A stretch of 64,000 nucleotides of DNA from a virus. This document shows positions 1 through 64,000 of the stretch, in pieces. Where the stretch lies: the IMG/VR virus record IMGVR_UViG_3300045988_112808. One strand, given 5' to 3'. Made by a program: the position numbers and the translations under genes. How positions within the stretch are numbered: position 1 is the first letter of the stretch; the number at the start of each line of letters is the position of its first letter. The notes beneath the pieces were generated by a model that was not told where the DNA came from, made no database searches, and saw nothing but the letters and a program-made list of their open reading frames with translations.

Positions 1-11
1 AACTTATCAAT

Positions 12-3000
12 ATGGCATCTGAGGGAAGTTACAAAGCTGCGTTAAACACTAACATGGATAAGTTTGTAGGTGATCTTGACCAGCAAATAGACATGCTTCT
101 TCCCCATTATTACAAGAAAGAGGTAGAAGATTATAATTTCGGTCAGAAGCTTTTTAAGGATACCGGTAATTTCTTATGGAATGACGTCCTTGGTAATGGT
201 ATGTCTTTTACCGTAGGAGCCATGATATCAGCGTACATGACCGGAGGACTTGGGGTTGGATCATTGGGCAATATAGGCGCTAAATTAGGTGGAAGAATCG
301 GAGCTAAGTTGGCAGCAAGGCAAGCTGCCAATAGGGGCATAGGAAACCTTAAAAGCGTGTTTAACGACTATGTAAGAAAAGGAGTTGCCACCGGAAGAAA
401 TGTAGGGGAGGCGGCTAAGACCATGACGTTGCTGGCTACCAGTGCCGGATTCGAGTCATCGGTTGAAGCAAATTCTTTTATGAAGCAATCCGAGTCTGAT
501 TTCAAGGATTATTATCGTAAGATTTATGGTCGTGATCCCAATGCAGAGGAAATGGCTGTTTTTCGTAATTCTAATGCTGATGTAGGTAGTGCTATATTTG
601 CCGCCAATATGGGTATAGTAGGATTATCCAACTGGCTTCTTTTTGGTAAGTATATAGGGTTAGGAGGCAAGGCTATACCTGGTTTGGAAAAGAAGCTCAA
701 CAAGCATTTATTTGGATTAGGGACGGAAGTTGCGAAGCCGGGAGAGATGGCTATTAAAATAACCAATCCCAATATAGGACAGAAGATAGCAGGCAATGTT
801 TTCAATATCATGAAAAGACCGGTATCTGAAGGATTATGGGAAGAAGGATCTCAAGGTGCTGTCCAGAATACGGCTGAGGAATATGTTAAGTCAAGATATG
901 ACAATGTTGCTATGAACGGGGCCGTTGATGTTCTTGATGCTATTTCTGAAGGATTTAAAAAACAATATACGTCTAAAGAAGGATGGACTGAAATAGGAAT
1001 CGGTGCTATTATCGGTTCTTTGTTTGGTATGAGGGAAGGCCTCTTTGGAGTGAAAGAGTATAGTAATAATCAGATATTGCTGGAAAGGCAAGTAAATGAA
1101 TATAACAAAGCATCTTCTAATCTTAATACGGCGGCTTTGAATACGTTGAAAAAGTCAATGAGTTTAGGGCCTCAAGTTCGTTCCGATGCTCAGTCTATGA
1201 CCGGCAAGGAGCTTGATGATGCAATGTTTGAAAAGATGTCGATTGACAACCAAATGGGAACCTTAGAGGATTCGGCTGAAAATTTCAGGCAGATGGTTGA
1301 TATGATGCCTATTTCGGAAATAGCCGAAGCCAACGGAATGTCTTTGGAAGAGGCAAAGAAATACAAGGATTCTATTATTGATAATTATAATAATCGTCTT
1401 TCGGATTTCAGATCTGCCCAGAGTTTTGCCGAAGATCTTATAGGTGATGATTCTAAGATTGAGTTTAGAAAATACGTGGCTCGTAATGCTTTTCTTGGTC
1501 TTCAATCGGAATCAAGAATGAAAGACATAGCTTCTGTCATAGAAACGCTTTCGGGTCAGCCTCGCGTGGCATATGCACTAAGTACGTTCTCCCGGCTGTC
1601 GGACAGGGCAAGGGAGCGGGCGATGGCTATCCGTGGCATACGGTCAAGGATAGAAGAGCTTGAATCCGAAATAGAAGATCTTGCTACTCGTCCTCGTAAC
1701 GTAGATGGAAAAGACCCACAAGCTGAATCCATACAACGAAAAACCAAAGAATTGGAAGATCTTAGAACCAATTATAACAATTCGTTGTCTGAGTTATCAA
1801 CGTTAATAGGAAAAGAGTTTTCGATAGAAGAGTTGGTAAGTAAAACCGAATCTGTTTTATCATCGCCTCTTTCTCCCATAAGTTCACAAGATGTAATAGA
1901 AGCCTATGATACGCTTGTGGCTTTTGATGATTATTTTAATGTAAAATCAAGACAGGAAAAGAAGTTTACAGCCAAAGACAAAGCCATGAGATCCTTGGTA
2001 AATGAATACCGAAGGAGTTTGATGGACTATAGGAATATGAATAACTTCTTGTCTAAGATGCTTGATAAAAGATTCTTAGCTGAGGAAAACAGGGGATTTT
2101 CAAAAGCGCTGTCTTCTCTATGGTCTACTCCTTATAAGGGGGATGATAAGGTTCCTGATTTTGCAGAGCCTAATAAAGTTGGTGAATATGACACTGATGA
2201 GGTAGTAGATCAAGCTGTGTCAGAAGGTAAGATTTCGGAAGACGAAGCTTGGACTATCAAGGCTTTTATGCATGCTCTTGATAAAGTAAGGGAAGATAGG
2301 ATGAAGGAAGCAGAAGACGATATAAAAGAGTCACCGCTTACGGAGTCTGTATCGGATGAAGATTATGAGGCTGCTATGGATAATCCTATTATGGTTCCGG
2401 TTGTAAGGCAGTCTATAATTGATAAACTATATACAGGTAATGCCGATCTTCTTACTGCGAGAGAAAAAGATGTGTATGATAAATACAAACAAGATTTTGA
2501 TGATTATGTATCGTCTTTAGGTGATAGTCCTGTTAATCTCATTAAATCATTATCTGAAAAGGCTGACAGGCTTACAAGTCCGAGATCAGTATATGAGGAA
2601 AATAAAGCTATTATTGATATGGCTAAGTCTAATTTGGAGCCAGATCAAAGAAAGGAGCTTGATGATGCTATTTCTTCGTATGTTGATATAATGAACAGAC
2701 GGGATAAAGGGGAGAAGGTTGACGAAGATAAGCTTGCCGATTCGGTATTTACCATAGAAGATCTTGGCCAAGTTGGAAACATCACAGATCTCCTTCCTTA
2801 TATCGAACAAAACAGGATTATTGATAAAGGTCGTATTTCCGAATCTACGTTAAGTAATTTTGGGGAGGATGATGCTAATATAGATTCTCTTGTAAATGAG
2901 TTAGACGAATCTGATAATACACCTGGAGCTAACATAGATAGTGCCCAGAATCCAGAGACGTTGATGGTAAGAAGAATCTCCAATGATGGCAATGAAAGGT

Positions 3001-6000
3001 ATGAAATTGCAGGTCTTAGAGCTGATAAATTTATATCTTCTATAAAATCATTGGTTCCTATTCAAATAAGCTCTGAAACGAACGCTAATGGTACTAAAAG
3101 GTATTCTCTTAACATAGGTGGAGAAACGGCTACTATAATTGAACTGCCTTATCATGCGAGATGGTCTATAGACAAAGAATCGGCTCGTGTTCTTAACCGT
3201 TACACAGACGTGTCTATTCAGGACGTGGGTAATTCCTATTCTTTGGTTTATAAGCGTCTTGATTCAGATGAGTTGGTTCCGTACAGAACAGGTGTCGGAT
3301 TTGGAGAGAATGAGGTAGATAAAATAGATCAGGAAGCATTATCTTCTTTGAAAAAAGGAGATAAGGTTAATCTCGAAATAGATGTAAATGATACCTATAA
3401 TCAGTCTCTTTTTGCCGAATACAATGATGCTGTTCAGTCCGGAGATAAAAAAAGAATAGAATCTGCTGAAAATAAACTGGTATCCAATATGGTTATCAAG
3501 GTCATGAGTGGAAACAGATTCGTTTCTGTTGTAAAAGCTGACACAGGGGGCATAGATGGTATAAGTAAGATAAGAAGAGCGGCTTTCAACAAGTGGAAGA
3601 AGGACGCCGGCCGGTCGGCTACCATCGGCGTCGGCACGCATGTTGTTGCCCAGACCCTTCCCGGAAGACCGGTGTTTAACATGAAGGTAAACGGTCAAGG
3701 ATATGGCCAGGTAGAAAATCTCCCCATTACCGAAAAAGGTGCTGAAAAAGTATCTGATGTCGGATATGTATTAAATGGCAAAGTCGTGCTTAAGAACGGA
3801 TCTAAATACACAGGCTTCCCATTTGCTTATTCTATATTAAATGACAAGGGGAATAATTACAAAAATGTAAGAGTTCCGGTAGTTGTCATCAAAGGTAAAA
3901 ACGGTCTTAATTATCTTTTCCCAGTTAGTCTACGTTCTGTAGAATCAGAGGAAGGGCAGAAATGGATGTCTTTTATAGATATGCTACTTGAATCTGGTGA
4001 TTCTGAATTGCTACAGATGGGTCAAGATGATATACAAGATCTTAATGCGTATCTAACCAAGTTAGGTCTTGATCCGGCTTCGTATCAAGTATCGTATTTG
4101 AATCCTATTTCAGGTCTTAGAAAAGCTCGTGAGGCTATAGAAGAATTATCTACAGTTCCTGATGTTGTTAAGTGGGTAGAAGATGGAAGTAGGAGCGTGA
4201 AAGACATTGTGACGTCTGAAGTAGAATCTGGAATAGATTTCGAAGGTGAGATGTTTGTTGCTCCTAAGATCAGGATCCAGTTTGGTAAATCATCTTCAAG
4301 ACCTAAATCACTTATAGAGGATGATCTTCCTTTCTCTGATGAGGGTAAGACCGTTACTTCTAAGGAAGACGTGGAAGTTTATGAAGAGGAAATGCCAGAG
4401 GAAGGGGCTGCCCGGGAGACTCAGCCGGCGCCATTAGCTCAGCCGGCTCCTGCGGCACAAGATGCGCAGTCTTTACCTGGCAAGAAGCGTACCTCCAGGA
4501 AAAACTTCTCTCTTATGTTAAACGAAATAGAATCTCATATAGAAAAAGAGGGATTGCCGCCTTATGCTAATATTTTTGATTTTATAGCAAGGAAGATTGT
4601 AGGAGGTGATTTGAGGTTTCTTCGTGAGAGAGGTAATCCTAAAAGCCTTAAGGAGGAAATGGGATTAGAACCTAAAGGAACAGTAGGTGATAAAATATCC
4701 ACTCCTTCCGGTAAAGGTGGTAAGACTTTAGAAGAATACGTTTCTTGGCTTCGTTCTCAAACAGATCAGGTAGTCGAGGATTATGTTGGGCCAAGATCTG
4801 ACGAACAAATTATATCAGAGTTGAAAAACTTTTTGAAATATATTAATTTTGTTCCAAGCAAGGCTTTGAATTATTCTCTTAGAGTCAATGGCATGGATAC
4901 CCTAAAAGAATATGGCACAAAAGAGGAAGTAGAAAAAATGGAATCTGATATCAATAGTTTGGTTTCTAAAGTTTTGCCTACGATGGACAACCAAACTATA
5001 GAAGATGTTTCTACTGTAATAAAATCAAACAACTTGCCCGCCATATGGGGGCCCGTGGAAAGCCTTGATATGACAAACGAGGAAAAAATAGAGTTTTTGA
5101 ATAACGTAGCAGATTTCCTTAGCGGCATACCAGAGTATGATGCTGTCGTGGAGTCTATAGAGTCAGAATCAGATAATATTTTAAATGATGGAAAAGAAGG
5201 AAGTGCAGAAGGCGGTGCAGTACGCACTGAGGAAGATGGCGATAAAAAGGGAGATGGAGAAGGCAAAGGACAATCCAGAACAAATGTCGAAGTTGAAAGA
5301 AATGTCGAATTACCTGGATCTGAAGAAGGAAGAGTAGATAACTATAGGAAGAACGGAGATAAGTTCTCTGACATTGCTGAAGTTACTTTATGGCTACTTA
5401 GAAGGGCTGCCGGCATAACCTCTATCCCGGAAGGAGAAGAGGCTTATGTAGAGGGAGATGAGGTTAATAGTATTATGACCGATATGGAATCAAGGTATGG
5501 TATAGACACCATCAATCACTCGCATACGACTAAGGCTATAAGGGATCTTAACGGCGTATCAGGTTATAAAGTAGAATACGGCTTAACCTTTTTGACATAC
5601 GATCCTTTTATTAGAATATCCAATCTAAGGAAAGGATCTAAGGCTGCGAAAGACGAACCTCGTATATCCGAAGAGTCGCTTACTCACATATCAAGGGTGA
5701 CAACCCCTTATTTCCTGTACGGCGGCGATGAAGCATATACATCTGTTCCGGCTAAGGTAGAACCTATACCGGAGAAGATAATGGGTCGTAATGGCATTAA
5801 ATTTGGTATGAGTGTAGTCGAGTTAACCAAATTAGGGTACAAAAAAGCTGGTGGAAACTGGATATATAAATTCTATATGAACTCAGGTGTGTATGATTTG
5901 TATAATATCAGTACCGGTGAAGCGTTTAGGGCAAAACCGGATCTTGGAGTTAAGATAAGTTCCAGTGCATTCATCCGCTCTTTATCTCAATCTGGTAGAA

Positions 6001-6113
6001 AAATACAAAATATGATGAGTAACATGAGTCAGGAAGAGATAGATAGGAATAAGAATCTTGTAGAAGGTTCTGATAATTCGGATTCGATAAATGAGTTAAA
6101 TAAAGAGTGTTGA
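12..6113 (+). CDS. giant hypothetical protein (2033 aa), possibly virion/tail-associated; frame is open to window start so true 5' end may lie upstream
   Basis: uninterrupted 6.1-kb ORF; Gly-rich N-terminal segment; no recognisable catalytic motif. Confidence 0.8.
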   Translation: MASEGSYKAALNTNMDKFVGDLDQQIDMLLPHYYKKEVEDYNFGQKLFKDTGNFLWNDVLGNGMSFTVGAMISAYMTGGLGVGSLGNIGAKLGGRIGAKLAARQAANRGIGNLKSVFNDYVRKGVATGRNVGEAAKTMTLLATSAGFESSVEANSFMKQSESDFKDYYRKIYGRDPNAEEMAVFRNSNADVGSAIFAANMGIVGLSNWLLFGKYIGLGGKAIPGLEKKLNKHLFGLGTEVAKPGEMAIKITNPNIGQKIAGNVFNIMKRPVSEGLWEEGSQGAVQNTAEEYVKSRYDNVAMNGAVDVLDAISEGFKKQYTSKEGWTEIGIGAIIGSLFGMREGLFGVKEYSNNQILLERQVNEYNKASSNLNTAALNTLKKSMSLGPQVRSDAQSMTGKELDDAMFEKMSIDNQMGTLEDSAENFRQMVDMMPISEIAEANGMSLEEAKKYKDSIIDNYNNRLSDFRSAQSFAEDLIGDDSKIEFRKYVARNAFLGLQSESRMKDIASVIETLSGQPRVAYALSTFSRLSDRARERAMAIRGIRSRIEELESEIEDLATRPRNVDGKDPQAESIQRKTKELEDLRTNYNNSLSELSTLIGKEFSIEELVSKTESVLSSPLSPISSQDVIEAYDTLVAFDDYFNVKSRQEKKFTAKDKAMRSLVNEYRRSLMDYRNMNNFLSKMLDKRFLAEENRGFSKALSSLWSTPYKGDDKVPDFAEPNKVGEYDTDEVVDQAVSEGKISEDEAWTIKAFMHALDKVREDRMKEAEDDIKESPLTESVSDEDYEAAMDNPIMVPVVRQSIIDKLYTGNADLLTAREKDVYDKYKQDFDDYVSSLGDSPVNLIKSLSEKADRLTSPRSVYEENKAIIDMAKSNLEPDQRKELDDAISSYVDIMNRRDKGEKVDEDKLADSVFTIEDLGQVGNITDLLPYIEQNRIIDKGRISESTLSNFGEDDANIDSLVNELDESDNTPGANIDSAQNPETLMVRRISNDGNERYEIAGLRADKFISSIKSLVPIQISSETNANGTKRYSLNIGGETATIIELPYHARWSIDKESARVLNRYTDVSIQDVGNSYSLVYKRLDSDELVPYRTGVGFGENEVDKIDQEALSSLKKGDKVNLEIDVNDTYNQSLFAEYNDAVQSGDKKRIESAENKLVSNMVIKVMSGNRFVSVVKADTGGIDGISKIRRAAFNKWKKDAGRSATIGVGTHVVAQTLPGRPVFNMKVNGQGYGQVENLPITEKGAEKVSDVGYVLNGKVVLKNGSKYTGFPFAYSILNDKGNNYKNVRVPVVVIKGKNGLNYLFPVSLRSVESEEGQKWMSFIDMLLESGDSELLQMGQDDIQDLNAYLTKLGLDPASYQVSYLNPISGLRKAREAIEELSTVPDVVKWVEDGSRSVKDIVTSEVESGIDFEGEMFVAPKIRIQFGKSSSRPKSLIEDDLPFSDEGKTVTSKEDVEVYEEEMPEEGAARETQPAPLAQPAPAAQDAQSLPGKKRTSRKNFSLMLNEIESHIEKEGLPPYANIFDFIARKIVGGDLRFLRERGNPKSLKEEMGLEPKGTVGDKISTPSGKGGKTLEEYVSWLRSQTDQVVEDYVGPRSDEQIISELKNFLKYINFVPSKALNYSLRVNGMDTLKEYGTKEEVEKMESDINSLVSKVLPTMDNQTIEDVSTVIKSNNLPAIWGPVESLDMTNEEKIEFLNNVADFLSGIPEYDAVVESIESESDNILNDGKEGSAEGGAVRTEEDGDKKGDGEGKGQSRTNVEVERNVELPGSEEGRVDNYRKNGDKFSDIAEVTLWLLRRAAGITSIPEGEEAYVEGDEVNSIMTDMESRYGIDTINHSHTTKAIRDLNGVSGYKVEYGLTFLTYDPFIRISNLRKGSKAAKDEPRISEESLTHISRVTTPYFLYGGDEAYTSVPAKVEPIPEKIMGRNGIKFGMSVVELTKLGYKKAGGNWIYKFYMNSGVYDLYNISTGEAFRAKPDLGVKISSSAFIRSLSQSGRKIQNMMSNMSQEEIDRNKNLVEGSDNSDSINELNKEC

Positions 6114-6115
6114 GT

Positions 6116-6646
6116 ATGAGAAGGAGATTTTTTAATGCTGCGGATAATTTCGTGGGAGGATGTTATAATAAGTTATCTAATGAGGATATAAAAAGGCTTG
6201 GAGGGAAAAGACCTTATGTATGTCAGTTTAATAAAATTCATGTACATATAGGACCTGTGTTAAAAGATCATGATTCTGATGTTAGTTACATAATGTTTAA
6301 TAGTTATTGGAATCAGGGTGGTTATGAATCTATGGTTTATAATCATAGCAATAATGGTATTTTTATATTAGGTGAAAACAAAATTGGTAACATAGAAGAT
6401 CATATACAAGATCTAACATATTGGTACGAATATGATCCAAGCATTAATGAAAATTATTGTTATTTTTATTATGAGGCTAATAACAGCGGAAATGCTATCA
6501 AGTTGAATGGTGAGTTTGGTGAGACCAGTACTGTTTTCAACATTCCCAGCTTGGAAGTCACCACTCTTCGTGATGGCAGTTTGAGTTTTCCGGAGATTTA
6601 TATAGAAGGAATTTGGGATCCGTCATTGTATAAGTCGGTTTTATAA
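6116..6646 (+). CDS. hypothetical protein, MRRRF-N-terminus family member 1 (ATG at 6116 preferred over GTG at 6107)
   Basis: ORF starts 2 nt after giant ORF stop; N-terminus MRRRF shared with 20542 and 21164 genes. Confidence 0.65.
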   Translation: MRRRFFNAADNFVGGCYNKLSNEDIKRLGGKRPYVCQFNKIHVHIGPVLKDHDSDVSYIMFNSYWNQGGYESMVYNHSNNGIFILGENKIGNIEDHIQDLTYWYEYDPSINENYCYFYYEANNSGNAIKLNGEFGETSTVFNIPSLEVTTLRDGSLSFPEIYIEGIWDPSLYKSVL

Positions 6647-6670
6647 TTAACTTTGCAAAAAAGTTAATTA
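6644..6670. promoter_or_regulatory. 10-bp AT-rich inverted repeat (TAATTAACTT/AAGTTAATTA) containing TAACTTTG -7-like promoter element
   Basis: perfect palindrome between 6107 and 6673 genes; TAnnTTTG at 6648-6655, 18 nt before ATG. Confidence 0.35.
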
Positions 6671-6672
6671 CA

Positions 6673-8928
6673 ATGGGTGTCAAATGTCAGATAGAAAAAA
6701 AGGAAAATGAAATAAAACGGGTTAAGGCTCCTAACGGGGAGCCTTCCGTTCTTTACGAAAGTGCCTTAAAATTATTAGGAAACAGCGAGCGGGCTCTTCA
6801 GGTATGGGCTAAGGCTTACACTCTTGGTTTTTTGTCGTATTACGGTCATTGGAATAACCCGGCTCCAGGGGAGATGTTTAACACCGATCCCAATGGCGAA
6901 CCTCTTTTAGAAGACGTGCTGTCGTATATGAAGCGTCAGGCTTATTTTTCCGATCCCTTAACGGCTCAGGATGTTAAGGATGTAAGAGATGTTATGATAT
7001 CCAATTCCATATATAGCATACGATCTCTTATTAATAGAGTTAGAGGCTCTTTTTATGTGGATGGTAATCTTATCCTAAATGAAGAAAATCTAAGGAGATC
7101 CGGCTTGTACAATGAGACAGAGATAAGTAGGATATTAGATAATCCTTCTGTACTTAATGAGGTCAGCTCTTTTATGAGGTTATTATTAGATTATTCCAAT
7201 AACGAACACGATCTCGGGAAAGAGTCTTACTTCACAACCGTAGAAAAACCATACGGTCCTGTTGTGTATAAAAATGGCGTCTTCAATAAATTAGGAAAGA
7301 GAGCATCATATAATCCGGCTGAAGTTTACGAGGTTATAAAAAATACAGTAGGAGGTATTAGTGTTGCTTCAGAGTTTGATGCTGCTTTCGAATCTTTATC
7401 TGATTCATATCCGGAGTTAGTTGAAAGATATCAGTCGGATAAGAGTTTTGCCTTGTCGCTGTTCAACGAATTTTCGAATATGAACATCGTTCCGGTTGTG
7501 GCTTTAGAAGATAATAATATCGTAGAAGGGAAGAGACGGTCATTGTCAAAGTTGCAAGATTATGCTTATTATAGCCCTATTAATGCTGAGTCATTACGGG
7601 CTCGTATATCAGCCTTTCTAAATAGGGTTAATGCTGATACAGAAGAAGACCTTAGAAGTATGATATGGGACGTAGAAGAGGCTTGTGTAGGTCTTGGTAT
7701 AGATATCGTAGGGGCGTCTAAAGCATACGACGGAACAGAAGAATCGCTGAATAAAATTGATAGCTTGATGTTGGATCTCGATATTTATGTAGCAAGGCAC
7801 AACGATGACACTTATGCTCCTACCTTAGCTTCTGCTATTGATAATGTTCTTGGAGATAGCAGGGATCGCCGTGTTATGTTTCTGCCAGAGTATATGGATA
7901 ATATGAATATCGTTTATATGGAATCTGACATAGATCCGGTATCGGCATTTGAAAATCATTCTCTGCTTTATCTTGGTGGAAACCTATATCATAAGGTAGA
8001 AAGAGATAATTTAGGTGATTTGTACGATATAGCTGCCGAGCTTGCCAAGCGGAGTCTAACTTATTTCCCACCTGGTATCTATCCTGAATATTGTTTTAAG
8101 GATGGTGTTTTAGATAAGCGCCGCGTGGAAAACGTAGATAGTAAGGTCCTTGCTGATTCTATTAAAAAATACATCCTGTCTTATACCGATTCTCAGAATA
8201 CGGAAGAGATGAATGCTACCAGATTGGCGTTCGGTCATCTTGTTATTCCTGAAAGTCCGTATGTTAATGAAGAACGGGAGTTTAGCCGATACATAAACAG
8301 AAAGCAGGACAAAGAGAATCCTTTACTCTTATTCGATTTATACCAATCTTATCTTGAAAATAAGCTTCATAATACGGAAGTGTATGAAGGGGCATACAAG
8401 TATCTTGATTTCAAACCGGATCATTTGCTGGGTCTTACCGTTTCAGATCCGGATACGTTAAAACAAATTGAACTATCTTTGGCAGGTAATGATCGTGAGC
8501 AGTTATTTGAGTATAGCATGAGCAGCACCGATCCTTCTTTTACAGATCTGTTCTATTTGGATTATTATGATATGTTATATGCCGGTTCTGATTTCTATCA
8601 CGATCTTTTTACAAAACATCCTAATCTCTTAAATGAGGTTCGGGGTCATAACATAACTAATCAGGATGATAATGTTATCGTAGAAGGTTTGTATGATAAT
8701 TTTATCAGAATAGGAAACATAGTGTTCACTAAAGTCGGCGAAAGTAGTTCCGGCTCTATCTACCAAAATCTGACAGGAACCGAATCGGAGGTGAAATACG
8801 ATTCTACTCAGAAGGCTAAGACGGTAGAAACCGATTACGCTCCATACCAAAACAGATCTGGCTTGACGCAAGATATGATCGTAAGCAAGTCTGAATTGGA
8901 TGATCTTAACAAATTAGAATGCAAATAA
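6673..8928 (+). CDS. hypothetical protein (751 aa)
   Basis: long ORF, no recognised motif. Confidence 0.75.
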   Translation: MGVKCQIEKKENEIKRVKAPNGEPSVLYESALKLLGNSERALQVWAKAYTLGFLSYYGHWNNPAPGEMFNTDPNGEPLLEDVLSYMKRQAYFSDPLTAQDVKDVRDVMISNSIYSIRSLINRVRGSFYVDGNLILNEENLRRSGLYNETEISRILDNPSVLNEVSSFMRLLLDYSNNEHDLGKESYFTTVEKPYGPVVYKNGVFNKLGKRASYNPAEVYEVIKNTVGGISVASEFDAAFESLSDSYPELVERYQSDKSFALSLFNEFSNMNIVPVVALEDNNIVEGKRRSLSKLQDYAYYSPINAESLRARISAFLNRVNADTEEDLRSMIWDVEEACVGLGIDIVGASKAYDGTEESLNKIDSLMLDLDIYVARHNDDTYAPTLASAIDNVLGDSRDRRVMFLPEYMDNMNIVYMESDIDPVSAFENHSLLYLGGNLYHKVERDNLGDLYDIAAELAKRSLTYFPPGIYPEYCFKDGVLDKRRVENVDSKVLADSIKKYILSYTDSQNTEEMNATRLAFGHLVIPESPYVNEEREFSRYINRKQDKENPLLLFDLYQSYLENKLHNTEVYEGAYKYLDFKPDHLLGLTVSDPDTLKQIELSLAGNDREQLFEYSMSSTDPSFTDLFYLDYYDMLYAGSDFYHDLFTKHPNLLNEVRGHNITNQDDNVIVEGLYDNFIRIGNIVFTKVGESSSGSIYQNLTGTESEVKYDSTQKAKTVETDYAPYQNRSGLTQDMIVSKSELDDLNKLECK

Positions 8929-9068
8929 TTTTTGTACACATATATAGTTTTTTTATAATTACAATTTGGGAAGTGGGGCTTGTGAAAGTCTCACTTTTCT
9001 TATATATGCACGTATATCAATAACATACAAGAAAAGTTAGATTTTCATTGTTTATGAATTATTTTTGT

Positions 9069-9076
9069 TAAGTTTG
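9069..9076 (+). promoter_or_regulatory. TAAGTTTG -7-like promoter element (Bacteroidota type)
   Basis: perfect TAnnTTTG in intergenic region upstream of 9151 gene. Confidence 0.3.
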
Positions 9077-9150
9077 CAATATTAGTTTCAGGAAGGGATT
9101 ATGGAAATAAGGAAAAAGTAAGAACCGAACGTAACTAATAACAGTAGGAA

Positions 9151-9348
9151 ATGAGAATCAGTACCATCAAACGTAACAACAGCATTCATCTTATGTATAA
9201 AAACATTATGAATGATTTAGGTCAATTAAGAACTGTAGTTTCAAAATCCTATATTTATAATCTGATACAAAATCAAACCGGATTAAGTATCAGAACTATA
9301 TCCCATGTCTTGAATCACACAAAAGAACAGGATACAGATTCTTTGTGA
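9151..9348 (+). CDS. small helix-turn-helix DNA-binding protein
   Basis: motif TGLSIRTISHVLN resembles LacI/Xre-type HTH recognition helix. Confidence 0.5.
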   Translation: MRISTIKRNNSIHLMYKNIMNDLGQLRTVVSKSYIYNLIQNQTGLSIRTISHVLNHTKEQDTDSL

Positions 9349-9431
9349 AAGGCATACATTTTCCTACATTTGTGTGTTCTTTAGTTTTTAGATTTAAGTT
9401 TTTCATGGTATTAGTTTAGATTAGTGTAGAT

Positions 9432-9470
9432 CAGGGCTCGCAGTGATGCGGGCCCTGGTTTGATTTAAAA
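9432..9470 (+). terminator. intrinsic terminator
   Basis: CAGGGCTCGC/GCGGGCCCTG 10-bp stem then TTTGATTT. Confidence 0.6.
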
Positions 9471-9635
9471 AGTATTAAAATATTTGCTATTTAAAATCCT
9501 GTTCCTATCTTTGCTCCAGAAACAATGAACAACGAGATCCCACCTCTGGTTGTTTGATGTTGAAAGATATTTTTGGCTCATTAGGGTTTGTCATAGTGGG
9601 ATCTGACATTCTCTTTTGGGCCTATTTTTTTTATC

Positions 9636-10202
9636 ATGGATAAAGTTTCTGTTTTTGAAAGTTCGGATTTTGGAGAGCTTAGAATTATTGTAGATCCAAA
9701 AGGAGATGTTTGGTTTGTGGCGTCAGATGTGGCTAAATCTCTTGGATATATAAATGCTAAAGATGCGGTAAAAAGACATGTAGATGATGATGATTCTATG
9801 CTTTTGCAAGTATCTGATAATCAATGGGGCGTAAAACGATCTATATTGAAAACCAGATATATAGATAGTATAAGAATAATTAATGAATCTGGTTTATATT
9901 CTCTTATATTATCTTCAAAATTAGAGTCTGCTAAGAGATTTAAGAAATGGGTAACATCTGAGGTTCTTCCTTCTATTCGTAAAACAGGAGAATATAAAAC
10001 AAGTTCCGGTGGAAAGGGAATTTTGGTCCCTGACTTTTCTAATCCGGCAGATGCAGCAAGAGCCTGGGCTGATCAATATGAAGCTGCTCAAAAAGCTATA
10101 GCCGAAAAGTCGCAGGCAGAGGCAGAAGCCGGCGTTCTGATGGGACGTACATGGGGTACGGTGGTGGTATTTACGACCATTACGGTATGCATGAGAAGAT
10201 GA
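9636..10202 (+). CDS. Bro-N domain protein (phage antirepressor-like)
   Basis: N-terminal Bro-N signature (FGELRIIVDPKGDVWFVASDVAKSLGY...HVDDDD). Confidence 0.75.
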   Translation: MDKVSVFESSDFGELRIIVDPKGDVWFVASDVAKSLGYINAKDAVKRHVDDDDSMLLQVSDNQWGVKRSILKTRYIDSIRIINESGLYSLILSSKLESAKRFKKWVTSEVLPSIRKTGEYKTSSGGKGILVPDFSNPADAARAWADQYEAAQKAIAEKSQAEAEAGVLMGRTWGTVVVFTTITVCMRR

Positions 10203-10408
10203 AGGAAATGGAAGAGCGAGAAAACGAGCTGGAAGAAAGGGAAAGAAGGCTCGAAGAGCGCGAACGTCGTCATGAAATGGAAGACCGGGAATACCGGAGG
10301 ATGGGTTACGAATCCTACCCGACCGATTACTATGGAGACGACAGATACTACGGTGACGGACCTCAGATGCGCAGAGGTCGCGGACGTGGCAGAGGTCGTT
10401 CTTATTGA
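10151..10408 (+). CDS. low-complexity Glu/Arg- and Tyr/Gly-rich protein with RGRGRGRG tail; overlaps Bro gene 3' end in -1 frame
   Basis: ORF with ER-repeat coiled-coil and RG repeats. Confidence 0.45.
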   Translation: MGYGGGIYDHYGMHEKMKEMEERENELEERERRLEERERRHEMEDREYRRMGYESYPTDYYGDDRYYGDGPQMRRGRGRGRGRSY

Positions 10409-10501
10409 GGAGCAGACGCAGAGGATCCAGCTTATCAGAAATATGTAGATACTTACGGCTACCATTTTTCTAATGCTCTCGCTGATGAGGCGGTAAAGAA
10501 G

Positions 10502-10795
10502 ATGGTCAACGTCGATGGATCCAAGAGGATCTGGAAGCAGCCGGAAATAAAAGATATTTTTGAAAAGTGCGGAGCGAAGAAGCCGGATAAAGCGACATGG
10601 GGCGATGTCCAATATGTCTTTGCAATGTACTATTCGGATGGTTTTCCGAAGGTCTTCAAATGTGAGAACGAGTTGGTGAAAGCTACGTTAATGTATTTGG
10701 ATGATCCGGATGCTCCCGAAGGAGTAGCCTTTATAAGATGGCTTGCCGTGCAAGATTACCTCGGCGAAAAAATAAACTGGAAGGATCTGACCTGA
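10502..10795 (+). CDS. hypothetical protein; same frame as 10151 ORF and open upstream to the TGA at 10406
   Basis: ORF track; 31 sense codons between TGA and ATG. Confidence 0.55.
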   Translation: MVNVDGSKRIWKQPEIKDIFEKCGAKKPDKATWGDVQYVFAMYYSDGFPKVFKCENELVKATLMYLDDPDAPEGVAFIRWLAVQDYLGEKINWKDLT

Positions 10796-10897
10796 GATCC
10801 AGACCCAGGTCCTTCCGGTGGTGCGGGAGCCATAGTAAAAAATATGATTCCCGCATTCCCGTTTTTCCCGTTTGGAAAAAAAGAATAAAAATGTTAT

Positions 10898-10940
10898 ACC
10901 GGTCGGCGGGCAATAGAATACCCGTGGCCGGTTTGTTTCA
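10898..10940 (+). terminator. possible terminator (imperfect GC hairpin + TTTGTTT)
   Basis: CCGGTCGGCGGG...CCCGTGGCCGG then TTTGTTTCAC. Confidence 0.3.
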
Positions 10941-10957
10941 CATAACTTTTTTTTGAC

Positions 10958-11134
10958 ATGAATATAGCACACGAATCTAAATCGAATAAAACCCCATTGT
11001 ATTTAATAGGAGAGTTGATTGGCGTACCGAATACGGTTATGGACTCAGCATTGCATGAACTGAAAGATAGAATAGACAAAGACCCTAAATATAAAGATGT
11101 TAAAAATTGGCTCGAATCTTTACCCAAGATCTGA
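10958..11134 (+). CDS. small hypothetical protein (58 aa, MNIAHESKSNK...)
   Basis: ATG-initiated ORF below track cutoff, followed by strong terminator. Confidence 0.4.
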   Translation: MNIAHESKSNKTPLYLIGELIGVPNTVMDSALHELKDRIDKDPKYKDVKNWLESLPKI

Positions 11135-11155
11135 ACCTATTTTTCCCAATACCAG

Positions 11156-11191
11156 GCCCGATGCGATTTTAACGTATCGGGTTTTTATTTT
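11156..11191 (+). terminator. intrinsic terminator
   Basis: CCCGAT-loop-ATCGGG hairpin followed by TTTTTATTTT. Confidence 0.7.
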
Positions 11192-11236
11192 AATTCATAT
11201 TGTTTTATTTTAAATCTAATTAATTCATAAATGTCG

Positions 11237-11244
11237 TACATTTG
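11237..11244 (+). promoter_or_regulatory. TACATTTG -7-like promoter element
   Basis: perfect TAnnTTTG 17 nt upstream of ATG 11262, downstream of terminator. Confidence 0.3.
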
Positions 11245-11261
11245 TTGAAAAAGTATTCTAT

Positions 11262-11489
11262 ATGGAAAATAAGGAAGATTACGTTGGTTACGAAGATCAA
11301 GAACTGTGTAACCGGTATTACAAAGAGGCCGAAGCCATGAGGCAAAAGCAGGACTGGTATCGGCTTAGGGCTGTCCCTGCTCCGGCCAAGGGAACGCCAT
11401 CGCCCGGCTGGGGTCAGCTTGGACGTGGAAATGAAGTTCGTGTCAAGTACGTTAGCATCAATTCAGGATTAGGAGGGGACAGATTATGA
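11262..11489 (+). CDS. hypothetical protein
   Basis: ORF track; ATGA overlap with next gene. Confidence 0.6.
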   Translation: MENKEDYVGYEDQELCNRYYKEAEAMRQKQDWYRLRAVPAPAKGTPSPGWGQLGRGNEVRVKYVSINSGLGGDRL

Positions 11490-11701
11490 CCGTAGAAGAA
11501 TTGGCTAATAAAAGATACGGTGGCGAATTTGTTTTTATGCTTGGTCATTTGGAAGGTGTAACAAGATTCGTTTTTGAATGTTTCGATCCCAGACCTGATC
11601 ACGAAGGTAAAAATACTTATATGGTTTCCTATTTTGATAAGCGCATCCGTAGAAGAGATGTAGTAGATGTGCCATGTTATATGAGTGTTTTAGCAAAATA
11701 A
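11486..11701 (+). CDS. hypothetical protein
   Basis: ORF track. Confidence 0.6.
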   Translation: MTVEELANKRYGGEFVFMLGHLEGVTRFVFECFDPRPDHEGKNTYMVSYFDKRIRRRDVVDVPCYMSVLAK

Positions 11702-11721
11702 ATTAAAATATTGTAAATATC

Positions 11722-12243
11722 ATGGTTAGAATCGCATATTTCGGAACCGATGGCTGCCCCGGTCATCACGTTATTCCAATACGAGGTAAATTCACAGAAG
11801 AGGATATTAAGGTAATAGAATCTGTAGATTGTGATGATTTCTATAAGGTGTTTGACGTTATGCGTTTTAAGATAGCTGAGTTTAAAGGATGGACGATATT
11901 GGGAATCCCGGCAAGCTTAGACGATCATAGACCTGGGAGCAAAACCGTTATCTTCATAGAGGGTAAAGCTAACGAAGCTGATTTTATGGAAGTCATACAA
12001 GAGTATTCTTTTCTTAAAAATAAGGTAAAGAAACTTATCGAATTGTATCATGATGGAGAATGGCTTGCGACTGGTAAATTGAATCAAGATCCGCCTACTA
12101 ACAAGGAGCGGTTTCAATTTATGTTAGACAAGGATGATAAACTGGTGGTGGTTCCTGGAACGTGGCATGGTAGGTTCAAGAAAGAATGGCCTACTGAAGA
12201 AGAAAAGAAGCATATTGGTAAAAACGGTATTTTAAATTATTGA
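11722..12243 (+). CDS. hypothetical protein
   Basis: ORF track. Confidence 0.65.
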   Translation: MVRIAYFGTDGCPGHHVIPIRGKFTEEDIKVIESVDCDDFYKVFDVMRFKIAEFKGWTILGIPASLDDHRPGSKTVIFIEGKANEADFMEVIQEYSFLKNKVKKLIELYHDGEWLATGKLNQDPPTNKERFQFMLDKDDKLVVVPGTWHGRFKKEWPTEEEKKHIGKNGILNY

Positions 12244-12246
12244 TTT

Positions 12247-12552
12247 ATGTGTGATAAGGAAATTGTTGTATGCGCAGCTATATGGGTTCAAGATCACAAG
12301 AACAAGCCTCACGGTCCAGTAAACATACCATCCGGAACCGTATTTTGTGGATTGAGACATTGTTCCATAATATCTCAACTTGCGGCATACGGTATAGCCC
12401 ATAAAAACCGCAGTGTTCAAGGATTTTTGACGAGCAAGAACCGGTTTTTAACAAGAGAGGAAGCATCTGAACTTGTTAAGAGCAATAATCAGGAAATGGT
12501 AGTAGATAGGAGTGCTATTAGAGAACAATTGTATTCAGAAGATCTATATTAA
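12247..12552 (+). CDS. hypothetical protein
   Basis: ORF track. Confidence 0.6.
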   Translation: MCDKEIVVCAAIWVQDHKNKPHGPVNIPSGTVFCGLRHCSIISQLAAYGIAHKNRSVQGFLTSKNRFLTREEASELVKSNNQEMVVDRSAIREQLYSEDLY

Positions 12553-12570
12553 CTAAAAAAACAAAACAAC

Positions 12571-12924
12571 ATGGGGTTTAAAATCAAAAAGTCAATCACT
12601 TATGATATGATGGACGACAGTCGGGTAGAGTATGAATTTGATAATACCAATGATTTAAATCATATCATATTTAAAGGTAATTGTAGAGAACCTTTTTCAT
12701 TTAGCAGAGTACTTGTTGAAGAATTAATTAAGACATTTGAAACCATACGGGATAGATACTTTGATAATTATGAACTTAAGGTCTATCTTTACAATTGCAT
12801 AATTCAACTGAGCGTAAATCCAAAGGATCCCAGTGAATCCTTTTTTGGCGTATATGATAGAGATGAGATGAAATTGATATACGGAATAAAGATCAGTATT
12901 CTGAAAGGAATGTTTGGCATATGA
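12571..12924 (+). CDS. hypothetical protein
   Basis: ORF track; ATGATGA overlap with next gene. Confidence 0.6.
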   Translation: MGFKIKKSITYDMMDDSRVEYEFDNTNDLNHIIFKGNCREPFSFSRVLVEELIKTFETIRDRYFDNYELKVYLYNCIIQLSVNPKDPSESFFGVYDRDEMKLIYGIKISILKGMFGI

Positions 12925-13238
12925 TGACTAAACAAGATATACAAGCAGCGGCATCGTATATTTTCCGAAGCAGTTTTGTCTCGGAGGACCAGGCAAGGAA
13001 AGCAATGGTAAGAGCCGGCAATAACGCTACCAAGATCCTCGTCAAGACCTTTAGAGGCAAGTTGTTCAAGAAAGCTTTTGAAAGAGCCCGTAGAGGAAAG
13101 GATATCAGTTCTTTTGAAAAACAGGAAAAAGAAAGTGGTTTCAATTTTCTACATAATCCTAATAATGGTCGTATGCAAAGCGGTCATATTATAATAGATG
13201 GAATTGGTCTGTTTAAACAAATAATTCATGAAAGGTAA
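12921..13238 (+). CDS. hypothetical protein
   Basis: ORF track. Confidence 0.6.
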   Translation: MMTKQDIQAAASYIFRSSFVSEDQARKAMVRAGNNATKILVKTFRGKLFKKAFERARRGKDISSFEKQEKESGFNFLHNPNNGRMQSGHIIIDGIGLFKQIIHER

Positions 13239-13398
13239 AAAAGTTGATATTCGTTTAGGCAGAGGTCTGGCGAATCAGATTAAGATAAACAAAACCATCC
13301 CAGTGTCTCATAAACCAAAAGAAGAACGTCGAATGATGTTTATTTGTGGTGATGATATTGCTTCTCTTATAAAGCGGTTTGAAAACGAATCAAAGTAA
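13228..13398 (+). CDS. small hypothetical protein (56 aa, MKGKKVDIRLGRG...)
   Basis: ATG ORF below track cutoff overlapping 3' end of previous gene by 11 nt. Confidence 0.3.
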   Translation: MKGKKVDIRLGRGLANQIKINKTIPVSHKPKEERRMMFICGDDIASLIKRFENESK

Positions 13399-13411
13399 TA
13401 TAAAGTAGGAC

Positions 13412-13771
13412 ATGTATCTTGTCCGATTTTTTTTATATATTTGTGGCATGTCAAGAGGTTATTATTGGATACCACAAACAGATGAAACGTTAAATGGCAG
13501 AAGCTATTACGTGGCTAAGATAGTAGGAGATATCACGTTTGATACTAAACGAAAAAGAATCGTATTTCAAGCTGATAGGTATTTCCCTGTAGGATCTGTT
13601 TTCCATTTTACGCACAATTGCTTCAACTATATCATAACTTGCCGACTTCGCAAGCCGGGGCTTTGGTTTGAAGCCAGGAGAGAGGATTCAGGCCCTATTT
13701 GCCCTGAAGATATTGAGCGCTTTGAATCGGGAAGGTTTATACACCGAGATGGGTACATGCATTACATATAA
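13412..13771 (+). CDS. hypothetical protein (alternative start ATG 13448 just after TATATTTG motif at 13436-13443)
   Basis: ORF track. Confidence 0.6.
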   Translation: MYLVRFFLYICGMSRGYYWIPQTDETLNGRSYYVAKIVGDITFDTKRKRIVFQADRYFPVGSVFHFTHNCFNYIITCRLRKPGLWFEARREDSGPICPEDIERFESGRFIHRDGYMHYI

Positions 13772-13823
13772 GCTGAACTTGACGATTTTTCGTAAGATTA
13801 TAATTTTTTTTCATATTATTTTT

Positions 13824-13862
13824 AAGCCATCAGACTGAGAAGTTAGGTGGCTTTATTTTTTA
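13824..13862 (+). terminator. possible intrinsic terminator
   Basis: AAGCCA...TGGCTT stem followed by TATTTTTT. Confidence 0.4.
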
Positions 13863-13882
13863 TGATATGCTTGATTTTTAAC

Positions 13883-13890
13883 TACCTTTG
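13883..13890 (+). promoter_or_regulatory. TACCTTTG -7-like promoter element for giant ORF 2
   Basis: perfect TAnnTTTG 23 nt before ATG 13914. Confidence 0.35.
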
Positions 13891-13913
13891 TCTCATAACA
13901 AAAATGTTTTACT

Positions 13914-16900
13914 ATGACATCAGCGTGTATTATTAAAAGAGATAATAAAAAGAAAGTTGTTTCTGTCTCTACCATATCAGGGGACAGGTCTATGTTATTT
14001 GATAAAATAGCATCTATTCCTCTTATGGAGAACAGGGAACGGGCCACTACTGTTTTTAAAACCGTATTTTCTAATAAGTTCTTAAAGGCTTTTGGCGACT
14101 GGAGAAAGAGAGTGCCTATCAACAAACCGGCTTATAATAAGGTAAAATCCAACATCGATCTTATTCCGGAAGCCTATAGAGAAAGGGTGTTGGATAAGGC
14201 TTCTAAGATGAGTAATCCTGTTCTTGTGTCAAAATCAGATGTACCTTATGAAATCCAAGAATCGGGCTTTGGATTCTACAGCCAAAATCTGGGTGATAAT
14301 ATTATGTTGGTGGATGCTATGGTCCCGTCAAGTATTTCCGTACCGGAAGGACCGGGAATAGACGCCGGGCAGTATCTACAAGATGCTATATCTTCGGACT
14401 TCACTCCCGTATCTATGGTACAGGATAAGGGTGTTAATTATATGGTTATAAAAGATGGTCTTAAGATATTTAGCCCAGAGGAGTTACCAGAAACAGATTC
14501 TAATCCTGTGGGTGTAACGTATCAGACCGGAGAGCCTCGTTTGTTTTTCATGAACGATCGTAGTCAATTATTTGAAGATTACGGAGAAGCTCTTCGCTCT
14601 GGCGGGAATGATATTAGAATAGGGTTCTTATCAGGCACCGTTCAAGAATCTACCGTGGATGGCGTGGAAGACATTACTTACAAAGCTGGAAAGTATGTTC
14701 TTAATAATCCCAAGTCTTTTATACCGGTCATGACCGCGTCTGCTTCTACTTCTTTATCAACAAAAGGTGGTATAATTAACTACCTTATAAAGAAAGGTCT
14801 TTTGTCCGGATCTAAGATATTCGATCCTGAAACAAGAAGCTATTATCTTACAGGAGAAGGACATACAGGACAAATTAGACTTTTCAATTCAGCCTTATCC
14901 TACACCGAGCTCCGTAATCATTTTGGTTCCGATGTTTCCATGAACGACCAAGGTATGATAACCATAAGCTCGTTGGATAATAGTAAGGTAACTATGAGGC
15001 TCGCCACCGGAGGAACGGAAAGGGTTAGCAAAGAGCAGATAAAGAACGATCTTAAGTCAGGAAGATACAATGAATTGGACGCCAAGTACGATCATTTTGA
15101 TGCGCTTGTAGTTTCATTCATATTAGAAGACAACGATCTTTATGCTGATACTAAAGCTAAGATCGTATCAGATTATAGCAGGCAGGAACGTGATCAACGA
15201 AATTCTATTGTCGAGATACTGAAAACTCTTGGCGTTAGTGTCATAGGTATGACCGACTATATAGAGAAGTACCAAACCAAATACGGGCATGAACCTTCTG
15301 CTAAGGCATTGGCGGATATTGCCAATAACGTAATAGCAGTTGGTGAAGATGCTACTTTATCTGATTTAGTAGAAGAAACAGCCCACTTCCTTGTAGAGGC
15401 ATACAGAGATCAGAATGCCGTTGAGGCTGTTCTGCAAGATGTAGAAGGTACGGAAGAGTGGAACCAGTATGCAGGTCAGTATTATAATACATACGGTAAG
15501 GTATATGAAGGAGCTGAGCTTGATAATGCTGTTAGGAGAGAAATTCTTGGAAAGATCCTCGCCATGGAGATGCAGACCGGCACAGCACAGGCGCCGGTAG
15601 AGCCCACCTCCTTCCTGGGGCGCGTCCGGCAGCTTCTCTCTGGAATCGTAAGCTGGCTTAAATCAGCTTTATCAACCCAAAGACAAGATTTGAATAACGT
15701 TATTAAAAACATTCGTGATCTTGCCATTACTGACATAGATAAAGGATTTGACACTTCTCTGTTAAAGGATAATGACTTTACATTATACTCCCTTTCTTCT
15801 ATGAACAAGAACAAGTTTCTTGAGTCTAAGATCAGATCACTAAGAAAAACATTAAGAGACTTACGTCAGATAAGCTCTGATAGGGCTGTAACTACGTCTA
15901 TGACCCTTGCTCAGCTTAAGACCATAGAAGATAAGATAAATAAGGTAGAGACCGAAATAGACAAGAATGAGATGGCGGCTGCCATGAACAGCATGATCTC
16001 CACAGCCGAAGCTCAGGTTAGATACTTAAGTAATGTGGTGAACACCATCCTTCATGGTGATACCAAAGACGGTAAGCTTCACTTCAATACCAATGATCGA
16101 AAGAACGTAGATATTATCAACAATCAGGTTCTTCCGATCATGAACGATCTTCGAGGATATATCCGTAACAGAAGTACCGAATTTGATGAACGTGAAAAGC
16201 AGGATTATACAAATAGGATCAATACCGTCATTGCCGACATCAATGGTATTCAGTCTGATATTAAATCAGTACAAGACCTTGATGAAAGTACGTTGCTTGA
16301 TAAGTTAATGAACGAACTTCATGTGCCGGCAGATAAGGTAAAGAGAGTAAAAGAATTTTTTGACAAGGTTCAACACGATGTTTCTTGGATAAGTAGGTGG
16401 TTTGGTATATTAGAGCATTCTTCCAGCCCGTTCAATAACGCTCTTGGAGCTATGATTGCCAAAGACAATTACAATGCGATGGTGAATGCCCAGCCCGCCA
16501 TATCCGACTTCCTGGCATATGCTAAAAAGCATGGTTTTAACAAATCTGAATTTGAAAAACTGCTTCAGAAAGTAGACGGCAAAACTTCCAATTACCTTCG
16601 TAGTGCTCTTGATATGGCTAAATACGATCGTAATAAGAAGCTGGCGCAGATGCGAGCGTTTGCGACTGCCATGAACATAGAGATATCAGAAGAAGAAATT
16701 GGTGATGTGGTTGACAATAACCGTAATTACGTATTTAAAAGAGAAGTAGTTGACAAGGACGGAAATACGGTTACTGAAAACGCTAAATTTAAACCATCGT
16801 CCGATAGGGTTAATACCGATATTTTTACCATCGAGCAGGAAAAGATCTATACGGAGCAGATGGAAAAGTGGGATGCTGAAAATTCAGAATTGGAATTTAG

Positions 16901-19900
16901 TGAAAGTTATGCCACAAGAATGGAATCCATATACAAAAAGGCTGAAGAAGAATTAGGACATCCGGTTTCTCAAACAACCAAAGAATACCTTAATGCCTTA
17001 TCCCGGCAAAAACGGATATTGAGGCAGCCTTTTATTGATAGCGGTGGTAATTTTGATGAGGTTGCCTACTATAAGAGTAGTAACTACGAAGAAGAAGGAC
17101 TGCTTCGTAAACAACGTAAGGAGGCAGCTTCGGAATACATATATGTAGGAACCAGGAGAGTGGAAAAAACCGGCGACCAACTTAAGATGGCCAAAGAAAT
17201 ACAAGCCATAAATGAAGTTTGGAGAAAAGAATCAAATAATGCCACTAATGCCGTATCAGAATCGTTTTTGCAAAAATTAAGAACGATTCAGAGCGAGTCT
17301 GGAGGAGAAGCTGCGCTGAAGACGCTTATGTTGGGGGGTCACCTGTCATTCAACGATCGGTTTTGGAATGACGTAGAATCGGAACAGTCGGCGCGTACCG
17401 AATCAAATAACAAGGCTTCGTATCTTAAAATGGCGCATGATATCATTAGTTCTACGACAAGTGATAGAGATGCGACTGACGTGGACTCGATTGTAAAAGA
17501 TATAGAAAAAAATAAGGCCATTATCAAGGAAATAATCGGAAACAATCGCGATGTGGCTGATATCGGAGAAATCAATGAAGCGACATTTACCTCATCTGAA
17601 AGAGATGCTTTTAGGGCCGCATCTGAAGCTATTGAAGCCGATTACGCTATTTTGATAGATTATGCTAAGATGGTGGGTCTTGAAGATATTGATAAGTACC
17701 TTACTAAAAGCAGTAAGGCTGAAAACGAAGTAAATCAGTCTTATTTAAGTGCTCTTGCTGACTCTAAGGAAATTGAATGGCAGTTTGCACAGCGTCATAC
17801 TACTGCCAAAAAAGCCAAAAGGATTCAGGCTCTTAGAGATAAGTTATTCATGGCTCAAGATAACAGGTATATGTTTACCGTCTCTGAAACCAACTACTTG
17901 TCAGAAAAATTGGGAATAGATAAAAAGCTAGATCGTAGAGATTTTAGGAATGCGGTTAGAGCTAAGATGTCTGACATATTTGGACACGATAACGGAGTAG
18001 CTGAAGTGAACGATATCGTTAATGAATTTGCCAGGAGCCAGGTCTTTTCGTACTATAAACGCATGGCGCCTACCGGATATGCGGCTATGATCGACAAAAT
18101 CGGTCGAGGTGAGATAGATGTGGCGCAGATGGTTAAGGACGTACAAAACGGTACATCCACCCAAGATTATGGCATGGACATATCGTACCTGTCTTTCGAT
18201 CCTGCAAGGGCATGGGTGGCTGAATCTGAAGCCGAAAATAGCGGCCGTAATCCTGATTATGTAAAAGATCATGGGTATGGTCATCGCATGCCTAAGAAAA
18301 GCCTGTATCGTGATGAATCATATTTCAACGACTTCGGCATTAAGTATGATGCTGATGGTAATGAGGTTGCTACTAAAAACATAGAGCAGTGGAATATGAT
18401 TCAAAAACTCAAGGAAATAAAAAGACAATCCCTTGATCTATACAAAGAGCAGAGCCCGAACCTGTATGCTATTCCACAGATATCCAAACAAGATATAGAA
18501 CGTATAGAAGGGTTAGGTATCAGCCTTAAAAGTACGGTCAGGAACTTCGTATCCGACTTATGTCTTGACCGCGTAGATGACTCCCTGTATGGTAAAACAC
18601 GTCAGGGTGAGGTATATGATCCGGAAGATAGGGTTCGGTCCATACCTAAATACTACATATATGAATTAGAGAACCAAGATGATGTATCTCACGATTTTGG
18701 CTACTCTTATTCGATGCTTATGATGCAGTCATCGTTATATAACGAAAAGCAGAAGTCTATAGAGCTTGCCCAAGGACTGGAGCAGATGTTACTGAATAAA
18801 CAATTTGAGGGTGGTAAGAAGGCTGAAGCAACCCAAGCATATCAGATGTTCAGGGACTTCTTCAACGATCATTATTATGGCATTAGGATGAACACCAAAA
18901 AACTTACGGTGAACATCGGAGGATATACGGTAGACCTTACAAGAATTATGATGGCTGTTGAAAGGTTTATGTCGGTCATGAACTTGGCACTGTCTCCGTT
19001 TGTGGCAGCTACCGGCGCCCTTACCGGCCATATCAACCTCATCATGGAATCTGCCGTAGGACAGTATATAAGCAAAGACTCCCTTAAATACGCATCGGCT
19101 GAGTTTTCACGTCTTGCGCCATCTTGTATAGCAGAAACCGGAGACATAGATAGGAAAAGCAAATTATATGTCATAGGTGAGAGAATGGGGATATTCAATA
19201 TCCGAAATCGTATGTATGGTGCCGGATACAATAGAGCGGCCAGGACCTTAATGCGTTCGCCTATGTATGCTTTTATGGAAATCCTGAACTACCCTCTTGA
19301 TCCGCAGGTTATGATTGCTACTATGGACAATGTTCGTTATTACAAAGGCCGGTTCTACACGTTCCAAGATTTCAAGATGGAAAAAGAACGTAATAAAGAA
19401 CAGAGTACCATAAAAAGAGAATGGAATGCATTAAAAGATCGTACTTTATGGAGTATGGTAGACGTCGTGGATGGGAAGGTGGTTGTAAAGCCAGGATCGG
19501 GTGTTACTGTTGAGGAAGTTGAAACCCAGATGGCTATAACCAGAAATCAAGTTCGTAGCTTGTCGCAGATATGTAACGGATCTTTGAATGAAGAAAACCG
19601 AACTGCCGCATCGCGCAACTGGATAGCCAGGTTCATGACCGCCCACCGAGGATGGTTGGTGCTGGCGGCTCAACGTCTGTGGAAAAGACGTGGCTTCAAT
19701 TTCCAGACAATGCAAGAAGAGGAAGGACTGTCAATTACGTTAAAGAATATGATAGCCAAAACATTTAGCTTAGCTTCCGAGTCTGGTATGAAAAACATCA
19801 TAGATGCCTGGAACGAAAATAAAGACAATATGAATGAGGTAGAGAAAACCAATATAAAACGTCTCAGTGTCTATGCCGGCACGTTCCTTATCATGCAAGC

Positions 19901-20327
19901 CGTATCCATGCTTCTTGCCGGATGGCGTGATGATGATGAAAACGAAGAAAGTTGGCTTACTCAATTTGGATCCTATGTCGGATTCAGAACCATAAACGAA
20001 ATAGCTTCACAGATGCCGTTTATTATGGAGCTTAACGTTGTAGATATCATTAACGACCCGTTTGTCATGGGGCGGAAGTTGAAGGATCTTACTGATCTTA
20101 GGAATTACTCACTTGATAAAGTAACATCCGGCACATACAAAGGAGAGTTTAAGTTATTTAGGCAACTCGCCAAACAGACGTTTATCAAACAATGGTATAA
20201 TATCAAGACGCCGGAAGACGTAGCGCGCGCCTATAATTGGTGGCAGCAGACAAACAACAAGTCAATGATGTTCTTCATCGGCGCTACTCCTGATTCGGAA
20301 GGAGACGATGACGTTAGTTACAAATAG
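13914..20327 (+). CDS. giant hypothetical protein (2137 aa), possibly virion-packaged/ejected protein
   Basis: uninterrupted 6.4-kb ORF ending TAG; C-terminal hydrophobic segments; no DxDGD-type RNAP motif found. Confidence 0.85.
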   Translation: MTSACIIKRDNKKKVVSVSTISGDRSMLFDKIASIPLMENRERATTVFKTVFSNKFLKAFGDWRKRVPINKPAYNKVKSNIDLIPEAYRERVLDKASKMSNPVLVSKSDVPYEIQESGFGFYSQNLGDNIMLVDAMVPSSISVPEGPGIDAGQYLQDAISSDFTPVSMVQDKGVNYMVIKDGLKIFSPEELPETDSNPVGVTYQTGEPRLFFMNDRSQLFEDYGEALRSGGNDIRIGFLSGTVQESTVDGVEDITYKAGKYVLNNPKSFIPVMTASASTSLSTKGGIINYLIKKGLLSGSKIFDPETRSYYLTGEGHTGQIRLFNSALSYTELRNHFGSDVSMNDQGMITISSLDNSKVTMRLATGGTERVSKEQIKNDLKSGRYNELDAKYDHFDALVVSFILEDNDLYADTKAKIVSDYSRQERDQRNSIVEILKTLGVSVIGMTDYIEKYQTKYGHEPSAKALADIANNVIAVGEDATLSDLVEETAHFLVEAYRDQNAVEAVLQDVEGTEEWNQYAGQYYNTYGKVYEGAELDNAVRREILGKILAMEMQTGTAQAPVEPTSFLGRVRQLLSGIVSWLKSALSTQRQDLNNVIKNIRDLAITDIDKGFDTSLLKDNDFTLYSLSSMNKNKFLESKIRSLRKTLRDLRQISSDRAVTTSMTLAQLKTIEDKINKVETEIDKNEMAAAMNSMISTAEAQVRYLSNVVNTILHGDTKDGKLHFNTNDRKNVDIINNQVLPIMNDLRGYIRNRSTEFDEREKQDYTNRINTVIADINGIQSDIKSVQDLDESTLLDKLMNELHVPADKVKRVKEFFDKVQHDVSWISRWFGILEHSSSPFNNALGAMIAKDNYNAMVNAQPAISDFLAYAKKHGFNKSEFEKLLQKVDGKTSNYLRSALDMAKYDRNKKLAQMRAFATAMNIEISEEEIGDVVDNNRNYVFKREVVDKDGNTVTENAKFKPSSDRVNTDIFTIEQEKIYTEQMEKWDAENSELEFSESYATRMESIYKKAEEELGHPVSQTTKEYLNALSRQKRILRQPFIDSGGNFDEVAYYKSSNYEEEGLLRKQRKEAASEYIYVGTRRVEKTGDQLKMAKEIQAINEVWRKESNNATNAVSESFLQKLRTIQSESGGEAALKTLMLGGHLSFNDRFWNDVESEQSARTESNNKASYLKMAHDIISSTTSDRDATDVDSIVKDIEKNKAIIKEIIGNNRDVADIGEINEATFTSSERDAFRAASEAIEADYAILIDYAKMVGLEDIDKYLTKSSKAENEVNQSYLSALADSKEIEWQFAQRHTTAKKAKRIQALRDKLFMAQDNRYMFTVSETNYLSEKLGIDKKLDRRDFRNAVRAKMSDIFGHDNGVAEVNDIVNEFARSQVFSYYKRMAPTGYAAMIDKIGRGEIDVAQMVKDVQNGTSTQDYGMDISYLSFDPARAWVAESEAENSGRNPDYVKDHGYGHRMPKKSLYRDESYFNDFGIKYDADGNEVATKNIEQWNMIQKLKEIKRQSLDLYKEQSPNLYAIPQISKQDIERIEGLGISLKSTVRNFVSDLCLDRVDDSLYGKTRQGEVYDPEDRVRSIPKYYIYELENQDDVSHDFGYSYSMLMMQSSLYNEKQKSIELAQGLEQMLLNKQFEGGKKAEATQAYQMFRDFFNDHYYGIRMNTKKLTVNIGGYTVDLTRIMMAVERFMSVMNLALSPFVAATGALTGHINLIMESAVGQYISKDSLKYASAEFSRLAPSCIAETGDIDRKSKLYVIGERMGIFNIRNRMYGAGYNRAARTLMRSPMYAFMEILNYPLDPQVMIATMDNVRYYKGRFYTFQDFKMEKERNKEQSTIKREWNALKDRTLWSMVDVVDGKVVVKPGSGVTVEEVETQMAITRNQVRSLSQICNGSLNEENRTAASRNWIARFMTAHRGWLVLAAQRLWKRRGFNFQTMQEEEGLSITLKNMIAKTFSLASESGMKNIIDAWNENKDNMNEVEKTNIKRLSVYAGTFLIMQAVSMLLAGWRDDDENEESWLTQFGSYVGFRTINEIASQMPFIMELNVVDIINDPFVMGRKLKDLTDLRNYSLDKVTSGTYKGEFKLFRQLAKQTFIKQWYNIKTPEDVARAYNWWQQTNNKSMMFFIGATPDSEGDDDVSYK

Positions 20328-20464
20328 ACGAAGAATATCGGACTTGCATTGTTTTTGTATGATTCCAATATGTTATATTAGCATCGTCAAAGAGTAGATT
20401 GTACGTTTTTTTGTTCTTACTTGAAAGATTATGTAGGTTTAATTTTTTCTGAAATTGTTTTCTT

Positions 20465-20507
20465 ACCGGTTCTCAGTCAGAGATGATAGAGAACCGGTTT
20501 CTTTTAT
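20465..20507 (+). terminator. intrinsic terminator after giant ORF 2
   Basis: ACCGGTTCTC/GAGAACCGGT 10-bp stem then TTCTTTTAT. Confidence 0.7.
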
Positions 20508-20541
20508 GTTGTCAATTATTGCTATCTTGCAAACAAAAATC

Positions 20542-21159
20542 ATGAGACGAAGATTTCAAATAGGGATGGGGGTAAATCCCTCGCTTATAATCAATAAAGG
20601 CATATACATCCAACATGTAGATGGAGGATTATATACAAAAGAAAATTGGTCTAATAAAGGATATTCCAATGATCTATGCAATGGAATAGCTCTTGTAGAT
20701 AAAGTGTGTTTTGTTATAGCCACCGAATATATTGGCACATTTCGTTGGGGTAAGGATGGAAGAGTAGATAATGTATTTGCACAAAATAGTTCTTATATGG
20801 AGACCGTTAAAAAGGATTATTGGGGGCGTGAAAATCAGAATGCGTATCTTGAATATGATACCAGTAATGAAAATTACGCTTTTAATAAAGCTAATAGCTA
20901 TTTATTTAAAAATGGTCAAAATGGATATGTAGGTGGCGCCGGAGAGTTTTTTTTGATATCATTGTATGCGAATGAAATAAACGAATGCTTTTTAATGGTA
21001 GGAGGTACGATAATGAGTAATAAAATGTGGACATCCACTCAATCTACACAATTTACCTATTCGTGGTATTATGATATAAACATCCAAGGGGATCATTTGG
21101 ATACAAGTACAAGGAGTAATCCACGTTATGTCCGCCCCTTTACTGAATTAATTTTATGA
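20542..21159 (+). CDS. hypothetical protein, MRRRF family member 2 (start moved from 20455 to ATG 20542 downstream of terminator)
   Basis: ATGAGACGAAGATTT start; terminator hairpin lies inside the longer track ORF. Confidence 0.65.
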   Translation: MRRRFQIGMGVNPSLIINKGIYIQHVDGGLYTKENWSNKGYSNDLCNGIALVDKVCFVIATEYIGTFRWGKDGRVDNVFAQNSSYMETVKKDYWGRENQNAYLEYDTSNENYAFNKANSYLFKNGQNGYVGGAGEFFLISLYANEINECFLMVGGTIMSNKMWTSTQSTQFTYSWYYDINIQGDHLDTSTRSNPRYVRPFTELIL

Positions 21160-21163
21160 AATT

Positions 21164-21901
21164 ATGAGAAGAAGATTTGAAAATAATGCTAAACTATATG
21201 AGTATAAGATAGTTAGCGATTGTATAGGGGGGGAGGTAATCGTAGAAGGAAAGAAAGTAGGCACCATTCCACAGGGCGGGCAATTTATCTTTCTGTCTAA
21301 AAAAGAACGGCTGGATTCCATAAGTGTCCAAGGCGGTGTTCCAATGGAAGATAGGCAAGAGATCGATAATAGGGTTGATACGACAGAGGAATTGCTTGAA
21401 CAGGATTCGGTGGTTCTTGCTGTTGCTTTAACAACCTCTCCTTATTATGGATTTAGAGTAAGTGTGATAGCACCTGATGAGTTTACGCTAAGAACAACCA
21501 ATAGGATTAATAGAACCTTTTTAATAACAAGCTTTACTCCACCTGCTGCTATATACGGTGTAAACTTTAGTGATCCTATTGTCCTTAATTATGATAGTTA
21601 CCAATATAAGATGCCAGATCTTGTAATTGATGGACCTCATGATAGAATAGTTAGGGCAGATCCTAATTTTACTTGGACTACAAGATGTACAGATGCCGAC
21701 TTTACACCTTTGCCATATCCAGAATCATGGTCTGGCCAAGGTTTAAATTCTATGTTCTTATCAGAAATGAAACGTCTTACTCCTGGTGATCATCATGTAT
21801 CATATACAGCTTATATTAAATTGGACTTGATAGATGATGGCGGAAGTAAAGTTCATACTGAATATCTGGTATTAGAAAAAACACTTAATTTTACGATATG
21901 A
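21164..21901 (+). CDS. hypothetical protein, MRRRF family member 3
   Basis: ORF track; ATGAGAAGAAGATTT start. Confidence 0.7.
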   Translation: MRRRFENNAKLYEYKIVSDCIGGEVIVEGKKVGTIPQGGQFIFLSKKERLDSISVQGGVPMEDRQEIDNRVDTTEELLEQDSVVLAVALTTSPYYGFRVSVIAPDEFTLRTTNRINRTFLITSFTPPAAIYGVNFSDPIVLNYDSYQYKMPDLVIDGPHDRIVRADPNFTWTTRCTDADFTPLPYPESWSGQGLNSMFLSEMKRLTPGDHHVSYTAYIKLDLIDDGGSKVHTEYLVLEKTLNFTI

Positions 21902-21947
21902 CAACAATCCCCAACCGTACGCCTATTGTATGGTTGGGGATTGTTGT
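21901..21947. terminator. convergent-junction terminator hairpin
   Basis: perfect 16-bp stem ACAACAATCCCCAACC/GGTTGGGGATTGTTGT between plus and minus gene blocks. Confidence 0.65.
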
Positions 21948-21990
21948 AGTTACCATCTTTTCTTGTATAAGCAGAACATGAAATAAGTTT

Positions 21991-22479
21991 CTAAGCATTA
22001 ACTTCATGACCTCCCCTATCCGTGAAAACTAAACCAATACCTTCTATGATATGTCCTACTACAGGAGCTTTGTCAAATTCCTCCTTCGTAGCCCAAGTAG
22101 CATTATCAGGCATCAGATCCTTGAATGCGTCCGAAACATCACCTTGACACCAGCAGTTATTTGATGTAACAATGCCTTTCCCTTCGATATTGATATACAT
22201 TTTTCTTCCACCACATCCAAGGCTGTTCCATCCGCTCGGTACGTTTTCCACCATAGGCTTAAGCACCCAGCTTACACCGTCTATCCTAACCCATCCCGGA
22301 TCGTCTTTGTGCTTGTCGTACAAGTTTTGCCAAAAAGAGCATTCGTAGCACCATCCCTTGTCTTCCATGATAGTTCTTATCTCACACCTTTCAAATCCAT
22401 CTGCATCCAACGTGTGCGGAGAATGAGGCTGGTGAGGGGTGCCACATTTTGGACATACGAGTTTTAAATTATCTTTCAT
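21991..22479 (-). CDS. hypothetical zinc-ribbon protein
   Basis: N-terminal CPKCG...H..H motif. Confidence 0.7.
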   Translation of the reverse strand: MKDNLKLVCPKCGTPHQPHSPHTLDADGFERCEIRTIMEDKGWCYECSFWQNLYDKHKDDPGWVRIDGVSWVLKPMVENVPSGWNSLGCGGRKMYINIEGKGIVTSNNCWCQGDVSDAFKDLMPDNATWATKEEFDKAPVVGHIIEGIGLVFTDRGGHEVNA

Positions 22480-22684
22480 ATTGCTTTACTTTTACGATTT
22501 TAATAGAATCACCAATATTGTATTCTCCTTGGTATCCAACGAATTTTATAATTCTATTATTTTTAAATATTGAAACTCTTTCGTCTTCACCATAATATAT
22601 CACACGTCCACCATCTAAAGGAAGTAGATCATATATAACCCATCCTTCATTAACCTGATCATCAATAAAATAAAATACCTCATA
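22469..22684 (-). other. 71-codon open frame without start codon, in frame with upstream gene 22691..22882 across TGA-AAA-TAA
   Basis: protein-like translation (YEVFYFIDDQVNEGWVIYDLLPLDGGRVIYYGEDERVSIF...) with no ATG/GTG/TTG in first 28 codons. Confidence 0.3.
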
Positions 22685-22690
22685 TTATTT

Positions 22691-22882
22691 TCAACATAAA
22701 AATTTGTAACCTGGTTTTACTGCCTCTGCTTCTTCTTTTGTATCAAACATTAAGGTAGTGACAGCTCCTATGCCTTCACAAACGTAAGATACTTTTACCC
22801 ACCACCTGAAAATTCCCGATCCGTAATCATCATAATACGGCTCGGAAAGGACCTCTTCTACGTACCCATCTAAGTAATTCAT
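22691..22882 (-). CDS. hypothetical protein
   Basis: ORF track. Confidence 0.6.
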   Translation of the reverse strand: MNYLDGYVEEVLSEPYYDDYGSGIFRWWVKVSYVCEGIGAVTTLMFDTKEEAEAVKPGYKFLC

Positions 22883-23625
22883 GATCGCTCCTCCTTATTT
22901 TCAGATTCTGCCTCTTCGAGTATGCTGATCACCTTATCAACAATATCCGAATCAGACATTTTCTCAATAAAAACATCCATTGCCTTAGTTATGTCATTGG
23001 CTTCTTTTTCTTCAAGAGCAATCTCTCCACCGGTAATAGCATCAGATAATGATGTAGATAAGTGTCTTATCTTATCAATGCTCATAAACGTAAATGGATT
23101 ACCACCCCAGCCTCCACCCATTTCTTTCATAATCTGATATCCACCTGAAATAAGTCTGCCTGATGTCGTGGCCAAGGAGGATACGATTAGGGACAGCACC
23201 GCCACCTCCGTCCGCTCCTCCGACACGCCCTTCGACCACACGGCTGCCCTTATAGCGCCGGCCAGGTCGTCTATGTATGGCATGAGGCAATCTTCCATCG
23301 CTTGTGTTATATCAGCTATAACCTCACTACGCTCTTTATTTATGTAGTAGATAGAAGCATTGTACCTCTTTATCTCTTTGTCCATGTCATTTAAAAGACG
23401 CTTGATATTGTGCTTATACATAGGACTGGTTTTAATTACTTCCTTTAGCTTAAGAATGTAATTATAAGCCTGGTCGTTTACAAACAACGTCATGGTCTCA
23501 ACCGTTGAATGAAGCGTGTTAAGACTGTTAAGAATCTTATCGAAATTGTTTATCAAATAAGCTCTTATGGCTTTTGCTGCGTAGTTAATGTTATTAAAAT
23601 TATTCATTTTATTCATTAGATTCAA
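22879..23625 (-). CDS. hypothetical protein (248 aa)
   Basis: ORF track; starts 8 nt after tnpB-like stop. Confidence 0.65.
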   Translation of the reverse strand: MNLMNKMNNFNNINYAAKAIRAYLINNFDKILNSLNTLHSTVETMTLFVNDQAYNYILKLKEVIKTSPMYKHNIKRLLNDMDKEIKRYNASIYYINKERSEVIADITQAMEDCLMPYIDDLAGAIRAAVWSKGVSEERTEVAVLSLIVSSLATTSGRLISGGYQIMKEMGGGWGGNPFTFMSIDKIRHLSTSLSDAITGGEIALEEKEANDITKAMDVFIEKMSDSDIVDKVISILEEAESENKEERS

Positions 23626-23632
23626 CCTTATA

Positions 23633-24820
23633 TCACAAAATATTTATTCTAACCGGATTAAACACAAATCCACTATCGATTATCTTTCCAATGAAAGAAT
23701 CACCGATTACTTTTCTTGCTATTCCAATTGCTCCATTAATATCTGCATTGATCAGCTTCCCAATAGAACTTTGAAACAATCCGCGTTTCTTCCTTCTACC
23801 TAAGTAGGATTCTTGTTTCTTTAGAGGTTCAAAAGCAAGATGGTCAATCTTTGATGTGTAAGATTCCTCATGAGTAATTACCTCTATCCCTAAAAGATTT
23901 GCTTTGTAAACAATCTTATCAATCAATTTAGAATGAGGAATAGAAACAAAATGTTGGTTATTCCTTTTACCGATATTTATCTCGTTTTTCCATTCTTTGT
24001 TTAATCCAATGATGATTGTTCCTATATTGTTAGATTTACAAAAGTCTACAATGTATCTACTGATTTTATGCAATTTGTCTTCTATCCAACAATTTCTAAA
24101 CAAAGTAATTTTTCTTATTCTATTTGAAGTTCCCTTATTACCAACAAAAGACATCAACTTAGCTTTCTTCTTATTGTACCACTGATTTACTGATTTCATA
24201 ACCCGTCCGTTTATAATGAAAGAATTAACTACATTACTAATACATGAACATAAATTATTCAATCCTAAATCAATCGAAAGAAAATTGTCTTTGTTTAAAC
24301 CAAGATCAGTTTCCTTTCTTTCATAAACTACCTCTACTACATAACATGTAGCTTGAGGGATTATTCTAACTTGTTTTAGTTTGTCTTTCTTTACATTTGT
24401 TTTGATAGGTTTGATTATATCTTTAACAAAATAAATACAATTATCACCCTTTACCCTACAATTGCAGTTGGTGAAAACAACCATGTTTTGTTTCTTACCT
24501 TGTTTGTATGATGGAAGGTGAGGTCTATGATTTCCGTATTTAGAAGGATTCTTTTCAAAATCCTTCTTGAGTTTTATCCAGGATTTTATGTTTTTAAATA
24601 CCTGTTTAATCACCTGTTGGGATACATGATTAGGTAAATTCCTGAAATCGAATTGGTTTTCTTTGCAAAGTTTGTTTGATAAATCAAATTCCTTTAAATA
24701 GTTACCTGAAAAGATTCCTTGACGAATGTTGTAAAGAACATAATTATATAACAAGCCGGATTTGAAGCAAATATCCTCAAACCGGTTGTCTTTAACTATA
24801 TGCCTTTCAACTAATCTCAT
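23633..24820 (-). CDS. tnpB: TnpB-like RuvC-fold protein lacking the zinc finger
   Basis: Conserved LPNHVSQQVIKQVFKNIKSW helix; RuvC-I SIDLGLNN; RuvC-III NADINGAIGIA. No Cys-based zinc finger between RuvC-II and RuvC-III. Confidence 0.8.
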   Translation of the reverse strand: MRLVERHIVKDNRFEDICFKSGLLYNYVLYNIRQGIFSGNYLKEFDLSNKLCKENQFDFRNLPNHVSQQVIKQVFKNIKSWIKLKKDFEKNPSKYGNHRPHLPSYKQGKKQNMVVFTNCNCRVKGDNCIYFVKDIIKPIKTNVKKDKLKQVRIIPQATCYVVEVVYERKETDLGLNKDNFLSIDLGLNNLCSCISNVVNSFIINGRVMKSVNQWYNKKKAKLMSFVGNKGTSNRIRKITLFRNCWIEDKLHKISRYIVDFCKSNNIGTIIIGLNKEWKNEINIGKRNNQHFVSIPHSKLIDKIVYKANLLGIEVITHEESYTSKIDHLAFEPLKKQESYLGRRKKRGLFQSSIGKLINADINGAIGIARKVIGDSFIGKIIDSGFVFNPVRINIL

Positions 24821-24873
24821 TTGAATGATTTATATCGTAAATGTAATCGTTATTTGTAAAATAATCAAATTAT

Positions 24874-25416
24874 TCAATCATCGCATTCAAATTTTAGATT
24901 TTCAAGTTCGTGTATTTGTAACTTAAGAGACTTAATTAAATTCGTTCTCTGTTCCTCTGCATGTTTTAAAGCCTCTTCCTTGCTTTCAAAAGCACAATCC
25001 CCTATCTGATAAGGGGTGTAACGACCAGGAGTGTCGGCTAATAAAAGACCACCACAATCTTCTATTCTGGCTTTTACCTTTCTTATTTTCCCATCTTTTA
25101 GACACATGTCTGTAACCCATACGAATTTACCATATAATTTATCATACTCTTCTAATCTCTCTTCTTGCAATTCATACCATTTCGGCTTAGGAAATCTTAA
25201 TGTGAATTTAACCTCAGTATCTTTTTCTAAGACATTAATATCGTATGCTTCCGGCCACAGCTCTTTTATGCTGTCTTCGTCTTCGGCATACGCTACAAGT
25301 ATGAATGAATCATCGGATTCACCACTACACCAATATGGATATTTTATAGGCCATTTGACTGGACGGTAGTCGTTACCGCAGTCGGATTTTTTAATGTAAA
25401 ATCTTGCTCTAATCAT
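24874..25416 (-). CDS. hypothetical protein
   Basis: ORF track. Confidence 0.65.
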   Translation of the reverse strand: MIRARFYIKKSDCGNDYRPVKWPIKYPYWCSGESDDSFILVAYAEDEDSIKELWPEAYDINVLEKDTEVKFTLRFPKPKWYELQEERLEEYDKLYGKFVWVTDMCLKDGKIRKVKARIEDCGGLLLADTPGRYTPYQIGDCAFESKEEALKHAEEQRTNLIKSLKLQIHELENLKFECDD

Positions 25417-25423
25417 ATCGTTA

Positions 25424-25735
25424 TTAATCTAATAATTTTTCTATTTTAATTGATTTTGATGATAGATACATATTCCACGTTCCTCTGCCTCTATCACCTT
25501 TTTCGTTTTGTTTTTGGATTGTCAAGTACAGATCTCCGTCTTCACATACTTCAACTTTTTTCAAGAAGCCTATCATTTCATCTCCTGCTTCGTGTAAAAT
25601 ACGGATCTTATCTCCTTCTTTTAACCCATAATTGGAATCAAAATATTCTTTTTTGATTCTATCAATATTGTCTTTATGGTTTTTTATAGCATAAAGCTCT
25701 TTTCTTAATAAATAATTTAGTTGTTCTATTGTCAT
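25424..25735 (-). CDS. hypothetical protein
   Basis: ORF track. Confidence 0.6.
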   Translation of the reverse strand: MTIEQLNYLLRKELYAIKNHKDNIDRIKKEYFDSNYGLKEGDKIRILHEAGDEMIGFLKKVEVCEDGDLYLTIQKQNEKGDRGRGTWNMYLSSKSIKIEKLLD

Positions 25736-26289
25736 TTCTTTTCCTCCTTATTTAATGGCATTAACCCTTTTCCGTGCTTGTCATACCACAGCATAGCTAT
25801 GCAGTTCCATGCACATTGTGCAAGATGAAAACATCCTGTATCGGAATCCACTCTTTCCCCTTTCATGTATTCCATTAGGTGTCGAAACATCGCAGCACGG
25901 TACCGTTCAATGCCATTGTCAAGATTCTGCCAAGTATTAGGACCGTACTTTTTGGCTCCGGCATGATAGACTTTTACAATGTCCTCAATTTCTTCCATCG
26001 GAAGCAAATCCCATCGTAGTTTATCGTCAATGATGTCATTTTTCACCGATTTGTTTTCTCTGGATACTTTGACAGGAATAATACCCATAATGTCCGTTCC
26101 TACGATAAACGTCTCTCCATTGCAACAAACCTCCGCATATTCATCATCTACCTCTATGTCTGATACTGCCTCCACTATAGCTCCTCTGGCTATTTCTAAT
26201 TCGGAACTGATTACATCACTTTCCAACATGCGAAAAATAGATCCTTTTGGATAAAGGATGTTTTTAGTATTATTGTCCATCTTTTCCAT
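25732..26289 (-). CDS. protein with phage dATP/dGTP pyrophosphohydrolase-like domain
   Basis: C-terminal LLPMEEIEDIVKVYHAGAKKYGPNTWQNL...RYRAAMFRHL...HLAQCAWNCIAMLWY pattern. Confidence 0.45.
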   Translation of the reverse strand: MEKMDNNTKNILYPKGSIFRMLESDVISSELEIARGAIVEAVSDIEVDDEYAEVCCNGETFIVGTDIMGIIPVKVSRENKSVKNDIIDDKLRWDLLPMEEIEDIVKVYHAGAKKYGPNTWQNLDNGIERYRAAMFRHLMEYMKGERVDSDTGCFHLAQCAWNCIAMLWYDKHGKGLMPLNKEEKK

Positions 26290-26333
26290 TGTTTTATCGT
26301 TGTTTTAATCGCTTGATATAATAATATAATCCA

Positions 26334-26672
26334 TCATTCTCCTGTAAAGCGGTCAAATTCTTCTCCGCTCATGACAATGCGGTTAATGATAATTATGCCG
26401 TTATCGCTATAATCATCATCTTTAATTCCCATATCATCAAGCTCTTTCTTTAAGTCTTCAAATGTGGGACCTTTCTTGTCTTTAGAAAATAAAGTAGCAT
26501 GTACAACCTTTCCGTTGTTTAGTTTTACTCTCACGGTATAGAGATATCCTTTTTCTTCTTCATCCTTTTTATTGATACCATCAAGGATGCTATTTATCAT
26601 ATCCTTGTTCTCACGTGATAGGTTGGGTATAGCTATTTTGACCTTGAATCTAAATACTTCGTTTTCGTTCAT
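26334..26672 (-). CDS. hypothetical protein
   Basis: ORF track. Confidence 0.6.
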   Translation of the reverse strand: MNENEVFRFKVKIAIPNLSRENKDMINSILDGINKKDEEEKGYLYTVRVKLNNGKVVHATLFSKDKKGPTFEDLKKELDDMGIKDDDYSDNGIIIINRIVMSGEEFDRFTGE

Positions 26673-26956
26673 GACTTTCTGTTTTTATTGTTTTCAAAAT
26701 ATTGTCTTACGGCTTCTATGGCTTTATCATCATCAAAAACTTCTTCAAACTCCGTGTAGAACCTATCTCGCTCCATGCAGAATGTGTTTTTCCCTTCCGG
26801 TATAGGACGGAACACAACCATCCTCTCTTTGTCGTGATTGGTTCCTATTATGTTATTATCTAAGATAATAGAATACCTTCTTGAACTTTTGTTGATAACA
26901 ACATCATGTTGAAGACCATACAATTTAAGTATTTCCCTTAATTCATTTGTTTTCAT
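26669..26956 (-). CDS. hypothetical protein
   Basis: ORF track. Confidence 0.6.
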   Translation of the reverse strand: MKTNELREILKLYGLQHDVVINKSSRRYSIILDNNIIGTNHDKERMVVFRPIPEGKNTFCMERDRFYTEFEEVFDDDKAIEAVRQYFENNKNRKS

Positions 26957-27313
26957 TTATATTACTCCTTCCAAATTTACTTTAATAGAACCATTTATGG
27001 TTTTAATGCTCCCATCTATGGTTGAAATCACATCATCTATATCATTTATAATACTTTCCATGTCATCAACCACCTCCTCCATATCAGTTACAGCCTGATC
27101 TGATTCCCAATATCTTTCTGAGTCTTGTAACGATTCCGGTATATTATCTCTCGCCTCAGTCTCTTCGTCTAAAATCATATCAACATCATCTTTGGCTGAA
27201 TTTATGTTGCACTTCAACTCCGATAACTTTGATTTGATGTATTCAAAATCTGTTTTATACTTATTTACGTTGTTAATAACATCCGATATTTTTTTTCTTC
27301 TCTTGTTGTTCAT
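26957..27313 (-). CDS. hypothetical protein
   Basis: ORF track. Confidence 0.6.
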   Translation of the reverse strand: MNNKRRKKISDVINNVNKYKTDFEYIKSKLSELKCNINSAKDDVDMILDEETEARDNIPESLQDSERYWESDQAVTDMEEVVDDMESIINDIDDVISTIDGSIKTINGSIKVNLEGVI

Positions 27314-28731
27314 GCTTTTATCCTATTATAATATTCTATAACCTTTTCTTTTCTATCTCCTGGTTTTACTGCCATATTCTCAGCCAAGAACCTAAAATAC
27401 GACACCGGTATGTCCTTGAATCTAATTCCTTCATATTTTCCAAACCACATTATTATACTATCAAGATCGTCTTCTCTCCTACCATCTCCATTCACAGATT
27501 TAAGCGAGGCTGCCCGACGAAGGATCTCGTCTTTGGTAATAATATCACCCATCCTTATATTAGACAGAAGTTGATCGCCAGCAAACATACACCAGCCCTT
27601 AGAAGGGAATTGCTCGATTGTCAGGTCTTCTATCCGACCAAAGCGTCTCATGTTGTCGCAGCAATCAACTATCAGCGCCTCTTTCTTGTCAGGATGGATG
27701 CGGACGGCGCGGCCTAATATTTGGTAATAAGTTGAATATGAGAAAGTTGGTCGACCAAACATCACACAATCAAGTTCAGGAAAATCAAATCCGGTAGCAA
27801 GCGTTGAATAATTAAAAACCACCTTCAACTTACCTTCTTTGAAATCGGATATGATTTGCTCTCTTTTCTTTTTGGTTGTTAGCGATGTTACGACACCGGT
27901 TATGGCTCCCATCCTGGCATTCATGAACTCTGATATTCTATTACATGATTCGATAGAATCCATGCAAACCAAAATGGCTTTACGCTCGTTCATAAGTTGA
28001 AGAAGGCGCTTGTAGATAGAGTTGTTTAAGCCGTTTCGTACAATACTTTCTTTAATAGATTCGTTGGTGTATTCGGCTCCGGTACTGTTTAACATCAGAG
28101 CCGATTCATCAAACGACCATCGTTCGTACTTAAGTGGACACCAAAACCCTTGAGAAGTTAGTTCTTGTATTTGAGTCACATGAACTATTTTCTTGAAGAA
28201 GTTATGCTCGTCTTTCGTCAGCATATTGAGCTTGCTATAGTTCCCTTCCAGCATGGAACTGTAGGTTCGGAGGCGGCAGGGAGTGGCGGTGAAGCCCAGT
28301 ACCTTCGCCTCTGGGAACCTGTTCATAAACTCCATAAATTCAGAACCTTCTTCAGGAGAATATCCTGAATGACATTCGTCTATCAATAAGGTATCTATCC
28401 CTATATCCTTCAACCTCGCTACATCTTTCTTTATGCTCTTTAATGTTGCATAAGTCATAGCCGACAGCTCCTTTATACCACATGAAGCAGAATATATAGT
28501 AGGTTTAGAACCGAATGATACGGCCTTTGCATAATTCTGCTCCAGAATCTCTTTTGAGGGCTGTAATACTAATGTCGGTCTATTTATTTCATGTGCTATC
28601 TTGGATATCAGAAGGCTCTTTCCACATCCGCATGGGGCTACGATTATGCCAGGCTTCTTAGATCTTCCTGTAAGAAACTTAAGCCCGGCATCTACTGCTT
28701 CTTTTTGGTAAGGTCTAAGTTCAAAGCCCAT
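27310..28731 (-). CDS. SF2 DEAD/DEAH-box DNA helicase with C-terminal MWFGKYEG-type phage domain
   Basis: RPYQ, Walker A APCGCGKS, motif II LLIDECH. Confidence 0.8.
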   Translation of the reverse strand: MGFELRPYQKEAVDAGLKFLTGRSKKPGIIVAPCGCGKSLLISKIAHEINRPTLVLQPSKEILEQNYAKAVSFGSKPTIYSASCGIKELSAMTYATLKSIKKDVARLKDIGIDTLLIDECHSGYSPEEGSEFMEFMNRFPEAKVLGFTATPCRLRTYSSMLEGNYSKLNMLTKDEHNFFKKIVHVTQIQELTSQGFWCPLKYERWSFDESALMLNSTGAEYTNESIKESIVRNGLNNSIYKRLLQLMNERKAILVCMDSIESCNRISEFMNARMGAITGVVTSLTTKKKREQIISDFKEGKLKVVFNYSTLATGFDFPELDCVMFGRPTFSYSTYYQILGRAVRIHPDKKEALIVDCCDNMRRFGRIEDLTIEQFPSKGWCMFAGDQLLSNIRMGDIITKDEILRRAASLKSVNGDGRREDDLDSIIMWFGKYEGIRFKDIPVSYFRFLAENMAVKPGDRKEKVIEYYNRIKA

Positions 28732-29107
28732 CGCAATCTATTATATTATTTTTTGAAAGTTCTATTATCGCCTCTTTCAACATCTCCCTTGCTTTATTCT
28801 CATTATCTTCAAACAGGCATACACTGCATGTAGCACCTTTGGAGGGGTAGTCTCTGTAGGCTTCTGCTCTTTCTACAACGTACTCACAACAATAGTCGTG
28901 ACTCATGTCTTTTGCTATACTTATAAAATGATCTTCTCCATCCATCAACACGCAATATTCAGCATCGTTTTCGCATGCAATAACACCTTTGTTTTTTAAA
29001 ATGGATAGCACTTTATTTCCAAAAAGTCCAATATAGACCCATATATCTTTCCCTGCATTTTTGTAAAAAATATCCATTCCTTCTTTGATTGTGACTTTCT
29101 TTTCCAT
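28721..29107 (-). CDS. hypothetical Cys-containing protein
   Basis: ORF track. Confidence 0.6.
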   Translation of the reverse strand: MEKKVTIKEGMDIFYKNAGKDIWVYIGLFGNKVLSILKNKGVIACENDAEYCVLMDGEDHFISIAKDMSHDYCCEYVVERAEAYRDYPSKGATCSVCLFEDNENKAREMLKEAIIELSKNNIIDCDGL

Positions 29108-29113
29108 AATCCC

Positions 29114-29464
29114 TTATTTTATATCAGTAATTAAAACATATATTTTAGCAATATCTTCAAGACTCACAGAAGAACGTATATATAGTTTTTCTTCGTACTC
29201 ATATAGAGCGTACCCTTCTTTTATGTCTAATATCTTAATCACATGCTTGCCTCTTTCAAATGGATCCTCAAAGTAGCTCTTATGTTCGTATCTTTGACCT
29301 ACTTTGATTTTGTCAGTTTTCTTCTTCATCTTATAACGCTCTACTGCTCTACCTGTTTTTATGAAAGCTGTCGTGAGTAAGTATAATAAAACTAAATACA
29401 AAAGGATCGCTACTCCACATATTAGATCTTCTTTCATTACACTCCTTTTAAATAGTTGAACCAT
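29114..29464 (-). CDS. hypothetical membrane-anchored protein
   Basis: N-terminal hydrophobic helix. Confidence 0.6.
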   Translation of the reverse strand: MVQLFKRSVMKEDLICGVAILLYLVLLYLLTTAFIKTGRAVERYKMKKKTDKIKVGQRYEHKSYFEDPFERGKHVIKILDIKEGYALYEYEEKLYIRSSVSLEDIAKIYVLITDIK

Positions 29465-29603
29465 ATATCCTCCAGCTTCTCCTGAAGCTCAAACGCTTTC
29501 TTGAAATTCCCGCATCTTACAGCAACGTCTCTCATGTATTCTACGTTTATAACTTCCGGATCTTGCCGGTATTTCGTTCTTAACTTTTGAACATCCTCGT
29601 ATT

Positions 29604-30623
29604 TCATCGTTTTATCTTTTTAGACGGATCCCAATCTGAAGAGAAAGGGCATTCGTTTTTGTTATGTAATCCAAAGTCACAATAATAACACAGCGCCGAC
29701 GGGCAGGGTAGCTTGTTTTGCGAAACAGGCTGGCTTAGGGTGGCGCGCCGCTTGCTATACCTGGCTTCTTCTGCTCCCTGGATGTACGCTTGAAATGCTT
29801 TTACACTATTATCTTCAAAATCATACATTTTAGACAAAGTGTCATTTAGCATCTCTATAGATTTTGTTTTACGTTCCTCATCTACCTTAACCTTTTGGTA
29901 CTGTCTGGTCCTGGTAAAGAAATAGATGTTCATATCTGGCATAACTCCGCCATATCTTCTATAGATGTAAAATGAATATATAGGATGCTGTAAATTTGTT
30001 TCCAACTTCTTAGAGTCAAAAACCTTATTACCGGATTTCCAATCTATGACATAATGGTGAACTACGTTCTTGCTTTTTATAGCCAGATGAAGATCCACCG
30101 ATCCTACTATGTACACATGAGTATGAACGTCACCATTTATATCAACAGGCTTAGGAAGACGGTACGGCAGCACAAAATCTTCTTCGACTCCAACTATAGC
30201 GCCGTGTCTAATAAGTTTCTCACAGGGATTAAGATCACTATCAGCTATCATAAACCTATTCCCGTCTTTTTTAAATAGATCTACAATCCAAGCAAGAAGC
30301 TCTCCAGATTGCTTCATGGCTATCATCATATTTTCCGGTGATTGCCAAGGTATGTCTTCCTGGTAAGCATAGTAACTTATTGCTTCTCCAAGGTCTTTAC
30401 CAGAAGGCTGTCTTCCGTTCTTAAAAAAGTATTCCAGTGTCTTATGGATAACCGTACCATAAGACGTAGCTTCTTGTTTTTCCGTAGACCTTTTGCCCTC
30501 TACGTAAGTCTTATACCATTTCATTGGACAGGTAAGAAACGTATCTATCTGGGAATAAGATATGGCAAGACGTTTTACACCATTAAACTCCTTATATAGC
30601 AAATGCGTTTCCGGGACCATCAT
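29604..30623 (-). CDS. Cas4/RecB-like PD-(D/E)xK exonuclease with Fe-S cluster cysteines
   Basis: SYSQIDTFLTCPMKWY, VDLHL, IDWKSG, QHPIYSFY, C-terminal CPSALCYYC...C. Confidence 0.8.
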   Translation of the reverse strand: MMVPETHLLYKEFNGVKRLAISYSQIDTFLTCPMKWYKTYVEGKRSTEKQEATSYGTVIHKTLEYFFKNGRQPSGKDLGEAISYYAYQEDIPWQSPENMMIAMKQSGELLAWIVDLFKKDGNRFMIADSDLNPCEKLIRHGAIVGVEEDFVLPYRLPKPVDINGDVHTHVYIVGSVDLHLAIKSKNVVHHYVIDWKSGNKVFDSKKLETNLQHPIYSFYIYRRYGGVMPDMNIYFFTRTRQYQKVKVDEERKTKSIEMLNDTLSKMYDFEDNSVKAFQAYIQGAEEARYSKRRATLSQPVSQNKLPCPSALCYYCDFGLHNKNECPFSSDWDPSKKIKR

Positions 30624-30979
30624 AAGTCATTGTCTTTAAATCCTTCCGGGTAATATACGACATACTTCTTACCGTCTTCTGGTGTCATGGCAAACTGCAT
30701 GTAGTTATTACGATTACGATGCTTGCCATCTAATCCTCGCTTCCAATACAGAATCCCATCTATATCCACATAAGACCGTCCGCGTTCGGCTCTAACTACG
30801 TCCGTGTGTAGCAGATACCCGTCGGAAGACACGATCCACACTTTATCCCCTTTGTTTAAATAAGATATTCTTTTTCTTACAACAACCTTTTTCTTATTAT
30901 CTAATGCAAATTCCTCATCGGTCATACTCTTCATCCTCCTCTTCTTCTGTTTCAAAATCAATTCCATAACACTGATCAT
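30620..30979 (-). CDS. hypothetical protein
   Basis: ORF track. Confidence 0.6.
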   Translation of the reverse strand: MISVMELILKQKKRRMKSMTDEEFALDNKKKVVVRKRISYLNKGDKVWIVSSDGYLLHTDVVRAERGRSYVDIDGILYWKRGLDGKHRNRNNYMQFAMTPEDGKKYVVYYPEGFKDNDL

Positions 30980-31142
30980 AATGCTTGGTCAGTTCTTCTG
31001 GTTCTAAATCTTGTCCAAAATCCATGTTAAAAATATCGTAATTAGTAAAGCACTTAAAATCACTGTTCCCGCAGGCAGGAAATCTATGAATGCTGCTTTT
31101 ATTTCTTCAATTAGGCCCAAGTGTAACCTTGGGCCATTGTAT

Positions 31143-32843
31143 TTATTTTTTGTCATCTCCTTTTAATTTCTTTAAAGTATCTGCAATCGGAAGCTGATCA
31201 ATGACTCCCAATGCCGGAGCGACGGTCTTGACAACATTGTTAAGGAAATTACCGGTACTGTTCTGACCGCCGTCAAATACCGTGATATTTCCGAGATTAA
31301 TGTGCTCAAATGCTTTAACCTGTTCTCCAGCAATTTCTTTCCACTGATTAACCATCTTGTACTGGATGGCGATCTGAGGATTGGATTCTGCTGCTTCCAC
31401 CATAGCCTTAAATCCGTCGGCTTCTGCCATTAACGACTTTTTCTTACCTTCGGCTTCTGCCTCCAGCTTCATCTGAATAGCTTTTGCCTCTGCCTCAGCT
31501 TTTGCCAAATGTGCTGATGCCTCAGCCTCAGCCCGGCGTTTGATCTTCTCGGCCTCGGCATCAGCTTGCAAGATAGCCTCTTCCTTCTGGGTTTCAGCCG
31601 GCACAATCTTTTCAGCCTTAAGCGCAGCCTGAACTTTCTTAGCCTTAGCTTCTTCCACTTCTTTGTCTGCAAGCTCTTTTGCTGTTTTTACGGCCGCTTC
31701 CGATTTAACTTTTTCTTCTCCGGCCTTCTTTTCTGATTGAGCTTTGATAATCTGCAATTCTGATACTGACACAGCAACCTCCTTCTGGGCATTGTTGTAT
31801 CCTATAGACGCATTTTTCTCAGCCTCAGCCTTCTTAATCTGAGCTTCAGAGTTTTGTATTGCTATAGCTGCTTCCTTGTCAGCTTCAGCCTTGTTCTTTC
31901 CGACTTCTTCCATCCTTTCAGCCTCGGCTTTATTTACTTCAAGTTCTGCCTTAGATCTTACGATCGCCGATTCCTTGTCGGTTAAAGTTTTTGCGATAAC
32001 CGCAGCCCTATCTCTATCTGCTTGAGCTACACCAATCTGTTTTTCTTTATCGGTTAAAGCCAAAGCTATTTCTTTTTCTTTCTTCGTTTCAGCTACTATT
32101 GTTTCCTTTTCTTTTTCAGTACAAGCAATTTGAATCTCTTGTTCTTTTTTGGTATTAGCCACAGCCGTTTCTTTCTCCTTCTGCTGTACAGCAATCTTAA
32201 TAGCCCCCAGCTTCTCCTGTTCTTCGATATTAGCCTGTGCTTCGTTCAGAGCCCTACTTTCAGCCTCCTTACCAAGGTTCATAATATAACCGGCTTCGTC
32301 TCTAATGTCACTGATGTTGATGTTCAGGAGGTAAAGACCTAACTTGTTAAGCTCGTTATCAATGTTCTTTCTTGCCTTATCCAAAAACTCATCCCTGTCA
32401 GAATTAAGTTTTTCGATTGTCATTTCAGCAATAATCAAACGCATCTGACCGTAAACGATGTCCGTAATAAGATTTTCAGTAGATTCGGTATCCATTCCCA
32501 AAAGTCTTTCTGCCGCATTTTGCATGATCTCTGGATTTGTACTGATAGCTACTGTAATAGTCGTAGGAACATCTACTCTAATATTCTGAGATGACAAAGC
32601 ACCGGTAAGCTTGCAATCTATTTGCATAGGCTCCATTGACAAAACATCATAGCTTTGAATAATAGGCAAGACAAATGCCGCTCCACCATGATATAATTTC
32701 GCCGATTTCTTTTCCCCACCTGTCTTACCATAAACGACCAAGACCTGATTAGGCTTACATCTACGATACCTTGATAAGACTCCGATGATTGTCAAAATAA
32801 TCACTACAGCTAAGATAGCTGACACGTACATGATTGTTGTCAT
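31143..32843 (-). CDS. flotillin-like SPFH/Band-7 protein (YqiK-like) with long EA-rich coiled coil
   Basis: N-terminal TM helix, SPFH core, C-terminal KE/EA repeat coiled coil. Confidence 0.85.
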   Translation of the reverse strand: MTTIMYVSAILAVVIILTIIGVLSRYRRCKPNQVLVVYGKTGGEKKSAKLYHGGAAFVLPIIQSYDVLSMEPMQIDCKLTGALSSQNIRVDVPTTITVAISTNPEIMQNAAERLLGMDTESTENLITDIVYGQMRLIIAEMTIEKLNSDRDEFLDKARKNIDNELNKLGLYLLNINISDIRDEAGYIMNLGKEAESRALNEAQANIEEQEKLGAIKIAVQQKEKETAVANTKKEQEIQIACTEKEKETIVAETKKEKEIALALTDKEKQIGVAQADRDRAAVIAKTLTDKESAIVRSKAELEVNKAEAERMEEVGKNKAEADKEAAIAIQNSEAQIKKAEAEKNASIGYNNAQKEVAVSVSELQIIKAQSEKKAGEEKVKSEAAVKTAKELADKEVEEAKAKKVQAALKAEKIVPAETQKEEAILQADAEAEKIKRRAEAEASAHLAKAEAEAKAIQMKLEAEAEGKKKSLMAEADGFKAMVEAAESNPQIAIQYKMVNQWKEIAGEQVKAFEHINLGNITVFDGGQNSTGNFLNNVVKTVAPALGVIDQLPIADTLKKLKGDDKK

Positions 32844-32875
32844 AACTTTTAAAATTTAATTGTTGATAAAAAAAA

Positions 32876-33364
32876 TTAGATACTTAGTTCTCCTTCTTCG
32901 TATTTTATATTCACCTTGTCACCGTTTTTGTAAGTTTTTCCAGACAAGCATCTTACTCTCATTTGCTCCTGTCTTCCATTTTTCGAAATATTTACCATAT
33001 AATGATTCTTCCCTGATCTAAATACTATCTCCACCTCTCTGCCATTTAAATCTTCCGGACATTCGTACACCATTTCTTGCTTTAACTTAAGAAGTAACTT
33101 ATATACGTAAAACAAAACGATAAAGAAAAACGACCCTATCACAACCCCTACTAAATGAGAACCCGAAAAGTAGGTAGTCCAGCTATATCCAAGAATAAAA
33201 TGTGTTATACCCTTAAATGATATGATGTCTGATAAAGACATGCTTAAATCAGAAGCATTGTCAATATCCGTATCCAGATCAGATCCTAATATCGACAACA
33301 AAAACTGTATAACAAAAGCAAATGATGCTATTAAAGCCATGCATAAAATTATATCACTTCCCAT
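32876..33364 (-). CDS. NfeD-like membrane protein (YqiJ-like) with C-terminal OB-fold
   Basis: multi-TM N-terminus plus beta-rich C-terminus; immediately upstream of SPFH gene as in bacterial nfeD-flotillin operons. Confidence 0.6.
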   Translation of the reverse strand: MGSDIILCMALIASFAFVIQFLLSILGSDLDTDIDNASDLSMSLSDIISFKGITHFILGYSWTTYFSGSHLVGVVIGSFFFIVLFYVYKLLLKLKQEMVYECPEDLNGREVEIVFRSGKNHYMVNISKNGRQEQMRVRCLSGKTYKNGDKVNIKYEEGELSI

Positions 33365-33605
33365 ACCCTTCTGTTATTATTTTGTAAACAAGATCAGTCA
33401 TATCTTTGATGGTCTCCATATCATAATCAATAATAACAATATTGAATTTTTGTTCCACCATCACTTCCAGTTCAATTTGATCAACAGAATCTAATCCAAG
33501 TTCTTTAAACGTCACATCTTCTTCATGAACTATATCTATTTCCGAATTAAGAAACTGAGTAATAATTATATCCTCTATTATCTTTCTGATTCTTACTTTT
33601 TCCAT
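33354..33605 (-). CDS. acyl carrier protein
   Basis: LGLDSVDQIELEVMVEQKF phosphopantetheine-attachment motif; 83 aa, acidic. Confidence 0.7.
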   Translation of the reverse strand: MEKVRIRKIIEDIIITQFLNSEIDIVHEEDVTFKELGLDSVDQIELEVMVEQKFNIVIIDYDMETIKDMTDLVYKIITEGYGK

Positions 33606-34306
33606 TGCTTTCTAATTTTGTTAAATAAATACGTTTTTATGTTTTTCAATCGCTCTTTGTCTGTTTCAGAACTTCCGGTAAACAAATAATCCGGATTGCC
33701 TTTAGCTGGCGGCGTAGGCAATTTAGATACGGCAAACAACCAATCCATTTCCTTATTCTTCTTAGACTCCAAATAAGGCTCGGTAGCGATCTTAAATTTT
33801 TCAGCTATTAAGTCAAAGAGCTTTGAATTTTTAAGGTTCATATGAACTGAAAAAGCCTGAGAAGGCGGTTTCCATATGAAGTTGCATAAGCTCATTGTAT
33901 AATCTCCTGACTCTGCTATATAAGATTCCGTTACCTGAAGTATGACCTCTTTCTTGAATGAGGTGTTACCCATAAACCAACACAATCTGGATTCCGCTTC
34001 TTTTCTGCTGACACCTATGTCTTTTGAATATGATTCGTACATTCCTATCATAATCTTCAACGTTTCCAGAACCTCGTCTGTCATCTCCGGTGTCTCTATA
34101 TAATTCACAAAAGACGTTCCTTTGTTGGTCAATCTCATCACGCCTGATTTTAATTTCTCAACCAGGCCAAGCTCTATATACCTCCCAGCATCTTCTTCCG
34201 GCATGGCTTCGATCATAACCGAATCCTTCTGTCTTATGGCAAGAAGATTAGCAAGATCATTAGGAGTCATGTCTGATGCTGCAAGTTGTCTGAAATTGAT
34301 GTACAT
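33593..34306 (-). CDS. hypothetical protein
   Basis: ORF track. Confidence 0.6.
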   Translation of the reverse strand: MYINFRQLAASDMTPNDLANLLAIRQKDSVMIEAMPEEDAGRYIELGLVEKLKSGVMRLTNKGTSFVNYIETPEMTDEVLETLKIMIGMYESYSKDIGVSRKEAESRLCWFMGNTSFKKEVILQVTESYIAESGDYTMSLCNFIWKPPSQAFSVHMNLKNSKLFDLIAEKFKIATEPYLESKKNKEMDWLFAVSKLPTPPAKGNPDYLFTGSSETDKERLKNIKTYLFNKIRKQWKK

Positions 34307-34308
34307 TC

Positions 34309-34506
34309 TTAATCAGCTTTAATGAAAATAACATCCTTGTTATCTTGTCTATCAATATGTTCACATGGACCAATAATCATGTCTGTACATGAACAATAAT
34401 TGTATTTTTCAAATATACACCTATCGCATGTATCACCTTCCACACATTTTAATCTTACAAGTCCGGCAGTAAACACTTCTCCTACTTTAAATTCCTTCTT
34501 TTCCAT
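34309..34506 (-). CDS. small Cys-rich zinc-ribbon-like protein
   Basis: C...C..C..C pattern. Confidence 0.5.
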   Translation of the reverse strand: MEKKEFKVGEVFTAGLVRLKCVEGDTCDRCIFEKYNYCSCTDMIIGPCEHIDRQDNKDVIFIKAD

Positions 34507-34521
34507 ATTCCCTCCTTGTTT

Positions 34522-35124
34522 TTAACTGTTGTACCCTTCTTTAATAATCGAATTTCTACCGGTAGATACCGACTGTCGAAGATCGTCATGTACAGAATCT
34601 ACCGTAGAATACTTGTTTCTGGTTGTAAAAATCACTTCCAGCATCTCCTTGTAATCACCTAAAGCTACTTCGTATCTCGGATCTACTTTGGCTTTTCTTT
34701 CAGCCTCGGCATTACTTTTAGCCAGTTCTCGATCAAGAAGATCTTCTTTGATTCGGTCAGCAATCATATCAAGTTCTTTTTTAATAACTTCTCCTGCTGC
34801 CCGAAGTTGACCTTCTACGTCACCAAGCTGGTCTTGGACGGTTCCTATTTCTTTCTTTAGACGATCGTATTCGTTAATCATACCCATATCACCAGCATAG
34901 CCAGAAAAGTCCTTGATTATTCTGGTTCCTTCTTTAAGGAGCTCAATAACTCGTCTTTTACGTTCTCTGCTTATTAAAGACGGAAGACGATAATTCATAT
35001 CCGCCACCGCCTTATCATGTATGGAGTTGATTAAAAACATCTCTCTTTCATCCCCTGCAAACTCAGTAAGAACCAAAAGGAACTTACTTATCAGGTATTC
35101 GTTTTCTTCTACTGTTAGTCTCAT
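34522..35124 (-). CDS. hypothetical coiled-coil protein (helicase loader candidate by position only)
   Basis: ORF directly downstream of DnaB-like gene. Confidence 0.6.
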   Translation of the reverse strand: MRLTVEENEYLISKFLLVLTEFAGDEREMFLINSIHDKAVADMNYRLPSLISRERKRRVIELLKEGTRIIKDFSGYAGDMGMINEYDRLKKEIGTVQDQLGDVEGQLRAAGEVIKKELDMIADRIKEDLLDRELAKSNAEAERKAKVDPRYEVALGDYKEMLEVIFTTRNKYSTVDSVHDDLRQSVSTGRNSIIKEGYNS

Positions 35125-35139
35125 GGTTCTTATTTTTTT

Positions 35140-36267
35140 TTAATACAATGACTGTTCTTCTTTTGTCTCTTGTTCCTGATTGTCCGTAACGTCTTCCACA
35201 GTATAGAGCTTAGGCGGCGTCGGCGGCTGGTTGGGGTTCACGAACTTCGTCCCGCCCTCCCCGTACATCCATCCATGTCCCGGCAGTATCTCTGGGTGGA
35301 TTGTATTAGTAAGCTCTTCCATACTAACTTGCCTTACCTTCAGTATATGATGAAACACAAGTCCGGCTGTCCTGAATGATGTTTTGTTTTCAGTTTTAAA
35401 CCTATCAAGAGTCTGATACCAATCTTTCCCAAATATCATATACTTATCCAGCCCGTACCTACGAGGATTGTGCAAACCTATCATTAACGTACATAACTGA
35501 CCCAGCGTATCAGATTGGTAAAAATCAGAAAGACGCGGAGGTTGCTCTTGTGGGCTTTTTATCCTTCCTTCTATCTCTCTGTTGAATTGGGATATGATGA
35601 GGAAAAATATGTTTTTATATACTAATTTAGCTTCGTTCATAACCGCCACCAAATCATCTATAGCCGACTTAGGATCTAATCCCATTCTTTTTATCAAAGC
35701 AATATGATCGACTTTAAATATTATAAGACGTTTGTCTTTGTGTTTGGTAGCTATATGATACACAGCCGCCTCAAACTCTTTTACCGTACACGGAGCATCG
35801 ATGTATATTATATTATTCCTGATTTCACCTTGAAGGATTTCAAACATCCTCATCTCTTCTACTGTATTAGAATCTTGCCTTCTTAATATTTCAGGAGCTC
35901 GCTTTTTCATATCTTGGCTCATTCTACGAAGAAGAAGATCTTGAGGATTCATTTCGAACTCGCAATTAACAAGAAAATAATCTTCTGCTTGCGGGTTGAT
36001 CATCGGATTCATCACATTTTCCAATATCTTTTGGGCCACATACGATTTACCTACAGATGGCCGGGCTCCTATGGCAATAGCGTGCTGAGGAAAAATACCT
36101 CCAAGCAAAGCCTCATCAATATAATCGTATCCGGTTTTAGCGGGGATAGGCTCTCCCCGCCTGTATTTCAAGATATTCTCATACGCCTCTTCCATAACCT
36201 GTTTAGAGGTTTTGAATATCCTTCTTATATCTATTTTATTTTTCAGATCCTCTTGCATTTTTGTCAC
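35140..36267 (-). CDS. dnaB: DnaB-family replicative helicase (RecA-like C-terminal domain only)
   Basis: GYDYIDEALLGGI...IAIGARPSVGKS Walker A. Confidence 0.7.
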   Translation of the reverse strand: MTKMQEDLKNKIDIRRIFKTSKQVMEEAYENILKYRRGEPIPAKTGYDYIDEALLGGIFPQHAIAIGARPSVGKSYVAQKILENVMNPMINPQAEDYFLVNCEFEMNPQDLLLRRMSQDMKKRAPEILRRQDSNTVEEMRMFEILQGEIRNNIIYIDAPCTVKEFEAAVYHIATKHKDKRLIIFKVDHIALIKRMGLDPKSAIDDLVAVMNEAKLVYKNIFFLIISQFNREIEGRIKSPQEQPPRLSDFYQSDTLGQLCTLMIGLHNPRRYGLDKYMIFGKDWYQTLDRFKTENKTSFRTAGLVFHHILKVRQVSMEELTNTIHPEILPGHGWMYGEGGTKFVNPNQPPTPPKLYTVEDVTDNQEQETKEEQSLY

Positions 36268-36514
36268 CTTTCGTATCCGATTTGGATCCCCTATTAGCTT
36301 TTACTGATTTATACCTAAGACCGTTCTTGGTATGAGAACAATCCTTTCCTTTTCTCCAGCCCTTACCCTTCTTCTTGTCCGTTTCGTAGTTTTTACGACC
36401 AAGCTCTCGGCGTTTGGCTTTCTGTTCCGGTCTGGCATTTATCTCCTTGTCCTTTTTAGCCTTTTTCTTCCTGGCTTCGGGATGAGTCCTGTAGTACTCT
36501 GTCGATCTACCCAT
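36236..36514 (-). CDS. highly basic Lys/Arg-rich small protein
   Basis: 92 aa, about 40 percent K/R. Confidence 0.5.
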   Translation of the reverse strand: MGRSTEYYRTHPEARKKKAKKDKEINARPEQKAKRRELGRKNYETDKKKGKGWRKGKDCSHTKNGLRYKSVKANRGSKSDTKGDKNARGSEK

Positions 36515-36566
36515 GTGCTTATATTTTTTTTGATTAATAATAGCACAAAGATAGGCAATTCACGCC

Positions 36567-37133
36567 CTATTTCAACCTGCCGTAGCTCATATCAGGATCA
36601 CACCAGACATACCCGTCTTTCTCATCATGAAGATACTCAGGACATCCTCTACATGCGCTACTGCCTGACACTATTTGATTGTTTTTATTAGGGCACTTAT
36701 CTCCAGGTTTATGCCATTCTATTCTCGAACCTGATCGTTCTTTGTTTACATGACAGAACTGAAAGACTTTTCCCATCGTCTTCTCGCCAAACATACCTAT
36801 ATGTGTGTACTCTTCCGGTATAAAGAGAAATTCAGATAAATCTTTATACATCCTTTTCCGTTCCTCCGGCGTAGACCATAGTCTATCAAGTTCGGCATGG
36901 ACTCTTATCTTAAGAGACCTCAGTGATGGCCCCGCAAGCCGGCCTTTAGCTTTTCCCTTATTCGGCCCTGATTCATGAACACCGACATAAGCATTGCATG
37001 GTTTACACATCATAACCATCCCTAAGCCTTTTCTGCTATATATTTTATCGGCATTAACCAGCTCAGTTTCTCTTCCGCAATAAGGGCAAATTTCGCCTCT
37101 TAAAACCCGTTGTTGCCGCTCATTAAGTTCCAT
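36567..37133 (-). CDS. zinc-ribbon domain protein (DUF3268-like)
   Basis: CPYCG...C..C.AYVGVH pattern. Confidence 0.55.
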   Translation of the reverse strand: MELNERQQRVLRGEICPYCGRETELVNADKIYSRKGLGMVMMCKPCNAYVGVHESGPNKGKAKGRLAGPSLRSLKIRVHAELDRLWSTPEERKRMYKDLSEFLFIPEEYTHIGMFGEKTMGKVFQFCHVNKERSGSRIEWHKPGDKCPNKNNQIVSGSSACRGCPEYLHDEKDGYVWCDPDMSYGRLK

Positions 37134-37375
37134 ACCCTATTCTTTTGTTTTTCTTTAAACTTTTCATACAAACTGCTTTCAGTTTCCATTTCTGAGATCT
37201 CTACCTCTACGTCCTCTCTTTTGAAAATTACTTTCTTGACTGTCGGATACGCGCATTTAGAGATACGAATAGCATTACGAATAGCGTAAACAAAATACGT
37301 TTCTGGTGACGATTCGATCACCACTACCTCGTTTAAAGTGTTTTTGTAATTTTCCATATTATCTACTTGCTTCAA
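37100..37375 (-). CDS. hypothetical protein
   Basis: ORF track. Confidence 0.5.
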   Translation of the reverse strand: MKQVDNMENYKNTLNEVVVIESSPETYFVYAIRNAIRISKCAYPTVKKVIFKREDVEVEISEMETESSLYEKFKEKQKNRVWNLMSGNNGF

Positions 37376-37712
37376 TTATATAACCCGGATGATCTTCACA
37401 CGCCTCTTTGTATTTGATAAGAAACTTAAGAAATGAATCATAAGACCCCCATCCGTTTTCCGGCTCGTATCTCAAAAGACTTTTTCTCTTAGAGATCATA
37501 ATACATATACCTTTTGTAAGTACATTCTTCATCTCATTGGTATATATTTCTTTATACAATTCTTCTGGTCTCCAAACATAATCGTACAGCGTTTCTTTAT
37601 TTTCCGATACGAATATTCTTTGTGCCATCTTGTTCATGTTGTGGGTGATGTTTGCAACCCATTCACGATCCTCTTCTTTCTTCTTGTTCTTAATATAAAC
37701 ATCCAGGCTCAT
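37359..37712 (-). CDS. hypothetical protein
   Basis: ORF track. Confidence 0.55.
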   Translation of the reverse strand: MSLDVYIKNKKKEEDREWVANITHNMNKMAQRIFVSENKETLYDYVWRPEELYKEIYTNEMKNVLTKGICIMISKRKSLLRYEPENGWGSYDSFLKFLIKYKEACEDHPGYIIEASR

Positions 37713-38703
37713 GATATTTTTCTTTTATCTTGTTACTAATTATCAAATCTGCCACATCATCTCCGTCTCCTACATTTTCAACATTTTGAAGATAGTCCGA
37801 TACTTTTATCCTTGACTTCATCATCATCTCATCTATCTTTTTACTCCATGTCTCAAATGCTCGTCCTTTGTCCGGAAAAGCTACAGTCTTTCTATCTTTT
37901 AAAACATCTATCACTTCCGGCCTTAGATTCTGCAACCCTCCGGTGGCCACAAATAATTCATCTGGTTTATTCACAGCGCATATAATAGCCGTCTTTTCTG
38001 ATTCCACCAGATTAACCACCTTATCCGGATACTGGCTTAGAAGATGCTCCCCGAACAGGCATTGTCTAAACAAGAAGTCCCTTGCATGCAACGAGTGATA
38101 AAACATAACATGAGGCCGCTCATTGTCACCGTCTTTTTCTTTCACTCTTTTTACATCAATCTCATTCCCCTGGCTGTCGGTCTTTATACAAAAGTCCATG
38201 ATCTTGCCGGTTCTGCATACAAAATCTTTGTCTATCTGCCAGAATATACAACACCCTTTCCATCCCCATAAGTCCATTGTTCCGACATGATACCTTCTGA
38301 ACACATCAGATACCCTTTCTTTTCCCCATAGAGACGATAAAAATCTAAATACGGTGTTTCTATCGTCTGGAACCACAGTCCTCTCAAACTCGCTAAAAGG
38401 TATGTAATTTACAACGTCAGGATTTACAGGAGGACGATAAGCTCTTATACACTTGTTTCCCGAAATCCAAAGATCTTTGTCACCTACATCCTTGCCGGTA
38501 GGTCGTTTATCGTAACCGCAAGTCCGTTCATGATCGCATCTTCCGAACTCGTTTCCAACAACCTGACCTGTTGCCACATCAATATAAGGGGTGAGGCACC
38601 GGCTTTTCCCGCAGGCCGGGCAGGTTAGCTTCAGCCGGCTCCTGCCGGGTCTGCGGTCAAGTTGAAACCGGGGTACGTTTTCGTATTTTCTAAAATCAAG
38701 CAT
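37690..38703 (-). CDS. putative DNA primase (zinc ribbon + Toprim-like)
   Basis: CPACG...C.H...C ribbon; LVESEKTAII / FVATGG / AFPDKGRAFE Toprim-like. Confidence 0.55.
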   Translation of the reverse strand: MLDFRKYENVPRFQLDRRPGRSRLKLTCPACGKSRCLTPYIDVATGQVVGNEFGRCDHERTCGYDKRPTGKDVGDKDLWISGNKCIRAYRPPVNPDVVNYIPFSEFERTVVPDDRNTVFRFLSSLWGKERVSDVFRRYHVGTMDLWGWKGCCIFWQIDKDFVCRTGKIMDFCIKTDSQGNEIDVKRVKEKDGDNERPHVMFYHSLHARDFLFRQCLFGEHLLSQYPDKVVNLVESEKTAIICAVNKPDELFVATGGLQNLRPEVIDVLKDRKTVAFPDKGRAFETWSKKIDEMMMKSRIKVSDYLQNVENVGDGDDVADLIISNKIKEKYHEPGCLY

Positions 38704-39046
38704 TTTTAACTCCTCTCATTGCCTCTATGACTCTATCTGCTATAGTTATAGACCATGACACCACATCTGGTACATATACTCCGCAATCTATTTCACCTTT
38801 TCTATTTTGTGCTTTAACAAACTCAATAGAATAAGCCTTAATAAGATCGAATCTACGTTGCTCCCAGTCTACATCTTTGTTTTCGTCATTTACAGGAAGG
38901 GTATCGAGATAAAAATTTAAACTCTCACTTATCACATTCCCATTATCACCATAGAACTGTATTCTGTCATGGTCGCTTCTTGTAGTTGAGCTACTGAAAG
39001 TGATTACGTCTATTATCTCTCCTGTTCTTCTAATTTTTCTTTTCAT
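38696..39046 (-). CDS. hypothetical protein
   Basis: ORF track. Confidence 0.55.
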   Translation of the reverse strand: MKRKIRRTGEIIDVITFSSSTTRSDHDRIQFYGDNGNVISESLNFYLDTLPVNDENKDVDWEQRRFDLIKAYSIEFVKAQNRKGEIDCGVYVPDVVSWSITIADRVIEAMRGVKNA

Positions 39047-39276
39047 ACTCTTCTTGTATTTCTGACCAATATAGGCATTATTATTTCGATGGTCTTGCCA
39101 TATTTCTTATGAGATGCAAGTACACATATTGCATATTTATCTCCTATTTTCAAATCTTTCGATAATCTTAATCTCGAACCCCTTTTGATGTTAATAAAAT
39201 AATAACCAAAAGGATTGATGCATATCGGTTTTACGATTTCTATATAATCTCCTTCAGGAATAACAATATCGTTCAT
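39043..39276 (-). CDS. hypothetical protein
   Basis: ORF track. Confidence 0.5.
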   Translation of the reverse strand: MNDIVIPEGDYIEIVKPICINPFGYYFINIKRGSRLRLSKDLKIGDKYAICVLASHKKYGKTIEIIMPILVRNTRRV

Positions 39277-40592
39277 ATTATGAATCTTTTAGACATTTCC
39301 TCTGCAATATCATACACGACCGTATGATCCTCTTCATTGTACGGCTTATTGATATTCAGCACTCCTTTTCTCACTTTGAACTTCTTATCTTTTCTAAGGT
39401 GATTCAACATACCTTGTTGGAACACGCAGTCCGCTTTCTCCATAGCAGCATTTTTATCAGACCATTCTTTTAGCGTATAACCTTTACTGTTCGTGCTTTT
39501 TGGAGAAAAATTCATAATACGTGCATCAATTCCGTACCAGTTTTTAACCATTCTTCTTTCAGCCTCCAATTGAAAAGCGTGTTCATTTCGTATGTCACCT
39601 GATTTAAAATCTAAGATAACAATCTCTTCTTTCTCCACTTCTCTCACTTCCTTCTTCGGATCACCTTTTTTGAACTGCCCTGTGGCCCTTTGATACACGG
39701 CTCCAAAATAACCTTCTTCTTTGTATTTGAATGTCATTTCAACCATCGCATCTATCGGCGTAGCTACCAAATAGTCCTCTAATGACAATATTCTTTCAAT
39801 CATCATCGGCTTAACCTTATACTCCGAACAAAACTTAGCAAACTTCATAACTCTGACAATCATATCATCAAGATCATCTATGCTACCAAAGAATTTGTCA
39901 AGATTCTTTTTTGATATTTTAAGCTTGCCTTCTTGCACTGTCTTAACTATAAAACTTCGATTTAAGACCATATCTCTACCTGTCAAGTACAATCCGTATA
40001 GGTAGTGCATGATCGTTCCTTTATCTGCATCATATTCTGATACTTCTTCCGGATTGCGACCAATCATCCTCATCTCCTGTCTCCATTCTTGAAGAGCCGT
40101 CTTGTCATCTACGAATCCGTCTCTGATCATGGTTGTTACCGAGGCGTATATCTTGGCTGTCCCATCGTCCATCTTTCTTACATAAAAACGATTACCGTCT
40201 AATGTCAATCTTACGAATTTGGGAGTCTCGATCTTCTTTAACTCATCACAGATATAAAACGGTTCTAACGTTTCCTGATTTTCTGTAAACGGATTCGAAT
40301 CCTCTTCTCCAGGGTTAGGAGCGGCTTCCTCCGCCGGAGCTTCCGGTTCCTCCTTCTGGGCCTGCTCTGGCTCAGGCGCCGGCTCTTCAACTACTGGAAC
40401 CTGTCCACCTCTTTCCGCTATGTCTCTGTTCTTTATTAAAGACATAACCTCCTTCTTCAACTGCTCCGGTGTTTGATTAGGATCTGACACCGACATCACA
40501 ACATCGTTCATTCTAAACAACGTATTTCCTTTTCCCTCCACCATAGGTACAAACCCTAAATCTGTCAATATTTTTATTTTCTGTTCTATCAT
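39273..40592 (-). CDS. protein with C-terminal PD-(D/E)xK (RecB/YqaJ-like) nuclease domain and Pro/Glu-rich linker
   Basis: PIDAMVEM, VILDFKSG, QLEAER motifs. Confidence 0.5.
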   Translation of the reverse strand: MIEQKIKILTDLGFVPMVEGKGNTLFRMNDVVMSVSDPNQTPEQLKKEVMSLIKNRDIAERGGQVPVVEEPAPEPEQAQKEEPEAPAEEAAPNPGEEDSNPFTENQETLEPFYICDELKKIETPKFVRLTLDGNRFYVRKMDDGTAKIYASVTTMIRDGFVDDKTALQEWRQEMRMIGRNPEEVSEYDADKGTIMHYLYGLYLTGRDMVLNRSFIVKTVQEGKLKISKKNLDKFFGSIDDLDDMIVRVMKFAKFCSEYKVKPMMIERILSLEDYLVATPIDAMVEMTFKYKEEGYFGAVYQRATGQFKKGDPKKEVREVEKEEIVILDFKSGDIRNEHAFQLEAERRMVKNWYGIDARIMNFSPKSTNSKGYTLKEWSDKNAAMEKADCVFQQGMLNHLRKDKKFKVRKGVLNINKPYNEEDHTVVYDIAEEMSKRFII

Positions 40593-40674
40593 CGCAATTT
40601 CTCAATTAATTCCTCTTTAACATAATACAACACAGTTACAGTCTCATCAATATCTGTGGCTGCTTTCTCAAATA

Positions 40675-41196
40675 CTATTTGGGGTTATATCTGTCAATTA
40701 TTTCAATAATCAACCTACCTCTTTCTTTAATCATTCCCCTGCTTTCCATATCCAGTACCTTCTTTACCGCATATTTCCACACAAAAGGAAATTCTGTTTC
40801 AAGTTTATCAAATTCTATCCGGTCAAGATACATGTCGAATACCGTATGCTCCGATTCATGTAGAAAAACTATATTATCTCTGCAAGTGGCAACCGACTTA
40901 TATATCCTTTTCGGAAGTATGTGACATACGTTACATACTGTAGGAAAATGAATAGCCCTACCAGTCATAGACATCCGAATACTATTTAGCTCTTCCAGCA
41001 TAAGACGAAAAAACCCGGATAAATCCGGGCTCTCTAACTTTTTCTTCTTGCTGCTGTTTTTAATGGATGTAATTCTGTTTTTCTTCTTCGGAGTCAACTC
41101 TTTGCTCCTGCAAGCCTGGCATAAGCCATGACTTCTTATCATCACTTTTCGTCCGCATCGTTCGCAGACGTATAGCTTCTTTTCCTTGCTTTCCAT
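40675..41196 (-). CDS. HNH-like endonuclease with N-terminal zinc ribbon (NinG/Rap-like?)
   Basis: CERCGRK...C..C; CNVCHILPK...RDNIVFLHESEH. Confidence 0.45.
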   Translation of the reverse strand: MESKEKKLYVCERCGRKVMIRSHGLCQACRSKELTPKKKNRITSIKNSSKKKKLESPDLSGFFRLMLEELNSIRMSMTGRAIHFPTVCNVCHILPKRIYKSVATCRDNIVFLHESEHTVFDMYLDRIEFDKLETEFPFVWKYAVKKVLDMESRGMIKERGRLIIEIIDRYNPK

Positions 41197-41381
41197 TCGA
41201 ATAATAATGATATTATTGAAAAGAACAATCCCGCTGAAGCCAGTAGATAAGGTACGTTCATTAATAATTTAGATACCTCGTCTGTCTTAATCACTATCAA
41301 AAGGAAAGCGCCTGCTGAAAGCAATGATATTATCGCCACAACAAGCGCTATGTTGGAAACTACATCAGCCTTACTCTTCAC
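41142..41381 (-). CDS. small two-TM membrane protein
   Basis: two hydrophobic helices. Confidence 0.5.
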   Translation of the reverse strand: MKSKADVVSNIALVVAIISLLSAGAFLLIVIKTDEVSKLLMNVPYLLASAGLFFSIISLLFEWKARKRSYTSANDADEK

Positions 41382-41841
41382 TCTTCTTCTCGCCTAATTT
41401 TTCAGCTCCCTTCTGAAGATCGTATTTGAATACGTCAATGATCTTCGTTTCAGCAATAGCTTCGCAATTCCAGTCTCCTAACGTGCCCTGCATACCTTTA
41501 GTTAACACAGCCTCAGCGTCTTTCGGATTGCCGGCCTGGACATACATATAGCATGGCGTTTTCTTTTCTTTACCTTTCTTTTCATCCAGTGTAATGTAAT
41601 TCACCTTACACTTATACCAGTACTCAGCTTCTCCGTTGAAGAAGATTTCCGACACTTTAATAGGATTTATTTTAATAATGTCGAACACTTGAAATAAATC
41701 CTTGAAAATCTCTAAAGATCTTGATTCTGCCTCTGTATAAGACAAGGCATCTACCAAATACTTTTCAGTTACTTTCTTTTTTTTGCCGTTCTCGATATTA
41801 TCAATCTCGGCTTTTACCGTAATTTCAAACCAGCGATTCAT
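41371..41841 (-). CDS. hypothetical protein
   Basis: ORF track. Confidence 0.6.
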   Translation of the reverse strand: MNRWFEITVKAEIDNIENGKKKKVTEKYLVDALSYTEAESRSLEIFKDLFQVFDIIKINPIKVSEIFFNGEAEYWYKCKVNYITLDEKKGKEKKTPCYMYVQAGNPKDAEAVLTKGMQGTLGDWNCEAIAETKIIDVFKYDLQKGAEKLGEKKSEE

Positions 41842-41852
41842 TGTATTAATAT

Positions 41853-42107
41853 TTAATTAGTTGATTTCTTTCCTTTCTCTATACTATTTTTAAATCTTTC
41901 AGAACACCACTGCAAAACATCCATCATCATCATCTCATTATTAGATAAGATGCCTTTTATAATTAACGCCAATTGATGCTGTGACATTCTTAGGCTCATA
42001 TCAAATCTTCTTTCCTCTTCATTTACTATCGTGGCTACGAAATACTTACACCCCTCTAAGTGCGTCAGGGCTTCAATCATAGCTTCTTTTATCTCTTTTT
42101 CTTCCAT
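41853..42107 (-). CDS. hypothetical protein
   Basis: ORF track. Confidence 0.55.
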   Translation of the reverse strand: MEEKEIKEAMIEALTHLEGCKYFVATIVNEEERRFDMSLRMSQHQLALIIKGILSNNEMMMMDVLQWCSERFKNSIEKGKKSTN

Positions 42108-42183
42108 TCTGTTTGTTTTTTGGACAAAGATATGTCTTTTGATAATAAAAAAAGATTCAAAATGATTTAATTTAGCTTAATTA

Positions 42184-42849
42184 CTACTCTTTTGATTCGT
42201 CCGGCATAGGCATGTCAAACTTTTTCCTGATAAACGATTCTGTTTCTTCATTGAATGGATAGGCCTCCTTAATAAAATTCATAGCTACCTCCATATCACC
42301 GTCTGCTATATCTTTATACCTTTCAAAGATACCAACCAGGTCATTGTTATATGAACGCTCTTGTTTTATGTTGTACACGTATCTCAACACCCTGTCTTTA
42401 ATTTCATTGGCTTTTTTCACAGTATCATTGAAGGAATTTATACTTTCCAATTCTGGATCTTTGCTTTCCTTGTTTACCTTATCAAACTCTTCTTTGCTAT
42501 ACCCCGCTTCCCCTTTAATAGCCGGGCAAACACTTTCTTTTATGATCCAAAACTGTTCATACGATCCTGTCAGAAACCTTGATTTTATTTTAAATGCATT
42601 ATATTTAACAAGCAAATTAGCCACCTCAGTTGCACCTTCTATGGTTCTAAAACCGATGCCGATATCTTCTAACATAAATACTGGAACTCCAGTTCTTGGA
42701 TACACGACTTCTTTTTTGTTCTTTATATTCCAGTTTTTAGCTTCAATTGGAATACCTTTACCAGCAAGCTCTTTGTCTATATACAGACTTATCTCTTCGT
42801 CTGTCAATGCCACAATCTCATCTCTGCTTAAATCAAAAACTGTTTTCAT
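42184..42849 (-). CDS. hypothetical protein
   Basis: ORF track. Confidence 0.65.
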   Translation of the reverse strand: MKTVFDLSRDEIVALTDEEISLYIDKELAGKGIPIEAKNWNIKNKKEVVYPRTGVPVFMLEDIGIGFRTIEGATEVANLLVKYNAFKIKSRFLTGSYEQFWIIKESVCPAIKGEAGYSKEEFDKVNKESKDPELESINSFNDTVKKANEIKDRVLRYVYNIKQERSYNNDLVGIFERYKDIADGDMEVAMNFIKEAYPFNEETESFIRKKFDMPMPDESKE

Positions 42850-43049
42850 TTCTTTTTATTTATTAAATTAAACAATCTACCTCTTTGTTCAGGCTCCGTA
42901 TATTCTACCCATATATCGGCTGCCACATTTCTAAGAAATTCCATAAAGTCTTGATGATCCCTGTATTCAGCAGAATCAACTTTTCTCACAAAACTTAGAA
43001 TTTCCTTTAACATCTTATTGTTTTCTTCAAGAAGTTCTCTGTCGGTCAT
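42846..43049 (-). CDS. hypothetical protein
   Basis: ORF track. Confidence 0.55.
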   Translation of the reverse strand: MTDRELLEENNKMLKEILSFVRKVDSAEYRDHQDFMEFLRNVAADIWVEYTEPEQRGRLFNLINKKK

Positions 43050-43055
43050 AACCTT

Positions 43056-43304
43056 TCAAATTTTCTTCTTATGGTGTTGATTCTTTACCGCTCTGGCTAC
43101 CTCCGACAACTCCACGTCCCTTTCCATTGTTACCCGAAAATCTTCTTCTGTTAAAGAAAAAGACATAGTTAATGTAGGAGTATCCTTAAAATACCAATCA
43201 CATAATTCTTTTAACTCTTTACGTTCATCCTAGTTTTTACATTTATGAATGGTAAGGTAATTCATTCTTTCCTCTTTTTCTTTGTCTGTTAAATCTTTTT
43301 TCAT
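43056..43304 (-). other. 82-codon frame with single in-frame TAG (43230-43232): either a TAG-interrupted gene or two micro-ORFs
   Basis: translation MKKDLTDKEKEERMNYLTIHKCKN*DERKELKELCDWYFKDTPTLTMSFSLTEEDFRVTMERDVELSEVARAVKNQHHKKKI. Confidence 0.3.
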
Positions 43305-43337
43305 AATTCTAACTTTTAAAATTGAGTATATAATTAC

Positions 43338-43604
43338 CTAAGGTAATAGATCATCCAAATAAGCCCATGATTCCATTTCATCTAATCTGCATAAAATACA
43401 TCCTGGACGGCTGGATATAAAAGTTCTGTTCTCTTCCAATATACCCATAATTGGATTCTTTGATCCTATTGTTGATTTCTTAGGGAGAAACACAATAAAA
43501 CGGTGGCAATCTGGAATTACTGTTATAGAATGCCACACGCTGTTAATGCGCCATTCTGCACCAGCTTTAAAAAGAGGAACAGCAAATTCTATATCTTGTT
43601 TCAT
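43338..43604 (-). CDS. hypothetical protein
   Basis: ORF track. Confidence 0.55.
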   Translation of the reverse strand: MKQDIEFAVPLFKAGAEWRINSVWHSITVIPDCHRFIVFLPKKSTIGSKNPIMGILEENRTFISSRPGCILCRLDEMESWAYLDDLLP

Positions 43605-43648
43605 GTCTTATTATTGTTTAATTAATTTAAATATTTTTAGTTTTGAAA

Positions 43649-43894
43649 TTATTTAATATGCTTATCGGCTGGATTGATTATCAATCCATCGTCACATGAA
43701 GGGAATGATATGTTAGATTCTCCATTATCAAGATTAGTCAGTTTAACCGTTCCAGCATATTCATCATCCACAAAAAACAATTGACCCGAAGAAACCACAA
43801 ACCTGCATTGATATGCATTCATCATTGCTCCAAGTTGTCTAATCTTAGTTTTAATCTCTAAAAGTTGAGCGTTGTTGATTATATTCTTATTCAT
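43649..43894 (-). CDS. hypothetical protein
   Basis: ORF track. Confidence 0.55.
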   Translation of the reverse strand: MNKNIINNAQLLEIKTKIRQLGAMMNAYQCRFVVSSGQLFFVDDEYAGTVKLTNLDNGESNISFPSCDDGLIINPADKHIK

Positions 43895-43900
43895 ATTTTA

Positions 43901-44041
43901 TTAAAGTTTATCTATTATTTTGTCACCCATTTCCTGCCATTCATCACTCACGCTTATAACCAATCCTATGACAGTTGATGATAATAACAATGTAAAAATA
44001 AGCCATAACAGAAAGCAGATAAAAACACATACATACCTCAT
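43901..44041 (-). CDS. small single-TM membrane peptide (46 aa)
   Basis: ATG ORF below cutoff: MRYVCVFICFLLWLIFTLLLSSTVIGLVISVSDEWQEMGDKIIDKL. Confidence 0.45.
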   Translation of the reverse strand: MRYVCVFICFLLWLIFTLLLSSTVIGLVISVSDEWQEMGDKIIDKL

Positions 44042-44047
44042 GATTTT

Positions 44048-44794
44048 TTAGTTGTTAGATAAAAGCAAAATCGGTTCATTTGACTCCGCAATTGCTTTTA
44101 TTTGTTCTGGATTGACAAAACTCTTAACTTGTTCGCTTATATTACAAATGGACTTGATCATATCAACGAATAATTTCGAGGTACATTCGTTACACTCCAC
44201 TTCCATTACCTGTTTATGTCTATTGTATGATATGCTCGTTACACAATTCAGCCAGTGCGCATAAGTTCCTTTTTCTGTATTTAACCTGCCGTATTCTACT
44301 TTTGTCTCTCCATTTCCATATTCAATTACTCTTTTTAGAAATGGTTTTGCATAAACACTAAAACCGAAAGGTTGGGTGTTTAAGGCATCTAAACGGGAAG
44401 TTCCATCTCTCCATTTTCCATTTTCATCGCCTCCTGTCCATTCCTTAGAGGGGTTAGGGACAATATTTCCGTTTTTGTCATAGGAAAACGTGCAATTCGT
44501 TTCCAGTTGATACTTAATAACAGGCACTTCTTCTACTATTTTATAACTCAAACATCTCTTCAGAACTTCCCTGATTTGACTTTCCAAATCAGAAAGTGCT
44601 ATACTATTGAAATATCCTTCGTTGCCTAATCTGTTTGTAGGTAATTTGATCCCATAAGAATGAATCTTGTCCACATCTTCTTTTGACAAGGTAGTGGTAA
44701 ACACTCCTTCTTTGGTGACATTCACTTTAACAGTTACAGACAAACTGTTATTAGCGTTCTTTTCCGTTATATTTAGTGTTGTTAATGCTGCCAT
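44048..44794 (-). CDS. hypothetical protein
   Basis: ORF track. Confidence 0.65.
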   Translation of the reverse strand: MAALTTLNITEKNANNSLSVTVKVNVTKEGVFTTTLSKEDVDKIHSYGIKLPTNRLGNEGYFNSIALSDLESQIREVLKRCLSYKIVEEVPVIKYQLETNCTFSYDKNGNIVPNPSKEWTGGDENGKWRDGTSRLDALNTQPFGFSVYAKPFLKRVIEYGNGETKVEYGRLNTEKGTYAHWLNCVTSISYNRHKQVMEVECNECTSKLFVDMIKSICNISEQVKSFVNPEQIKAIAESNEPILLLSNN

Positions 44795-44900
44795 AATCAG
44801 ATCTTTTTAAAATCAATTCGAATAAATATAATACATTCCTGCTTCATATACCTTATGTACATCAGGGTCATTCTTGTCTTCCGGTTCCAATTCACTCTCT

Positions 44901-45059
44901 TCACAAGTATAATTCAGAGTTGTAGTACATATCCTCGTCTGTTTTCTCCAAGGAACAATCTTTCATTAGATTCATATTTTCTCCCCATACTGCAACTTCT
45001 TGTCGTTGCTCTTCTTCTGTCATAAGGGATATTTTGTCTTTTAATTCTTTCCAGGTCAT
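44901..45059 (-). CDS. small hypothetical protein (52 aa)
   Basis: ATG ORF below cutoff filling gap. Confidence 0.4.
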   Translation of the reverse strand: MTWKELKDKISLMTEEEQRQEVAVWGENMNLMKDCSLEKTDEDMYYNSELYL

Positions 45060-45083
45060 GATTTCTAAAATATGATCAATAAT

Positions 45084-45467
45084 TCATTCTACATCAAAAA
45101 GTTGATCTAACACCAATAATTCGGCATCCATGTCTTCATCTTTCGGGAAACGAACTTTTATGTTTCCGAACTTAGATGTCTTAAACAAGATATAGGGGTT
45201 CATATCTTCGGCAGTCACCGGCTTATACTCCTTAACTTCCGACATCTTGAGATACCAGTCACCTATTTTTACAAACCCCGAAAAGATAGAACACAGATGC
45301 GCTTTCACGGACAGTATTTCCCTTTTATCTTTAAGGGGTATAATTTCCTCCTTCCCTCTTATCCTGATTGACAGGAAAGGACGAATGTTGTCTGTTTCAT
45401 TTTGGAATCTGAAGCCTGTTATGGCTTGCTTGGGGATTCTTCTTCCCATTAATATAAAATAGCTCAT
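45084..45467 (-). CDS. hypothetical protein
   Basis: ORF track. Confidence 0.6.
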   Translation of the reverse strand: MSYFILMGRRIPKQAITGFRFQNETDNIRPFLSIRIRGKEEIIPLKDKREILSVKAHLCSIFSGFVKIGDWYLKMSEVKEYKPVTAEDMNPYILFKTSKFGNIKVRFPKDEDMDAELLVLDQLFDVE

Positions 45468-45469
45468 TG

Positions 45470-45811
45470 TTATAAGTGATTTTGTTTTATATCAGGTAAG
45501 TAATTTGTAATAACATCAAGTGATATCCATAACTCTGGCTCTATGCTGTTTTTTATTCTATCACTAAAAAGCGAATTATCATCACAATCACAATGAGAGA
45601 TTGTGATATAACAATCTTGATAATCCCACCAATGAGCCGATTTAAAATCGTCCCCTCCATTCCAGAATCCTATTCTTATACCTCTTGGGTTGAAATCTTC
45701 ATCTATCCAACTTGGATGATAAGCCAACACTTCTTCTCCCTCTGGAGGTTTTTCCTCTTTGTATTTCTTCCAGTTCATATCACTTTTAATTAGTTGGACA
45801 CAAATGTACAA
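45470..45811 (-). CDS. hypothetical protein (DUF551-like N-terminus?)
   Basis: MNWKKYKEEKPPEGEEVLAY resembles phage DUF551 start. Confidence 0.45.
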   Translation of the reverse strand: MYICVQLIKSDMNWKKYKEEKPPEGEEVLAYHPSWIDEDFNPRGIRIGFWNGGDDFKSAHWWDYQDCYITISHCDCDDNSLFSDRIKNSIEPELWISLDVITNYLPDIKQNHL

Positions 45812-46590
45812 ATTTTATTAAGATACCCTTCTGTCATCTCTATGAAATTCACACAATCTAATTTGCTTAACTTGTAAATCAATGCCGGATTGTGTACTAT
45901 GGCTATAATTTGTGTTTGTGGTTTATGGAATGACAATACATTATAAATTTGCATTATGTTGTCAATGTCAAGATTCCTGTCTGGCTCATCCATGAGAACC
46001 GTGTATTCAAAACTGCTTTCTGTTAATGTTATGCGGTTTCTTTCATAATACTTCAACAGGTTATCAATTCTTTTAATCCAAAACGCATTTGATTTTTTCT
46101 TGTATTCTACAAGATCTTGTATTGGAAATGTATAATCCTTTTGACCGAACATTAAATTGAAAAGTGATTCCAATGACAACACCACTTTCTCTCCATAAGA
46201 TCTTCGAATATTATTCACATACAAATCTAAGTTGCTGATGTTTTTCAATACGCTATCTCGATTCATCTCCGCCGATGGCAATAAACGGAATACTTTCCCT
46301 GCATAATCGGATGATATGTCAATCCCATCAAGAACCTTGTCATCATCATCATCAAATATAGGTGGAAAATCCAGTGCCTCGATCGGTATTTCAGAACACA
46401 TGGATTTCTCACATAACGCATACATTGATATGATGTTAAGCAAGGTTGATTTTCCACTACCGTTTTTACCTATAATTACATTCACTCCTGGCTTGAAAAT
46501 AAATTCTCTGCCATTTTCAAATGCTTCTATATTAGAAACGTATTCAAATGGAGTTTTTGTATTGTCTTTTATTTTTACCGATGTTATCAT
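45790..46590 (-). CDS. ABC/AAA_21-like ATPase
   Basis: Walker A GKNGSGKSTLL; Walker B VLMDEPDRNLD; H-loop-like IVHNP. Confidence 0.7.
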   Translation of the reverse strand: MITSVKIKDNTKTPFEYVSNIEAFENGREFIFKPGVNVIIGKNGSGKSTLLNIISMYALCEKSMCSEIPIEALDFPPIFDDDDDKVLDGIDISSDYAGKVFRLLPSAEMNRDSVLKNISNLDLYVNNIRRSYGEKVVLSLESLFNLMFGQKDYTFPIQDLVEYKKKSNAFWIKRIDNLLKYYERNRITLTESSFEYTVLMDEPDRNLDIDNIMQIYNVLSFHKPQTQIIAIVHNPALIYKLSKLDCVNFIEMTEGYLNKICTFVSN

Positions 46591-46602
46591 ATGTAATCCT
46601 TT

Positions 46603-47442
46603 TTAAAAATCAATTACCGCCCGAACCCTGTAACTATTGTACTCAATGTTGCTGTGCGTGCCGCCAATGGAGAAGCTCACGAACCATGCGCTGACCTTGC
46701 TGTACTCGGTACTGGACCAATACCGCGCCGAGGAGAGGGGAGATGCCGAAACATAAGCGAATGCTTTGTTTAGTTCGTCCATATGATGGGCCATTAAATT
46801 TAATTGACCAAGAGATGGTATATACTCGTCATCTTCCAGCAGATTTCTCAATTTTGGATTTCTGGCTACAAGGCGTTCCGTATTGCCGCGTCCGTCAATA
46901 TCAAACAGCGCATCACATTCACGTTCGTAATATGTCTCACTTCCGGATTCTTTACGGCTATCATTGTCAAGCAACCGTACACTATCATGCTCCTCCAGCG
47001 AGATAGCAAACGATACGTCTTTGTGTTTTAATCCGATATAACGCACATTCTCTTTAATATTCTCTCCAGTAAACGGCTCAGCGTGTCCGTTTCCGTAGAT
47101 TAGATACAAACCATCTTTTCTTGATGGTACTCTATTTTCACATACACATCTTTCATTTTTGGGACTTACAATTATGTTCAACTCATTCAACACATGATCT
47201 TTTATAACCTCCTTACATATTTTACCTACAAAACCATAGCCTTCTTTTTGTTTAAGTTCGTCATTCACCATACATCTAATCCAATGCTCTATCTGATTGT
47301 TTCCTCCGTATGTATTAAGCATACACTGTTTTACGAGTTTTTCCAATAATGGCTCTATGTTTTTGATTATATCTTCTTTGGTAAGGTGAAGTTCATTTAA
47401 TATGCAGATCCTTACCGCCTTGTATTCTTTACTTGCGCTCAT
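46603..47442 (-). CDS. hypothetical protein (279 aa) upstream partner of ATPase; GC-rich 3' end
   Basis: ORF track. Confidence 0.65.
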   Translation of the reverse strand: MSASKEYKAVRICILNELHLTKEDIIKNIEPLLEKLVKQCMLNTYGGNNQIEHWIRCMVNDELKQKEGYGFVGKICKEVIKDHVLNELNIIVSPKNERCVCENRVPSRKDGLYLIYGNGHAEPFTGENIKENVRYIGLKHKDVSFAISLEEHDSVRLLDNDSRKESGSETYYERECDALFDIDGRGNTERLVARNPKLRNLLEDDEYIPSLGQLNLMAHHMDELNKAFAYVSASPLSSARYWSSTEYSKVSAWFVSFSIGGTHSNIEYNSYRVRAVIDF

Positions 47443-47449
47443 AATATAT

Positions 47450-47602
47450 CTACTTAATACTGTGAATTATATTTTTTTTCTCTCTCCCACTATCTTCCCC
47501 TATAGGATTATTCCATCCGTATTTTACAGCCGTAGCTTTAAATAGAGGAAGTCTATAAAATCTATAATCATTCTCAAGATGAGTATATACTGTTGATTTC
47601 AT
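47450..47602 (-). CDS. small hypothetical protein (50 aa), ATGA overlap with methyltransferase stop
   Basis: ATG ORF below cutoff. Confidence 0.4.
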   Translation of the reverse strand: MKSTVYTHLENDYRFYRLPLFKATAVKYGWNNPIGEDSGREKKNIIHSIK

Positions 47603-48261
47603 TTCAGTTCTTTAATTAAAGCATCCGCATATATTACAGCTAATTCAGCCGCCTTATCACACGCTTCCAATATTAATTCACCGTGAGGTCCACGTCCCGA
47701 TACGGATGTGATCGGAAGTATGGTTTTTGCTATCTCGTATCTACGTTGTTCCCAATCTACATGGGTGTTACACGGTTCTTGATTGACCTGTATATATCTT
47801 CCTTCAATATTAGAAGATCTTAATGTTTCCGCATTCTCTTCGCCGAATGCAACCAGAATAGACCCACATCCTGGACTTTCACCTATTGTTCCATCTTCTC
47901 TGTGGAATTTTATCCTTCCTTTCATGAACAATATACCTTTTGCTTTCGGGAATACAACATTCTGAAACATCTTATTGTCAAGACGATTAAAAAGAAGAGC
48001 TATTCCATTATTGTGCTCTACCATACGAGTAATAAAATGCTCTATAGTCGGTCTTGAATAAGGTGGGTTTAACCATACCCTTCCTTCCCATTTTTGTTTT
48101 AATCCATCTTGCTCTTTGTTATACATAACCCTGGCTGTCCTCCATAACGGACGCATAGGCGCACATGGATCTAAATCAAATTCCCCTAAAGCGTCTATAA
48201 TTTCTTTAGGTGTGTACCATTCATCTGTACTGTTTTTAGATTTCTCAAATGATGTATTCAT
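47599..48261 (-). CDS. dam: phage Dam-type DNA N6-adenine methyltransferase
   Basis: DEWYTPKEIIDALGEFDLDPCA and WLNPPYS motifs. Confidence 0.8.
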   Translation of the reverse strand: MNTSFEKSKNSTDEWYTPKEIIDALGEFDLDPCAPMRPLWRTARVMYNKEQDGLKQKWEGRVWLNPPYSRPTIEHFITRMVEHNNGIALLFNRLDNKMFQNVVFPKAKGILFMKGRIKFHREDGTIGESPGCGSILVAFGEENAETLRSSNIEGRYIQVNQEPCNTHVDWEQRRYEIAKTILPITSVSGRGPHGELILEACDKAAELAVIYADALIKELK

Positions 48262-48279
48262 ATATCTATGTTTTATAAG

Positions 48280-48942
48280 TTAATCCCATCCTCCAGTAGT
48301 GTACAAAGATACATCTTCCTCCTCTACGTTTACCCCTTTAATAGCCTGTAGAAGTTTTTTCTTTGTCTCCCGGCACATATTGTAACCATATCCTTTATAC
48401 CGATATGAGCGCTCCCATGTGCTTACTGGAAAAGGAATATTTTCGTCAATGACCAGCCTCTTCATATGAAGATGTTCGAAGAATTTCTCATGATAGAGTA
48501 GTTTGTACTCGTATGCTACTATGCTTGCGGATGAGAATGGAAAATAATCATCTTCTTTTTCTTCGTATTTGGGCTCCTTATAGTAAGCCATTTTTGTCAC
48601 AGTAAAATCGAAGCTTCTAAGAATCTCTTTCGGCTTTCCAAACTCTGACTCTATGAACTCTATCCATACCTTTTCTCCCTCTTTCTGGAACGCACATACC
48701 TTCTCATTTCTGTACTTAAATTTCCATCCTTCTTTCTGATGTTTTTCATCATTGAACGAATCAATAGCCTCCTGAAAATCGCTTTCACTTTCAAAGAAAA
48801 TATCAATGTCTTTTACTCTTTCTCCGGAAAGGATATTTTTAAAACATCCACCAGCTATGAATCCTTTGTGGCCTTCCATATACTTGTCAAGCCATCTTAT
48901 TTGCCAGAAATTATCTGGAGTATCTATTACAAAATTATTCAT
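48280..48942 (-). CDS. Pol-beta superfamily nucleotidyltransferase (CCA-adding/polyA-polymerase-like head)
   Basis: GFIAGGCFKNILSGERVKDIDIFF = GG...R..L.G...DID motif. Confidence 0.55.
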   Translation of the reverse strand: MNNFVIDTPDNFWQIRWLDKYMEGHKGFIAGGCFKNILSGERVKDIDIFFESESDFQEAIDSFNDEKHQKEGWKFKYRNEKVCAFQKEGEKVWIEFIESEFGKPKEILRSFDFTVTKMAYYKEPKYEEKEDDYFPFSSASIVAYEYKLLYHEKFFEHLHMKRLVIDENIPFPVSTWERSYRYKGYGYNMCRETKKKLLQAIKGVNVEEEDVSLYTTGGWD

Positions 48943-48960
48943 ATTGTTTATGTTTTGCCG

Positions 48961-49215
48961 TTACCAAGCGAGATAAAAATTCCGCTTCACAATAATACAA
49001 TGAGTGTAATTACTCAGGTCGATTCCGTTGTCCGTAAATGCATCCAGGACCCGTTTTTCCACGTATTTGAGTTTTACTGTTATCCCCTTCTTAAACACTT
49101 CTATTAACTTCTCATTGCACTCAATAGGTCCAATAAGACAGTATCTATTCGAAGGACTGTCTGATATACAATATGTCTGACATCCTAACATGTTGCTTAA
49201 AATTACTTCGTTCAT
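48961..49215 (-). CDS. hypothetical protein
   Basis: ORF track. Confidence 0.55.
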   Translation of the reverse strand: MNEVILSNMLGCQTYCISDSPSNRYCLIGPIECNEKLIEVFKKGITVKLKYVEKRVLDAFTDNGIDLSNYTHCIIVKRNFYLAW

Positions 49216-49222
49216 AATTTCT

Positions 49223-49699
49223 CTATGATTCTAATATGGTGTCTACAAACTCCGTTATTTTATCAACGGATTCTTTTGATAAGGTATATCTTCTCCAATC
49301 CCATCTAAAATGCGCTTTTGGGAGATTTTTAGTAGAATATTTTTCATTTCCGTCCTTGTTAGTCCATTCGTAATTATCCTCTGGATCCGCCACTTTTATC
49401 CCCGATTTAGGTCCGTTACGAAAGCTATATAGCATTCTTATAACCGATTCAAAATCCGAACCTATATCAAATAGCATATGATACGCCTTGTTTATTAAAG
49501 CCCTATCAGCTTGTTCCAAGTCTTCACCAAACAACTCTCTTACACTCCAATTTTTCATTTCTGAATAACGAATGAAATTAAGTTTCCCTTTTTCTATATT
49601 AGGATTTTTTCTTGATAATACAAGCTCCAAATCTTTCACAAATGATTCTTTTAGCTTCTGTTGTCCTAACAAGGCGGTGTATTTACTTACTATATCCAT
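49223..49699 (-). CDS. hypothetical protein
   Basis: ORF track. Confidence 0.6.
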   Translation of the reverse strand: MDIVSKYTALLGQQKLKESFVKDLELVLSRKNPNIEKGKLNFIRYSEMKNWSVRELFGEDLEQADRALINKAYHMLFDIGSDFESVIRMLYSFRNGPKSGIKVADPEDNYEWTNKDGNEKYSTKNLPKAHFRWDWRRYTLSKESVDKITEFVDTILES

Positions 49700-49965
49700 T
49701 ATCCAAAGTTTTTTAATATTACTCCAAACGAATCATATTTAACCCCTAATATATCATGTGCCTTTTGGGATCCACATTCACATTTTCCTACCTTCTGTCC
49801 TGATCCACACCCGCATAAGCCTATTCCCCAATGGTTGATACAGTGGTCGCAGCAGTAGGACTGGTGAAGCCATGTGGCATCACCAGTATCCAAATCCAAT
49901 TTTTTCAAATGTTTCCCAAAACATGCTATTCGAAGCACTATTATCAAATCTGATAGTGACTGCAC
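49699..49965 (-). CDS. Cys-rich metal-binding small protein
   Basis: CCDHC...CGCGSGQKVGKCECG. Confidence 0.55.
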   Translation of the reverse strand: MQSLSDLIIVLRIACFGKHLKKLDLDTGDATWLHQSYCCDHCINHWGIGLCGCGSGQKVGKCECGSQKAHDILGVKYDSFGVILKNFG

Positions 49966-50059
49966 CGCATTTACATTTTTGTATGTATTCTATTTTCATA
50001 TATGTTCCATTTTCAAAATATCTGGGGACAGATATTCTTGCAACTCCAATTTGCGTACA

Positions 50060-50791
50060 TTAAAGCGCCTCATCAGTTCCTAAAAGATGCTCGTTACCCT
50101 CAAAATGAATACAATAATCCCATAATGTTCCATTGGAACATTCGTACTTATAAGGCAATCCATTATAATCGTCCACAATTTCCCTTGCAAACAAACTGAT
50201 ATTCCATTTTTTATTTCCTTCTTTTCTTACCAGCACTTTATCAAACGGCTTAAACTCATATTTCGGTTTTTCTTCAATCCCGAAGAAGCGTTTCAGATAC
50301 TCTTTAGCTTCAGGTTCTTTGCTTGCCTTTAATGCGTCAACCAACTTTTGTCTTTCGGACTCAGTGGCAAATCTGTATTTTTCTATCTGATTTTCCCAAG
50401 CAGATAAACCATCTTCTATTTTAAGAATACCTTTTTGATTTAAAGAGGCATAAAAAGACGTTAAATATTTCCCATGTGTATTTAAAATAAAGATATAGCT
50501 ACCATCTTTATTACTTAACACCTCTCCATCTTTAAATGTAATATATTCTGGAACTTCAAGAAGGAGGCGATTTTCGCTGCTAAGTGCTTTTCCTGTAGCA
50601 GAAAACCAATCTGCCGATACAGAAATCGAATGAATTACAACCAATAACGGACAATTTGACGAATTGTCTTCATATACGATTTCTGCTCTATTTTGTCCTT
50701 TCTCTGTCACAATCCGACCTGCTATTTCCCCTATGTTTATTTTTTTCGCCATTTCTAAATCAAACGGAATTGTTACTGTTTTCTGTTCCAT
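50060..50791 (-). CDS. hypothetical protein, tandem paralog A
   Basis: shares IPFDL..A.KI..GEI, FKPF.+VLVR, CI.+EGNEHLLGT with neighbour. Confidence 0.65.
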   Translation of the reverse strand: MEQKTVTIPFDLEMAKKINIGEIAGRIVTEKGQNRAEIVYEDNSSNCPLLVVIHSISVSADWFSATGKALSSENRLLLEVPEYITFKDGEVLSNKDGSYIFILNTHGKYLTSFYASLNQKGILKIEDGLSAWENQIEKYRFATESERQKLVDALKASKEPEAKEYLKRFFGIEEKPKYEFKPFDKVLVRKEGNKKWNISLFAREIVDDYNGLPYKYECSNGTLWDYCIHFEGNEHLLGTDEAL

Positions 50792-50795
50792 AATC

Positions 50796-51536
50796 TTATT
50801 TGTTTTTATTAGTTCCTAAAAGATGTTCGTTCCCTTCGTATGGGATACACTGACTAAATCCTACCCCTCCTAAGCATTCGTATTTATTATCTCCTACTGA
50901 TTCTCTGGAAAATAGATGCAATTTCCACCTCTCTTGGTTAGTTCTTCTCACCAGCACTCGTTCAAATGGTTTGAAGTCGCGTTTCGGCATCTCATCTAAT
51001 AGATACTCATATTCACTTAAATATCGTTTTATTATATCTATTTTTCTACTGTCTTCCGCTTTTATAATCTTTTCTGCTAAAAATTTCTTCTCTTCCTCTA
51101 TAGCCTTTCTTACATGCCGTTTTTTATCTTCATCATACACATCAGTCCATAATCCGCTATGATCAAACTCAATATCTCCAGATGTTACCATTCCACATAT
51201 ACTTCCCATTACCCCTTTGGTAATAAGTCCATCATATATAAATTGACATCCTTTAGTGCTTGTTAATACATCTCCTTTCTTAAAATACGCTCCAGCCTCT
51301 ACCCTCAATTCCAGAGTGGCGTCAGCAAAAGTACAACCTTCTGTGTTAGCATATATAGCACTTATCCCATATCCATCTTTTTTTACAAAAAGTAAATTAT
51401 AAGGACTTGTACAGTCTTTCGACTCATATACAAATTCTATTTCAATATCATTAATTAATACCGAACCTTCTATTTCTCCGCTTTTAATTTTTCTCGCCGT
51501 ATTTAAATCAAACGGAACAATAATTGGATTTTCCAT
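50796..51536 (-). CDS. hypothetical protein, tandem paralog B
   Basis: see paralog A. Confidence 0.65.
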   Translation of the reverse strand: MENPIIVPFDLNTARKIKSGEIEGSVLINDIEIEFVYESKDCTSPYNLLFVKKDGYGISAIYANTEGCTFADATLELRVEAGAYFKKGDVLTSTKGCQFIYDGLITKGVMGSICGMVTSGDIEFDHSGLWTDVYDEDKKRHVRKAIEEEKKFLAEKIIKAEDSRKIDIIKRYLSEYEYLLDEMPKRDFKPFERVLVRRTNQERWKLHLFSRESVGDNKYECLGGVGFSQCIPYEGNEHLLGTNKNK

Positions 51537-51565
51537 ATCTTTTCGTTTTTAATTGTTATAAAACA

Positions 51566-51588
51566 GGATGGGTTACTTACGCCCATCC
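51566..51588 (-). terminator. possible intrinsic terminator
   Basis: GGATGGG/CCCATCC stem; on minus strand followed by TGTTTTAT. Confidence 0.45.
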
Positions 51589-51616
51589 CAGTTGTTTCGC
51601 AATACTTTCCATCTCG

Positions 51617-52630
51617 CTATATGCAATCCGGTGGCATCCAGCGGTTAACAAATCGTTTTCGTACCGATTTAGACTCCACTGGTGGCCGGTGACGTCCTCC
51701 ACCAGACCGTGCCGAAACTCGGCGCATTGCCGACACAGCCCGCCACAGTTTTCTGGCTTCTGCTATTCCAATCTTTATCTGTTTACTTGTCTCAATAATA
51801 TTTCCTTTTATACGAATCCAGGCGTTAGGTTTTTCACCAGGAATATAGAAAGGTGTATTCAAGAAATTGATTTCTCCTGACTTCCACTCTTCCAGTTTTT
51901 CATCAAAATCCTTGTAACGGGCTTCTTCTTCCTTTCTTAATCTCTCTAATTTTATTCTTTCTCTTTCTTCCTCACCCTTTCTCCATCTTTCAGATCTTTC
52001 TGAATACTTAATCCATGTACCTTCCCCGCAAACTTCATCAACAATCACATTTACGGTCCCTAACACTTTTAATCCTTGATGATCTAATAAAATTTGAAAG
52101 ATGCGTTTTAATTCATGTACGTGCTTACGCTTGATACTATCTCCGCTCTTGGATAATTCATGATTGGTTCCAAGCCAATCATTAGCACTCTTTTTAAGGA
52201 TACTCTTAGCAGTCCCCATGTTAAAGAACTGAATGTAATCCATCATATTCCCAAAAGCGCCCCAAATATCTGTATAAGATAATTCTGTTTTAGCTCTTTT
52301 GTATTTTTCAATAGACTTCTTAATTGATTCCAGTTTGCTGGCAACAAACCTCATATTACCAGTATCCGATATATTATCCCCTACACTGAAAACCATTGCC
52401 CAAGTTGGTATCGCATTACGAACATAGCATTGATGTTTGCTCGTAGTAGCAGAATAATAATCTTCATTTATCAGGTATGCTTTCTTCCCTTGTTTGTTTT
52501 TTACTATTCTCCCGACTTCAAAGTGATGCCCATAAGAATAAATACTTGTACCTTCAAAGAAGAAATTGCTCCCTGATGCTGATTCTTCTTGTTCATGAGC
52601 CCACAAGTGAGCGACCATTGAATTGTTCAT
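51617..52630 (-). CDS. hypothetical protein with Glu/Arg-rich coiled-coil; C-terminal 35 aa encoded by GC-rich island
   Basis: ORF track. Confidence 0.65.
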   Translation of the reverse strand: MNNSMVAHLWAHEQEESASGSNFFFEGTSIYSYGHHFEVGRIVKNKQGKKAYLINEDYYSATTSKHQCYVRNAIPTWAMVFSVGDNISDTGNMRFVASKLESIKKSIEKYKRAKTELSYTDIWGAFGNMMDYIQFFNMGTAKSILKKSANDWLGTNHELSKSGDSIKRKHVHELKRIFQILLDHQGLKVLGTVNVIVDEVCGEGTWIKYSERSERWRKGEEERERIKLERLRKEEEARYKDFDEKLEEWKSGEINFLNTPFYIPGEKPNAWIRIKGNIIETSKQIKIGIAEARKLWRAVSAMRRVSARSGGGRHRPPVESKSVRKRFVNRWMPPDCI

Positions 52631-52642
52631 ATAAATATCTTT

Positions 52643-53050
52643 TTAATTGTTTAACTTACCTTTATCATATGACATTCTCTTTTCGTATTTTTCAATACGT
52701 TCGGTTATCATATCGCAGAAGACTTGCCCCTCTTTTTCGGAACCTCTGAAGTAACCAACCATCTTCAGGATATTTCCGTCAAATTCATGGACAAACTTGT
52801 TATAATAATGTTCACCCATTACCCGTCCGTATTTTTCTACGAACAAATCCTTGTCCAGTGATTCATCCTTAAAGCAACGGTTGTAATCCCATCTTACGAT
52901 ACGAAACAATGTTTCAAAATTCAATCTTTCCATATCTTGTATTTTATGGATTTCCTCACATTCTTCATCCGTTAATCCAGTGTAATCATCATTGATTAAC
53001 GGACAAGCCCAACAAGATGGCAACCTGTATCTTATTACTTTTATGCTCAT
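52643..53050 (-). CDS. hypothetical protein
   Basis: ORF track. Confidence 0.6.
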   Translation of the reverse strand: MSIKVIRYRLPSCWACPLINDDYTGLTDEECEEIHKIQDMERLNFETLFRIVRWDYNRCFKDESLDKDLFVEKYGRVMGEHYYNKFVHEFDGNILKMVGYFRGSEKEGQVFCDMITERIEKYEKRMSYDKGKLNN

Positions 53051-53496
53051 AGTTTTATTAATCTACAGTTACTATCTTCAAATACCGGAACCTTCCCTTG
53101 TTCTCTAAAATAAGCAGTGGCCACCTTGAAAGCATAAAGCGGATTTACTTTCTGGATTTCTTGTTGTGATTTATAGAAAGATACTGGCTGGCATACATAG
53201 AAATTTTCATTGCCAAGGCAACCGAAAAGCCAATCCATATCGGATCCACCGCAATTAGTACCTCCAAGTACGATTATATCGCACCCGGTCTTTCTTGTTC
53301 CCAAAATAAATGTCTTGTTCTTATTCTCTGGCTGCATAAATATCTCCCTGTCGATTATAAACCAGTCACTCTGGCAGCTCTCTACATCCCGGCGAACGAT
53401 TTCGTCAATTTCATGGGCATATTCTTCTTGTGTTTTCATAAGATATGTTATTAAAAAATGATAACTGAATGTATTTCTTAAAAGAAACTCCAACAA
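53047..53496 (-). CDS. hypothetical protein (likely true start ATG at 53439, MKTQEEY)
   Basis: track ORF starts with non-ATG codon. Confidence 0.55.
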   Translation of the reverse strand: MLEFLLRNTFSYHFLITYLMKTQEEYAHEIDEIVRRDVESCQSDWFIIDREIFMQPENKNKTFILGTRKTGCDIIVLGGTNCGGSDMDWLFGCLGNENFYVCQPVSFYKSQQEIQKVNPLYAFKVATAYFREQGKVPVFEDSNCRLIKL

Positions 53497-53548
53497 AATG
53501 TTACGATAAATTCTCCCATCCCGTATTCAGCAAGTTGCTTAAATGATT

Positions 53549-53890
53549 CTATCCCATTACAATAATAAAAACATCATCATTATCATCATCGTTGATACTC
53601 AGCGATAGTTTGATTGTCGCTCTTTTATCGTCTCCTGTCTCCTTCCATACAATCTGACATTCTACGTATTCAGGCTCCTTACCTGTTCTTTCTACAAATT
53701 CATGAAATCTTAAATCAATTTCATGTTTGACTTCTTCAACGTTAGATATTATTACCTCATTTTCACAATCCCCGCAAATAGCATGCGCGAAAGATCCATC
53801 AAAATAATCTATTATTTCTCTGGTATTCGGATTTACTATGGCTTCACAAGCAACCTTTGTTCCACCACATCTTGTACATATATATCCCAT
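53549..53890 (-). CDS. zinc-ribbon protein
   Basis: CTRCGG...C...CGDC. Confidence 0.55.
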   Translation of the reverse strand: MGYICTRCGGTKVACEAIVNPNTREIIDYFDGSFAHAICGDCENEVIISNVEEVKHEIDLRFHEFVERTGKEPEYVECQIVWKETGDDKRATIKLSLSINDDDNDDVFIIVMG

Positions 53891-53935
53891 AATTATCTTC
53901 TTTTAAAATGTTCAATAATTTCATCTACTGTAACC

Positions 53936-54088
53936 TTACGCCATGTGATGCAGCCCGCGTCTCCCCTGAACCGGAGCTCTTCGCACTTTACCCCACCTGT
54001 CTCCTGTGGCGTCCGTCACTATCAGCCGTTGACCTGAATCAGTATTATTTGTAATTCTTTGGTGTTCTTTCTGATAATACACCCTCAT
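53936..54088 (-). CDS. possible small basic protein (50 aa) encoded across GC-rich island, with GGGGAG Shine-Dalgarno
   Basis: ATG ORF MRVYYQKEHQRITNNTDSGQRLIVTDATGDRWGKVRRAPVQGRRGLHHMA. Confidence 0.3.
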   Translation of the reverse strand: MRVYYQKEHQRITNNTDSGQRLIVTDATGDRWGKVRRAPVQGRRGLHHMA

Positions 54089-54103
54089 GATCTCCCCATC
54101 TCC

Positions 54104-54904
54104 TTATTCTTTCAAGTTATGTTTTTTCATTATTTCTTCTATCAATTCGTCTGTTTCCATATAATAATCCCAACAGGAATCAACCTCTTCCCATTCTTCT
54201 CCCTCTTCATCCTCCCTGGATTCATCTTTGTATTTCTTGACAAATTTCACTTTCTTTTCAAGCACATACCCCTTTACATCTCCCCACATCCACATACCTA
54301 TGAATTTCACTTCATCATCAATCAATTTGTCAATTTGGGTTTTCCAATCGGAAGTATTATTACTAACCATTTTTGTGTACCTCTCCTTTGTACAGAAAGC
54401 TATACCTTTAACATAATCCCATTGACTGTATCCTGTTGTGGACCATTCTTTGACAAATATATCTTTGCCTAAGTCTGAAAGAATCTGAATCAATTCTTTA
54501 CATCCTAAGTCTTCTATAAATTCATACGTATAATCATACGTGTAAAGATCTGATGGAGAAATGCTAAAAATTTCTTTATAATACCACATTTTATCATGGT
54601 TATCATATCTCAGTTGATAACCGTCAATCTTGCCTTTCTTAAAATAATTCAGCAAGTCTTTCCATTTAACATATTTACTAATAAGTTTATGTAGTGCATC
54701 TATAAGCGAGTGTCGACTATCTCCGTATTTACCAAATACTTCTCTCCAATCGCACACATCTTGCAGTTGGTATGAATCGCTATATTCCCATAAGAAATAT
54801 GCTGCCATATCCCAACTTTCACAAGGACATATACTGTCAGTATCATAGTATATTTTTATACGATAATTCCCTACTTCTTTTGTTGTAATAAGTCTGTCTT
54901 CCAT
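54104..54904 (-). CDS. hypothetical protein
   Basis: ORF track. Confidence 0.65.
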   Translation of the reverse strand: MEDRLITTKEVGNYRIKIYYDTDSICPCESWDMAAYFLWEYSDSYQLQDVCDWREVFGKYGDSRHSLIDALHKLISKYVKWKDLLNYFKKGKIDGYQLRYDNHDKMWYYKEIFSISPSDLYTYDYTYEFIEDLGCKELIQILSDLGKDIFVKEWSTTGYSQWDYVKGIAFCTKERYTKMVSNNTSDWKTQIDKLIDDEVKFIGMWMWGDVKGYVLEKKVKFVKKYKDESREDEEGEEWEEVDSCWDYYMETDELIEEIMKKHNLKE

Positions 54905-54917
54905 GTTTTTTTATATT

Positions 54918-55370
54918 TTAAATAGTTTTTAACTTCTCATCAATAAATGCATCTATTACATCATAGTATGAACCATTAAAATCATAATTTTCATATTTTT
55001 CCGTAAACTCTTTAGCCCACTCTCGAATGATGTTAAATGCCTGTTCCCTGCTATATTCTTTTGGTCCTGTTAGATACTCCACAGCTTCCACCGATAACTC
55101 TTGCAGATTTCGTAAGTAATTTAAACCAATGCTATATGGTAGCTTACCTACTTCTATACATACATGATGATCTTGTTTAAAGGCGTCCTGCAAGTCTTCA
55201 GGACTCTCTATCAATGACTCAGACTCATCATCTACCCTCACCTTGTATAACTCAAAATCTTCATTTTCTGCCGACACCCATATCTTGTAGGCTTTTTCGT
55301 TGGACAATCTTTTCCAAACAAATCCGTCGCTGAATACAATCAGGCTACCTGTTACTATCGTTCCTTTCAT
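54918..55370 (-). CDS. hypothetical protein
   Basis: ORF track. Confidence 0.6.
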   Translation of the reverse strand: MKGTIVTGSLIVFSDGFVWKRLSNEKAYKIWVSAENEDFELYKVRVDDESESLIESPEDLQDAFKQDHHVCIEVGKLPYSIGLNYLRNLQELSVEAVEYLTGPKEYSREQAFNIIREWAKEFTEKYENYDFNGSYYDVIDAFIDEKLKTI

Positions 55371-55651
55371 TTTTCTTCCTCCTCATTATCCCATCCTAAA
55401 CAAGAATCTAAATGTGAAATAAAAATTGTAGCTCCCTTATTTTCTTCCACAGTAGGATACTCTACCTCATAATAGTCAAATTCAGAGCTCTCTAATCCGA
55501 CCCTATCTTCATCCCATCCATTTTTGGTTCCATCCTCTGCCATTTCTTTAAGCTTTTCCAAAGCCTCTTCTGGTGTTTCTGCTTCAATGGATAATCTATC
55601 TTTCATCCATCCATAAACTCTTCTTTCTACTTCAAATATAAATTCTTTCAT
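55367..55651 (-). CDS. hypothetical acidic protein
   Basis: ORF track. Confidence 0.55.
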   Translation of the reverse strand: MKEFIFEVERRVYGWMKDRLSIEAETPEEALEKLKEMAEDGTKNGWDEDRVGLESSEFDYYEVEYPTVEENKGATIFISHLDSCLGWDNEEEEK

Positions 55652-55691
55652 TTCGCTATTTTTTTTTGTTTATTATATTTCACATCTTGTA

Positions 55692-56012
55692 TCAAATAAC
55701 CTCCTTGGAAGCATTATTTAATGGTGATTCCTTCAATCTCTTTAGATTAAATCCTATCATATTCCCACACTGTGGACACTTAAAACCATAAGGTTCACTA
55801 ACCATCCTGTCACTTCTGTTGCACATCATACAGTATGGTCGCCATCCGTCATACCATGTCCCTCCCTTGGCTTCCTTCAATCTTCTCAACTTTTCTTTTT
55901 CTGGAAGATCTATATTCTGTTTTAGTGTTTCCATTAATCTGTTGTTTACCGTGATAATATCAATATCTGAGACATCAAAACATAATACGGCTATTTTGAT
56001 TTTCGCTTCCAT
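55692..56012 (-). CDS. zinc-ribbon protein
   Basis: CMMC...CPQCG. Confidence 0.55.
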   Translation of the reverse strand: MEAKIKIAVLCFDVSDIDIITVNNRLMETLKQNIDLPEKEKLRRLKEAKGGTWYDGWRPYCMMCNRSDRMVSEPYGFKCPQCGNMIGFNLKRLKESPLNNASKEVI

Positions 56013-56018
56013 GATTGT

Positions 56019-56198
56019 TTATTGTTCTACATCAATAATCCCATACTCTGCTACTTCCAACACATCCTGCACTATTTCCGGATAGTCAGTCGTATCTAAC
56101 GAAGCATCTTGAACGTATGCTTCCGCTAATTTCTTGGCTTCTTCAAACGATTCGGCTTGTATATATAAATCAAGCGTCAATGAAAACGGATATAACAT
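56019..56198 (-). CDS. small acidic hypothetical protein (59 aa)
   Basis: ATG ORF one codon below cutoff. Confidence 0.45.
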   Translation of the reverse strand: MLYPFSLTLDLYIQAESFEEAKKLAEAYVQDASLDTTDYPEIVQDVLEVAEYGIIDVEQ

Positions 56199-56200
56199 AG

Positions 56201-56515
56201 CTAATCTGTTATTCTGTAATAATAATCAAGTTCTTCTCCCTTAAAGTTGTTCATGGCATACTCGTCAGCTTCCCGCCACAACCGGTCATACAATGCAGCC
56301 AGTTCACGATTGCTTTTATAATGTTGCCAGATTTTATGATTCAATACCAGCGTCAATTCTGTAAAGAACTTATAATCGTCTTTCCATTCGCTGAACGCAC
56401 GTTTGTAGGTATCTTTGACACCTGCTATACCATACTTGTCGGCTATGCTGAAATCTTCCCAAAAGGTAGTTATCAGGTCATAGCCATTCTCCTGCATAAA
56501 TTCTCGAAATGTCAT
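56201..56515 (-). CDS. hypothetical protein
   Basis: ORF track. Confidence 0.6.
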   Translation of the reverse strand: MTFREFMQENGYDLITTFWEDFSIADKYGIAGVKDTYKRAFSEWKDDYKFFTELTLVLNHKIWQHYKSNRELAALYDRLWREADEYAMNNFKGEELDYYYRITD

Positions 56516-56522
56516 ATCCTAA

Positions 56523-57218
56523 CTATTTAAAGGCAATTCCATAATTACTCCAAAACTTTACTTGTTGAGACAAATTCCACGGCATAGTGTTGTATGCTTG
56601 AAAATATTCCCACTCGATTTTATCCTCAAAGCCGGGACAATGATGTTTGACGTAAGCATAAAACTCATCATGCTTCTGTTTTGCAAAATCATCCCCTTCT
56701 TCATCCAGCATGACAATTTTTGGTTTGTTTGCCTCCCGACATTGTTTTGCGGTTTGATAGAATCGCCGAAAGTGTTCGGCATAATACTCGTTTCCGCTAT
56801 AATCAACGAAGGTAACTTTACCTCCATAAATTTTGCAAACCCTTAAAGGTTCCCGTGTTGCTCTCTTTACCGGTCTTGAACCATCCCATAGCCAACCACA
56901 GAACTGTATGCCATCCCAGACAAGATACGGTAAGTATTTTAAAGAAAAAGACTCTATATTCAACACCTCATATTGTACAGGATTAGTTTCTTGTGCTGCA
57001 TCTTCAGCGGTTTTGTATATGGGCATACTTACCTTAAATTTTTCCTCTCCCAATTTGCTGCCAAACCAAAAGATATGTTCGGTATCCACGTTGTTTCCAC
57101 AAATACCGGTATCTTTTATTCTCATGCCGCGATATTCTGCTTCACGAATCACTCCGTTTCTGTGCATAAATACCCTTGTTCCAAAGGGGAACGGGTAAAC
57201 TGATACTTTTCTTTCCAT
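56523..57218 (-). CDS. hypothetical protein
   Basis: ORF track. Confidence 0.65.
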   Translation of the reverse strand: MERKVSVYPFPFGTRVFMHRNGVIREAEYRGMRIKDTGICGNNVDTEHIFWFGSKLGEEKFKVSMPIYKTAEDAAQETNPVQYEVLNIESFSLKYLPYLVWDGIQFCGWLWDGSRPVKRATREPLRVCKIYGGKVTFVDYSGNEYYAEHFRRFYQTAKQCREANKPKIVMLDEEGDDFAKQKHDEFYAYVKHHCPGFEDKIEWEYFQAYNTMPWNLSQQVKFWSNYGIAFK

Positions 57219-57268
57219 ATTGTTTTATTTATAAATTAAAATTCAGCAATATAACTATATACATAATT

Positions 57269-58024
57269 TTATTTTCCCCAGCACCAAAAATTTACAGCGT
57301 ATTTCCCGGTAGTTATAAATATCTTACCTCCTCCTATCTCCGCAAGTATGTTCTTTCCAAATATCCTTGTAAGAAGCGGTATATACTTTGCATCTATAGG
57401 TAAATCCTGGATTTCTTTTATAGGTCTATATGGCACAAACGCTTTGTTCTCATATACCATCTCAATATACAATCCATCCGGTGATTCAAACACGTCTTTC
57501 CCTTTCTGTCTCATCCCAGATCGTATTATCCGTTCTTTCCAAGATTGAATATATGATTTTCTAAGGGTCTCATTTATCTTATTAATGACCTCTTCCTTAA
57601 ATTCGTAATACTCATATATACGACCTTTGTAGTCAGCTATCATTTCTTCAATCTTACTTTCGGATGCCCATAATCCATAATACACATAGCAATCCAATAA
57701 TCTATCTACTGAAGAAACACCAATCAGTACCATTTTAGAAAGTGGATTTCCCTCTTTTTCCAATTCTTCTCTTGCTCTGTCTGTCACCGCATCCCACCAT
57801 TGCCCTTCACACTTCTCTATCTCCCCGTTGTCAAGTACGATATCGAACTTTCTACCTCCGAAAGCTTCTCTTCTCTCATTTCTCTTTGCAAGGAAATCAT
57901 AGAATACACCTCCTATCCTTCCAATAATGGTATCATCTCCGTACTTTGTGCTAATTTTATCAGGCATTTCGTCGAAGACAAGAAACTTCGATTTTCCTGA
58001 TTCTACTAAGTATAATAGCTTCAT
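57269..58024 (-). CDS. hypothetical protein
   Basis: ORF track. Confidence 0.65.
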   Translation of the reverse strand: MKLLYLVESGKSKFLVFDEMPDKISTKYGDDTIIGRIGGVFYDFLAKRNERREAFGGRKFDIVLDNGEIEKCEGQWWDAVTDRAREELEKEGNPLSKMVLIGVSSVDRLLDCYVYYGLWASESKIEEMIADYKGRIYEYYEFKEEVINKINETLRKSYIQSWKERIIRSGMRQKGKDVFESPDGLYIEMVYENKAFVPYRPIKEIQDLPIDAKYIPLLTRIFGKNILAEIGGGKIFITTGKYAVNFWCWGK

Positions 58025-58035
58025 GATTTATCTCT

Positions 58036-58515
58036 TTAGATGTAAGTTATGCTGCCAACATTAATCTGCATTATATCGTTTTCCAGCGTAATGAAATTAT
58101 TTTGTTTTATGGGTCCAAACATCAATCCATATACACTTACTGTATTAAACAGCCTAACAGTGTGAAAATCTTCATTTAGCTCTACCCTGTTTTTATCCCA
58201 ATATCCCAAATCGTTGATAGTTGCCGGGAATCCTCCTACGTCGTTATGCCTGTAGTAATCGTTTTTATTGAAAACGATTCCCTTTATTAACAGGTTACCG
58301 ATGCTTTTCATGTTGAATCCGGACAACGCGATCTGCTCTGAGATATAACTAATCAAACAGTTATGATACGTGTTTGGCCTATCTCCTCTCTCGTTAATAA
58401 TTTTCTTCCATTTCTTCGTTAATGGAACCCTAATATCCATATATGTACCAAATACGACTATGTTAGGACATTCTCCTTCAAACTTCGTTAAATCTTCTAC
58501 TTTCATAATTAACAA
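58036..58515 (-). CDS. hypothetical protein
   Basis: ORF track. Confidence 0.6.
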   Translation of the reverse strand: MLIMKVEDLTKFEGECPNIVVFGTYMDIRVPLTKKWKKIINERGDRPNTYHNCLISYISEQIALSGFNMKSIGNLLIKGIVFNKNDYYRHNDVGGFPATINDLGYWDKNRVELNEDFHTVRLFNTVSVYGLMFGPIKQNNFITLENDIMQINVGSITYI

Positions 58516-58608
58516 ACATTTGTATTGTTTTCGTTGTTCACTATCTGATTAATGTATGATCCTGGCCACGAACAGCCAGGCTGACCTCATAGCAGGACGG
58601 GCGCTGCC

Positions 58609-58797
58609 CTACTCTAGCTGTTCTACCCACTCTCTGTACCCTACGTTAAAACCAATAGGATCATACCTTTTGATCATAGTACCATAATTCTCTCTACCGC
58701 AATACCTGTTTTTTCCTCCAATAATCCATCTCTCATCGTCTCTATCTGGAGATATGGAGTTAAGATACTTTTCATAATCCTTTCTACTCTTTCCCAT
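58609..58797 (-). CDS. hypothetical protein
   Basis: ORF track. Confidence 0.5.
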   Translation of the reverse strand: MGKSRKDYEKYLNSISPDRDDERWIIGGKNRYCGRENYGTMIKRYDPIGFNVGYREWVEQLE

Positions 58798-59143
58798 CTT
58801 TGTCTTGATTTAAACAATAGTTAATAAAATAAGCAACCTGTTCATTTTCCCCTGTATTATCAAAATCACCTAAAGTCATATCATCATAATCCAGCAGAAC
58901 CATACGAAAACCGTTTTTTTTGACATACACCTCCGTTAAAAACATAGGAATCCCAGCAATTTCTATTATCACCGGAAACTGATCATCAAAGTCAAACGCA
59001 TTATTATCTTCTCCCCATTTTTTAAATTTTAGCTTTATACTTCCACCGTTCTCCACTAATGCCTCTTTGATGTACTTTAATCTTTTTGCATTCAGATCAA
59101 TCTCTGCTTTTTCTATTTCTTTGTACAATTCATTCAGATCCAT
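58784..59143 (-). CDS. hypothetical protein
   Basis: ORF track. Confidence 0.6.
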   Translation of the reverse strand: MDLNELYKEIEKAEIDLNAKRLKYIKEALVENGGSIKLKFKKWGEDNNAFDFDDQFPVIIEIAGIPMFLTEVYVKKNGFRMVLLDYDDMTLGDFDNTGENEQVAYFINYCLNQDKDGKE

Positions 59144-59645
59144 ATTCCACTATATTTATGTTGTCAAATTTTTCTTTTATAACATCCAAGGCTCCACACT
59201 CGTTTGTTATCATAGCATGCATCCCTGGCTTCATTCTCCACAGATTAAAATACCTTGTCACATTCATAGTGGCATTAAATAATGATATTTCATATCTTGT
59301 GTTTCCATTTTTATCACGCCCTATGTTTTTAATATAACATATGTCTGGCTTGTATTTGAAATAATTAAAAAGCCTATACCATCCCTTCCCGTTACATGTT
59401 TCACGATTCCATATTCCAGCAAGCTTCCTATATCCCCTTACTGGTATTTTCTTTATTTCTTTTGGTACGATCTTGACATACTTTCCTTCTCCGATTGGTA
59501 TGGTCATATTACCTGCCTCTTCAGTACAAAAGTATTCTATTTCAGATGCCATTCCTTTATACACATAGAACCGGTATAAGTTCCCGTCAGGGTCTACCCG
59601 ATCCATGTAATATAATATCACTTTGTCTACTTTTATCTTTTTCAT
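59130..59645 (-). CDS. hypothetical protein
   Basis: ORF track. Confidence 0.6.
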   Translation of the reverse strand: MKKIKVDKVILYYMDRVDPDGNLYRFYVYKGMASEIEYFCTEEAGNMTIPIGEGKYVKIVPKEIKKIPVRGYRKLAGIWNRETCNGKGWYRLFNYFKYKPDICYIKNIGRDKNGNTRYEISLFNATMNVTRYFNLWRMKPGMHAMITNECGALDVIKEKFDNINIVEYGSE

Positions 59646-59893
59646 TCCTTTATTCTACTTATCTTTAAATTGTTATTCCCACAGTATTCCTTCAGCCAAC
59701 TATCCGTTAGATAACGATTAACTCTATCGTATTTCTTTTTCGGACCCTTGCTCCAGAATTTCCATTCGTTTGTGATATTGTACCCATATTTATCAAACCA
59801 ATAGATATAATACACTACGTTACCATATAAATCCACTCTTTTTCTTTCCTGTATGACTACCTCGTAAGGTATCTTCTTGTCTCTTTTCTCCAT
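59642..59893 (-). CDS. hypothetical protein with strong AAGGAGG Shine-Dalgarno
   Basis: ORF track; SD 6 nt upstream of ATG. Confidence 0.6.
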   Translation of the reverse strand: MEKRDKKIPYEVVIQERKRVDLYGNVVYYIYWFDKYGYNITNEWKFWSKGPKKKYDRVNRYLTDSWLKEYCGNNNLKISRIKE

Positions 59894-59911
59894 CTTTGTC
59901 CTCCTTTATTG

Positions 59912-59950
59912 AATAAAAAAACGGCACCTATCTTCGCAGACCAGTGCCGG
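59912..59950 (-). terminator. intrinsic terminator (minus strand)
   Basis: CGGCAC/GTGCCG stem with inner TCT/AGA pairing, then TTTTTTTATT on minus strand. Confidence 0.6.
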
Positions 59951-59970
59951 CAACTAACTTACATGGAAAA

Positions 59971-60381
59971 CTACTTAACCTCAACTAATTCTACAGAGCC
60001 GTAGAATTTAGTGAAGCTACCAACAAATTCTCTTATATTTTTATATTCTTCTGGTCGTTTTCTGTTACCATCTTTTATATAATTCACCCACAGTCTATCC
60101 TCTATGTTCTTAATCGCATTCTCTATCGTAAATTCGTCGCTGACGCTCATTAAACACGAAGACCCGGTTTTCTTATGTGGTTTATATATCCTTGAAAAAG
60201 ACCACATTTTTATTCTATCATATATATATCCGTTGTTGGGATAAACGAATCCTATCCGGCTGTCACCTTCTTTAGCGTAAAACACACCTGGCTCCTTCCC
60301 GCCCTTTCTATATACTACAAATCCTTTTTCTTTTAGGATATTAACCACTTTATCTAATTTATTTTCTACGTTCATTTTCAT
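59971..60381 (-). CDS. hypothetical protein
   Basis: ORF track. Confidence 0.6.
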   Translation of the reverse strand: MKMNVENKLDKVVNILKEKGFVVYRKGGKEPGVFYAKEGDSRIGFVYPNNGYIYDRIKMWSFSRIYKPHKKTGSSCLMSVSDEFTIENAIKNIEDRLWVNYIKDGNRKRPEEYKNIREFVGSFTKFYGSVELVEVK

Positions 60382-60832
60382 GCAAAAATTTAAAAACGAC
60401 TCTCATTATAGTTGCGAAGTTCTCTACCTTAATCCACTCATGAGCTACTGCTCTAAGTACAGACGTTTCATATGTTGGAATATTGTCTTCTTCAAGCACC
60501 TTACAAGAAGCCAGAACTCCTTCGGTCGGCTTTAGTCCACGGTCATGCAGCTCGCAGAGACCGTCTGGCCGGCGGAATGCGCACCACCCGTCTTTCTCTG
60601 TCGGCTGGATCATCGCTATTGGTTTTTCCTTCACTGCAAGATACCCTACCATCCACATTGTTTCTTTTAACCTATCAGCGTATCCGGCATCTATGATAGC
60701 CTCTATGTCTTTTGGCGTACCAATACAAGGAACCTTACACATGTTCTTGCATTTATCACATGTACAAGGTTGCTCCCATCTATTATGATCTATGCCTACC
60801 AACTTCTTTATCCGTTCTACTTCCTCTTTCAT
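60359..60832 (-). CDS. YkgJ-like putative Fe-S/zinc-chelating Cys-cluster protein
   Basis: CTCDKCKNMCKVPC plus GWCAFRRPDGLCELHDRGLKP. Confidence 0.45.
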   Translation of the reverse strand: MKEEVERIKKLVGIDHNRWEQPCTCDKCKNMCKVPCIGTPKDIEAIIDAGYADRLKETMWMVGYLAVKEKPIAMIQPTEKDGWCAFRRPDGLCELHDRGLKPTEGVLASCKVLEEDNIPTYETSVLRAVAHEWIKVENFATIMRVVFKFLHENERRK

Positions 60833-60833
60833 G

Positions 60834-61115
60834 TCACACTTCTTTCGTTAGTTTATCATAATATGCTTTCAATTCCGGTGAAGCATATTCCATAAATGCC
60901 TCAAATAAACATAGTACTTCTACTATCGCGTATATAGCGCACCCTTTCATCGTTGAAAGCTGTTCAAGATCATTACTGTACAGGCACGTAACATAAGCAC
61001 CTACATTAAATACATGTAAATCTATCCTTACGTATTCCATACATAAAGATAATGACTTAAACAAATCCTTTACATCATTCTTATCAAAGAGTTCTACAAA
61101 TTCTCTCAATTTCAT
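60834..61115 (-). CDS. hypothetical protein
   Basis: ORF track. Confidence 0.55.
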   Translation of the reverse strand: MKLREFVELFDKNDVKDLFKSLSLCMEYVRIDLHVFNVGAYVTCLYSNDLEQLSTMKGCAIYAIVEVLCLFEAFMEYASPELKAYYDKLTKEV

Positions 61116-61495
61116 CTTACTACCCTTTCCACGTGTTTAATTAATACTACTGCCATCCCTTTGCCGGTTTTTATCGCACATTCCGATCCTTTTATCCATT
61201 CTACACATCCTACATACTTTTCTGTAGAATGAAAACCTGGATTGTATTTCCCGGATGTACTAAACTCTACCGTATCCCCTACCTTCAGATCCTCAAAAGC
61301 AATAGCCCATGTGGTCCAAATTCTATCATGTCTTCCAGGCTGAATGGCTCCGATTACGCCTTTCTTACGACCGTTTTTTATTGCCTTTAGTATTATCTTT
61401 CTATCACCTTCAATAAGGCTGCAAAAACACCCATAAAAGGTCAAATCAACCTGTTTTCCTCCTATTTCTTCTCTTATTTTTGTTATTCTGTTCAT
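61112..61495 (-). CDS. hypothetical protein
   Basis: ORF track. Confidence 0.6.
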   Translation of the reverse strand: MNRITKIREEIGGKQVDLTFYGCFCSLIEGDRKIILKAIKNGRKKGVIGAIQPGRHDRIWTTWAIAFEDLKVGDTVEFSTSGKYNPGFHSTEKYVGCVEWIKGSECAIKTGKGMAVVLIKHVERVVR

Positions 61496-61739
61496 TTTCT
61501 GATTTTGTTTTATTTTTTTCTTTGTTTTTTCTATCTTCTATAGAAGATGATAATAACATTATCTTTTCTATGTTACTTTTTGACTGTAAAAAAGAATCGC
61601 ATTTCATTACTACTACGATCTTCTTAAGTTCCCCATTATCATACAGCGATACACGCATCATGTTTTGCGCCTCGTCCACTATCAGACCTGGAGTAGTCTT
61701 AGCCATTTTGCGTAGCTTATTATACTCCGGTCTTTCCAT
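61446..61739 (-). CDS. hypothetical protein; low-complexity Lys/Asn-rich tail may be spurious extension into AT-rich spacer
   Basis: ORF track; 50-nt overlap with next gene. Confidence 0.35.
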   Translation of the reverse strand: MERPEYNKLRKMAKTTPGLIVDEAQNMMRVSLYDNGELKKIVVVMKCDSFLQSKSNIEKIMLLSSSIEDRKNKEKNKTKSENEQNNKNKRRNRRKTG

Positions 61740-62004
61740 TTCCTCTGTTTATTACTCTATAGTATTTATCTTTATCTCCCTCTTCCAACTTCTCCAAATA
61801 GAAAATTCCATCATGCAAATGAGACAAACAAAACCTGTATCCGTATTTCTGCGTTCTTCTTACATGATCCCGCAATCTTATCTCTTCACTTTTGTCTTGT
61901 ACTTTGATTTTAATACTGTCTCCTTCTTTGATTGTGTATAAAATAGTTTGAATCTCTTCTTTTTTCATCTTATAAAATATTTTAACGGCAGCACCTATAC
62001 TCAC
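61720..62004 (-). CDS. hypothetical protein
   Basis: ORF track. Confidence 0.55.
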   Translation of the reverse strand: MSIGAAVKIFYKMKKEEIQTILYTIKEGDSIKIKVQDKSEEIRLRDHVRRTQKYGYRFCLSHLHDGIFYLEKLEEGDKDKYYRVINRGNGKTGV

Positions 62005-62031
62005 GCACCACTACTGCCTTATGTTTAACAA

Positions 62032-62841
62032 TTAAATACTTAACTCTTCAATGGTCAAGCCTTTTTCTTTTGCCCATTTTAACATCGAGCATAATTCTGT
62101 TTCTGATTTATATTTCGGATCACGCCACGCCCATCCGAATTTATCCAGGACATGATGATATAATTCGTCGGCCTTTGCCGTGTAAATGTCTTTGAATAAA
62201 TGCTCCGAACCTTCCGGTATAAGCATCTCTGTTGTTGCAAAATCGGAATACGATAAACATCCGTAAGCATATTCTGTTATTTCACTCCACGCTTCTCCGG
62301 CTTTAAATCCAAATTCTTTTACAAAAGCCAAAGTTAGATACATATTTAATAATATTGTTACATCATATCCCGAATCTGACTTTCTTTCTATTATTTTCTT
62401 TTCAAATTCCTTTAAATCTTCAGGTCCTAAAAAGATGTATCCTGATACCGACCGATAATTAGCCTCCGCATACTTCTTGCATTTATCATCATTAACAATC
62501 TTACCAATGTTAGATAACATCTTTTGCCTCCATTCATCACAAAACTCTACCTCTACGTTTATCCAATCGGTACCATAATTGTATTCTTTTGGATGTCCGA
62601 CCGATATTACCTTTATGTTATTCACACCATATTCATAAAGGCGTTCGCCCACCTTATTCGCCCATTCCTGTACAAAAGGAATAAACTTATTGCAATAAGA
62701 ATCAAAATCAAAATCTAATTCCTCCTCATATTCCGGCATCTCTTCATAATCTTGTTCAAAGAAATAGCGAGGATCTGCTATTGTTTCATAGAAACTTACG
62801 TTAATGAAACAAAACTCGTTGGTTGTCGTTTTTAATATCAT
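62032..62841 (-). CDS. hypothetical acidic protein (269 aa)
   Basis: ORF track. Confidence 0.65.
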   Translation of the reverse strand: MILKTTTNEFCFINVSFYETIADPRYFFEQDYEEMPEYEEELDFDFDSYCNKFIPFVQEWANKVGERLYEYGVNNIKVISVGHPKEYNYGTDWINVEVEFCDEWRQKMLSNIGKIVNDDKCKKYAEANYRSVSGYIFLGPEDLKEFEKKIIERKSDSGYDVTILLNMYLTLAFVKEFGFKAGEAWSEITEYAYGCLSYSDFATTEMLIPEGSEHLFKDIYTAKADELYHHVLDKFGWAWRDPKYKSETELCSMLKWAKEKGLTIEELSI

Positions 62842-63092
62842 AGCTTTTTGTATTTACGTACATTTTTCTTGCCATAGAATCTACACATGGCACGAATCTG
62901 ACTATAAAATACTTTTGTCCTCCTGGCCTCAAAGTATTTAAACATTTCTTCATTCTTTGTTTCCCACACGTAATCCGTTTGAGAACTCATGTGATTTTTG
63001 TCCTTGCGTGAATAATGGTAATATGATACCACAACACGTTTCGCACCATTCTTTACAGGTACGATATTCACATCTATGTTATTATCTGTCAT
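62838..63092 (-). CDS. hypothetical protein
   Basis: ORF track; TATAAT-like box upstream. Confidence 0.55.
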   Translation of the reverse strand: MTDNNIDVNIVPVKNGAKRVVVSYYHYSRKDKNHMSSQTDYVWETKNEEMFKYFEARRTKVFYSQIRAMCRFYGKKNVRKYKKL

Positions 63093-63124
63093 ATTATTAT
63101 CGTTTTATATATTATACAAATACA

Positions 63125-63158
63125 AAGAGCGCATACCTTCACAGGCCGGCGCTCTTTT
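63125..63158 (-). terminator. possible terminator hairpin flanked by A/T tracts
   Basis: AGAGCGC/GCGCTCT 8-bp stem, 16-nt loop. Confidence 0.45.
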
Positions 63159-63211
63159 CAATAAAAATGAAAAAACTAACATTACATAAACATATTGTTT
63201 TCTGCTCTTTA

Positions 63212-63445
63212 TTACAATACTTTTGTCCCACAATTGTTATATCGTCCGTACTCTTTTTTCGTATCATTCAAGATTTCAAACACCATCTTCTTATGATCTT
63301 TGTTTGGTAACTTGTCTTTAACAGCCGATATCACGCTCGCTATAGACGTAAAGCCTGAATCTGTTATTGAACACAACAACAAACCTCTGTCGTCGTCTGT
63401 GCTTATCGCTGACGCCTTTATAATATCATTCCTATATATTCTCAT
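63212..63445 (-). CDS. hypothetical protein
   Basis: ORF track. Confidence 0.55.
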   Translation of the reverse strand: MRIYRNDIIKASAISTDDDRGLLLCSITDSGFTSIASVISAVKDKLPNKDHKKMVFEILNDTKKEYGRYNNCGTKVL

Positions 63446-63623
63446 AATCTTTCGTTTTATTGTCTACAAACTTATCTATATCGTCTCTTATTCTTTTTAG
63501 CACTCCGGCTATAATTTCCGGCATCTCTCCTTCGGTACGGTTCAGAGTTTCTATCACCCCATCAATCCTACCAATTTGACGCCATAAGAAATTGGCGTCT
63601 TTCGCATTAAATTCCCTCATCAT
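63432..63623 (-). CDS. hypothetical protein
   Basis: ORF track. Confidence 0.55.
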   Translation of the reverse strand: MMREFNAKDANFLWRQIGRIDGVIETLNRTEGEMPEIIAGVLKRIRDDIDKFVDNKTKDYENI

Positions 63624-63729
63624 GTCTTATTTTACAGTAAACAACTTGCTTTTTTAAGCACCAGTCTTGCGATTCTGAGAGTGAACACCGTTCGGAGTTG
63701 TTAAAAAATATACAATCTTTGCAGAACAT
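63607..63729 (-). CDS. possible 40-aa Cys-rich micro-protein overlapping start of next gene
   Basis: MFCKDCIFFNNSERCSLSESQDWCLKKQVVYCKIRHDEGI; frame open a further 26 codons upstream without ATG. Confidence 0.25.
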   Translation of the reverse strand: MFCKDCIFFNNSERCSLSESQDWCLKKQVVYCKIRHDEGI

Positions 63730-64000
63730 AAGAGGATCTTCGTCGTCACCAACTACTTTGACATCATACTCTATACCATACAATTTTAATCTAAATACAT
63801 CTCCTGTTTTTTAGAAGACAAATCCATGTTCGGACCGAATGTTATTACTTCCATATAATTATGTTTTATTGTTTGTGAGATGCCCAGAATCGAACCAGGA
63901 CCGGCACATACATACCGGCACGCCGCGCCATCCCTCTATGATACACAAATAGACATGCCTATTCTCACGAACCGACATGCCAAAACCCAAAACTTAATTT

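Follow-up and report, generated by a model that had tools for sequence, protein, structure and literature searches.

Two giant genes of an epsilon-group crassvirus probably encode internal virion proteins rather than RNA polymerases

Giant virion proteins of crassviruses and the epsilon-group locus

The most abundant phages of the human gut, the crassviruses, devote a large and poorly understood share of the virion to giant packaged proteins. In crAss001, gp47, gp49 and gp50 were found in virions by proteomics, and their location was given as the capsid cargo zone (PMC10172136). GenBank annotations describe phi14:2 g065-g067 and phi4:1 gp035, gp037 and gp038 as virion proteins by MS/MS. One kind of giant, represented by phi14:2 gp67, crAss001 gp47 and IAS virus gp058 (1800-2400 aa), is encoded just after the tail/cargo genes, is annotated as 'RNAP subunit' and is a virion protein by MS/MS. 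The other, represented by phi14:2 gp65, crAss001 gp49 and cr52_1 gp35, is a virion protein annotated as 'RNAP-associated protein' with a zincin-like domain. Relatives of the second of the two giants described here (ORF2) carry modules of polyvalent proteins. These proteins of phages and conjugative elements combine several effector or enzyme domains in a single polypeptide, with a zincin-like MPTase hub, and packaging and injection are predicted for them (Iyer et al. 2017, PMC5512222). Two further systems offer a functional analogy only: the podovirus ejectosome (T7 gp14/15/16, P22 gp7/16/20), whose proteins are stored in the capsid, exit ahead of the DNA and bridge the envelope, and the N4 virion RNA polymerase (RNAP) gp50, in which injection, enzyme and encapsidation regions are combined in one giant protein (PMC10172136, PMC5512222). 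For the two giants of this locus, ORF1 and ORF2, searches found no resemblance in sequence or fold to the ejectosome or to N4 gp50, and neither has a transglycosylase or polymerase domain.

The window, a 64,000-nucleotide stretch of viral DNA, comes from an epsilon-group crAss-like phage with 95% nucleotide identity to the published crAssE-Sib (PMC11054128; spelled 'csAssE' in GenBank) and 94-97% protein identity for ORF1 and ORF2. An earlier note, made from the sequence alone, had aptly named crAss-like phages as an example. Both giants are labelled 'structural protein' in crAssE-Sib. As that note had placed them, ORF1 (12..6113) and ORF2 (13914..20327, 2137 aa) lie on the plus strand, 7.8 kb apart. 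With stop codons at about 5-6% in DNA of 36-43% GC, an open frame of more than 2000 codons cannot have arisen by chance; both are real genes. The length of 2033 aa given for ORF1 did not hold, the N-terminus of its coding region (1..6113) being cut by the window edge. Bases 1-11 contain no in-frame stop upstream of ORF1, and the first Met in the window corresponds to Met181 of the crAssE-Sib homologue (WOZ57301; 2208 aa, 94% identical). About 180 N-terminal residues therefore lie outside the window, and the full protein is predicted to comprise about 2208 aa.

Gene order (muzzle, tail lysozyme, mid-size proteins, ORF1, middle gene, ORF2) is kept in phi17:2, phi14:2 and crAss001, and ORF2 lies where the tail/cargo gene block of this Crassvirales genome ends. 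The marine-host phages phi4:1 and phi17:2 encode full-length orthologues of ORF1 (gp038 and gp039, respectively) and ORF2 (gp035 and gp036) with 22-26% identity and in the same order. Unlike in the window, their giants are separated only by gp037/gp036-type genes and lack the anti-repressor/small-gene insert found here. Likewise, the gp65/gp49-type gene directly follows that of the RNAP in other crassviruses, whereas about 5 kb of small genes lie here between a 751-aa middle gene and ORF2.

Families and domains of ORF1 and ORF2

The earlier note saw no recognisable domain in either giant. This was borne out in Pfam, NCBIfam and PDB-sequence searches, where neither single sequences nor family profiles gave anything above noise, but PHROGs and profile comparisons placed both proteins in known phage families. 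ORF1 matched phrog_32390 and was assigned by homology to the gp67 (phi14:2)/gp47 (crAss001) type of giant cargo protein. Its conserved N-terminal domain (full-length aa 139-518; 1..1028) aligned with gp67/gp47-type proteins over 353 columns (hhalign probability 99.2, E 1.3e-19), and an ORF1 HMM matched crAss001 gp47 in two colinear blocks (E 4e-11; locally computed E-values assume a nominal database size of 1000). The ORF1 orthologue phi17:2 gp039 bridges to phi14:2 g067 (E 4e-12), IAS gp058 (E 3e-12) and cr128_1 gp051 (E 2e-11).

The link between ORF1 and gp47 is confined to the N-terminal 380-420 residues. This domain of about 380 aa, with its Gly-rich hydrophobic segments, is common to ORF1, gp67, gp47 and gp058, and its invariant Gly/Ser/Ala pattern persists down to 25% identity. 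Past the domain, ORF1 aligns with phi17:2 gp039 alone, which is joined to phi14:2 g067 by one short C-terminal block; via phi17:2, this short stretch is all that ORF1 detectably shares with gp67/gp47 beyond the N-terminal domain. The three glycine-rich hydrophobic segments (nt 186-266, 591-647 and 978-1028) were called by hydropathy windows that barely exceed the 1.4 threshold. Such windows were also called in the N-terminal regions of phi14:2 g067 and cr128_1 gp051, and none was called in phi17:2 gp039 or IAS gp058. By hydropathy windows alone, the segments are candidate membrane-inserting helices.

In the C-terminal 1094 residues of ORF1 (2829..6110), a strand-rich region (about nt 2964-3941) is joined by a Pro/Ala/Gln linker to a helical one, which an acidic Gly-rich linker connects to a C-terminal domain. 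Residues 1030-1423 are conserved with phi17:2 gp039; no counterpart of the strand-rich central region or of the two low-complexity linkers was detected in gp67/gp47. Foldseek on an AlphaFold model, a check of the kind suggested in the earlier note, assigned no fold to this half: the AF2 model of aa 940-2033 (mean pLDDT 53, pTM 0.30) was too poor, and the matches to the PDB were meaningless (best E 0.36). Some 1700 residues of ORF1 and some 900 of ORF2 are without an assigned fold.

ORF2 matched phrog_37651 'virion structural protein' (E 8e-77) and was placed by PHROGs, hhalign and HMM comparisons, with further support from tblastn, among the giant cargo proteins of the gp65 (phi14:2)/gp49 (crAss001) type. 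The conserved C-terminal domain (aa 1455-2098; 18276..20207) aligned with gp65-type proteins over 594 columns (hhalign probability 99.96, E 3.3e-39), and the ORF2 HMM matched cr52_1 gp35 (E 2e-105), crAss001 gp49 (E 1.5e-69, two colinear blocks) and phi14:2 g065 (E 1e-20). ORF2 is colinear with these three proteins in a zincin-derived region and in the 640-aa C-terminal domain, but is about 700-800 aa longer, its two conserved blocks being separated by added helical sequence. Hydropathy windows marked two hydrophobic helices in the C-terminal domain (nt 18966-19022 and 19863-19919); the second has a counterpart in all homologues checked, and the first in IAS gp057 and cr52_1 gp35.

At its N-terminus ORF2 carries a leader (aa 1-70; 13914..14123) of the form M-x-x-x-C ... 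S-x-L-F-D-K-I-A ... F-G-D-W, which is common to the 751-aa protein and to gp49/gp65-type proteins and is weakly shared with the N-terminus of the phi14:2 RNAP. The leader is followed by a slot that varies between relatives (aa about 71-260; 14124..14693). In ORF2 the slot is short and unassigned, whereas relatives hold enzyme modules there, near the N-terminus: ADP-ribosyltransferase, kinase, methyltransferase, radical-SAM or (metallo)peptidase. The polyvalent modules found on the chassis of ORF2 relatives are ART-PolyVal, Kinase-PolyVal, LPD23, zincin-like peptidase and methyltransferase; no effector domain was recognisable by Pfam in ORF2 itself, which is chassis only. As judged from these comparisons, ORF2 appears to be the constant chassis of a family of polyvalent proteins that numbers at least 352 clusters; the multi-domain polyvalent architecture itself was seen in relatives on this chassis. 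Because this widespread chassis carries ADP-ribosyltransferases, kinases and methyltransferases, the family would be a useful hunting ground for injected anti-defence enzymes.

Within the zincin-derived region, alignment of family members showed that E487, E488, H491 and F492 of the motif EETAHFLVE (aa 487-495; 15372..15398) are invariant and that position 495 is always Glu or Asp. The counterpart of this motif in phi14:2 gp65 is the zincin motif HEIMH (hhalign probability 90.7, E 1.2e-6 for the region). A canonical zincin, with EExxH matched to HExxH by eye, was rejected: in the hhalign/MAFFT register, H491-F-L-V-E495 has Phe at the position of the catalytic Glu and Glu/Asp at that of the second His. 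ORF2 therefore lacks HExxH, and its Pfam search gave no zincin match. HExxH is likewise lost in crAss001-like gut phages, and HFxxE is also the form found in gut Steigviridae, whereas phi14:2 gp65 retains the canonical HEIMH. With the motif altered in this way, canonical peptidase chemistry is doubtful for ORF2.

The polymerase question and a proposed role in delivery

The position of the virion RNAP in other crassviruses is occupied in the window by the plus-strand gene for the 751-aa protein (6673..8928). This protein consists of the shared N-terminal leader and a mostly helical body like the non-catalytic N-terminal half of crAss RNAP proteins; the catalytic half was not found in it. Babkin et al. 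reported an HHpred probability of 95% for the 752-aa protein against phi14:2 gp66. The catalytic core implied by the published 'RNAP' label of this 751/752-aa gene was not reproduced, the similarity being to the N-terminal half alone. Six-frame searches of the window, the crAssE-Sib genome and the phi17:2 locus with a profile built on the catalytic region of crAss RNAPs gave no match (best E 0.28); a very divergent catalytic domain could escape this profile, since it was built from three Steigviridae sequences only and crAss RNAPs are notoriously divergent. A motif scan returned chance matches only. The marks of the crAss-type virion RNAP (phi14:2 gp66 family), a metal-binding DFDxD motif in a double-psi beta-barrel with the conserved GYRIPTE context and overall fold similarity to 6VR4 / QDE-1, were thus not found. 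The result agrees with the description of the epsilon group as lacking a DxDxD-containing block (PMC7886860).

Three motifs were considered as polymerase signatures and rejected. YDADGNE, singled out earlier as the nearest approach to the RNAP signature, is indeed present (ORF2 aa 1478-1484; 18345..18365), but it lies in a variable, indel-rich loop, falls in a gap of the gp65-type alignment and shows no conservation among 32 family members. DFDKD of phi17:2 gp039 is not conserved either, ORF1 having NSNAD at the aligned place. DLDVDKM of crAssE-Sib WOZ57256, outside the window, belongs to the last unit of a seven-fold repeat of about 70 aa whose other units differ, and its HMM score is negative. 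At the level of sequence, neither ORF1 nor ORF2 carries a detectable RNAP catalytic core; no DxDxD/DPBB signature is present, and the virion RNAP class put forward in the earlier note is not supported. Early transcription in the epsilon lineage most likely depends on host RNAP, because the gene between the giants resembles only the non-catalytic N-terminal half of the virion RNAP. The locus also reconciles two statements on the epsilon group, 'no transcription gene block' and 'a virion RNAP is present': the group has the block, but with a middle gene that looks like an N-terminal remnant only.

Collectively, these comparisons point, with good probability, to ORF1 and ORF2 being giant internal virion (cargo/ejection) proteins of an epsilon crassvirus, encoded in the distal tail module, and to neither being an RNAP. 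They would add to an already known kind of crassvirus giant cargo protein. The class of virion-packaged ejection proteins, also among those proposed earlier, is supported by homology and synteny with orthologues of ORF1 and ORF2 that are proven virion proteins. We hypothesize that both giants are packed in the capsid and, at infection, would be threaded through the portal and tail in a partly unfolded state, before the DNA. The N-terminal glycine-rich helices of ORF1 and the C-terminal helices of ORF2 may then become embedded in the Bacteroidota envelope and contribute to building or lengthening a DNA conduit, and ORF2 relatives with slot modules would also deliver anti-host enzymes.

It is improbable, in our judgement, that the giants are instead transcription accessory subunits ('RNAP-associated proteins') acting here on the host RNA polymerase. 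Their homologues are annotated as 'RNA polymerase subunit/associated protein' and adjoin the RNAP gene in other crassviruses; however, this annotation is based on gene neighbourhood and not on an assay. In a lineage with no detectable polymerase catalytic domain, two of the three giants have been retained, which argues for a function separate from transcription and points to delivery of DNA or protein. The hydrophobic helices in matching regions and the effector modules of relatives also fit delivery better.

Still less likely is that a highly divergent virion RNAP, its catalytic site drifted past recognition, is formed by one giant or by a giant and the 751-aa protein jointly. The genes for ORF1, the 751-aa protein and ORF2 do occupy the position of the crassvirus 'transcription block', the 751-aa protein is similar to the N-terminal half of crAss RNAPs and has been published as one, much of ORF1 is without a fold assignment, and crAss RNAPs evolve very fast (PMC7886860); set against this are the profile and motif searches described above.

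Glycine-rich hydrophobic segments of the sort seen in ORF1 also occur in tape-measure proteins. These segments, the great length of both giants and their place in a late/structural operon past the tail genes would suit tail fibres or a tape-measure-like length ruler, but such external tail components are very improbable, as no fibre or tape-measure profile in Pfam or PHROGs matched ORF1 or ORF2, the crassvirus tail is short and muzzle-closed (the muzzle gene lies upstream here), and the crAss001 homologues, not seen in the ordered density of the tail, were allotted to the cargo zone of the capsid (PMC10172136). The tape-measure-like class of the earlier note is thus not supported as a family assignment.

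To return to the preferred reading of internal cargo/ejection proteins, a more tentative extension, which we regard as possible but doubtful, is that epsilon crassviruses represent a natural virion-RNAP 'knock-out', having kept both giants and a polymerase stump (leader and N-terminal half) and lost the catalytic half. The so-called RNAP-associated giants of all Crassvirales would then be no transcription factors but an ejection apparatus and effector-delivery chassis, and the M-x-C...FGDW leader a packaging/ejection signal.

Small genes and hairpins next to the giants

Small genes starting with MRRRF follow both giants on the plus strand, as had been reported: one of 176 aa (ATG at 6116, MRRRFF; 6116..6646) and one of 205 aa (ATG at 20542, MRRRFQ; 20542..21159). 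No family was found for either, and paralogy was rejected, the two proteins being unrelated to each other. The accompanying claim that a hairpin or palindrome ends each giant applies to ORF2 only. Directly 3' of ORF1 there is no comparable hairpin: an AT-rich palindrome (6641-6673) sits after the 176-aa gene, and the first strong terminator-like hairpin (14 pairs; 8968..8999) comes after the 751-aa gene. ORF2 is followed by an inverted repeat with 15-nt arms (20465-20498) and a 4-nt loop, then a T-rich run (20465..20506 in all), which is likely the terminator of the ORF2 transcript. The 176-aa gene is not homologous to the crAssE-Sib gene at the same position, which suggests a swappable slot, and the 205-aa gene has 90% identity in crAssE-Sib.

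Two giant genes and their flanks

The ORF listing confirmed two plus-strand frames of more than 2000 codons, ORF1 (12..6113, 2033 aa) and ORF2 (13914..20327, 2137 aa). In DNA with 36-43% GC, open frames of this length cannot be due to chance. The ORF2 DNA was 95% identical to crAssE-Sib (GenBank 'csAssE-Sib', OR575929), a 151-kb epsilon-group crAss-like phage from the human gut (PMC11054128). The earlier note described ORF1 as a 2033-aa ORF; the frame is open, but the gene is incomplete in the window, because bases 1-11 contain no in-frame stop upstream of the first Met, which corresponds to Met181 of a 2208-aa crAssE-Sib protein (94% identical). ORF2 is uninterrupted in the window; the crAssE-Sib record has its orthologue (locus L001 20001-26403, OR575929 103085-109487) as two overlapping CDSs of 282 aa and 1885 aa. 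Since a single ORF of ~2140 aa occurs both in the window and in most relatives in the databases, this split is probably a frameshift or assembly error.

As proposed earlier, a small plus-strand gene starting with MRRRF lies behind each giant (ATG at 6116, MRRRFF; ATG at 20542, MRRRFQ); the two encoded proteins are unrelated to one another. The proposal that each giant is ended by a hairpin or palindrome held only for ORF2, followed 3' by a plus-strand hairpin with a T-run (20465-20506). No hairpin directly follows ORF1, and the palindrome at 6641-6673 comes only after the small gene behind ORF1. Strong terminator-like hairpins were found at 8968-8999 and 11154-11184. The small gene at 6116-6646 (176 aa) shows no homology to its positional counterpart in crAssE-Sib (L001 8945-9523, 192 aa), and the slot right after ORF1 looks like an exchangeable cassette.

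Families of the two giant proteins

At the level of sequence and synteny, ORF1 and ORF2 are shown to be homologues of the two giant, non-catalytic crassvirus cargo proteins. In crAssE-Sib, the genes upstream of ORF1 encode a muzzle protein of the crass type, a tail lysozyme and three further proteins (339, 946 and 993 aa). The order matches that of the marine epsilon-group phage phi17:2: gp043 (muzzle), gp042, gp041, gp040, gp039 (1957 aa), gp038 (517 aa), gp037 and gp036 (1914 aa). Pairwise HMMER comparisons equated the 946-aa protein with gp041, the 993-aa protein with gp040, ORF1 with gp039 and ORF2 with gp036; the 751-aa protein encoded between the giants matched gp038 weakly. Orthologues of ORF1 and ORF2 have been shown to be present in virions: the phi4:1 orthologues gp035, gp037 and gp038 are annotated 'experimental MS/MS proteomics', which places the family in the virion, and crAss001 gp47, gp49 and gp50 were found in the virion and assigned to the capsid cargo zone (PMC10172136).

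The N-terminal 466 aa of ORF1 matched phrog_32390, whose function is not known in PHROGs. Using phi17:2 gp039 as a bridge, matches were obtained to phi14:2 g067 (two blocks, E 4e-12), IAS gp058 (E 3e-12) and cr128_1 gp051 (E 2e-11). Profile-profile alignment of the ORF1 family with these three proteins gave a probability of 99.2 (E 1.3e-19, 353 columns), pairing full-length aa 139-518 with g067 66-398, and the ORF1 HMM matched crAss001 gp47 (E 4e-11). The aa 139-518 domain contains Gly/Ser/Ala-rich hydrophobic segments with small residues invariant down to 25% identity. The other ~1700 residues could be aligned to phi17:2 gp039 only. For aa 940-2033, AF2 gave only a poor model (pLDDT 53, pTM 0.30), which had no Foldseek match in the PDB (best E 0.36); the ORF1 profile matched no PDB sequence.

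ORF2 matched phrog_37651 ('virion structural protein', E 8e-77), and tblastn located its C-terminal third in Steigviridae and Suoliviridae genes directly 3' of the RNAP gene, labelled 'RNA-polymerase subunit'. The ORF2 family profile (A3, 32 sequences) aligned with phi14:2 g065, IAS gp057 and cr128_1 gp052 over 594 columns (hhalign probability 99.96, E 3.3e-39; ORF2 1455-2098 to g065 733-1406). A zincin-like domain has been described in phi14:2 gp65 (bioRxiv 10.1101/2020.03.07.982082). ORF2 has a conserved motif, EE[TV][AS]HF[LI][VI][ED], at aa ~487-495; E487, E488, H491 and F492 do not vary among family members with as little as 21% identity, and only Glu or Asp occurs at position 495. This sub-region aligned with the gp65-type alignment (hhalign probability 90.7, E 1.2e-6), in a register where the first and second His of phi14:2 HEIMH pair with H491 and E495, and its catalytic Glu with F492. 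The zincin-like domain thus persists in ORF2 as a relic or altered site, not a canonical HExxH.

The middle gene and the polymerase question

In phi14:2, the RNAP gene g066 (DFDID at 1361-1365) lies between g067 and g065; the 751-aa gene (6673..8928) lies between ORF1 and ORF2. Babkin et al. described its orthologue as a DNA-dependent RNAP (HHpred 95%, 46% coverage; PMC11054128). A DPBB2/catalytic profile built from three Steigviridae RNAPs (GYRIPTE...GSDFDIDKM) was run on all six translated frames of the window, the crAssE-Sib genome (three loci, bases 1-129487, the homologous remainder being spanned by the window) and the 48-kb phi17:2 locus; the best E was only 0.28. A DxDxD scan gave three hits, of which the two examined, including that in phi17:2, were due to chance. 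The second of these chance hits, DLDVDKM in crAssE-Sib WOZ57256, sits in the last repeat of a repeat protein. This 580-aa 'hypothetical protein' of the head/tail module (L009 33101-34843, outside the window) is made up of seven repeats of ~70 aa that all contain a C-D-F-P-D...C-Y-x-T motif. YDADGNE in ORF2, put forward earlier as a near-match to the RNAP signature, was rejected as an indel-bearing loop at a position that is not conserved.

Our reading is that the 751-aa protein is related to the N-terminal, non-catalytic half of the virion RNAP, the catalytic half being missing. This agrees with Yutin et al., who reported that the epsilon group lacks the DxDxD block (PMC7886860), and retention of the N-terminal half only would explain the partial HHpred match of Babkin et al. 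Both giants persist without a detectable polymerase, which argues that their core function is polymerase-independent.

Identity between the 751-aa protein and its crAssE-Sib orthologue is only ~71%, against 94-97% for the flanking giants, which marks 6673-8928 as a local divergence or recombination hotspot. There is a weak resemblance (E 5e-4) between the C-terminal residues 1873-1952 of phi17:2 gp039 (L005) and residues 94-173 of the 751-aa protein, a part that phi17:2 gp038 lacks. Apparently, either the boundary between the ORF1-type and middle genes has moved or the two formerly made up one fused gene, as in single-polyprotein crassviruses.

Shared leader and proposed role

An exhaustive search with ORF2 aa 1-620 gave 352 clusters (50% identity, E<=1e-3). 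In these proteins of 1.85-5.0 kaa, the conserved core is preceded by 60 to 3051 residues, and all of them open with a ~65-aa leader, M-x(1-3)-C-[IV]-[IV]-K-R ... S-x-L-[FY]-D-K-I-A ... F-G-D-W. Behind or within it, relatives carry at least one module: Methyltransf_23, a nicotianamine-synthase-like methyltransferase, LPD23 plus a DUF6782/SprT-like peptidase, ART-PolyVal, Kinase-PolyVal or Radical_SAM. This combination of leader and modules is the polyvalent-protein architecture described by Iyer et al. (PMC5512222). Unlike its relatives, the window's ORF2 has a short segment without an assigned module in that slot.

Cargo proteins of crAss001 must unfold for tail passage (PMC10172136). ORF1 and ORF2 would be ejected before the DNA, and their hydrophobic helices may insert into the envelope and help form a conduit; in relatives, ORF2-type proteins may also bring enzymes into the host. 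The protein classes are already known, and both proteins are deposited as 'structural protein' in the near-identical genome. What is new is their explicit placing in the gp47/gp67 and gp49/gp65 families, the altered zincin motif of ORF2, the polyvalent chassis and its shared leader, and the correction that the neighbouring 'RNAP' is without a detectable catalytic core.

The leader (Met, 1-3 residues, Cys, basic hairpin, S-x-L-F...F-G-D-W) is common to ORF2 (13914-14123), the 751-aa protein (6673-6880) and cr52_1 gp35; the phi14:2 RNAP (g066 N-terminus) and crAss001 gp49 match it more weakly. Some relatives have enzyme modules inserted between its two halves. The shared leader may act as a signal for packaging or ejection.

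At 8929-13913, the cargo genes are separated by an insert that holds an Ant-type anti-repressor (9636-10202, PHROG E 1e-40) along with about a dozen small genes. Marine phi17:2 lacks such an insert, and the one in crAssE-Sib is ~2.7 kb longer than that of the window. No tRNA genes were found by ARAGORN in the entire window. At ~21900-22000, a strand switch and a change of sign in GC skew separate the plus-strand late/cargo block from a minus-strand block, which in the collinear crAssE-Sib genome holds replication genes.

Follow-up and report, generated by a model that had tools for sequence, protein, structure and literature searches.

Three genes in the analysed DNA, a stretch of 64 kb called the window here, began with the same five residues, MRRRF, and this N-terminal tag was kept while the protein bodies behind it were exchanged among relatives. 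The window belonged to an Epsilon crAss-like phage approximately 92% identical to crAssE-Sib. Judged from sequence, the chances are about even that MRRR[F/Y] serves in the Epsilon crAss-like phages as a minimal peptide by which interchangeable accessory modules, either fibres or decorations, dock on the virion. The three tags were located as follows:

6116..6130, + strand: tag 1, ATGAGAAGGAGATTT, encoding MRRRF
20542..20556, + strand: tag 2, ATGAGACGAAGATTT, encoding MRRRF; same start in the crAssE-Sib annotation
21164..21178, + strand: tag 3, ATGAGAAGAAGATTT, encoding MRRRF

All three MRRRF starts claimed in an earlier note on this DNA were present and each opened an ORF. The degenerate pattern ATGAGRMGNMGNTTY had exactly three sites on both strands of the 64 kb, against a mean of 0.07 in the shuffled window, and none of 100 shuffles reached three. 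The tag was absent from all of the other approximately 100 ORF starts in the window, same-operon neighbours included. The rest of the three proteins was, as had been stated, without evident similarity, since profile-profile alignment of genes 1–3 with each other covered the first residues only, and their bodies had no Pfam or PHROG match. A literature search did not find the MRRRF string in any phage paper, and the published description of crAssE-Sib mentions neither the tag nor the hot spots described here.

The tag was broader than the three genes first noticed. A total of 343 ORFs with an N-terminal x0-1-RRR-[F/Y/L] were found in three hot spots of approximately 270 related contigs, and these ORFs fell into at least 11 BLAST families. 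Alignments between families (hhalign) were mostly limited to residues 1–7 to 1–14, so the families were not ordinary paralogues, and the motif occurred in related as well as more distant phages. The genome of crAssE-Sib (151 kb) had exactly five tag sites, all in the late/structural strand block, and no tag matches in other frames, while other genomes carried up to approximately 10 tagged genes. Two of the sites of exchange, slots A and B, were in the cargo/virion-RNA-polymerase gene block and not in the fibre block. The third hot spot, locus C, belonged to the tail module, with the ring and BACON tail-protein genes on one side and the muzzle gene on the other. It was the largest array, in which as many as six tagged genes followed one another in tandem. 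As locus C is away from any giant ORF, the position of the tagged genes after giant ORFs, which the earlier note had pointed out, was incidental. The genes and flanks of the slots in the window were:

12..6113, + strand: giant ORF 1, truncated at the window edge; its full length in crAssE-Sib is 2208 aa
6116..6646, + strand: gene 1 in slot A, 176 aa, of the 'MRRRFFNAAD' cassette family (from the ORF and the comparison with relatives)
6673..8928, + strand: conserved gene of 751 aa with no assigned function, bordering slot A on its 3' side in all relatives
13914..20327, + strand: giant ORF 2, 2137 aa, conserved 5' flank of slot B
20542..21159, + strand: gene 2, 205 aa, 17-residue N-terminus (tag plus linker) and then a domain at residues ~18–205
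21164..21901, + strand: gene 3 in slot B2, 245 aa, of the 'MRRRFENNAK' cassette family (from the ORF, a model and dN/dS)

Similarity between the window and crAssE-Sib ended just inside genes 1 and 3, at 6128 (13 nt into gene 1) and 21185 (22 nt into gene 3), and identity returned 5–7 nt ahead of their stop codons, which indicated that the bodies had been swapped and the tag kept. In crAssE-Sib an unrelated MRRRY protein of 192 aa took the place of gene 1 in slot A, and the conserved part of the 5' junction of this slot consisted of the tag and the last ~33 nt of giant ORF 1, a predicted virion structural or cargo-type protein. Alleles of the same slot had the upstream junction and the tag in common and diverged beyond, and deletions and tandem insertions terminated at tags. 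Diversification of the hot spots was also visible in exact cassette boundaries, tandem duplications and homopolymer frameshifts that recurred, and one body had a dN/dS of ~3.8. Structural genes were 99% identical while the hot spots diversified.

Residues 11–48 of gene 1 were weakly similar to an Lcl_C-like tagged family (hhalign E 2.7e-5), and its AF2 model was unusable (pLDDT 34). Several other tagged families likewise had no body annotation. A lipoprotein nature of gene 1 (Cys16) was ruled out since the stretch ahead of Cys16 is polar. The predicted model of gene 3 was all-beta and Ig/FN3-like with residues 1–6 disordered, and its layout looks like a flexible tag (1–6) and a small N-terminal beta-domain (~1–40), the latter common to the MRRRY family, followed by an Ig/FN3-like beta-sandwich. 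The beta-sandwich body is under diversifying selection: dN/dS along gene 3 was 0.08 for codons 1–20 and ~3.8 for codons 61–245. DGR targeting was rejected as the source of this hypervariability, as the template repeat of crAssE-Sib was unmatched in the window.

The tag was encoded by 24 codon strings among the 343 ORFs, CGT-rich ones included, and across relatives Arg was encoded by AGA, AGG, CGA or CGT, Phe by TTT or TTC and Tyr by TAT or TAC. Arg was unchanged in all but 5 of the 343 ORFs, where it was replaced by Lys, and one tagged allele had a GTG start. The variation of the Arg codons and the GTG-start allele indicated selection on the peptide and not on the nucleotides, and the earlier wording of a start conserved at the nucleotide level was therefore misleading. 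The same results bear on the suggestion of a shared translation or regulatory element, by which purine-rich first codons or the nascent MRRRF would tune late-gene initiation or early elongation, or a phage factor would read a motif in the DNA or RNA that overlaps with the start. The three window copies are indeed alike in nucleotides, genes 1 and 3 begin 2–4 nt past the preceding stop codon, and initiation in Bacteroidota is Shine-Dalgarno-poor and sensitive to the composition of the start region. However, the amino acids stayed fixed over 24 codon strings and a GTG start, gene 2 begins in a different context behind a terminator, and the other window genes, neighbours in the same operon too, lack the tag. 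No promoter, RBS or other upstream motif was common to the tagged genes (a sigma-70 scan was at background level), and such an element is considered very improbable.

It is also improbable, if slightly less so, that the motif is recognised or processed by a phage enzyme or is a passive relic kept where cassettes recombine. One candidate enzyme was a small HExxH two-transmembrane 'zincin', the gene of which lay directly upstream of the tagged array and in crAssE-Sib had an 8-nt overlap with the first tagged gene, with the same synteny in a distant crAss-like contig; the ending of deletions and tandem insertions at tags would suit a relic. However, slots A and B had no adjacent peptidase, and in cr110_1 and Bacteroides phage EMB2 no tagged genes came after the zincin homologues, which ruled out the peptidase as an obligate partner. 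From a relic, neither the Arg-preserving synonymous turnover nor the dN/dS of 0.08 nor the recurrence of the motif in Mu-like and other phages would be expected.

The gap in front of gene 2 contained one further feature:

20465..20507, + strand: terminator-like hairpin between giant ORF 2 and gene 2, a 10-bp G+C-rich stem and then UUUCUUUUAU

The earlier note had moved the start of gene 2 to 20542, a change supported by the crAssE-Sib annotation, and a longer version would span the hairpin. Its placing of the terminator outside the coding region also held, with the hairpin proper at 20465–20498 followed by a U-run (MFE −25.5 kcal/mol, z = −3.5). An upstream extension from TTG at 20455 or ATG at 20506, for which tblastn gave a hint, was ruled out because BLASTP homology started only at residue 18 and because the extension runs through the hairpin. 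Residues ~18–205 appear to resemble a widespread Lcl_C/DUF1566-like lectin-type domain. The window protein was unmatched with PF07603, and 4 of 32 homologues matched below threshold (best E 4e-4); the homologue consensus, GY(L/V)P/GxxGE...W(S/T)STQ...VRPF, was Lcl_C family-like. The same domain formed the C-terminal tip of other proteins of 1000–2400 aa and of a 783-aa protein in the crAss-like cr116_1, the gene of which directly follows the portal gene, at the place taken by the fibre genes in crAss001. A Rosetta-stone fusion of this domain to giant-ORF homologues was rejected, as the carriers of 2342–2437 aa were not homologous to giant ORF 2. Giant ORF 2 was homologous to crAss001 gp49, an RNA-polymerase-associated cargo protein (E 1.9e-19), and its C-terminal 399 codons had a dN/dS of 0.0085. 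Gene 2 was intact in 30 of 80 relatives and disrupted or absent in 50, which suggested that the modules are dispensable and that their role may not be adsorption.

The recognisable tagged bodies look like adhesins, with an Lcl_C-like lectin, Gly_rich_2, DUF5977 with BACON and an Ig-like beta-sandwich among them. The Gly_rich_2 family (PF21722) was found in locus C (E 4.7e-18, 66.4 bits vs a gathering cutoff of 24.3) and was absent from the window; Pfam placed three DUF5977 and two BACON domains in one tagged body, and the Lcl_C match was weak. In another phage, a protein starting with MRRRFQNN (P0183) adjoined CrAss_Ring_1 and was followed by an MCRRF DUF5977-like gene, and a search with it for related loci among viral contigs found none. 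[RK]RR occurred within the first six residues in 88 of 105 Gly_rich_2 homologues; one of these homologues was directly behind a 1054-aa collagen fibre gene and another was in a Mu-like element, where its neighbours were MNRRK and MNIRRF proteins. Basic N-termini like the tag were present on homologues adjoining fibre genes in other Bacteroidota phages. The domain content points to the outside of the virion and not to injected internal proteins. Overall, the core of the earlier proposal, an assembly or targeting tag on unrelated proteins, agreed with the unrelated families and the wide occurrence of the motif, while its comparison with T4 CTS internal proteins did not fit the adhesin-like domains.

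In virion docking by the tag, the exposed cationic-aromatic N-terminus would insert, after synthesis, into a common acceptor site, putatively on one of the conserved structural proteins that make up the tail or capsid. The inserted part would be the tag and a linker of ~10–20 residues, in some families a small beta-domain of ~40–60 residues. Any tag-bearing body would thereby be displayed on the particle, where it may bind host-surface or mucosal glycans, and since the acceptor would be common, the phage population could shuffle, duplicate, delete and switch off these non-essential modules with the assembly interface untouched. The short common sequence would double as a homology patch for deletions and tandem insertions. 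Counted against docking were the five conserved residues, much fewer than the 26–29 of known docking peptides, the place of slots A and B in the cargo/virion-RNA-polymerase block, the loss of gene 2 in 50 of 80 relatives, and the Arg triplet, which could equally bind nucleic acid. A more tentative extension, possible but doubtful, is that an x0-3-Arg-Arg-Arg-hydrophobic N-terminus is a general plug-in address by which several morphotypes of Bacteroidota phages (crAss-like podoviruses, Mu-like elements and phages with collagen-like fibres) mount arbitrary glycan-binding modules. It would amount to a natural phage-display system of 4–5 residues, with a conserved acceptor and a repertoire shuffled, duplicated and switched by homopolymer frameshifts at dedicated hot spots.

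The position of slots A and B directly behind giant cargo-type genes, giant ORF 2 being one of them, would suit a capsid or cargo targeting signal of the T4 CTS or eCIS/PVC kind. Here the basic N-terminus would send the proteins to the head or the tail-barrel cargo zone, possibly by binding DNA, cargo or portal protein, and, once ejected, they may act in the host as variable factors of anti-defence or takeover. Crassviruses hold ~5.5 MDa of cargo proteins (PMC10172136), and PVC payloads have N-terminal loading signals (PMC11495950). In addition, the loci behave like hyperplastic T-even internal-protein loci, with unrelated bodies behind a retained leader, and diversifying selection and frequent loss also suit anti-defence genes. 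Such targeting is nevertheless rather unlikely: the recognisable bodies are extracellular-type binding domains, the largest array is in the tail module, tagged homologues in other phages sit behind fibre genes and the tag is not followed by a common protease site.

No viruses of the human gut are more abundant than the crAss-like phages, and most of these phages are not culturable; to our knowledge, their recognition of host and mucus is largely unexplained. Since a five-residue tag is borne by all members of a fast-evolving accessory repertoire, candidate host- or mucus-interaction genes can be picked out of metagenomes by a simple sequence feature; most of them have no database annotation. 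The same hot spots show the way in which these phages diversify with structural genes staying 99% identical. If the tag docks, it would define an assembly interface that is conserved, and as a minimal connector it could be used to engineer the host range of Bacteroides phages or display on them.

Among known systems, T4 internal proteins of the hyperplastic T-even loci are unrelated, fast-exchanged small proteins with a common N-terminal leader, the CTS. This leader has ~10 residues with an L/I-x-E protease site at its end and is cleaved off; its proteins reside in the head and are injected. The likeness is a common leader on unrelated proteins in hypervariable loci, here with at least 11 families, three hot spots and boundaries at the tag. 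However, the tagged bodies are adhesin-like and no consistent cleavage motif was present; within the first 25 residues L/I-x-E occurred in gene 3 (L11-Y12-E13) and not in genes 1 and 2, and none was common to the other families. The tag shares an RR-x-F core at the N-terminus with Tat signal peptides, but polar or charged residues directly follow the motif in genes 1–3, which have no hydrophobic h-region or A-x-A site, so the tag is not an export signal. In Photorhabdus virulence cassettes (eCIS), an N-terminal tag is enough for various effectors to be loaded into a particle that resembles a phage tail (PMC11495950). Those leaders differ in having ~50 residues and needing an AAA ATPase (Pvc15), and no such ATPase adjoins the tagged genes.

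The secondary receptor-binding proteins (RBP2) of the Klebsiella podophages KP32 (gp38) and KP34 (gp57) also have a short N-terminal peptide before unrelated, swappable receptor-binding bodies, and their gene comes directly after a larger structural gene. In KP32 RBP2, residues 1–29 are needed for virion incorporation and can be transferred to foreign domains (PMC13352976). Their 29-residue peptide has Leu2, Asp3, Phe5 and Asn6, whereas M-R-R-R-F/Y has 4–5 residues in common, and Epsilon phages, unlike those with RBP2, carry up to ~10 dispensable tagged genes per genome. The docking site of the KP32-type peptide is a T4gp10-like branching domain in RBP1, a domain not found by Pfam or PHROG in the adjacent giant ORFs and the 751-aa gene. 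Within the same viral order, a short N-terminal segment attaches the crAss001 tail fibre gp22, residues 1–26 of which are held by a THA/THB docking hub (PMC10172136). This fibre starts with MFFTQEDYRK and is a single conserved protein of 832 aa, not a set of small cassettes; no crAss001 virion protein bears the RRR tag, and genes 1–3 had no BLASTP or phmmer matches to crAss001 gp22–gp26. If MRRR[F/Y] is a docking peptide, the connector would be much shorter than the 26–29-residue ones of the Klebsiella phages and crAss001.

All three 15-mers reported in the earlier note were present at the positions claimed, and every one of them starts an ORF. The tag is the N-terminal peptide MRRR[F/Y], and the three tagged genes of the window were as follows.

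Gene 1: 6116-6646, 176 aa, N-terminus MRRRFFNAAD
Gene 2: 20542-21159, 205 aa, N-terminus MRRRFQIGMG
Gene 3: 21164-21901, 245 aa, N-terminus MRRRFENNAK

The pattern ATGAGRMGNMGNTTY occurred 3 times in the window, both strands counted, against a shuffle expectation of 0.07, and no shuffle reached 3. The tag was not found at the other ~100 ORF starts of the window. Pfam and PHROG searches with genes 1-3 produced no matches.

The window was ~92% identical to crAssE-Sib (OR575929, 151 kb; hereafter Sib), an Epsilon crAss-like phage whose annotation covers portal, capsid, ring and muzzle genes as well as a DGR (PMC11054128). Giant ORF 1 was truncated by the window edge (Sib counterpart, 2208 aa). 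Giant ORF 2 (13914-20327) was a distant homologue (22-25% identity, BLASTP 1.9e-19) of crAss001 gp49, a cargo protein associated with RNA polymerase, which identifies this part of the window as the virion-RNA-polymerase/cargo block. A strong terminator-like hairpin (20465-20507, z = -3.5) was located 3' of giant ORF 2; a simple terminator scan with a loop limit of 3-8 nt overlooked it, its central part evidently being too long. The small-gene block at 9000-13900, between a 751-aa gene and giant ORF 2, was also mosaic relative to Sib, with 82% similarity over 6639-10126, ~2.6 kb more sequence in Sib after 10126 and a gap at 11712-12140. The Sib counterpart of this block includes antirepressor, 'spike protein' and DUF2829 genes.

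The key result was that the tagged genes are swappable cassettes, with the tag as their constant 5' boundary. BLASTN similarity between the window and Sib was continuous over 1-6128 and absent until 6639, and again continuous over 12140-21185 and absent until 21896. Identity thus stops after the first 13 nt of gene 1 and the first 22 nt of gene 3; in both genes it returns 5-7 nt before the stop codon. Sib encodes different proteins at these positions, MRRRYEDVSS... (192 aa) for gene 1 and MRRRFENIKT... (149 aa) for gene 3, while gene 2 was conserved with 90% amino-acid identity. Among 160 related IMG/VR contigs, the site after giant ORF 1 (slot A) held either the FFNAAD cassette of the gene 1 family or the YEDVS cassette, or the two together in variable order. 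The site after giant ORF 2 (slot B) held either gene 2 followed by one allele out of several or a lone cassette fused at the tag. Second copies in tandem arrays carried a duplicate of ~33 nt of the 3' end of giant ORF 1 together with the tag, and deletions and insertions do end at the shared tag bases. In some relatives, a 410-aa TnpB (OrfB_IS605 plus Cas12f1-like TNB) was inserted beside slots A and B (7864-9096 in contig L009, with equivalents in L030, L037, L066 and L122). A database protein, P0426, is a Gly_rich_2-TnpB fusion, and on both counts IS605-type elements land in the cassette hot spots.

Exactly 5 ORFs of the Sib genome had an N-terminal RRR[F/Y], all in the late/structural block, and no further ATG-initiated ORF of ≥50 aa matched M-x0-4-[RK]RR-hydrophobic in any frame of that genome. 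Two of the five were at a third locus flanked by ring/BACON tail-protein genes and the muzzle gene, so that the association with giant ORFs in the earlier note turned out to be incidental. Across 80 relatives the third locus carried tandem arrays of up to 6 tagged genes. The search for the motif in related phages yielded 343 tagged ORFs in total, in at least 11 BLAST families, as well as examples in further crAss-like contigs and a Mu-like element. As originally described, the proteins were otherwise dissimilar: in all-against-all hhalign the best between-family alignment was nearly always limited to residues 1-7 to 1-14, and the families are therefore not ordinary paralogues. Two exceptions were residues 1-41, common to the MRRRY family (slot A cassettes like that of Sib) and the gene 3 family (hhalign E 4e-6; BLASTP 7e-5), and ~36 residues common to the gene 1 family and an Lcl_C-like family (hhalign).

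A small HExxH protein (zincin) with two predicted transmembrane helices was encoded at 27289-27750 of L163 (62289-62750 of the Sib record) and 7549-8004 of L165; in Sib there is an 8-nt overlap between this gene and the first tagged gene, and the synteny recurs in a distant crAss-like contig. That the tag is a peptidase-recognition motif, or a passive relic left where cassettes recombine, is quite improbable. The zincin homologues of cr110_1 and of Bacteroides phage EMB2 had no tagged neighbours, and a relic would not be expected to keep its Arg residues through synonymous codon changes.

The earlier note placed the conservation at the nucleotide level, but it is the peptide that is conserved. 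The four tag residues were encoded by 24 codon strings across the 343 ORFs (Arg by AGA, AGG, CGA or CGT; Phe by TTT or TTC; Tyr by TAT or TAC; Leu by TTA). Lys, in 5 of the 343, was the sole replacement seen for Arg. One allele had a GTG start followed by SRRRY, and no common upstream motif was found among tagged genes. In gene 3, dN/dS was 0.08 for codons 1-20 and ~3.8 for codons 61-245 (window 21344-21898; dN 0.041, dS 0.011; 13 alleles), compared with 0.0085 for the flanking C-terminal 399 codons of giant ORF 2. Residues 172, 174 and 219 of gene 3 were hypervariable; the DGR template repeat of the phage had no match within the window. The codon variety, the GTG allele, the lack of an upstream motif and the dN/dS contrast in gene 3 argue strongly against the tag being conserved as a regulatory or recombination signal in the nucleotides, and the shared translation-initiation or regulatory element proposed earlier is thus very improbable.

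The bodies behind the tag are, as far as sequence matches indicate, adhesin-type or decoration-type modules. Residues ~18-205 of gene 2 form a widespread domain (660 HMMER hits) that elsewhere is C-terminal in 600-2400-aa proteins, including a 783-aa protein of crAss-like cr116_1 whose gene lies just 3' of the portal gene, a position matched by the crAss001 fibre genes. The domain also stands alone (~220 aa) behind conserved N-terminal modules, namely MKYLRKFATEAE...PNVSL, MSSFRRRLM or MRRRF/MRRRY. Most stand-alone homologues (P0187-P0308) had a strongly conserved ~35-residue module, MKYLRKFATEAE...PNVSLV...Y, which looks like an alternative adaptor for this lectin-like domain. Pfam Lcl_C was weakly matched by 4 of 32 gene 2 homologues. 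Other tagged families matched Gly_rich_2 (E 4.7e-18), three DUF5977 plus two BACON domains, and, weakly, Lcl_C again; the predicted structure model for gene 1 was unusable. Gene 2 was intact in just 30 of 80 relatives (23 disrupted, 22 absent, 5 partial), which indicates that tagged modules are dispensable. In 20 of the 23 disrupted copies, a +/-1 indel was found at a homopolymer tract (G5 at gene nt ~26-31 or T8 at ~399-406), which could reflect slipped-strand on/off switching or assembly error.

Tagged proteins were also found beyond the lineage. P0183, a protein 39% identical to gene 2 and starting MRRRFQNN, is encoded in another crAss-like contig, where its gene is preceded by those for CrAss_Ring_1 and a small zincin-like protein and followed by one for an MCRRF DUF5977-like protein; another homologue, P0207, has the N-terminus MRRRY. 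[RK]RR was present within the first six residues of 88 of 105 full-length Gly_rich_2 homologues (45-96% identity; for example MRRRF, MLRRRT, MSRRRF and MKRRA). One of the tagged homologues lies 2 nt 3' of a 1054-aa collagen-repeat fibre gene, and another belongs to a Mu-like element, next to an MNRRK and an MNIRRF protein. The MNIRRF protein matched the MRRRY family in its N-terminal 60 residues (E 6e-15) and not in the remainder. Together these cases suggest a wider rule in Bacteroidota phages, by which small proteins beside fibre genes would carry an N-terminal Arg triplet plus a hydrophobic residue.

The main rival reading, that the tag targets cargo or the capsid, draws on the T4 internal-protein precedent and on the location of slots A and B within the cargo gene block. 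It is nonetheless unlikely given the domain content of the bodies, the largest tagged array being in the tail module, and the contexts of tagged genes in other phages. The best-supported reading, to which we give an even chance, is that the tag works as a minimal docking peptide for virion incorporation. Through its conserved cationic-aromatic N-terminus, helped by a short linker or a small beta-domain, each tagged protein would bind a common putative acceptor site on a conserved structural protein, and whatever body follows the docked N-terminus would be displayed. Precedents for an N-terminal docking peptide are the crAss001 fibre gp22, held via residues 1-26 (PMC10172136), and KP32 RBP2, whose first 29 residues are necessary for incorporation and transferable to foreign domains (PMC13352976). 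Conserved N-terminal addresses are already known from mosaic phage proteins. The tag itself, its extreme shortness, its use in as many as ~10 genes of one genome and the dedicated crAss-like hot spots appear to be undescribed.

Follow-up and report, generated by a model that had tools for sequence, protein, structure and literature searches.

A deletion scar and a conserved in-frame TGA at a DUF7841 locus of a human-gut crAss-like phage: a candidate site of UGA read-through

The DNA analyzed here, called the window, is the whole 64,000-nucleotide stretch of IMG/VR record IMGVR_UViG_3300045988_112808; its source is a human-gut epsilon crAss-like phage (Epsilonunovirus-type). Three ORFs succeed one another on its plus strand. 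ORF1 (9636..10202, 188 amino acids) carries a Bro-N domain and ends in ...GVLMGRTWGTVVVFTTITVCMRR followed by its stop codon. ORF2 (10151..10408, 85 amino acids) starts 515 nt after ORF1, an offset of 2 mod 3 that places it in the -1 frame; it overlaps ORF1 by 52 nt, its frame being already open from 10082, and it ends with the TGA at 10406-10408. Beyond this stop, 31 codons (10409..10501, designated the gap) stay open in the frame of ORF2 and run into the ATG at 10502 that begins ORF3 (10502..10795, 97 amino acids, stop TGA 10793-10795). An earlier note made from the letters alone had described these three ORFs with their frames and the open run of 31 codons, and all of its coordinates proved correct when re-checked.

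The first ORF is recognizable as part of an anti-repressor. A Pfam search places a Bro-N domain (PF02498, 94 bits) on amino acids 14-112, about 9675..9971, and found no C-terminal KilAC/ANT domain in this ORF; its PHROG matches are anti-repressor Ant families. The ORF is collinear with the anti-repressor WOZ57305 of phage crAssE-Sib (294 amino acids, BRO_N+KilAC) only as far as 10126. Full-length versions are present in P0028, P0100 and P0110, and the KilAC-coding part is retained in crAssE-Sib and in P0028/P0100. Over the rest of the window ORF, 10127..10202, the 5' region of ORF2 is read in a frame other than its own as far as the first stop: from 10114 on, the DNA is 96.7% identical to crAssE-Sib ORF2, and translation of this region in the ORF2 frame gives GRGRSRRSDGTYMGYGGG..., a motif that every lineage conserves. 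The tail had been called non-protein-like, rightly so, as it is ORF2 sequence out of frame. In its Bro-N domain and linker, the ORF resembles the BRO_N+KilAC anti-repressors of Epsilonunovirus (Babkin et al. 2024, PMC11054128), matching WOZ57305, but its KilAC domain is deleted and 25 out-of-frame codons stand in its place. The ORF at 9636..10202 is thus a truncated remnant, comprising the Bro-N domain and the linker to ...AEKSQAEAE without the KilAC half, and not a new Bro-N architecture.

The point where the two genes meet was mapped by blastn and by a three-way alignment with both crAssE-Sib copies of a 13-nt repeat, AGGCAGAGGCAGA. In crAssE-Sib these copies lie 2,654 bp apart, one in the anti-repressor gene and one in the 5' part of ORF2. 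The window, which is missing the 2,654 bp between them, has a single copy (10114..10126, plus strand), and its blastn segments against L016 overlap at 10114-10126. Three genes went with the missing DNA, together with the KilAC half of the anti-repressor on one side and the initial ~37 codons of ORF2 on the other. Because 2,654 is 2 mod 3, ORF1 and ORF2 are offset in frame; with its native start and 37 codons gone, ORF2 begins here at what is ancestrally an internal Met. In most relatives, ORF2 has 122-125 amino acids and begins MIVYDLNSGHREYPGYDEIEDRRGGGRGRSRRSDGTYM...; about 72 of 80 IMG/VR loci have it with its own start, while the same or a very similar junction recurs in 7 of the 80. The deletion between the 13-nt direct repeats fused the first 165 anti-repressor codons, in a different frame, to the following gene that survives, at about its codon 27 (~27), so that the Bro-N ORF runs 25 codons into foreign-frame sequence and then stops. 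Taken together, these alignments show the overlap of the Bro-N ORF and ORF2 to be the scar of a 2,654-bp deletion and not a recoding signal.

A programmed -1 frameshift fusing Bro-N to ORF2, which the earlier note had entertained as a 'recoded unit', would exploit the 52-nt overlap and the ORF2 frame open from 10082. However, no slippery heptamer of the form X XXY YYZ was found in the overlap, which is itself confined to deletion variants (about 7 of 80 loci); most relatives lack it, their ORF2 starting 37 codons farther upstream. Moreover, the junction is that of a 13-nt microhomology deletion, and other genomes show different junctions, in or out of frame. We regard the frameshift claim as refuted, and as a reading of the locus it is very improbable.

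Microhomology-mediated deletions are known in non-essential regions of phage genomes. The present case is like them in the short direct repeat found where the ends meet and in its many independent alleles, which are confined to an accessory block between structural genes; it is ordinary in kind, remarkable only for how many alleles public metagenomes contain. The gene that begins with ORF2 is joined to upstream genes in more than 100 other deletion alleles with scattered breakpoints, some of which are in-frame Bro-N-DUF7841 fusions (see below for DUF7841). Many natural deletion alleles truncate or remove the gene, which is thus dispensable in the short term. A caution follows: an ORF overlap with an odd C-terminal tail can be merely a recent deletion junction.

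A second explanation, unrelated to the deletion scar, applies to the boundary of ORF2 and ORF3, where a TGA has been retained. The Pfam family DUF7841 (PF25223) matches 10409..10795 with 63.1 bits (cut-off 25.2) over profile positions 7-112 of 114, compared with 37.2 bits over positions 28-112 for the ATG-started ORF3 alone. The domain therefore begins inside the gap, right after the TGA. The gap (10409..10501, plus strand), within which YVDTYGYHFSNALADEAVK is encoded, contains the conserved DUF7841 start AYQKYVDTYGYHFSNALADEAVKK and the first two short helices of the structural model. An open run of 31 codons is by itself ordinary (a ~12% chance by our own estimate, with ~0.067 stops per codon at 37.5% G+C); it is by its content, covered by the DUF7841 profile, and not by its length that the gap goes beyond chance.

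On either side of the gap lie the two other parts of the same protein. The N-terminal remnant (10151..10405, plus strand) comprises the conserved motif GYGGG-YDHYG, a helix rich in Glu/Arg and a disordered linker rich in Tyr/RG. In the AF2 model, residues 1-47 are disordered, a helix spans 48-85, residues 87-124 are again disordered, and the helices of the gap follow at residues 129-138 and 144-152; the DUF7841 helical domain has block-mean pLDDT values of ~73-92, lower toward the C-terminus. In the remainder of the domain, 10502..10795 on the plus strand, the ATG of 'ORF3' is a conserved domain-internal Met and only a putative start. The Met of 10502 is equally conserved in uninterrupted homologs, and its conservation is therefore no sign of a start. 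Such uninterrupted orthologs, in the same gene order, exist in lineages L014 (251 amino acids, with CGA in place of the TGA), L098 (268 amino acids, with TGG) and L106 (213 amino acids). It is thus shown that ORF2, its TGA, the gap of 31 codons and ORF3 make up a single ancestral gene, which encodes a disordered RG/Tyr/Glu-rich N-terminus and an all-helical DUF7841 domain, and the suggestion of three independent genes was wrong, ORF2 and ORF3 forming one gene that is uninterrupted in L014, L098 and L106.

Nor is the RG/Tyr-rich stretch, earlier taken to be unusual for a phage, out of the ordinary for this family: other Bacteroides and crAss-phage DUF7841 proteins carry Tyr/Arg/Glu-rich N-terminal extensions within a single ORF. 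Proteins of DUF7841/PHROG 38431 from Bacteroides, Parabacteroides and crAss-like phages share the arrangement of a ~115-amino-acid helical domain behind a variable, often Tyr/Arg/Glu-rich extension. Elsewhere they are single ORFs of ~165 amino acids, whereas in the clade of the window the extension is longer (~125 amino acids) and is set off from the domain by a conserved TGA.

This TGA (10406..10408, plus strand), a candidate read-through site, lies in the disordered linker just before DUF7841, in the context TAT TGA GGA GCA GAC. It occupies the same aligned codon in six lineages (window/crAssE-Sib, L006, L010, L099, L102 and L103), which have diverged down to ~50-55% amino-acid identity, and the surrounding context, Tyr-TGA-GG(A/G)-G(C/A)N-GAC, is invariant. 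The TGA is found in 80 of 80 IMG/VR loci and in all 118 IMG/VR matches to a search pattern that permitted any codon at this position. True sense versions occur only in L098 (TGG), L014 (CGA) and the uninterrupted L106. An apparent Trp in P0001 and P0033 was rejected as such a case, the DNA being TGA translated with code 4 by the gene caller. In a neighbor-joining tree, all TGA lineages fall in one clade with the CGA lineage nested within it, and outgroups have TGG or another sense codon at the position. The in-frame TGA is shown to have arisen once, from TGG, and to have been kept through a diverged clade.

Such a distribution bears on one of the alternatives, an artefact of sequencing or assembly, either an indel at ~10140-10155 or a base error at 10406. 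Nothing speaks for it beyond the odd look of the region. The same TGA is present in 118 IMG/VR contigs, in a GenBank genome and in Logan and ENA assemblies of other lineages, and the same deletion junction recurs in independent contigs. The sequencing-indel option raised earlier is excluded by the TGA in 118/118 independent contigs, and an artefact of any kind is the least probable of all the readings considered here.

Comparison with homologs in related phages, which the earlier note had proposed, finds not only the TGA conserved but also the codons that follow it under purifying selection. Among TGA lineages, the dN/dS of the gap is 0.095, 0.046 and 0.30, with pS of 0.4-0.9 and synonymous sites near saturation; ORF2 and ORF3 each give 0.05-0.07. 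Over the first 12 codons past the TGA, synonymous changes and conservative amino-acid replacements occur at similar frequencies. The 128 codons downstream of the TGA are free of further stops and frameshifts in the TGA lineages. Population pN/pS within the 80 IMG/VR loci was uninformative, because these loci were chosen for 100% amino-acid identity.

With these data, two further alternatives can be weighed. The TGA could terminate translation fully, leaving the RG/Tyr-rich ORF2 product as one protein and a shorter DUF7841 protein, initiated at ATG 10502 (GTG/TTG in some lineages), as a second; the gap would then be an untranslated leader. This is how the locus is annotated in the crAssE-Sib GenBank record and by gene callers; the Met at 10502 is conserved, and in L102 and L103 a GTG that could be an independent start lies 13 codons past the TGA. 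Against this, the gap is under codon-level purifying selection in the ORF2 frame, holds 26 bits of the Pfam profile and two model helices, and in the window lineage offers neither a canonical nor a near-cognate start (ATG, GTG, TTG, CTG, ATT, ATC and ATA are all absent from the 31 codons scanned); the conserved Met is found in uninterrupted homologs as well. No start codon conserved across lineages exists upstream of that domain-internal Met. We consider the two-protein arrangement unlikely.

The gene could also be a pseudogene, in which a nonsense mutation struck an accessory gene that is being lost, the window copy being doubly disabled by its 5' deletion. Over 100 deletion alleles mark the region as dispensable and prone to deletion; the native start is missing from the window copy, and L099 has a 16-codon deletion inside the DUF7841 domain. 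Decay is nevertheless difficult to reconcile with a TGA kept over lineages whose synonymous sites are saturated, with 128 intact downstream codons at dN/dS 0.05-0.3, and with exactly this state in 118/118 contigs; it is a little less likely again than two separate proteins.

Could the TGA simply be a sense codon? Stop reassignment is established in crAss-like and Lak phages, with code 15 (TAG to Gln) and code 4 (TGA to Trp) (PMC9523058; PMC12386605; PMC7886860). The present locus resembles these cases in having an in-frame stop in a gut Crassvirales-like gene where homologs have a sense codon; for example, the DUF7841 homolog of the recoded phage cr7_1 contains four in-frame TAG codons. A code 4-like opal suppression by a suppressor tRNA would further agree with the opal and amber reassignment known in crAss-like phages (PMC9523058, PMC12386605), with the ancestral Trp, and with the choice of code 4 by the gene caller for short contigs. 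Here, however, a single codon of a single gene is concerned and no suppressor tRNA was found: ARAGORN detects no tRNA gene and Rfam gives no match in the window, and the six tRNAs of crAssE-Sib (Cys-GCA, Arg-CCT, Gln-TTG, Met, Tyr and Lys) include none of anticodon UCA, in an ARAGORN search that covered nearly all of this genome, the last ~1.3 kb being checked in the record's annotation only. In addition, TGA ends 33 of the 84 window genes (39%), no other window gene requires it as sense, and large ORFs are intact under code 11. Global recoding was also tried by merging ORFs stop by stop, and rejected: TGA joins 5 pairs and TAA 11, all of them, except the DUF7841 gene, consistent with ordinary genes that happen to be same-frame neighbors. 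Reassignment of the TGA is improbable.

Selenocysteine insertion at the TGA, or a translational bypass from the preceding Tyr codon to a downstream one, has in its favor a small hairpin with TAT-TGA in its loop and an in-frame TAT 9 codons downstream. However, homologs have Trp or Arg at the TGA codon and not Cys, and no SECIS-like hairpin or significant fold was found downstream of it, so that the selenocysteine-like event considered earlier is unsupported. As for a bypass, the stretch it would leap over, G-A/E-D-A-E/D-D-P/S-A, keeps its amino acids conserved and changes synonymously. Both are very improbable, on a par with the frameshift.

Our best reading of the DUF7841 gene is a conserved UGA read-through, or at least a tolerated leakiness, inferred from the comparison of genes. 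Ribosomes would mostly stop at the UGA and release a short RG/Tyr-rich protein; a fraction would read through, most simply by means of near-cognate tRNA-Trp, which would restore the ancestral residue, and would yield a long form with DUF7841, the stop thereby setting a low long-to-short ratio. Of the 'frameshift + read-through unit' proposed in the earlier note, the frameshift falls with the deletion junction, while read-through is supported by the single gene, the conserved TGA and the purifying selection downstream. The full account of the locus, which combines the Bro-N/ORF2 deletion scar with a single ORF2-TGA-ORF3 gene subject to UGA read-through, is in our judgment probably correct.

Several observations count against this reading. 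The lineage with CGA does without the stop, which is therefore not indispensable; the gene itself is dispensable in the short term; and the GTG of L102 and L103 could give these two an independent start. No stimulatory RNA structure was found, the 106 nt around and after the TGA folding with z = +0.98 and showing little informative covariation. In E. coli, a G as the +4 base is not a leaky stop context; the host here is not E. coli, and Bacteroidales may differ. As to the window copy itself, which is without its native start, it would have to use the internal ATG 10151. A promoter and terminator scan gave no useful signal around 10151 or 10502, and expression of the gene in the window is uncertain: the 5' deletion may have silenced it altogether.

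The best-known parallel is the coat gene of phage Q-beta, in which a leaky UGA decoded by tRNA-Trp yields the A1 read-through protein. In both systems an in-frame UGA lies between a short product, abundant in Q-beta and predicted to be so here, and a rarer C-terminally extended form, no dedicated suppressor tRNA is needed, and Trp is the expected inserted residue, being also the ancestral one in the gene of the window. In Q-beta, a small ssRNA phage, the extended product belongs to the virion and its role is proven, whereas the present case concerns a ~150-kb dsDNA crAss-like phage of a non-E. coli host, with a read-through product predicted from sequence. RNA viruses offer well-documented cases of programmed read-through; for tailed dsDNA phages, to our knowledge, documentation is scarce, and work on gut phages has centered on genome-wide stop-codon reassignment. 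We tentatively propose, as a possibility falling somewhat short of even, that a standard-code epsilon crAss-like clade has long maintained one programmed UGA read-through site without a suppressor tRNA, making a short RG/Tyr-rich protein and a rare DUF7841 form, with an output that follows the opal leakiness of the host. If so, the site could serve as a translational rheostat, or could sense suppressor tRNAs from the host or from co-infecting recoded phages. With its ancestral Trp, CGA in one lineage and no suppressor tRNA, this single deeply conserved TGA in a very common human-gut phage is a clean candidate in which host-dependent opal leakiness could be tested in Bacteroidales.

Stop codons go unmentioned in the crAssE-Sib paper (PMC11054128). 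The annotation of the gene is affected: the crAssE-Sib GenBank record and gene callers either split it into two 'hypothetical proteins' or silently read the TGA as Trp.

The source of the window is an epsilon crAss-like phage. Its nearest GenBank relative, crAssE-Sib (OR575929, 151 kb), has been assigned to the proposed genus Epsilonunovirus and is recorded as having two paralogous BRO_N+KilAC anti-repressors (Babkin et al. 2024, PMC11054128). The phage keeps to the standard code, under which ORFs of more than 2,000 codons are unbroken, and TGA is not generally reassigned, as it terminates 33 of the 84 likely genes of the window. We confirmed the three ORFs at the coordinates where an earlier note had placed them: the Bro-N ORF (9636..10202), an RG/Tyr/Glu-rich ORF2 of 85 aa in the -1 frame (10151..10408, with its TGA at 10406-10408), and ORF3 of 97 aa (10502..10795). 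The 31 codons directly after the TGA (10409..10501, hereafter the gap) stay open in the ORF2 frame and contain, in the window sequence, neither canonical nor near-cognate start codons. Since a run of 31 open codons arises by chance about once in 8 (estimated from 37.5% G+C), the openness of the gap proves nothing by itself.

The Bro-N/ORF2 overlap, which the earlier note had considered as a possible -1 frameshift, is on the evidence of blastn alignments between the window and crAssE-Sib the scar of a deletion, and the -1 overlap is incidental. Window 6639..10126 matches a crAssE-Sib region ending within the anti-repressor gene WOZ57305, while 10114..11366 matches a region beginning within the counterpart of ORF2, and the two alignments share a 13-nt overlap, AGGCAGAGGCAGA. 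Both copies of this 13-mer are present in crAssE-Sib, 2,654 bp apart, the one in the anti-repressor reading ...SQAEAEKQQ... and the one in ORF2 ...GGGRGRSRRS.... The deletion of 2,654 bp took away the half of the anti-repressor gene that encodes KilAC, together with a 'spike' gene, two genes for hypothetical proteins and the first ~37 codons of ORF2, which encode MIVYDLNSGHREYPGYDEIEDRRGGGRGRSRRSDGTY. Because 2,654 equals 2 modulo 3, the Bro-N frame runs into ORF2 out of frame, hence the 25-codon 'non-protein-like' tail of the Bro-N ORF. The overlap contains no slippery heptamer; moreover, ORF2 is full length in about 72 of 80 IMG/VR relatives, and the same or a very similar junction is found in about 7. 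Frameshifting from Bro-N into ORF2 was therefore rejected, and we rate the Bro-N part of the locus as ordinary.

Protein searches revealed more than 100 other deletion alleles, in which the ORF2/DUF7841 gene (named after the Pfam domain that it encodes, see below) is joined at scattered breakpoints to a lacR-like gene, the anti-repressor, the spike, h137 or h164. Some are genuine in-frame Bro-N-DUF7841 fusions, such as P0005, with GCAGA microhomology at the junction. The interval from a 751-aa gene to the DUF7841 gene is thus an accessory region prone to deletion. This hot spot covers 8929..10795 in the window and, among the relatives' equivalents, 45129..49427 in crAssE-Sib (L016); its distinct alleles in public metagenomes (proteins P0002-P0185) occur in two diverged lineages, and the junctions inspected at the DNA level carry short microhomologies with GCAGA-type motifs. 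TnpB/IS605 OrfB genes are scattered through the accessory region of relatives (L010 145..1335; L100 4884..6116; L016 8986..10125 and 14190..15413), and in the deletion allele P0030 a TnpB N-terminus is fused to DUF7841; the window has no such gene at this position. The anti-repressor of P0006, P0013, P0014, P0071 and P0110 bears a hydrophobic N-terminal extension of 26-28 aa (MLKDIFGSLGFVIVGSDILFWAYFF...), starting at an ATG equivalent to window 9557 (region 9557..9636). The window's copy of this ATG lies 79 nt before 9636 and is one base out of frame, apparently owing to a T-run of 8 instead of 7 (~9622..9629), just 5' of the Bro-N start.

Downstream of the scar, comparison with homologs indicates that ORF2, its TGA, the gap and ORF3 are a single gene. 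The Pfam profile DUF7841 (PF25223, an all-helical domain) matches 10409..10795 with 63.1 bits over positions 7-112 of 114, against only 37.2 bits for the ATG-started ORF3. In Bacteroides, Parabacteroides and crAss-like phages, DUF7841 proteins are encoded by single ORFs of ~165 aa, in which an extension, often Tyr/Arg/Glu-rich, precedes the conserved domain start ...Y(V/I)D.(Y/H)GYHF.... Three uninterrupted orthologs have the same gene order, with CGA (L014, 251 aa), TGG (L098, 268 aa) or another sense codon (L106, 213 aa) at the TGA site. The profile match across the gap and these orthologs dispose of the proposal of three independent genes. In an AF2 model of the whole protein, a disordered N-terminus is followed by one long Glu/Arg-rich helix, then by a disordered Tyr/RG linker within which the TGA site falls, and lastly by a helical domain (block-mean pLDDT ~73-92, lower toward the C-terminus).

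The N-terminal region of this protein, aligned for window 10082..10150 and homologs, is not purely low-complexity: the motif DRRGGGRGRSRRSDGTYMGYGGG-YDHYG is near-invariant between sub-clades otherwise ~50% identical, so that it may mark a specific site of binding or modification. ORF3 has an A6 run close to its end (10768..10773, in GGCGAAAAAATAAAC), and some twenty protein clusters (P0045-P0069; P0050, for instance, has 32 members) have a 40-60 aa extension from an overlapping frame (window ORF 10738..10956) in place of the last 8 residues. These ends look like one-base length changes in the A-run, which could be homopolymer sequencing errors or real length variation.

The TGA occupies an identical aligned codon in the window and crAssE-Sib, L006, L010, L099, L102 and L103, in 118 of 118 IMG/VR contigs retrieved by a pattern search allowing any codon at the site, and in all 80 loci of a separate set; sequencing error is discarded as its origin. 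The Trp of P0001 and P0033 (L006 293..1045 and L099 178..918) is only apparent, as the DNA has TGA and the gene caller used code 4; other short-contig proteins in the large protein collection may likewise be code-4 translations, in which 'W' may stand for TGA. In a neighbor-joining tree, all TGA lineages fall in one clade with the TGG and sense lineages as outgroups; within that clade, the CGA lineage branches beside a TGA lineage. The most parsimonious account is thus a single change from TGG to TGA, prolonged retention and a single change from TGA to CGA.

Among TGA-bearing lineages, dN/dS in the gap is 0.095, 0.046 and 0.30 (pS 0.4-0.7), compared to 0.05-0.07 in ORF2 and ORF3; between two sub-clades, pS reaches ~0.9, synonymous sites being saturated, and pN ~0.2. 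In the first 12 codons past the TGA, synonymous changes are about as frequent as non-synonymous ones, the latter being conservative (E/D, K/R, Y/F, P/S). No start codon in the gap is conserved across lineages, the only shared one being a domain-internal Met also present in uninterrupted homologs. Selection on a gap devoid of a conserved start argues that ribosomes would enter it through the TGA, in the ORF2 frame.

Of the recoding initially envisaged, only TGA read-through is plausible, given the conserved TGA and the low dN/dS of the gap. A selenocysteine-like event was rejected, as the codon in homologs specifies Trp or Arg rather than Cys, and no SECIS-like or other significant RNA structure was found. 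No suppressor tRNA exists among the six tRNAs of crAssE-Sib (Cys-GCA, Arg-CCT, Gln-TTG, Met, Tyr and Lys), nor in the window, which has no tRNA genes and no Rfam matches. Near-cognate decoding of UGA would be the likeliest route, with tRNA-Trp as the simplest candidate because Trp insertion would restore the ancestral residue, and would yield a minor long form beside a major short RG/Tyr-rich form. The context of the stop, Tyr-UGA-GG(A/G)-G(C/A)N-GAC, is invariant and may boost read-through, or the stop may merely be tolerated, ordinary leakage being sufficient. A strictly 'programmed' signal is made doubtful by the failure to find a stimulator, the replacement of the stop by CGA in one lineage and the dispensability of the gene in many natural deletion variants. 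Moreover, the gene's native start is missing from the window; translation would have to begin at 10151, an internal Met of the ancestral protein, so that expression may be poor or absent.

Comparative evidence makes the site a candidate read-through gene. Its nearest functional analogue is the Q-beta coat gene, which has a leaky UGA. Within the same phage order, the closest parallel is the reassignment of TAG or TGA across whole genomes (PMC9523058, PMC12386605), from which the DUF7841 locus differs on both defining points. The crAssE-Sib paper (PMC11054128) mentions neither stop codons, suppression nor deletions, and no mention of DUF7841 was found in the literature searched. As a candidate for opal read-through at a single site in a gut dsDNA phage, the locus is clean, abundant and amenable to testing. 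Separately, the DUF7841 homolog of the TAG-recoded crAss-like phage cr7_1 (NC_055895; L005 1375..1860) contains four in-frame TAG codons yet is annotated as one CDS, consistent with the known TAG to Gln recoding of some Suoliviridae.

Follow-up and report, generated by a model that had tools for sequence, protein, structure and literature searches.

A start-less open frame in a phage genome fragment as a probable recent deletion pseudogene of a conserved lipoprotein gene

The Open Frame and Its Neighbors

Why does a run of 71 sense codons without an early start codon lie directly behind a complete gene, and in the same frame as that gene? The question is raised by a locus in the IMG/VR virus record IMGVR_UViG_3300045988_112808, of which a stretch of 64,000 nucleotides was analyzed (referred to here as the window). 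In this part of the window, every gene lies on the minus strand. A 63-aa gene (22691..22882), which belongs to PHROG 8110 with unknown function, ends in TGA (22693..22691), followed by AAA (22690..22688) and TAA (22687..22685). Beyond these two stop codons the frame of the 63-aa gene is open again from 22684 to 22472, until it is closed by another TAA (22471..22469). Its translation starts with YEVFYFIDDQVNEGW and ends with KQYER (all 71 residues: YEVFYFIDDQVNEGWVIYDLLPLDGGRVIYYGEDERVSIFKNNRIIKFVGYQGEYNIGDSIKIVKVKQYER). Reading the minus strand confirmed this arrangement, which had been described in an earlier note on this DNA. The first ATG, GTG, or TTG in the open frame is the GTG at 22603. 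This is codon 28, hence the start-less stretch exists but spans 27 codons and not the 28 counted before.

The downstream neighbor is a 162-aa gene with CxxC motifs (21991..22479). Its ATG (22479..22477) lies inside the end of the open frame, which gives an overlap of 11 nt and agrees with the overlap reported earlier. Two smaller ORFs are found at the same site, both on the minus strand. The ORF of 22 aa in the neighboring frame (22683..22615), to which attention had already been drawn, is real; it starts with an ATG, encodes MRYFILLM plus 14 out-of-frame residues and stops at TAG (22617..22615). The ORF of 44 aa (22469..22603) starts from the GTG at 22603, with GGTGGA just upstream. It is the sole piece of the open frame that can be started canonically, it has no signal peptide, and it is what gene callers output on frameshifted alleles.

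The length of the frame is not informative in itself. The probability of at least 71 codons per stop-to-stop interval is about 0.5–0.8%, the same order of magnitude as the 1–2 percent estimated before. Across six frames, approximately 65 intervals of at least 71 codons occur in the shuffled 64-kb window versus 220 in the real one, so length alone is no evidence of coding. It is homology that identifies the open frame as real coding sequence, since codons 8–71 are identical to residues 18–81 of an 81-aa protein encoded in related phages (P0112; 64/64).

The Intact Gene in Related Phages

A megablast comparison with GenBank phages gave csAssE-Sib (OR575929, 151 kb, human gut), with 92.7% DNA identity. 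In its genome, an annotated CDS of 82 aa begins 7 nt after the stop of the 63-aa gene, and the encoded protein starts with MRYFVLLMALVLSSCSHDDSQVNNGWVIYDL. Pairwise alignment places the ATG of this CDS at window position 22683, the opening ATG of the 22-aa ORF. The TGA-AAA-TAA sequence is conserved between both, and the window is devoid of a sequence block just after codon 8. More than 100 related human-gut phage contigs of about 150 kb, csAssE-Sib included, retain these stops and have a separate gene of 77–82 aa at that ATG. In the relatives, the full protein is encoded in one frame. The comparison with related phages, which the earlier note had proposed as a check, was the decisive one.

The intact protein is a lipoprotein precursor, in which MRYFILLMTLVLSSC is followed by SNDDQVN. 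In a bacterial lipoprotein precursor, the substrate of signal peptidase II (SPase II), the signal peptide is closed by a lipobox, [LVI][ASTVI][GAS]C, which comes after a positive n-region and a hydrophobic h-region. The intact relatives show all these elements: M-R/K-Y, then FILLMTLVL, then LSS/C. At the N-terminus of the protein, the homologues conserve MRYF(I/V)LLM. A protein search gave 395 homologues, and the 120 listed have a size between 76 and 108 aa; they all carry the lipobox LSSC (120/120), and their contigs typically measure about 150 kb and at most about 254 kb. The sequence types include SHDDS...RPLQGGRVMYY as well as SNDDQ...LLPLDGGRVIYY.

P0112 is indexed in 238 blocks of the assembly collection. 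For alignment with the window we used, besides csAssE-Sib, eight metagenomic contigs of 71–153 kb encoding P0112 (L002–L009) and two contigs encoding the 44-aa GTG product (L010 and L011). A distant branch of the family (P0142–P0150) has 25–32% identity and keeps the Cys, with LSGC as lipobox. In contigs of about 144 kb, its members lie downstream of a dGTP diphosphohydrolase gene, among small genes in a similar arrangement. The family is narrow, as a HMMER search of 1.84 billion representatives gave 24 matches, mostly truncated or fused variants. One of these (P0139, 449 aa, repetitive) looks spurious.

A Deletion of 31 bp Between Short Direct Repeats

Over approximately 270 bp, the sole difference between the window and seven of the eight P0112 contigs (L002–L006, L008, and L009) is the absence of 31 bases in the window. 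The eighth contig (L007) differs by the same 31 bases and two substitutions. The bases that are present in the relatives and absent in the window are TGATGACACTTGTGTTATCATCATGTTCGAA. The intact allele reads TTTTAT, TGATGA, CACTTGTGTTATCATCATGTTCGAA, TGATGA, TCAGG, while the window reads TTTTAT, TGATGA, TCAGG. What has been lost is thus one of two direct TGATGA repeats, each 6 bp long, along with the 25 bp that separate them. According to the alignment and the indel listing, the single remaining copy is located at 22659..22664 (minus strand), and the junction sequence in the window is TTTTATTGATGATCAGG.

The lost segment encodes ...TLVLSSCSN(D), which comprises the last part of the hydrophobic core and the lipobox with the Cys to be lipidated. 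As 31 cannot be divided by three, the loss shifts the frame as well. What survives at the 5′ end (22660..22683, minus strand) is the ATG with seven further codons (MRYFILLM), corresponding to the n-region and the start of the h-region, and its DNA is identical to that of L002–L009. The first seven codons of the open frame (YEVFYFI, 22684..22664) are an out-of-frame reading of this signal-peptide start. Codons 8–71 (DDQVNEGW...KQYER, 22663..22472) are intact codons of the mature domain, with DNA identical to L002–L006, L008, and L009. With no lipobox Cys and a shifted frame, the window’s own allele no longer has the features of a lipoprotein precursor and, judged from its sequence, cannot encode a lipoprotein.

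The deleted state is the derived one, as all 120 listed homologues and the distant branch have the signal peptide and the Cys without exception. The event must be very recent, given that the remnant has acquired zero substitutions. The deleted segment contains a hairpin with an 8-bp stem (ATCATCAT/ATGATGAT) of not unusual energy (z = −0.87), which is a possible aid to slippage.

With high confidence, we read the region as a very recent deletion pseudogene of a conserved gene for an 81-aa lipoprotein precursor (22683..22469, minus strand). The ancestral precursor would have consisted of the signal peptide MRYFILLMTLVLSS, the lipidated Cys15 and a presumably beta-rich mature domain of about 66 aa. 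A 31-bp deletion between TGATGA repeats that are 31 bp apart is the signature of a slipped-strand or microhomology-mediated deletion. The loss of the end of the hydrophobic core and of the lipobox Cys, together with the frame shift, leaves the authentic ATG with a peptide of 22 aa (MRYFILLM and 14 wrong residues), and the untouched mature-domain codons persist as a start-less frame overlapping the next gene. We infer that the window allele is a null allele. The frame that it shares with the 63-aa gene is a by-product of the 31-bp deletion, as both frames differ in the intact relatives. Translational coupling to the 162-aa gene is probably lost too, because the frame of the authentic ATG now ends about 136 nt upstream of the ATG of the 162-aa gene.

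Pseudogenization had been among the options of the earlier note, and rightly so, but it was attributed to the wrong gene, namely a larger version of the 63-aa gene. For annotation, the region should be labeled a frameshifted lipoprotein pseudogene, neither an extension of the 63-aa gene nor a ‘hypothetical protein’ of 44 or 22 aa.

Alternative Explanations

The 31-bp gap might stem from assembly or consensus calling, with the true genome carrying the intact 81-aa gene. The junction is indeed unique to the window among the collections scanned: the exact 45-nt junction gave no matches in IMG/VR, the 22-nt junction gave none in the JGI metagenomes, and a gapped junction pattern with N{0,30} gave 40 matches in IMG/VR, none of them homologous to the locus. 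The absence of further decay in the remnant is also how an artefact would look. Against this, the window assembly is otherwise clean, with 3 mismatches and no gaps in 3,025 bp upstream in the comparison with its nearest relatives (L002 and L006). Over about 6.2 kb of these two contigs, the other indels are one in-frame difference of 3 bp and length changes in single-base runs. A loss of 31 bp bounded by 6-bp repeats is untypical of short-read or homopolymer error, and repeats of 6 bp are far below the k-mer sizes of assemblers. A real deletion is moreover unsurprising given the many other natural loss-of-function alleles of this gene (see below). We consider an artefact improbable and infer that the deletion is real biology.

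Still less probable is a remnant that is expressed and functional, be it as a 44-aa cytoplasmic protein from the GTG at 22603, by a non-canonical start, or by frameshifting (−1 or +2) from the 22-aa ORF. Such a product would fit the intact frame, which still overlaps the ATG of the next gene at its end, and the GGTGGA upstream of the GTG; some relatives with ATA or ACG as start codon keep an otherwise intact ORF, so weak or non-canonical initiation may be tolerated. The recent deletion, with its zero substitutions, explains the intactness of the frame, and a product without lipobox and most of the signal peptide could not reach its normal compartment. In more than 100 relatives, one single frame covers the protein, signal peptide and invariant Cys included. 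The conserved two-frame architecture of programmed ribosomal frameshifting is absent, all intact relatives being single-frame, and inspection by eye gave no canonical X XXY YYZ slippery heptamer in 22683..22615. The earlier note had raised a frameshift from the 22-aa ORF and thereby named both halves of the broken gene correctly; what separates these halves is a genomic deletion of 31 bp and not a ribosomal event, and even a ribosome that changed frame would be unable to yield the normal product since the deletion removes the lipobox Cys. The non-canonical initiation that it also offered is not needed to explain the frame. In sum, there is no evidence for non-canonical initiation or programmed frameshifting at this locus.

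A C-terminal extension of the 63-aa gene (22691..22882) into the open frame, split by a nonsense mutation or read through TGA-AAA-TAA, as the shared frame and the two stops one codon apart had suggested, can be dismissed with near certainty: both stops are identical in 11 of 11 aligned relatives (csAssE-Sib and ten metagenomic contigs), a stop ends the 63-aa gene at this point in every related contig examined, the IMG/VR contig L147 has TAA instead of TGA, the 63-aa product is called as its own gene in all relatives and matches a 59-position PHROG end to end, and the relatives’ downstream gene, 7 nt further, is in another frame with its own ATG and signal peptide. The same alignments rule out a readthrough or recoded extension, and the 63-aa gene stands as a separate gene outside the broken one.

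Recurrent Loss of the Lipoprotein Gene

IMG/VR was scanned for loci with an intact signal-peptide region, which gave at least 103 homologous loci. Intact ORFs of 77–82 aa were found in 86 of them and two are cut by the locus end. Among the loci listed, 15 of the 101 assessable ones (about 15%) are disrupted. Judging from these sequences, the gene is broken in at least ten ways other than the deletion in the window, which brings the number of independent loss-of-function alleles to at least 11, the 31-bp deletion included.

The disruptions include point changes, insertions and deletions. A nonsense codon directly after the Cys is present in L124 and an early frameshift in L065. The start codon has changed from ATG to ATA in three loci (L121, L112, and L104) and from ATG to ACG in one (L147). 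In these four loci the start codon is near-cognate and the ORF is otherwise intact; they represent either very recent start losses or tolerated weak initiation. Two loci (L084 and L139) carry an insertion of 1.4 kb with a TnpB-like ORF at about codon 27. In another four (L128, L090, L079, and L063), there is an insertion of about 640 bp with an ORF of 164 aa. This cassette is located after codon ~40 and replaces about 50 bp; its 164-aa protein (METSRKLQKIDSLVLCEYIVKHYGSMSHLKLQKLLFYCDAYHLAYFG...) presumably resembles Panacea/SocA-type antitoxin domains. In L114 a deletion extends into the downstream gene.

Two further loci encode an in-frame fusion, in which the signal peptide and QVNxGWV are joined to the C-terminal two-thirds, approximately, of the 162-aa protein (L130, ~1903..1912; L134, ~2793). 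The fusions lie in different sequence backgrounds, and the equivalent window positions are ~22640 and ~22300. The lipoprotein gene and the 162-aa gene of the window each contain one copy of GGATGGGTTA, and the fusions probably arose by deletion between repeats of this type. Through such a fusion, a portion of a protein that otherwise looks cytoplasmic would be targeted to the membrane in lipoprotein form.

The two Logan contigs with the 44-aa GTG product (L010 and L011) have a deletion of a single T and not the 31-bp deletion. They originate from different runs and have different sequence backgrounds, but share this 1-nt deletion. We considered whether both are noisy assemblies, given the many gap openings in BLAST. 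As the alignment shows just a few homopolymer differences, the loss of this T is probably genuine. The representatives of 50%-identity clusters comprise additional forms with fusions and deletions.

So many independent disruptions indicate that the lipoprotein gene is dispensable. It is a hot spot for loss, of which the window allele is one more example.

Variable Sites in the Neighborhood

Other sites close to the lipoprotein gene vary as well. A 245-aa gene (21164..21901, plus strand), located two genes downstream of a 2,137-aa gene, contains a poly-G tract at about codon 22 (21226..21235), which reads G7AGG in the window. Among related contigs the tract is G9 in 13, G10 in nine, and G8, G8AGG, and G7AGG in two each, and the gene calls vary accordingly (245, 226, or 184 aa). 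The 245-aa gene is a candidate phase-variable gene, switched on and off by slipped-strand mispairing; homopolymer sequencing error is the alternative explanation for the variable tract length. An ORF with a TTG start (20455..21159, plus strand) contains two tracts that vary in relatives, G5 at ~20822..20826 and T8 at ~20946..20953. For the former, 53 loci have G5 and three single loci have G6, G8, and G10, respectively; the latter has 7, 8, or 9 bases.

The window shares a 395-aa TnpB/OrfB_IS605 gene (23633..24820, minus strand) with L002, L006, and L010. At the corresponding site, csAssE-Sib, L003–L005, and L007–L009 lack this gene and have a cytosine methyltransferase gene or nothing instead. 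This presence/absence pattern is an insertion polymorphism of an IS200/605-type element. The element inside the lipoprotein gene of L084 and L139 is related to the TnpB element of the window, with 66% nucleotide identity.

Putative Host and Function of the Intact Protein

By helicase, the nearest cultured relatives are Cellulophaga phages phi17:2 and phi4:1 and Bacteroides phage BS-TP2 (34–37% aa identity). These sequences suggest that the host may be a member of the Bacteroidota. The TnpB element was compared with genome contigs as a further host clue and gave only distant matches (35–41% identity) to unrelated MAGs.

The lipoprotein gene closes a minus-strand block of genes for nucleotide metabolism, DNA modification (methylase), and helicase functions. 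Between it and the end of the 2,137-aa gene, which runs convergently, lie about 2 kb with variable small genes; the csAssE-Sib homologue of the 2,137-aa gene is annotated as ‘structural protein.’ No usable match for the lipoprotein was found in Pfam, PHROGs, PADLOC, or the PDB sequences. Two AlphaFold runs gave models of low confidence (pLDDT 41.8 and 51.7), which suggest a small all-beta mature domain. With such a low-confidence model, Foldseek gave weak matches to small beta-barrels (TOBE/MOP-like) in the PDB, all with E ≥ 0.04, and a single family member in BFVD. The latter (A0A8S5MGZ9) is named ‘TRAF PROTEIN, TRAO PROTEIN, TRAN ADHESION, BACTERIAL SECRETION.’ The csAssE-Sib homologue (OR575929, 111607..111855) is labeled ‘cell adhesive protein,’ and a literature search gave no paper on this phage. 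The BFVD name looks copied from a PDB title, and we guess that the csAssE-Sib label may have a similar origin; ‘adhesion’ names should not be propagated for this family.

Taken together, the intact protein appears to be an accessory outer-membrane lipoprotein, possibly surface-exposed, that would be made in the infected Bacteroidota host. As for its role, receptor masking or superinfection exclusion is the most plausible one, proposed here tentatively and with low confidence by analogy to T5 Llp and Cor; the proposal is based on the size, the lipidation signal, the gene position and the frequent natural loss. Conservation of the family extends throughout a widespread lineage of human-gut phages of ~150 kb, and its lipidation signal is invariant, yet the gene is often broken. 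This combination points to a dispensable host-interaction gene and a candidate exclusion factor. More speculatively, and rather doubtful as a whole, the gene could represent, in human-gut Bacteroidota phages of ~150 kb, a lipoprotein family not described before, the small and possibly surface-exported members of which act in exclusion or receptor masking and are repeatedly switched off, driven by a cost-benefit trade-off or fluctuating selection and not by mere neutrality. If true, the loss alleles would constitute a natural knock-out series for function tests. The window allele itself is unremarkable, an ordinary and very young deletion pseudogene of a conserved, uncharacterized lipoprotein gene, and its biological interest is modest; only the recurrent natural inactivation of the family is worth following.

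Comparison With Known Systems

Small lipoproteins are known from several phage and bacterial systems with which the intact protein can be compared. The o-spanins (Rz1-like) are outer-membrane lipoproteins of lysis cassettes; they are proline-rich and their genes are located next to, or embedded in, the i-spanin gene. The intact protein is likewise a small phage-encoded lipoprotein, but mature P0112 has one Pro in about 66 residues and is predicted to be beta-rich, and no i-spanin, holin, or endolysin gene is adjacent to or embeds its gene. An o-spanin role is thus unlikely, considering the single proline, the missing lysis-gene context and the frequent loss.

The predicted cleavage site is followed by C-S-[H/N]-D-D in 105 of the 120 homologues listed (of 395), which invites comparison with the lipoprotein export signal (LES) of Bacteroidota. 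This signal is CS(D/E)2 in B. thetaiotaomicron and K-(D/E)2 or Q-A-(D/E)2 in C. canimorsus (PMC6222051, PMC5080379). The phage proteins have an acidic pair at +4/+5, which may correspond to Q-A-(D/E)2 by our own reading, as the papers state no positions. Relative to the B. thetaiotaomicron motif (+3/+4), this pair is displaced from the Cys by one additional position, and the distant branch is variable with a weaker acidic content.

T5 Llp is a superinfection-exclusion lipoprotein that masks the receptor (PMC9586334), and Cor of phi80 and N15 belongs with Llp to the superinfection-exclusion lipoproteins (PMC9586334; bioRxiv 10.64898/2026.03.26.714494). Like these, the intact relatives encode a small lipoprotein with a mature part of about 65 aa, from a non-structural gene, dispensable for phage growth, that lies in a non-structural block near the end of a tail/structural module. 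The differences are that sequence similarity was not detectable in a profile search of PDB sequences (E ≤ 10), that Foldseek against the PDB gave no fold match below E 0.04 and no Llp (with a model of pLDDT 52), and that the host is probably a member of the Bacteroidota and not E. coli. The likeness to Llp and Cor, a class characterized by binding and blocking of the phage’s own receptor and by early expression, is best taken as a working analogy and not as membership.

The broken gene in the window, finally, compares well with pseudogenes that arise by deletion between short direct repeats. One repeat copy and 25 bp have been lost, a length that is not a multiple of three, and the codons behind the gap remain intact while no longer sharing the frame of the start, as in such pseudogenes; the event in the window differs merely in being very young, with no substitutions in the remnant.
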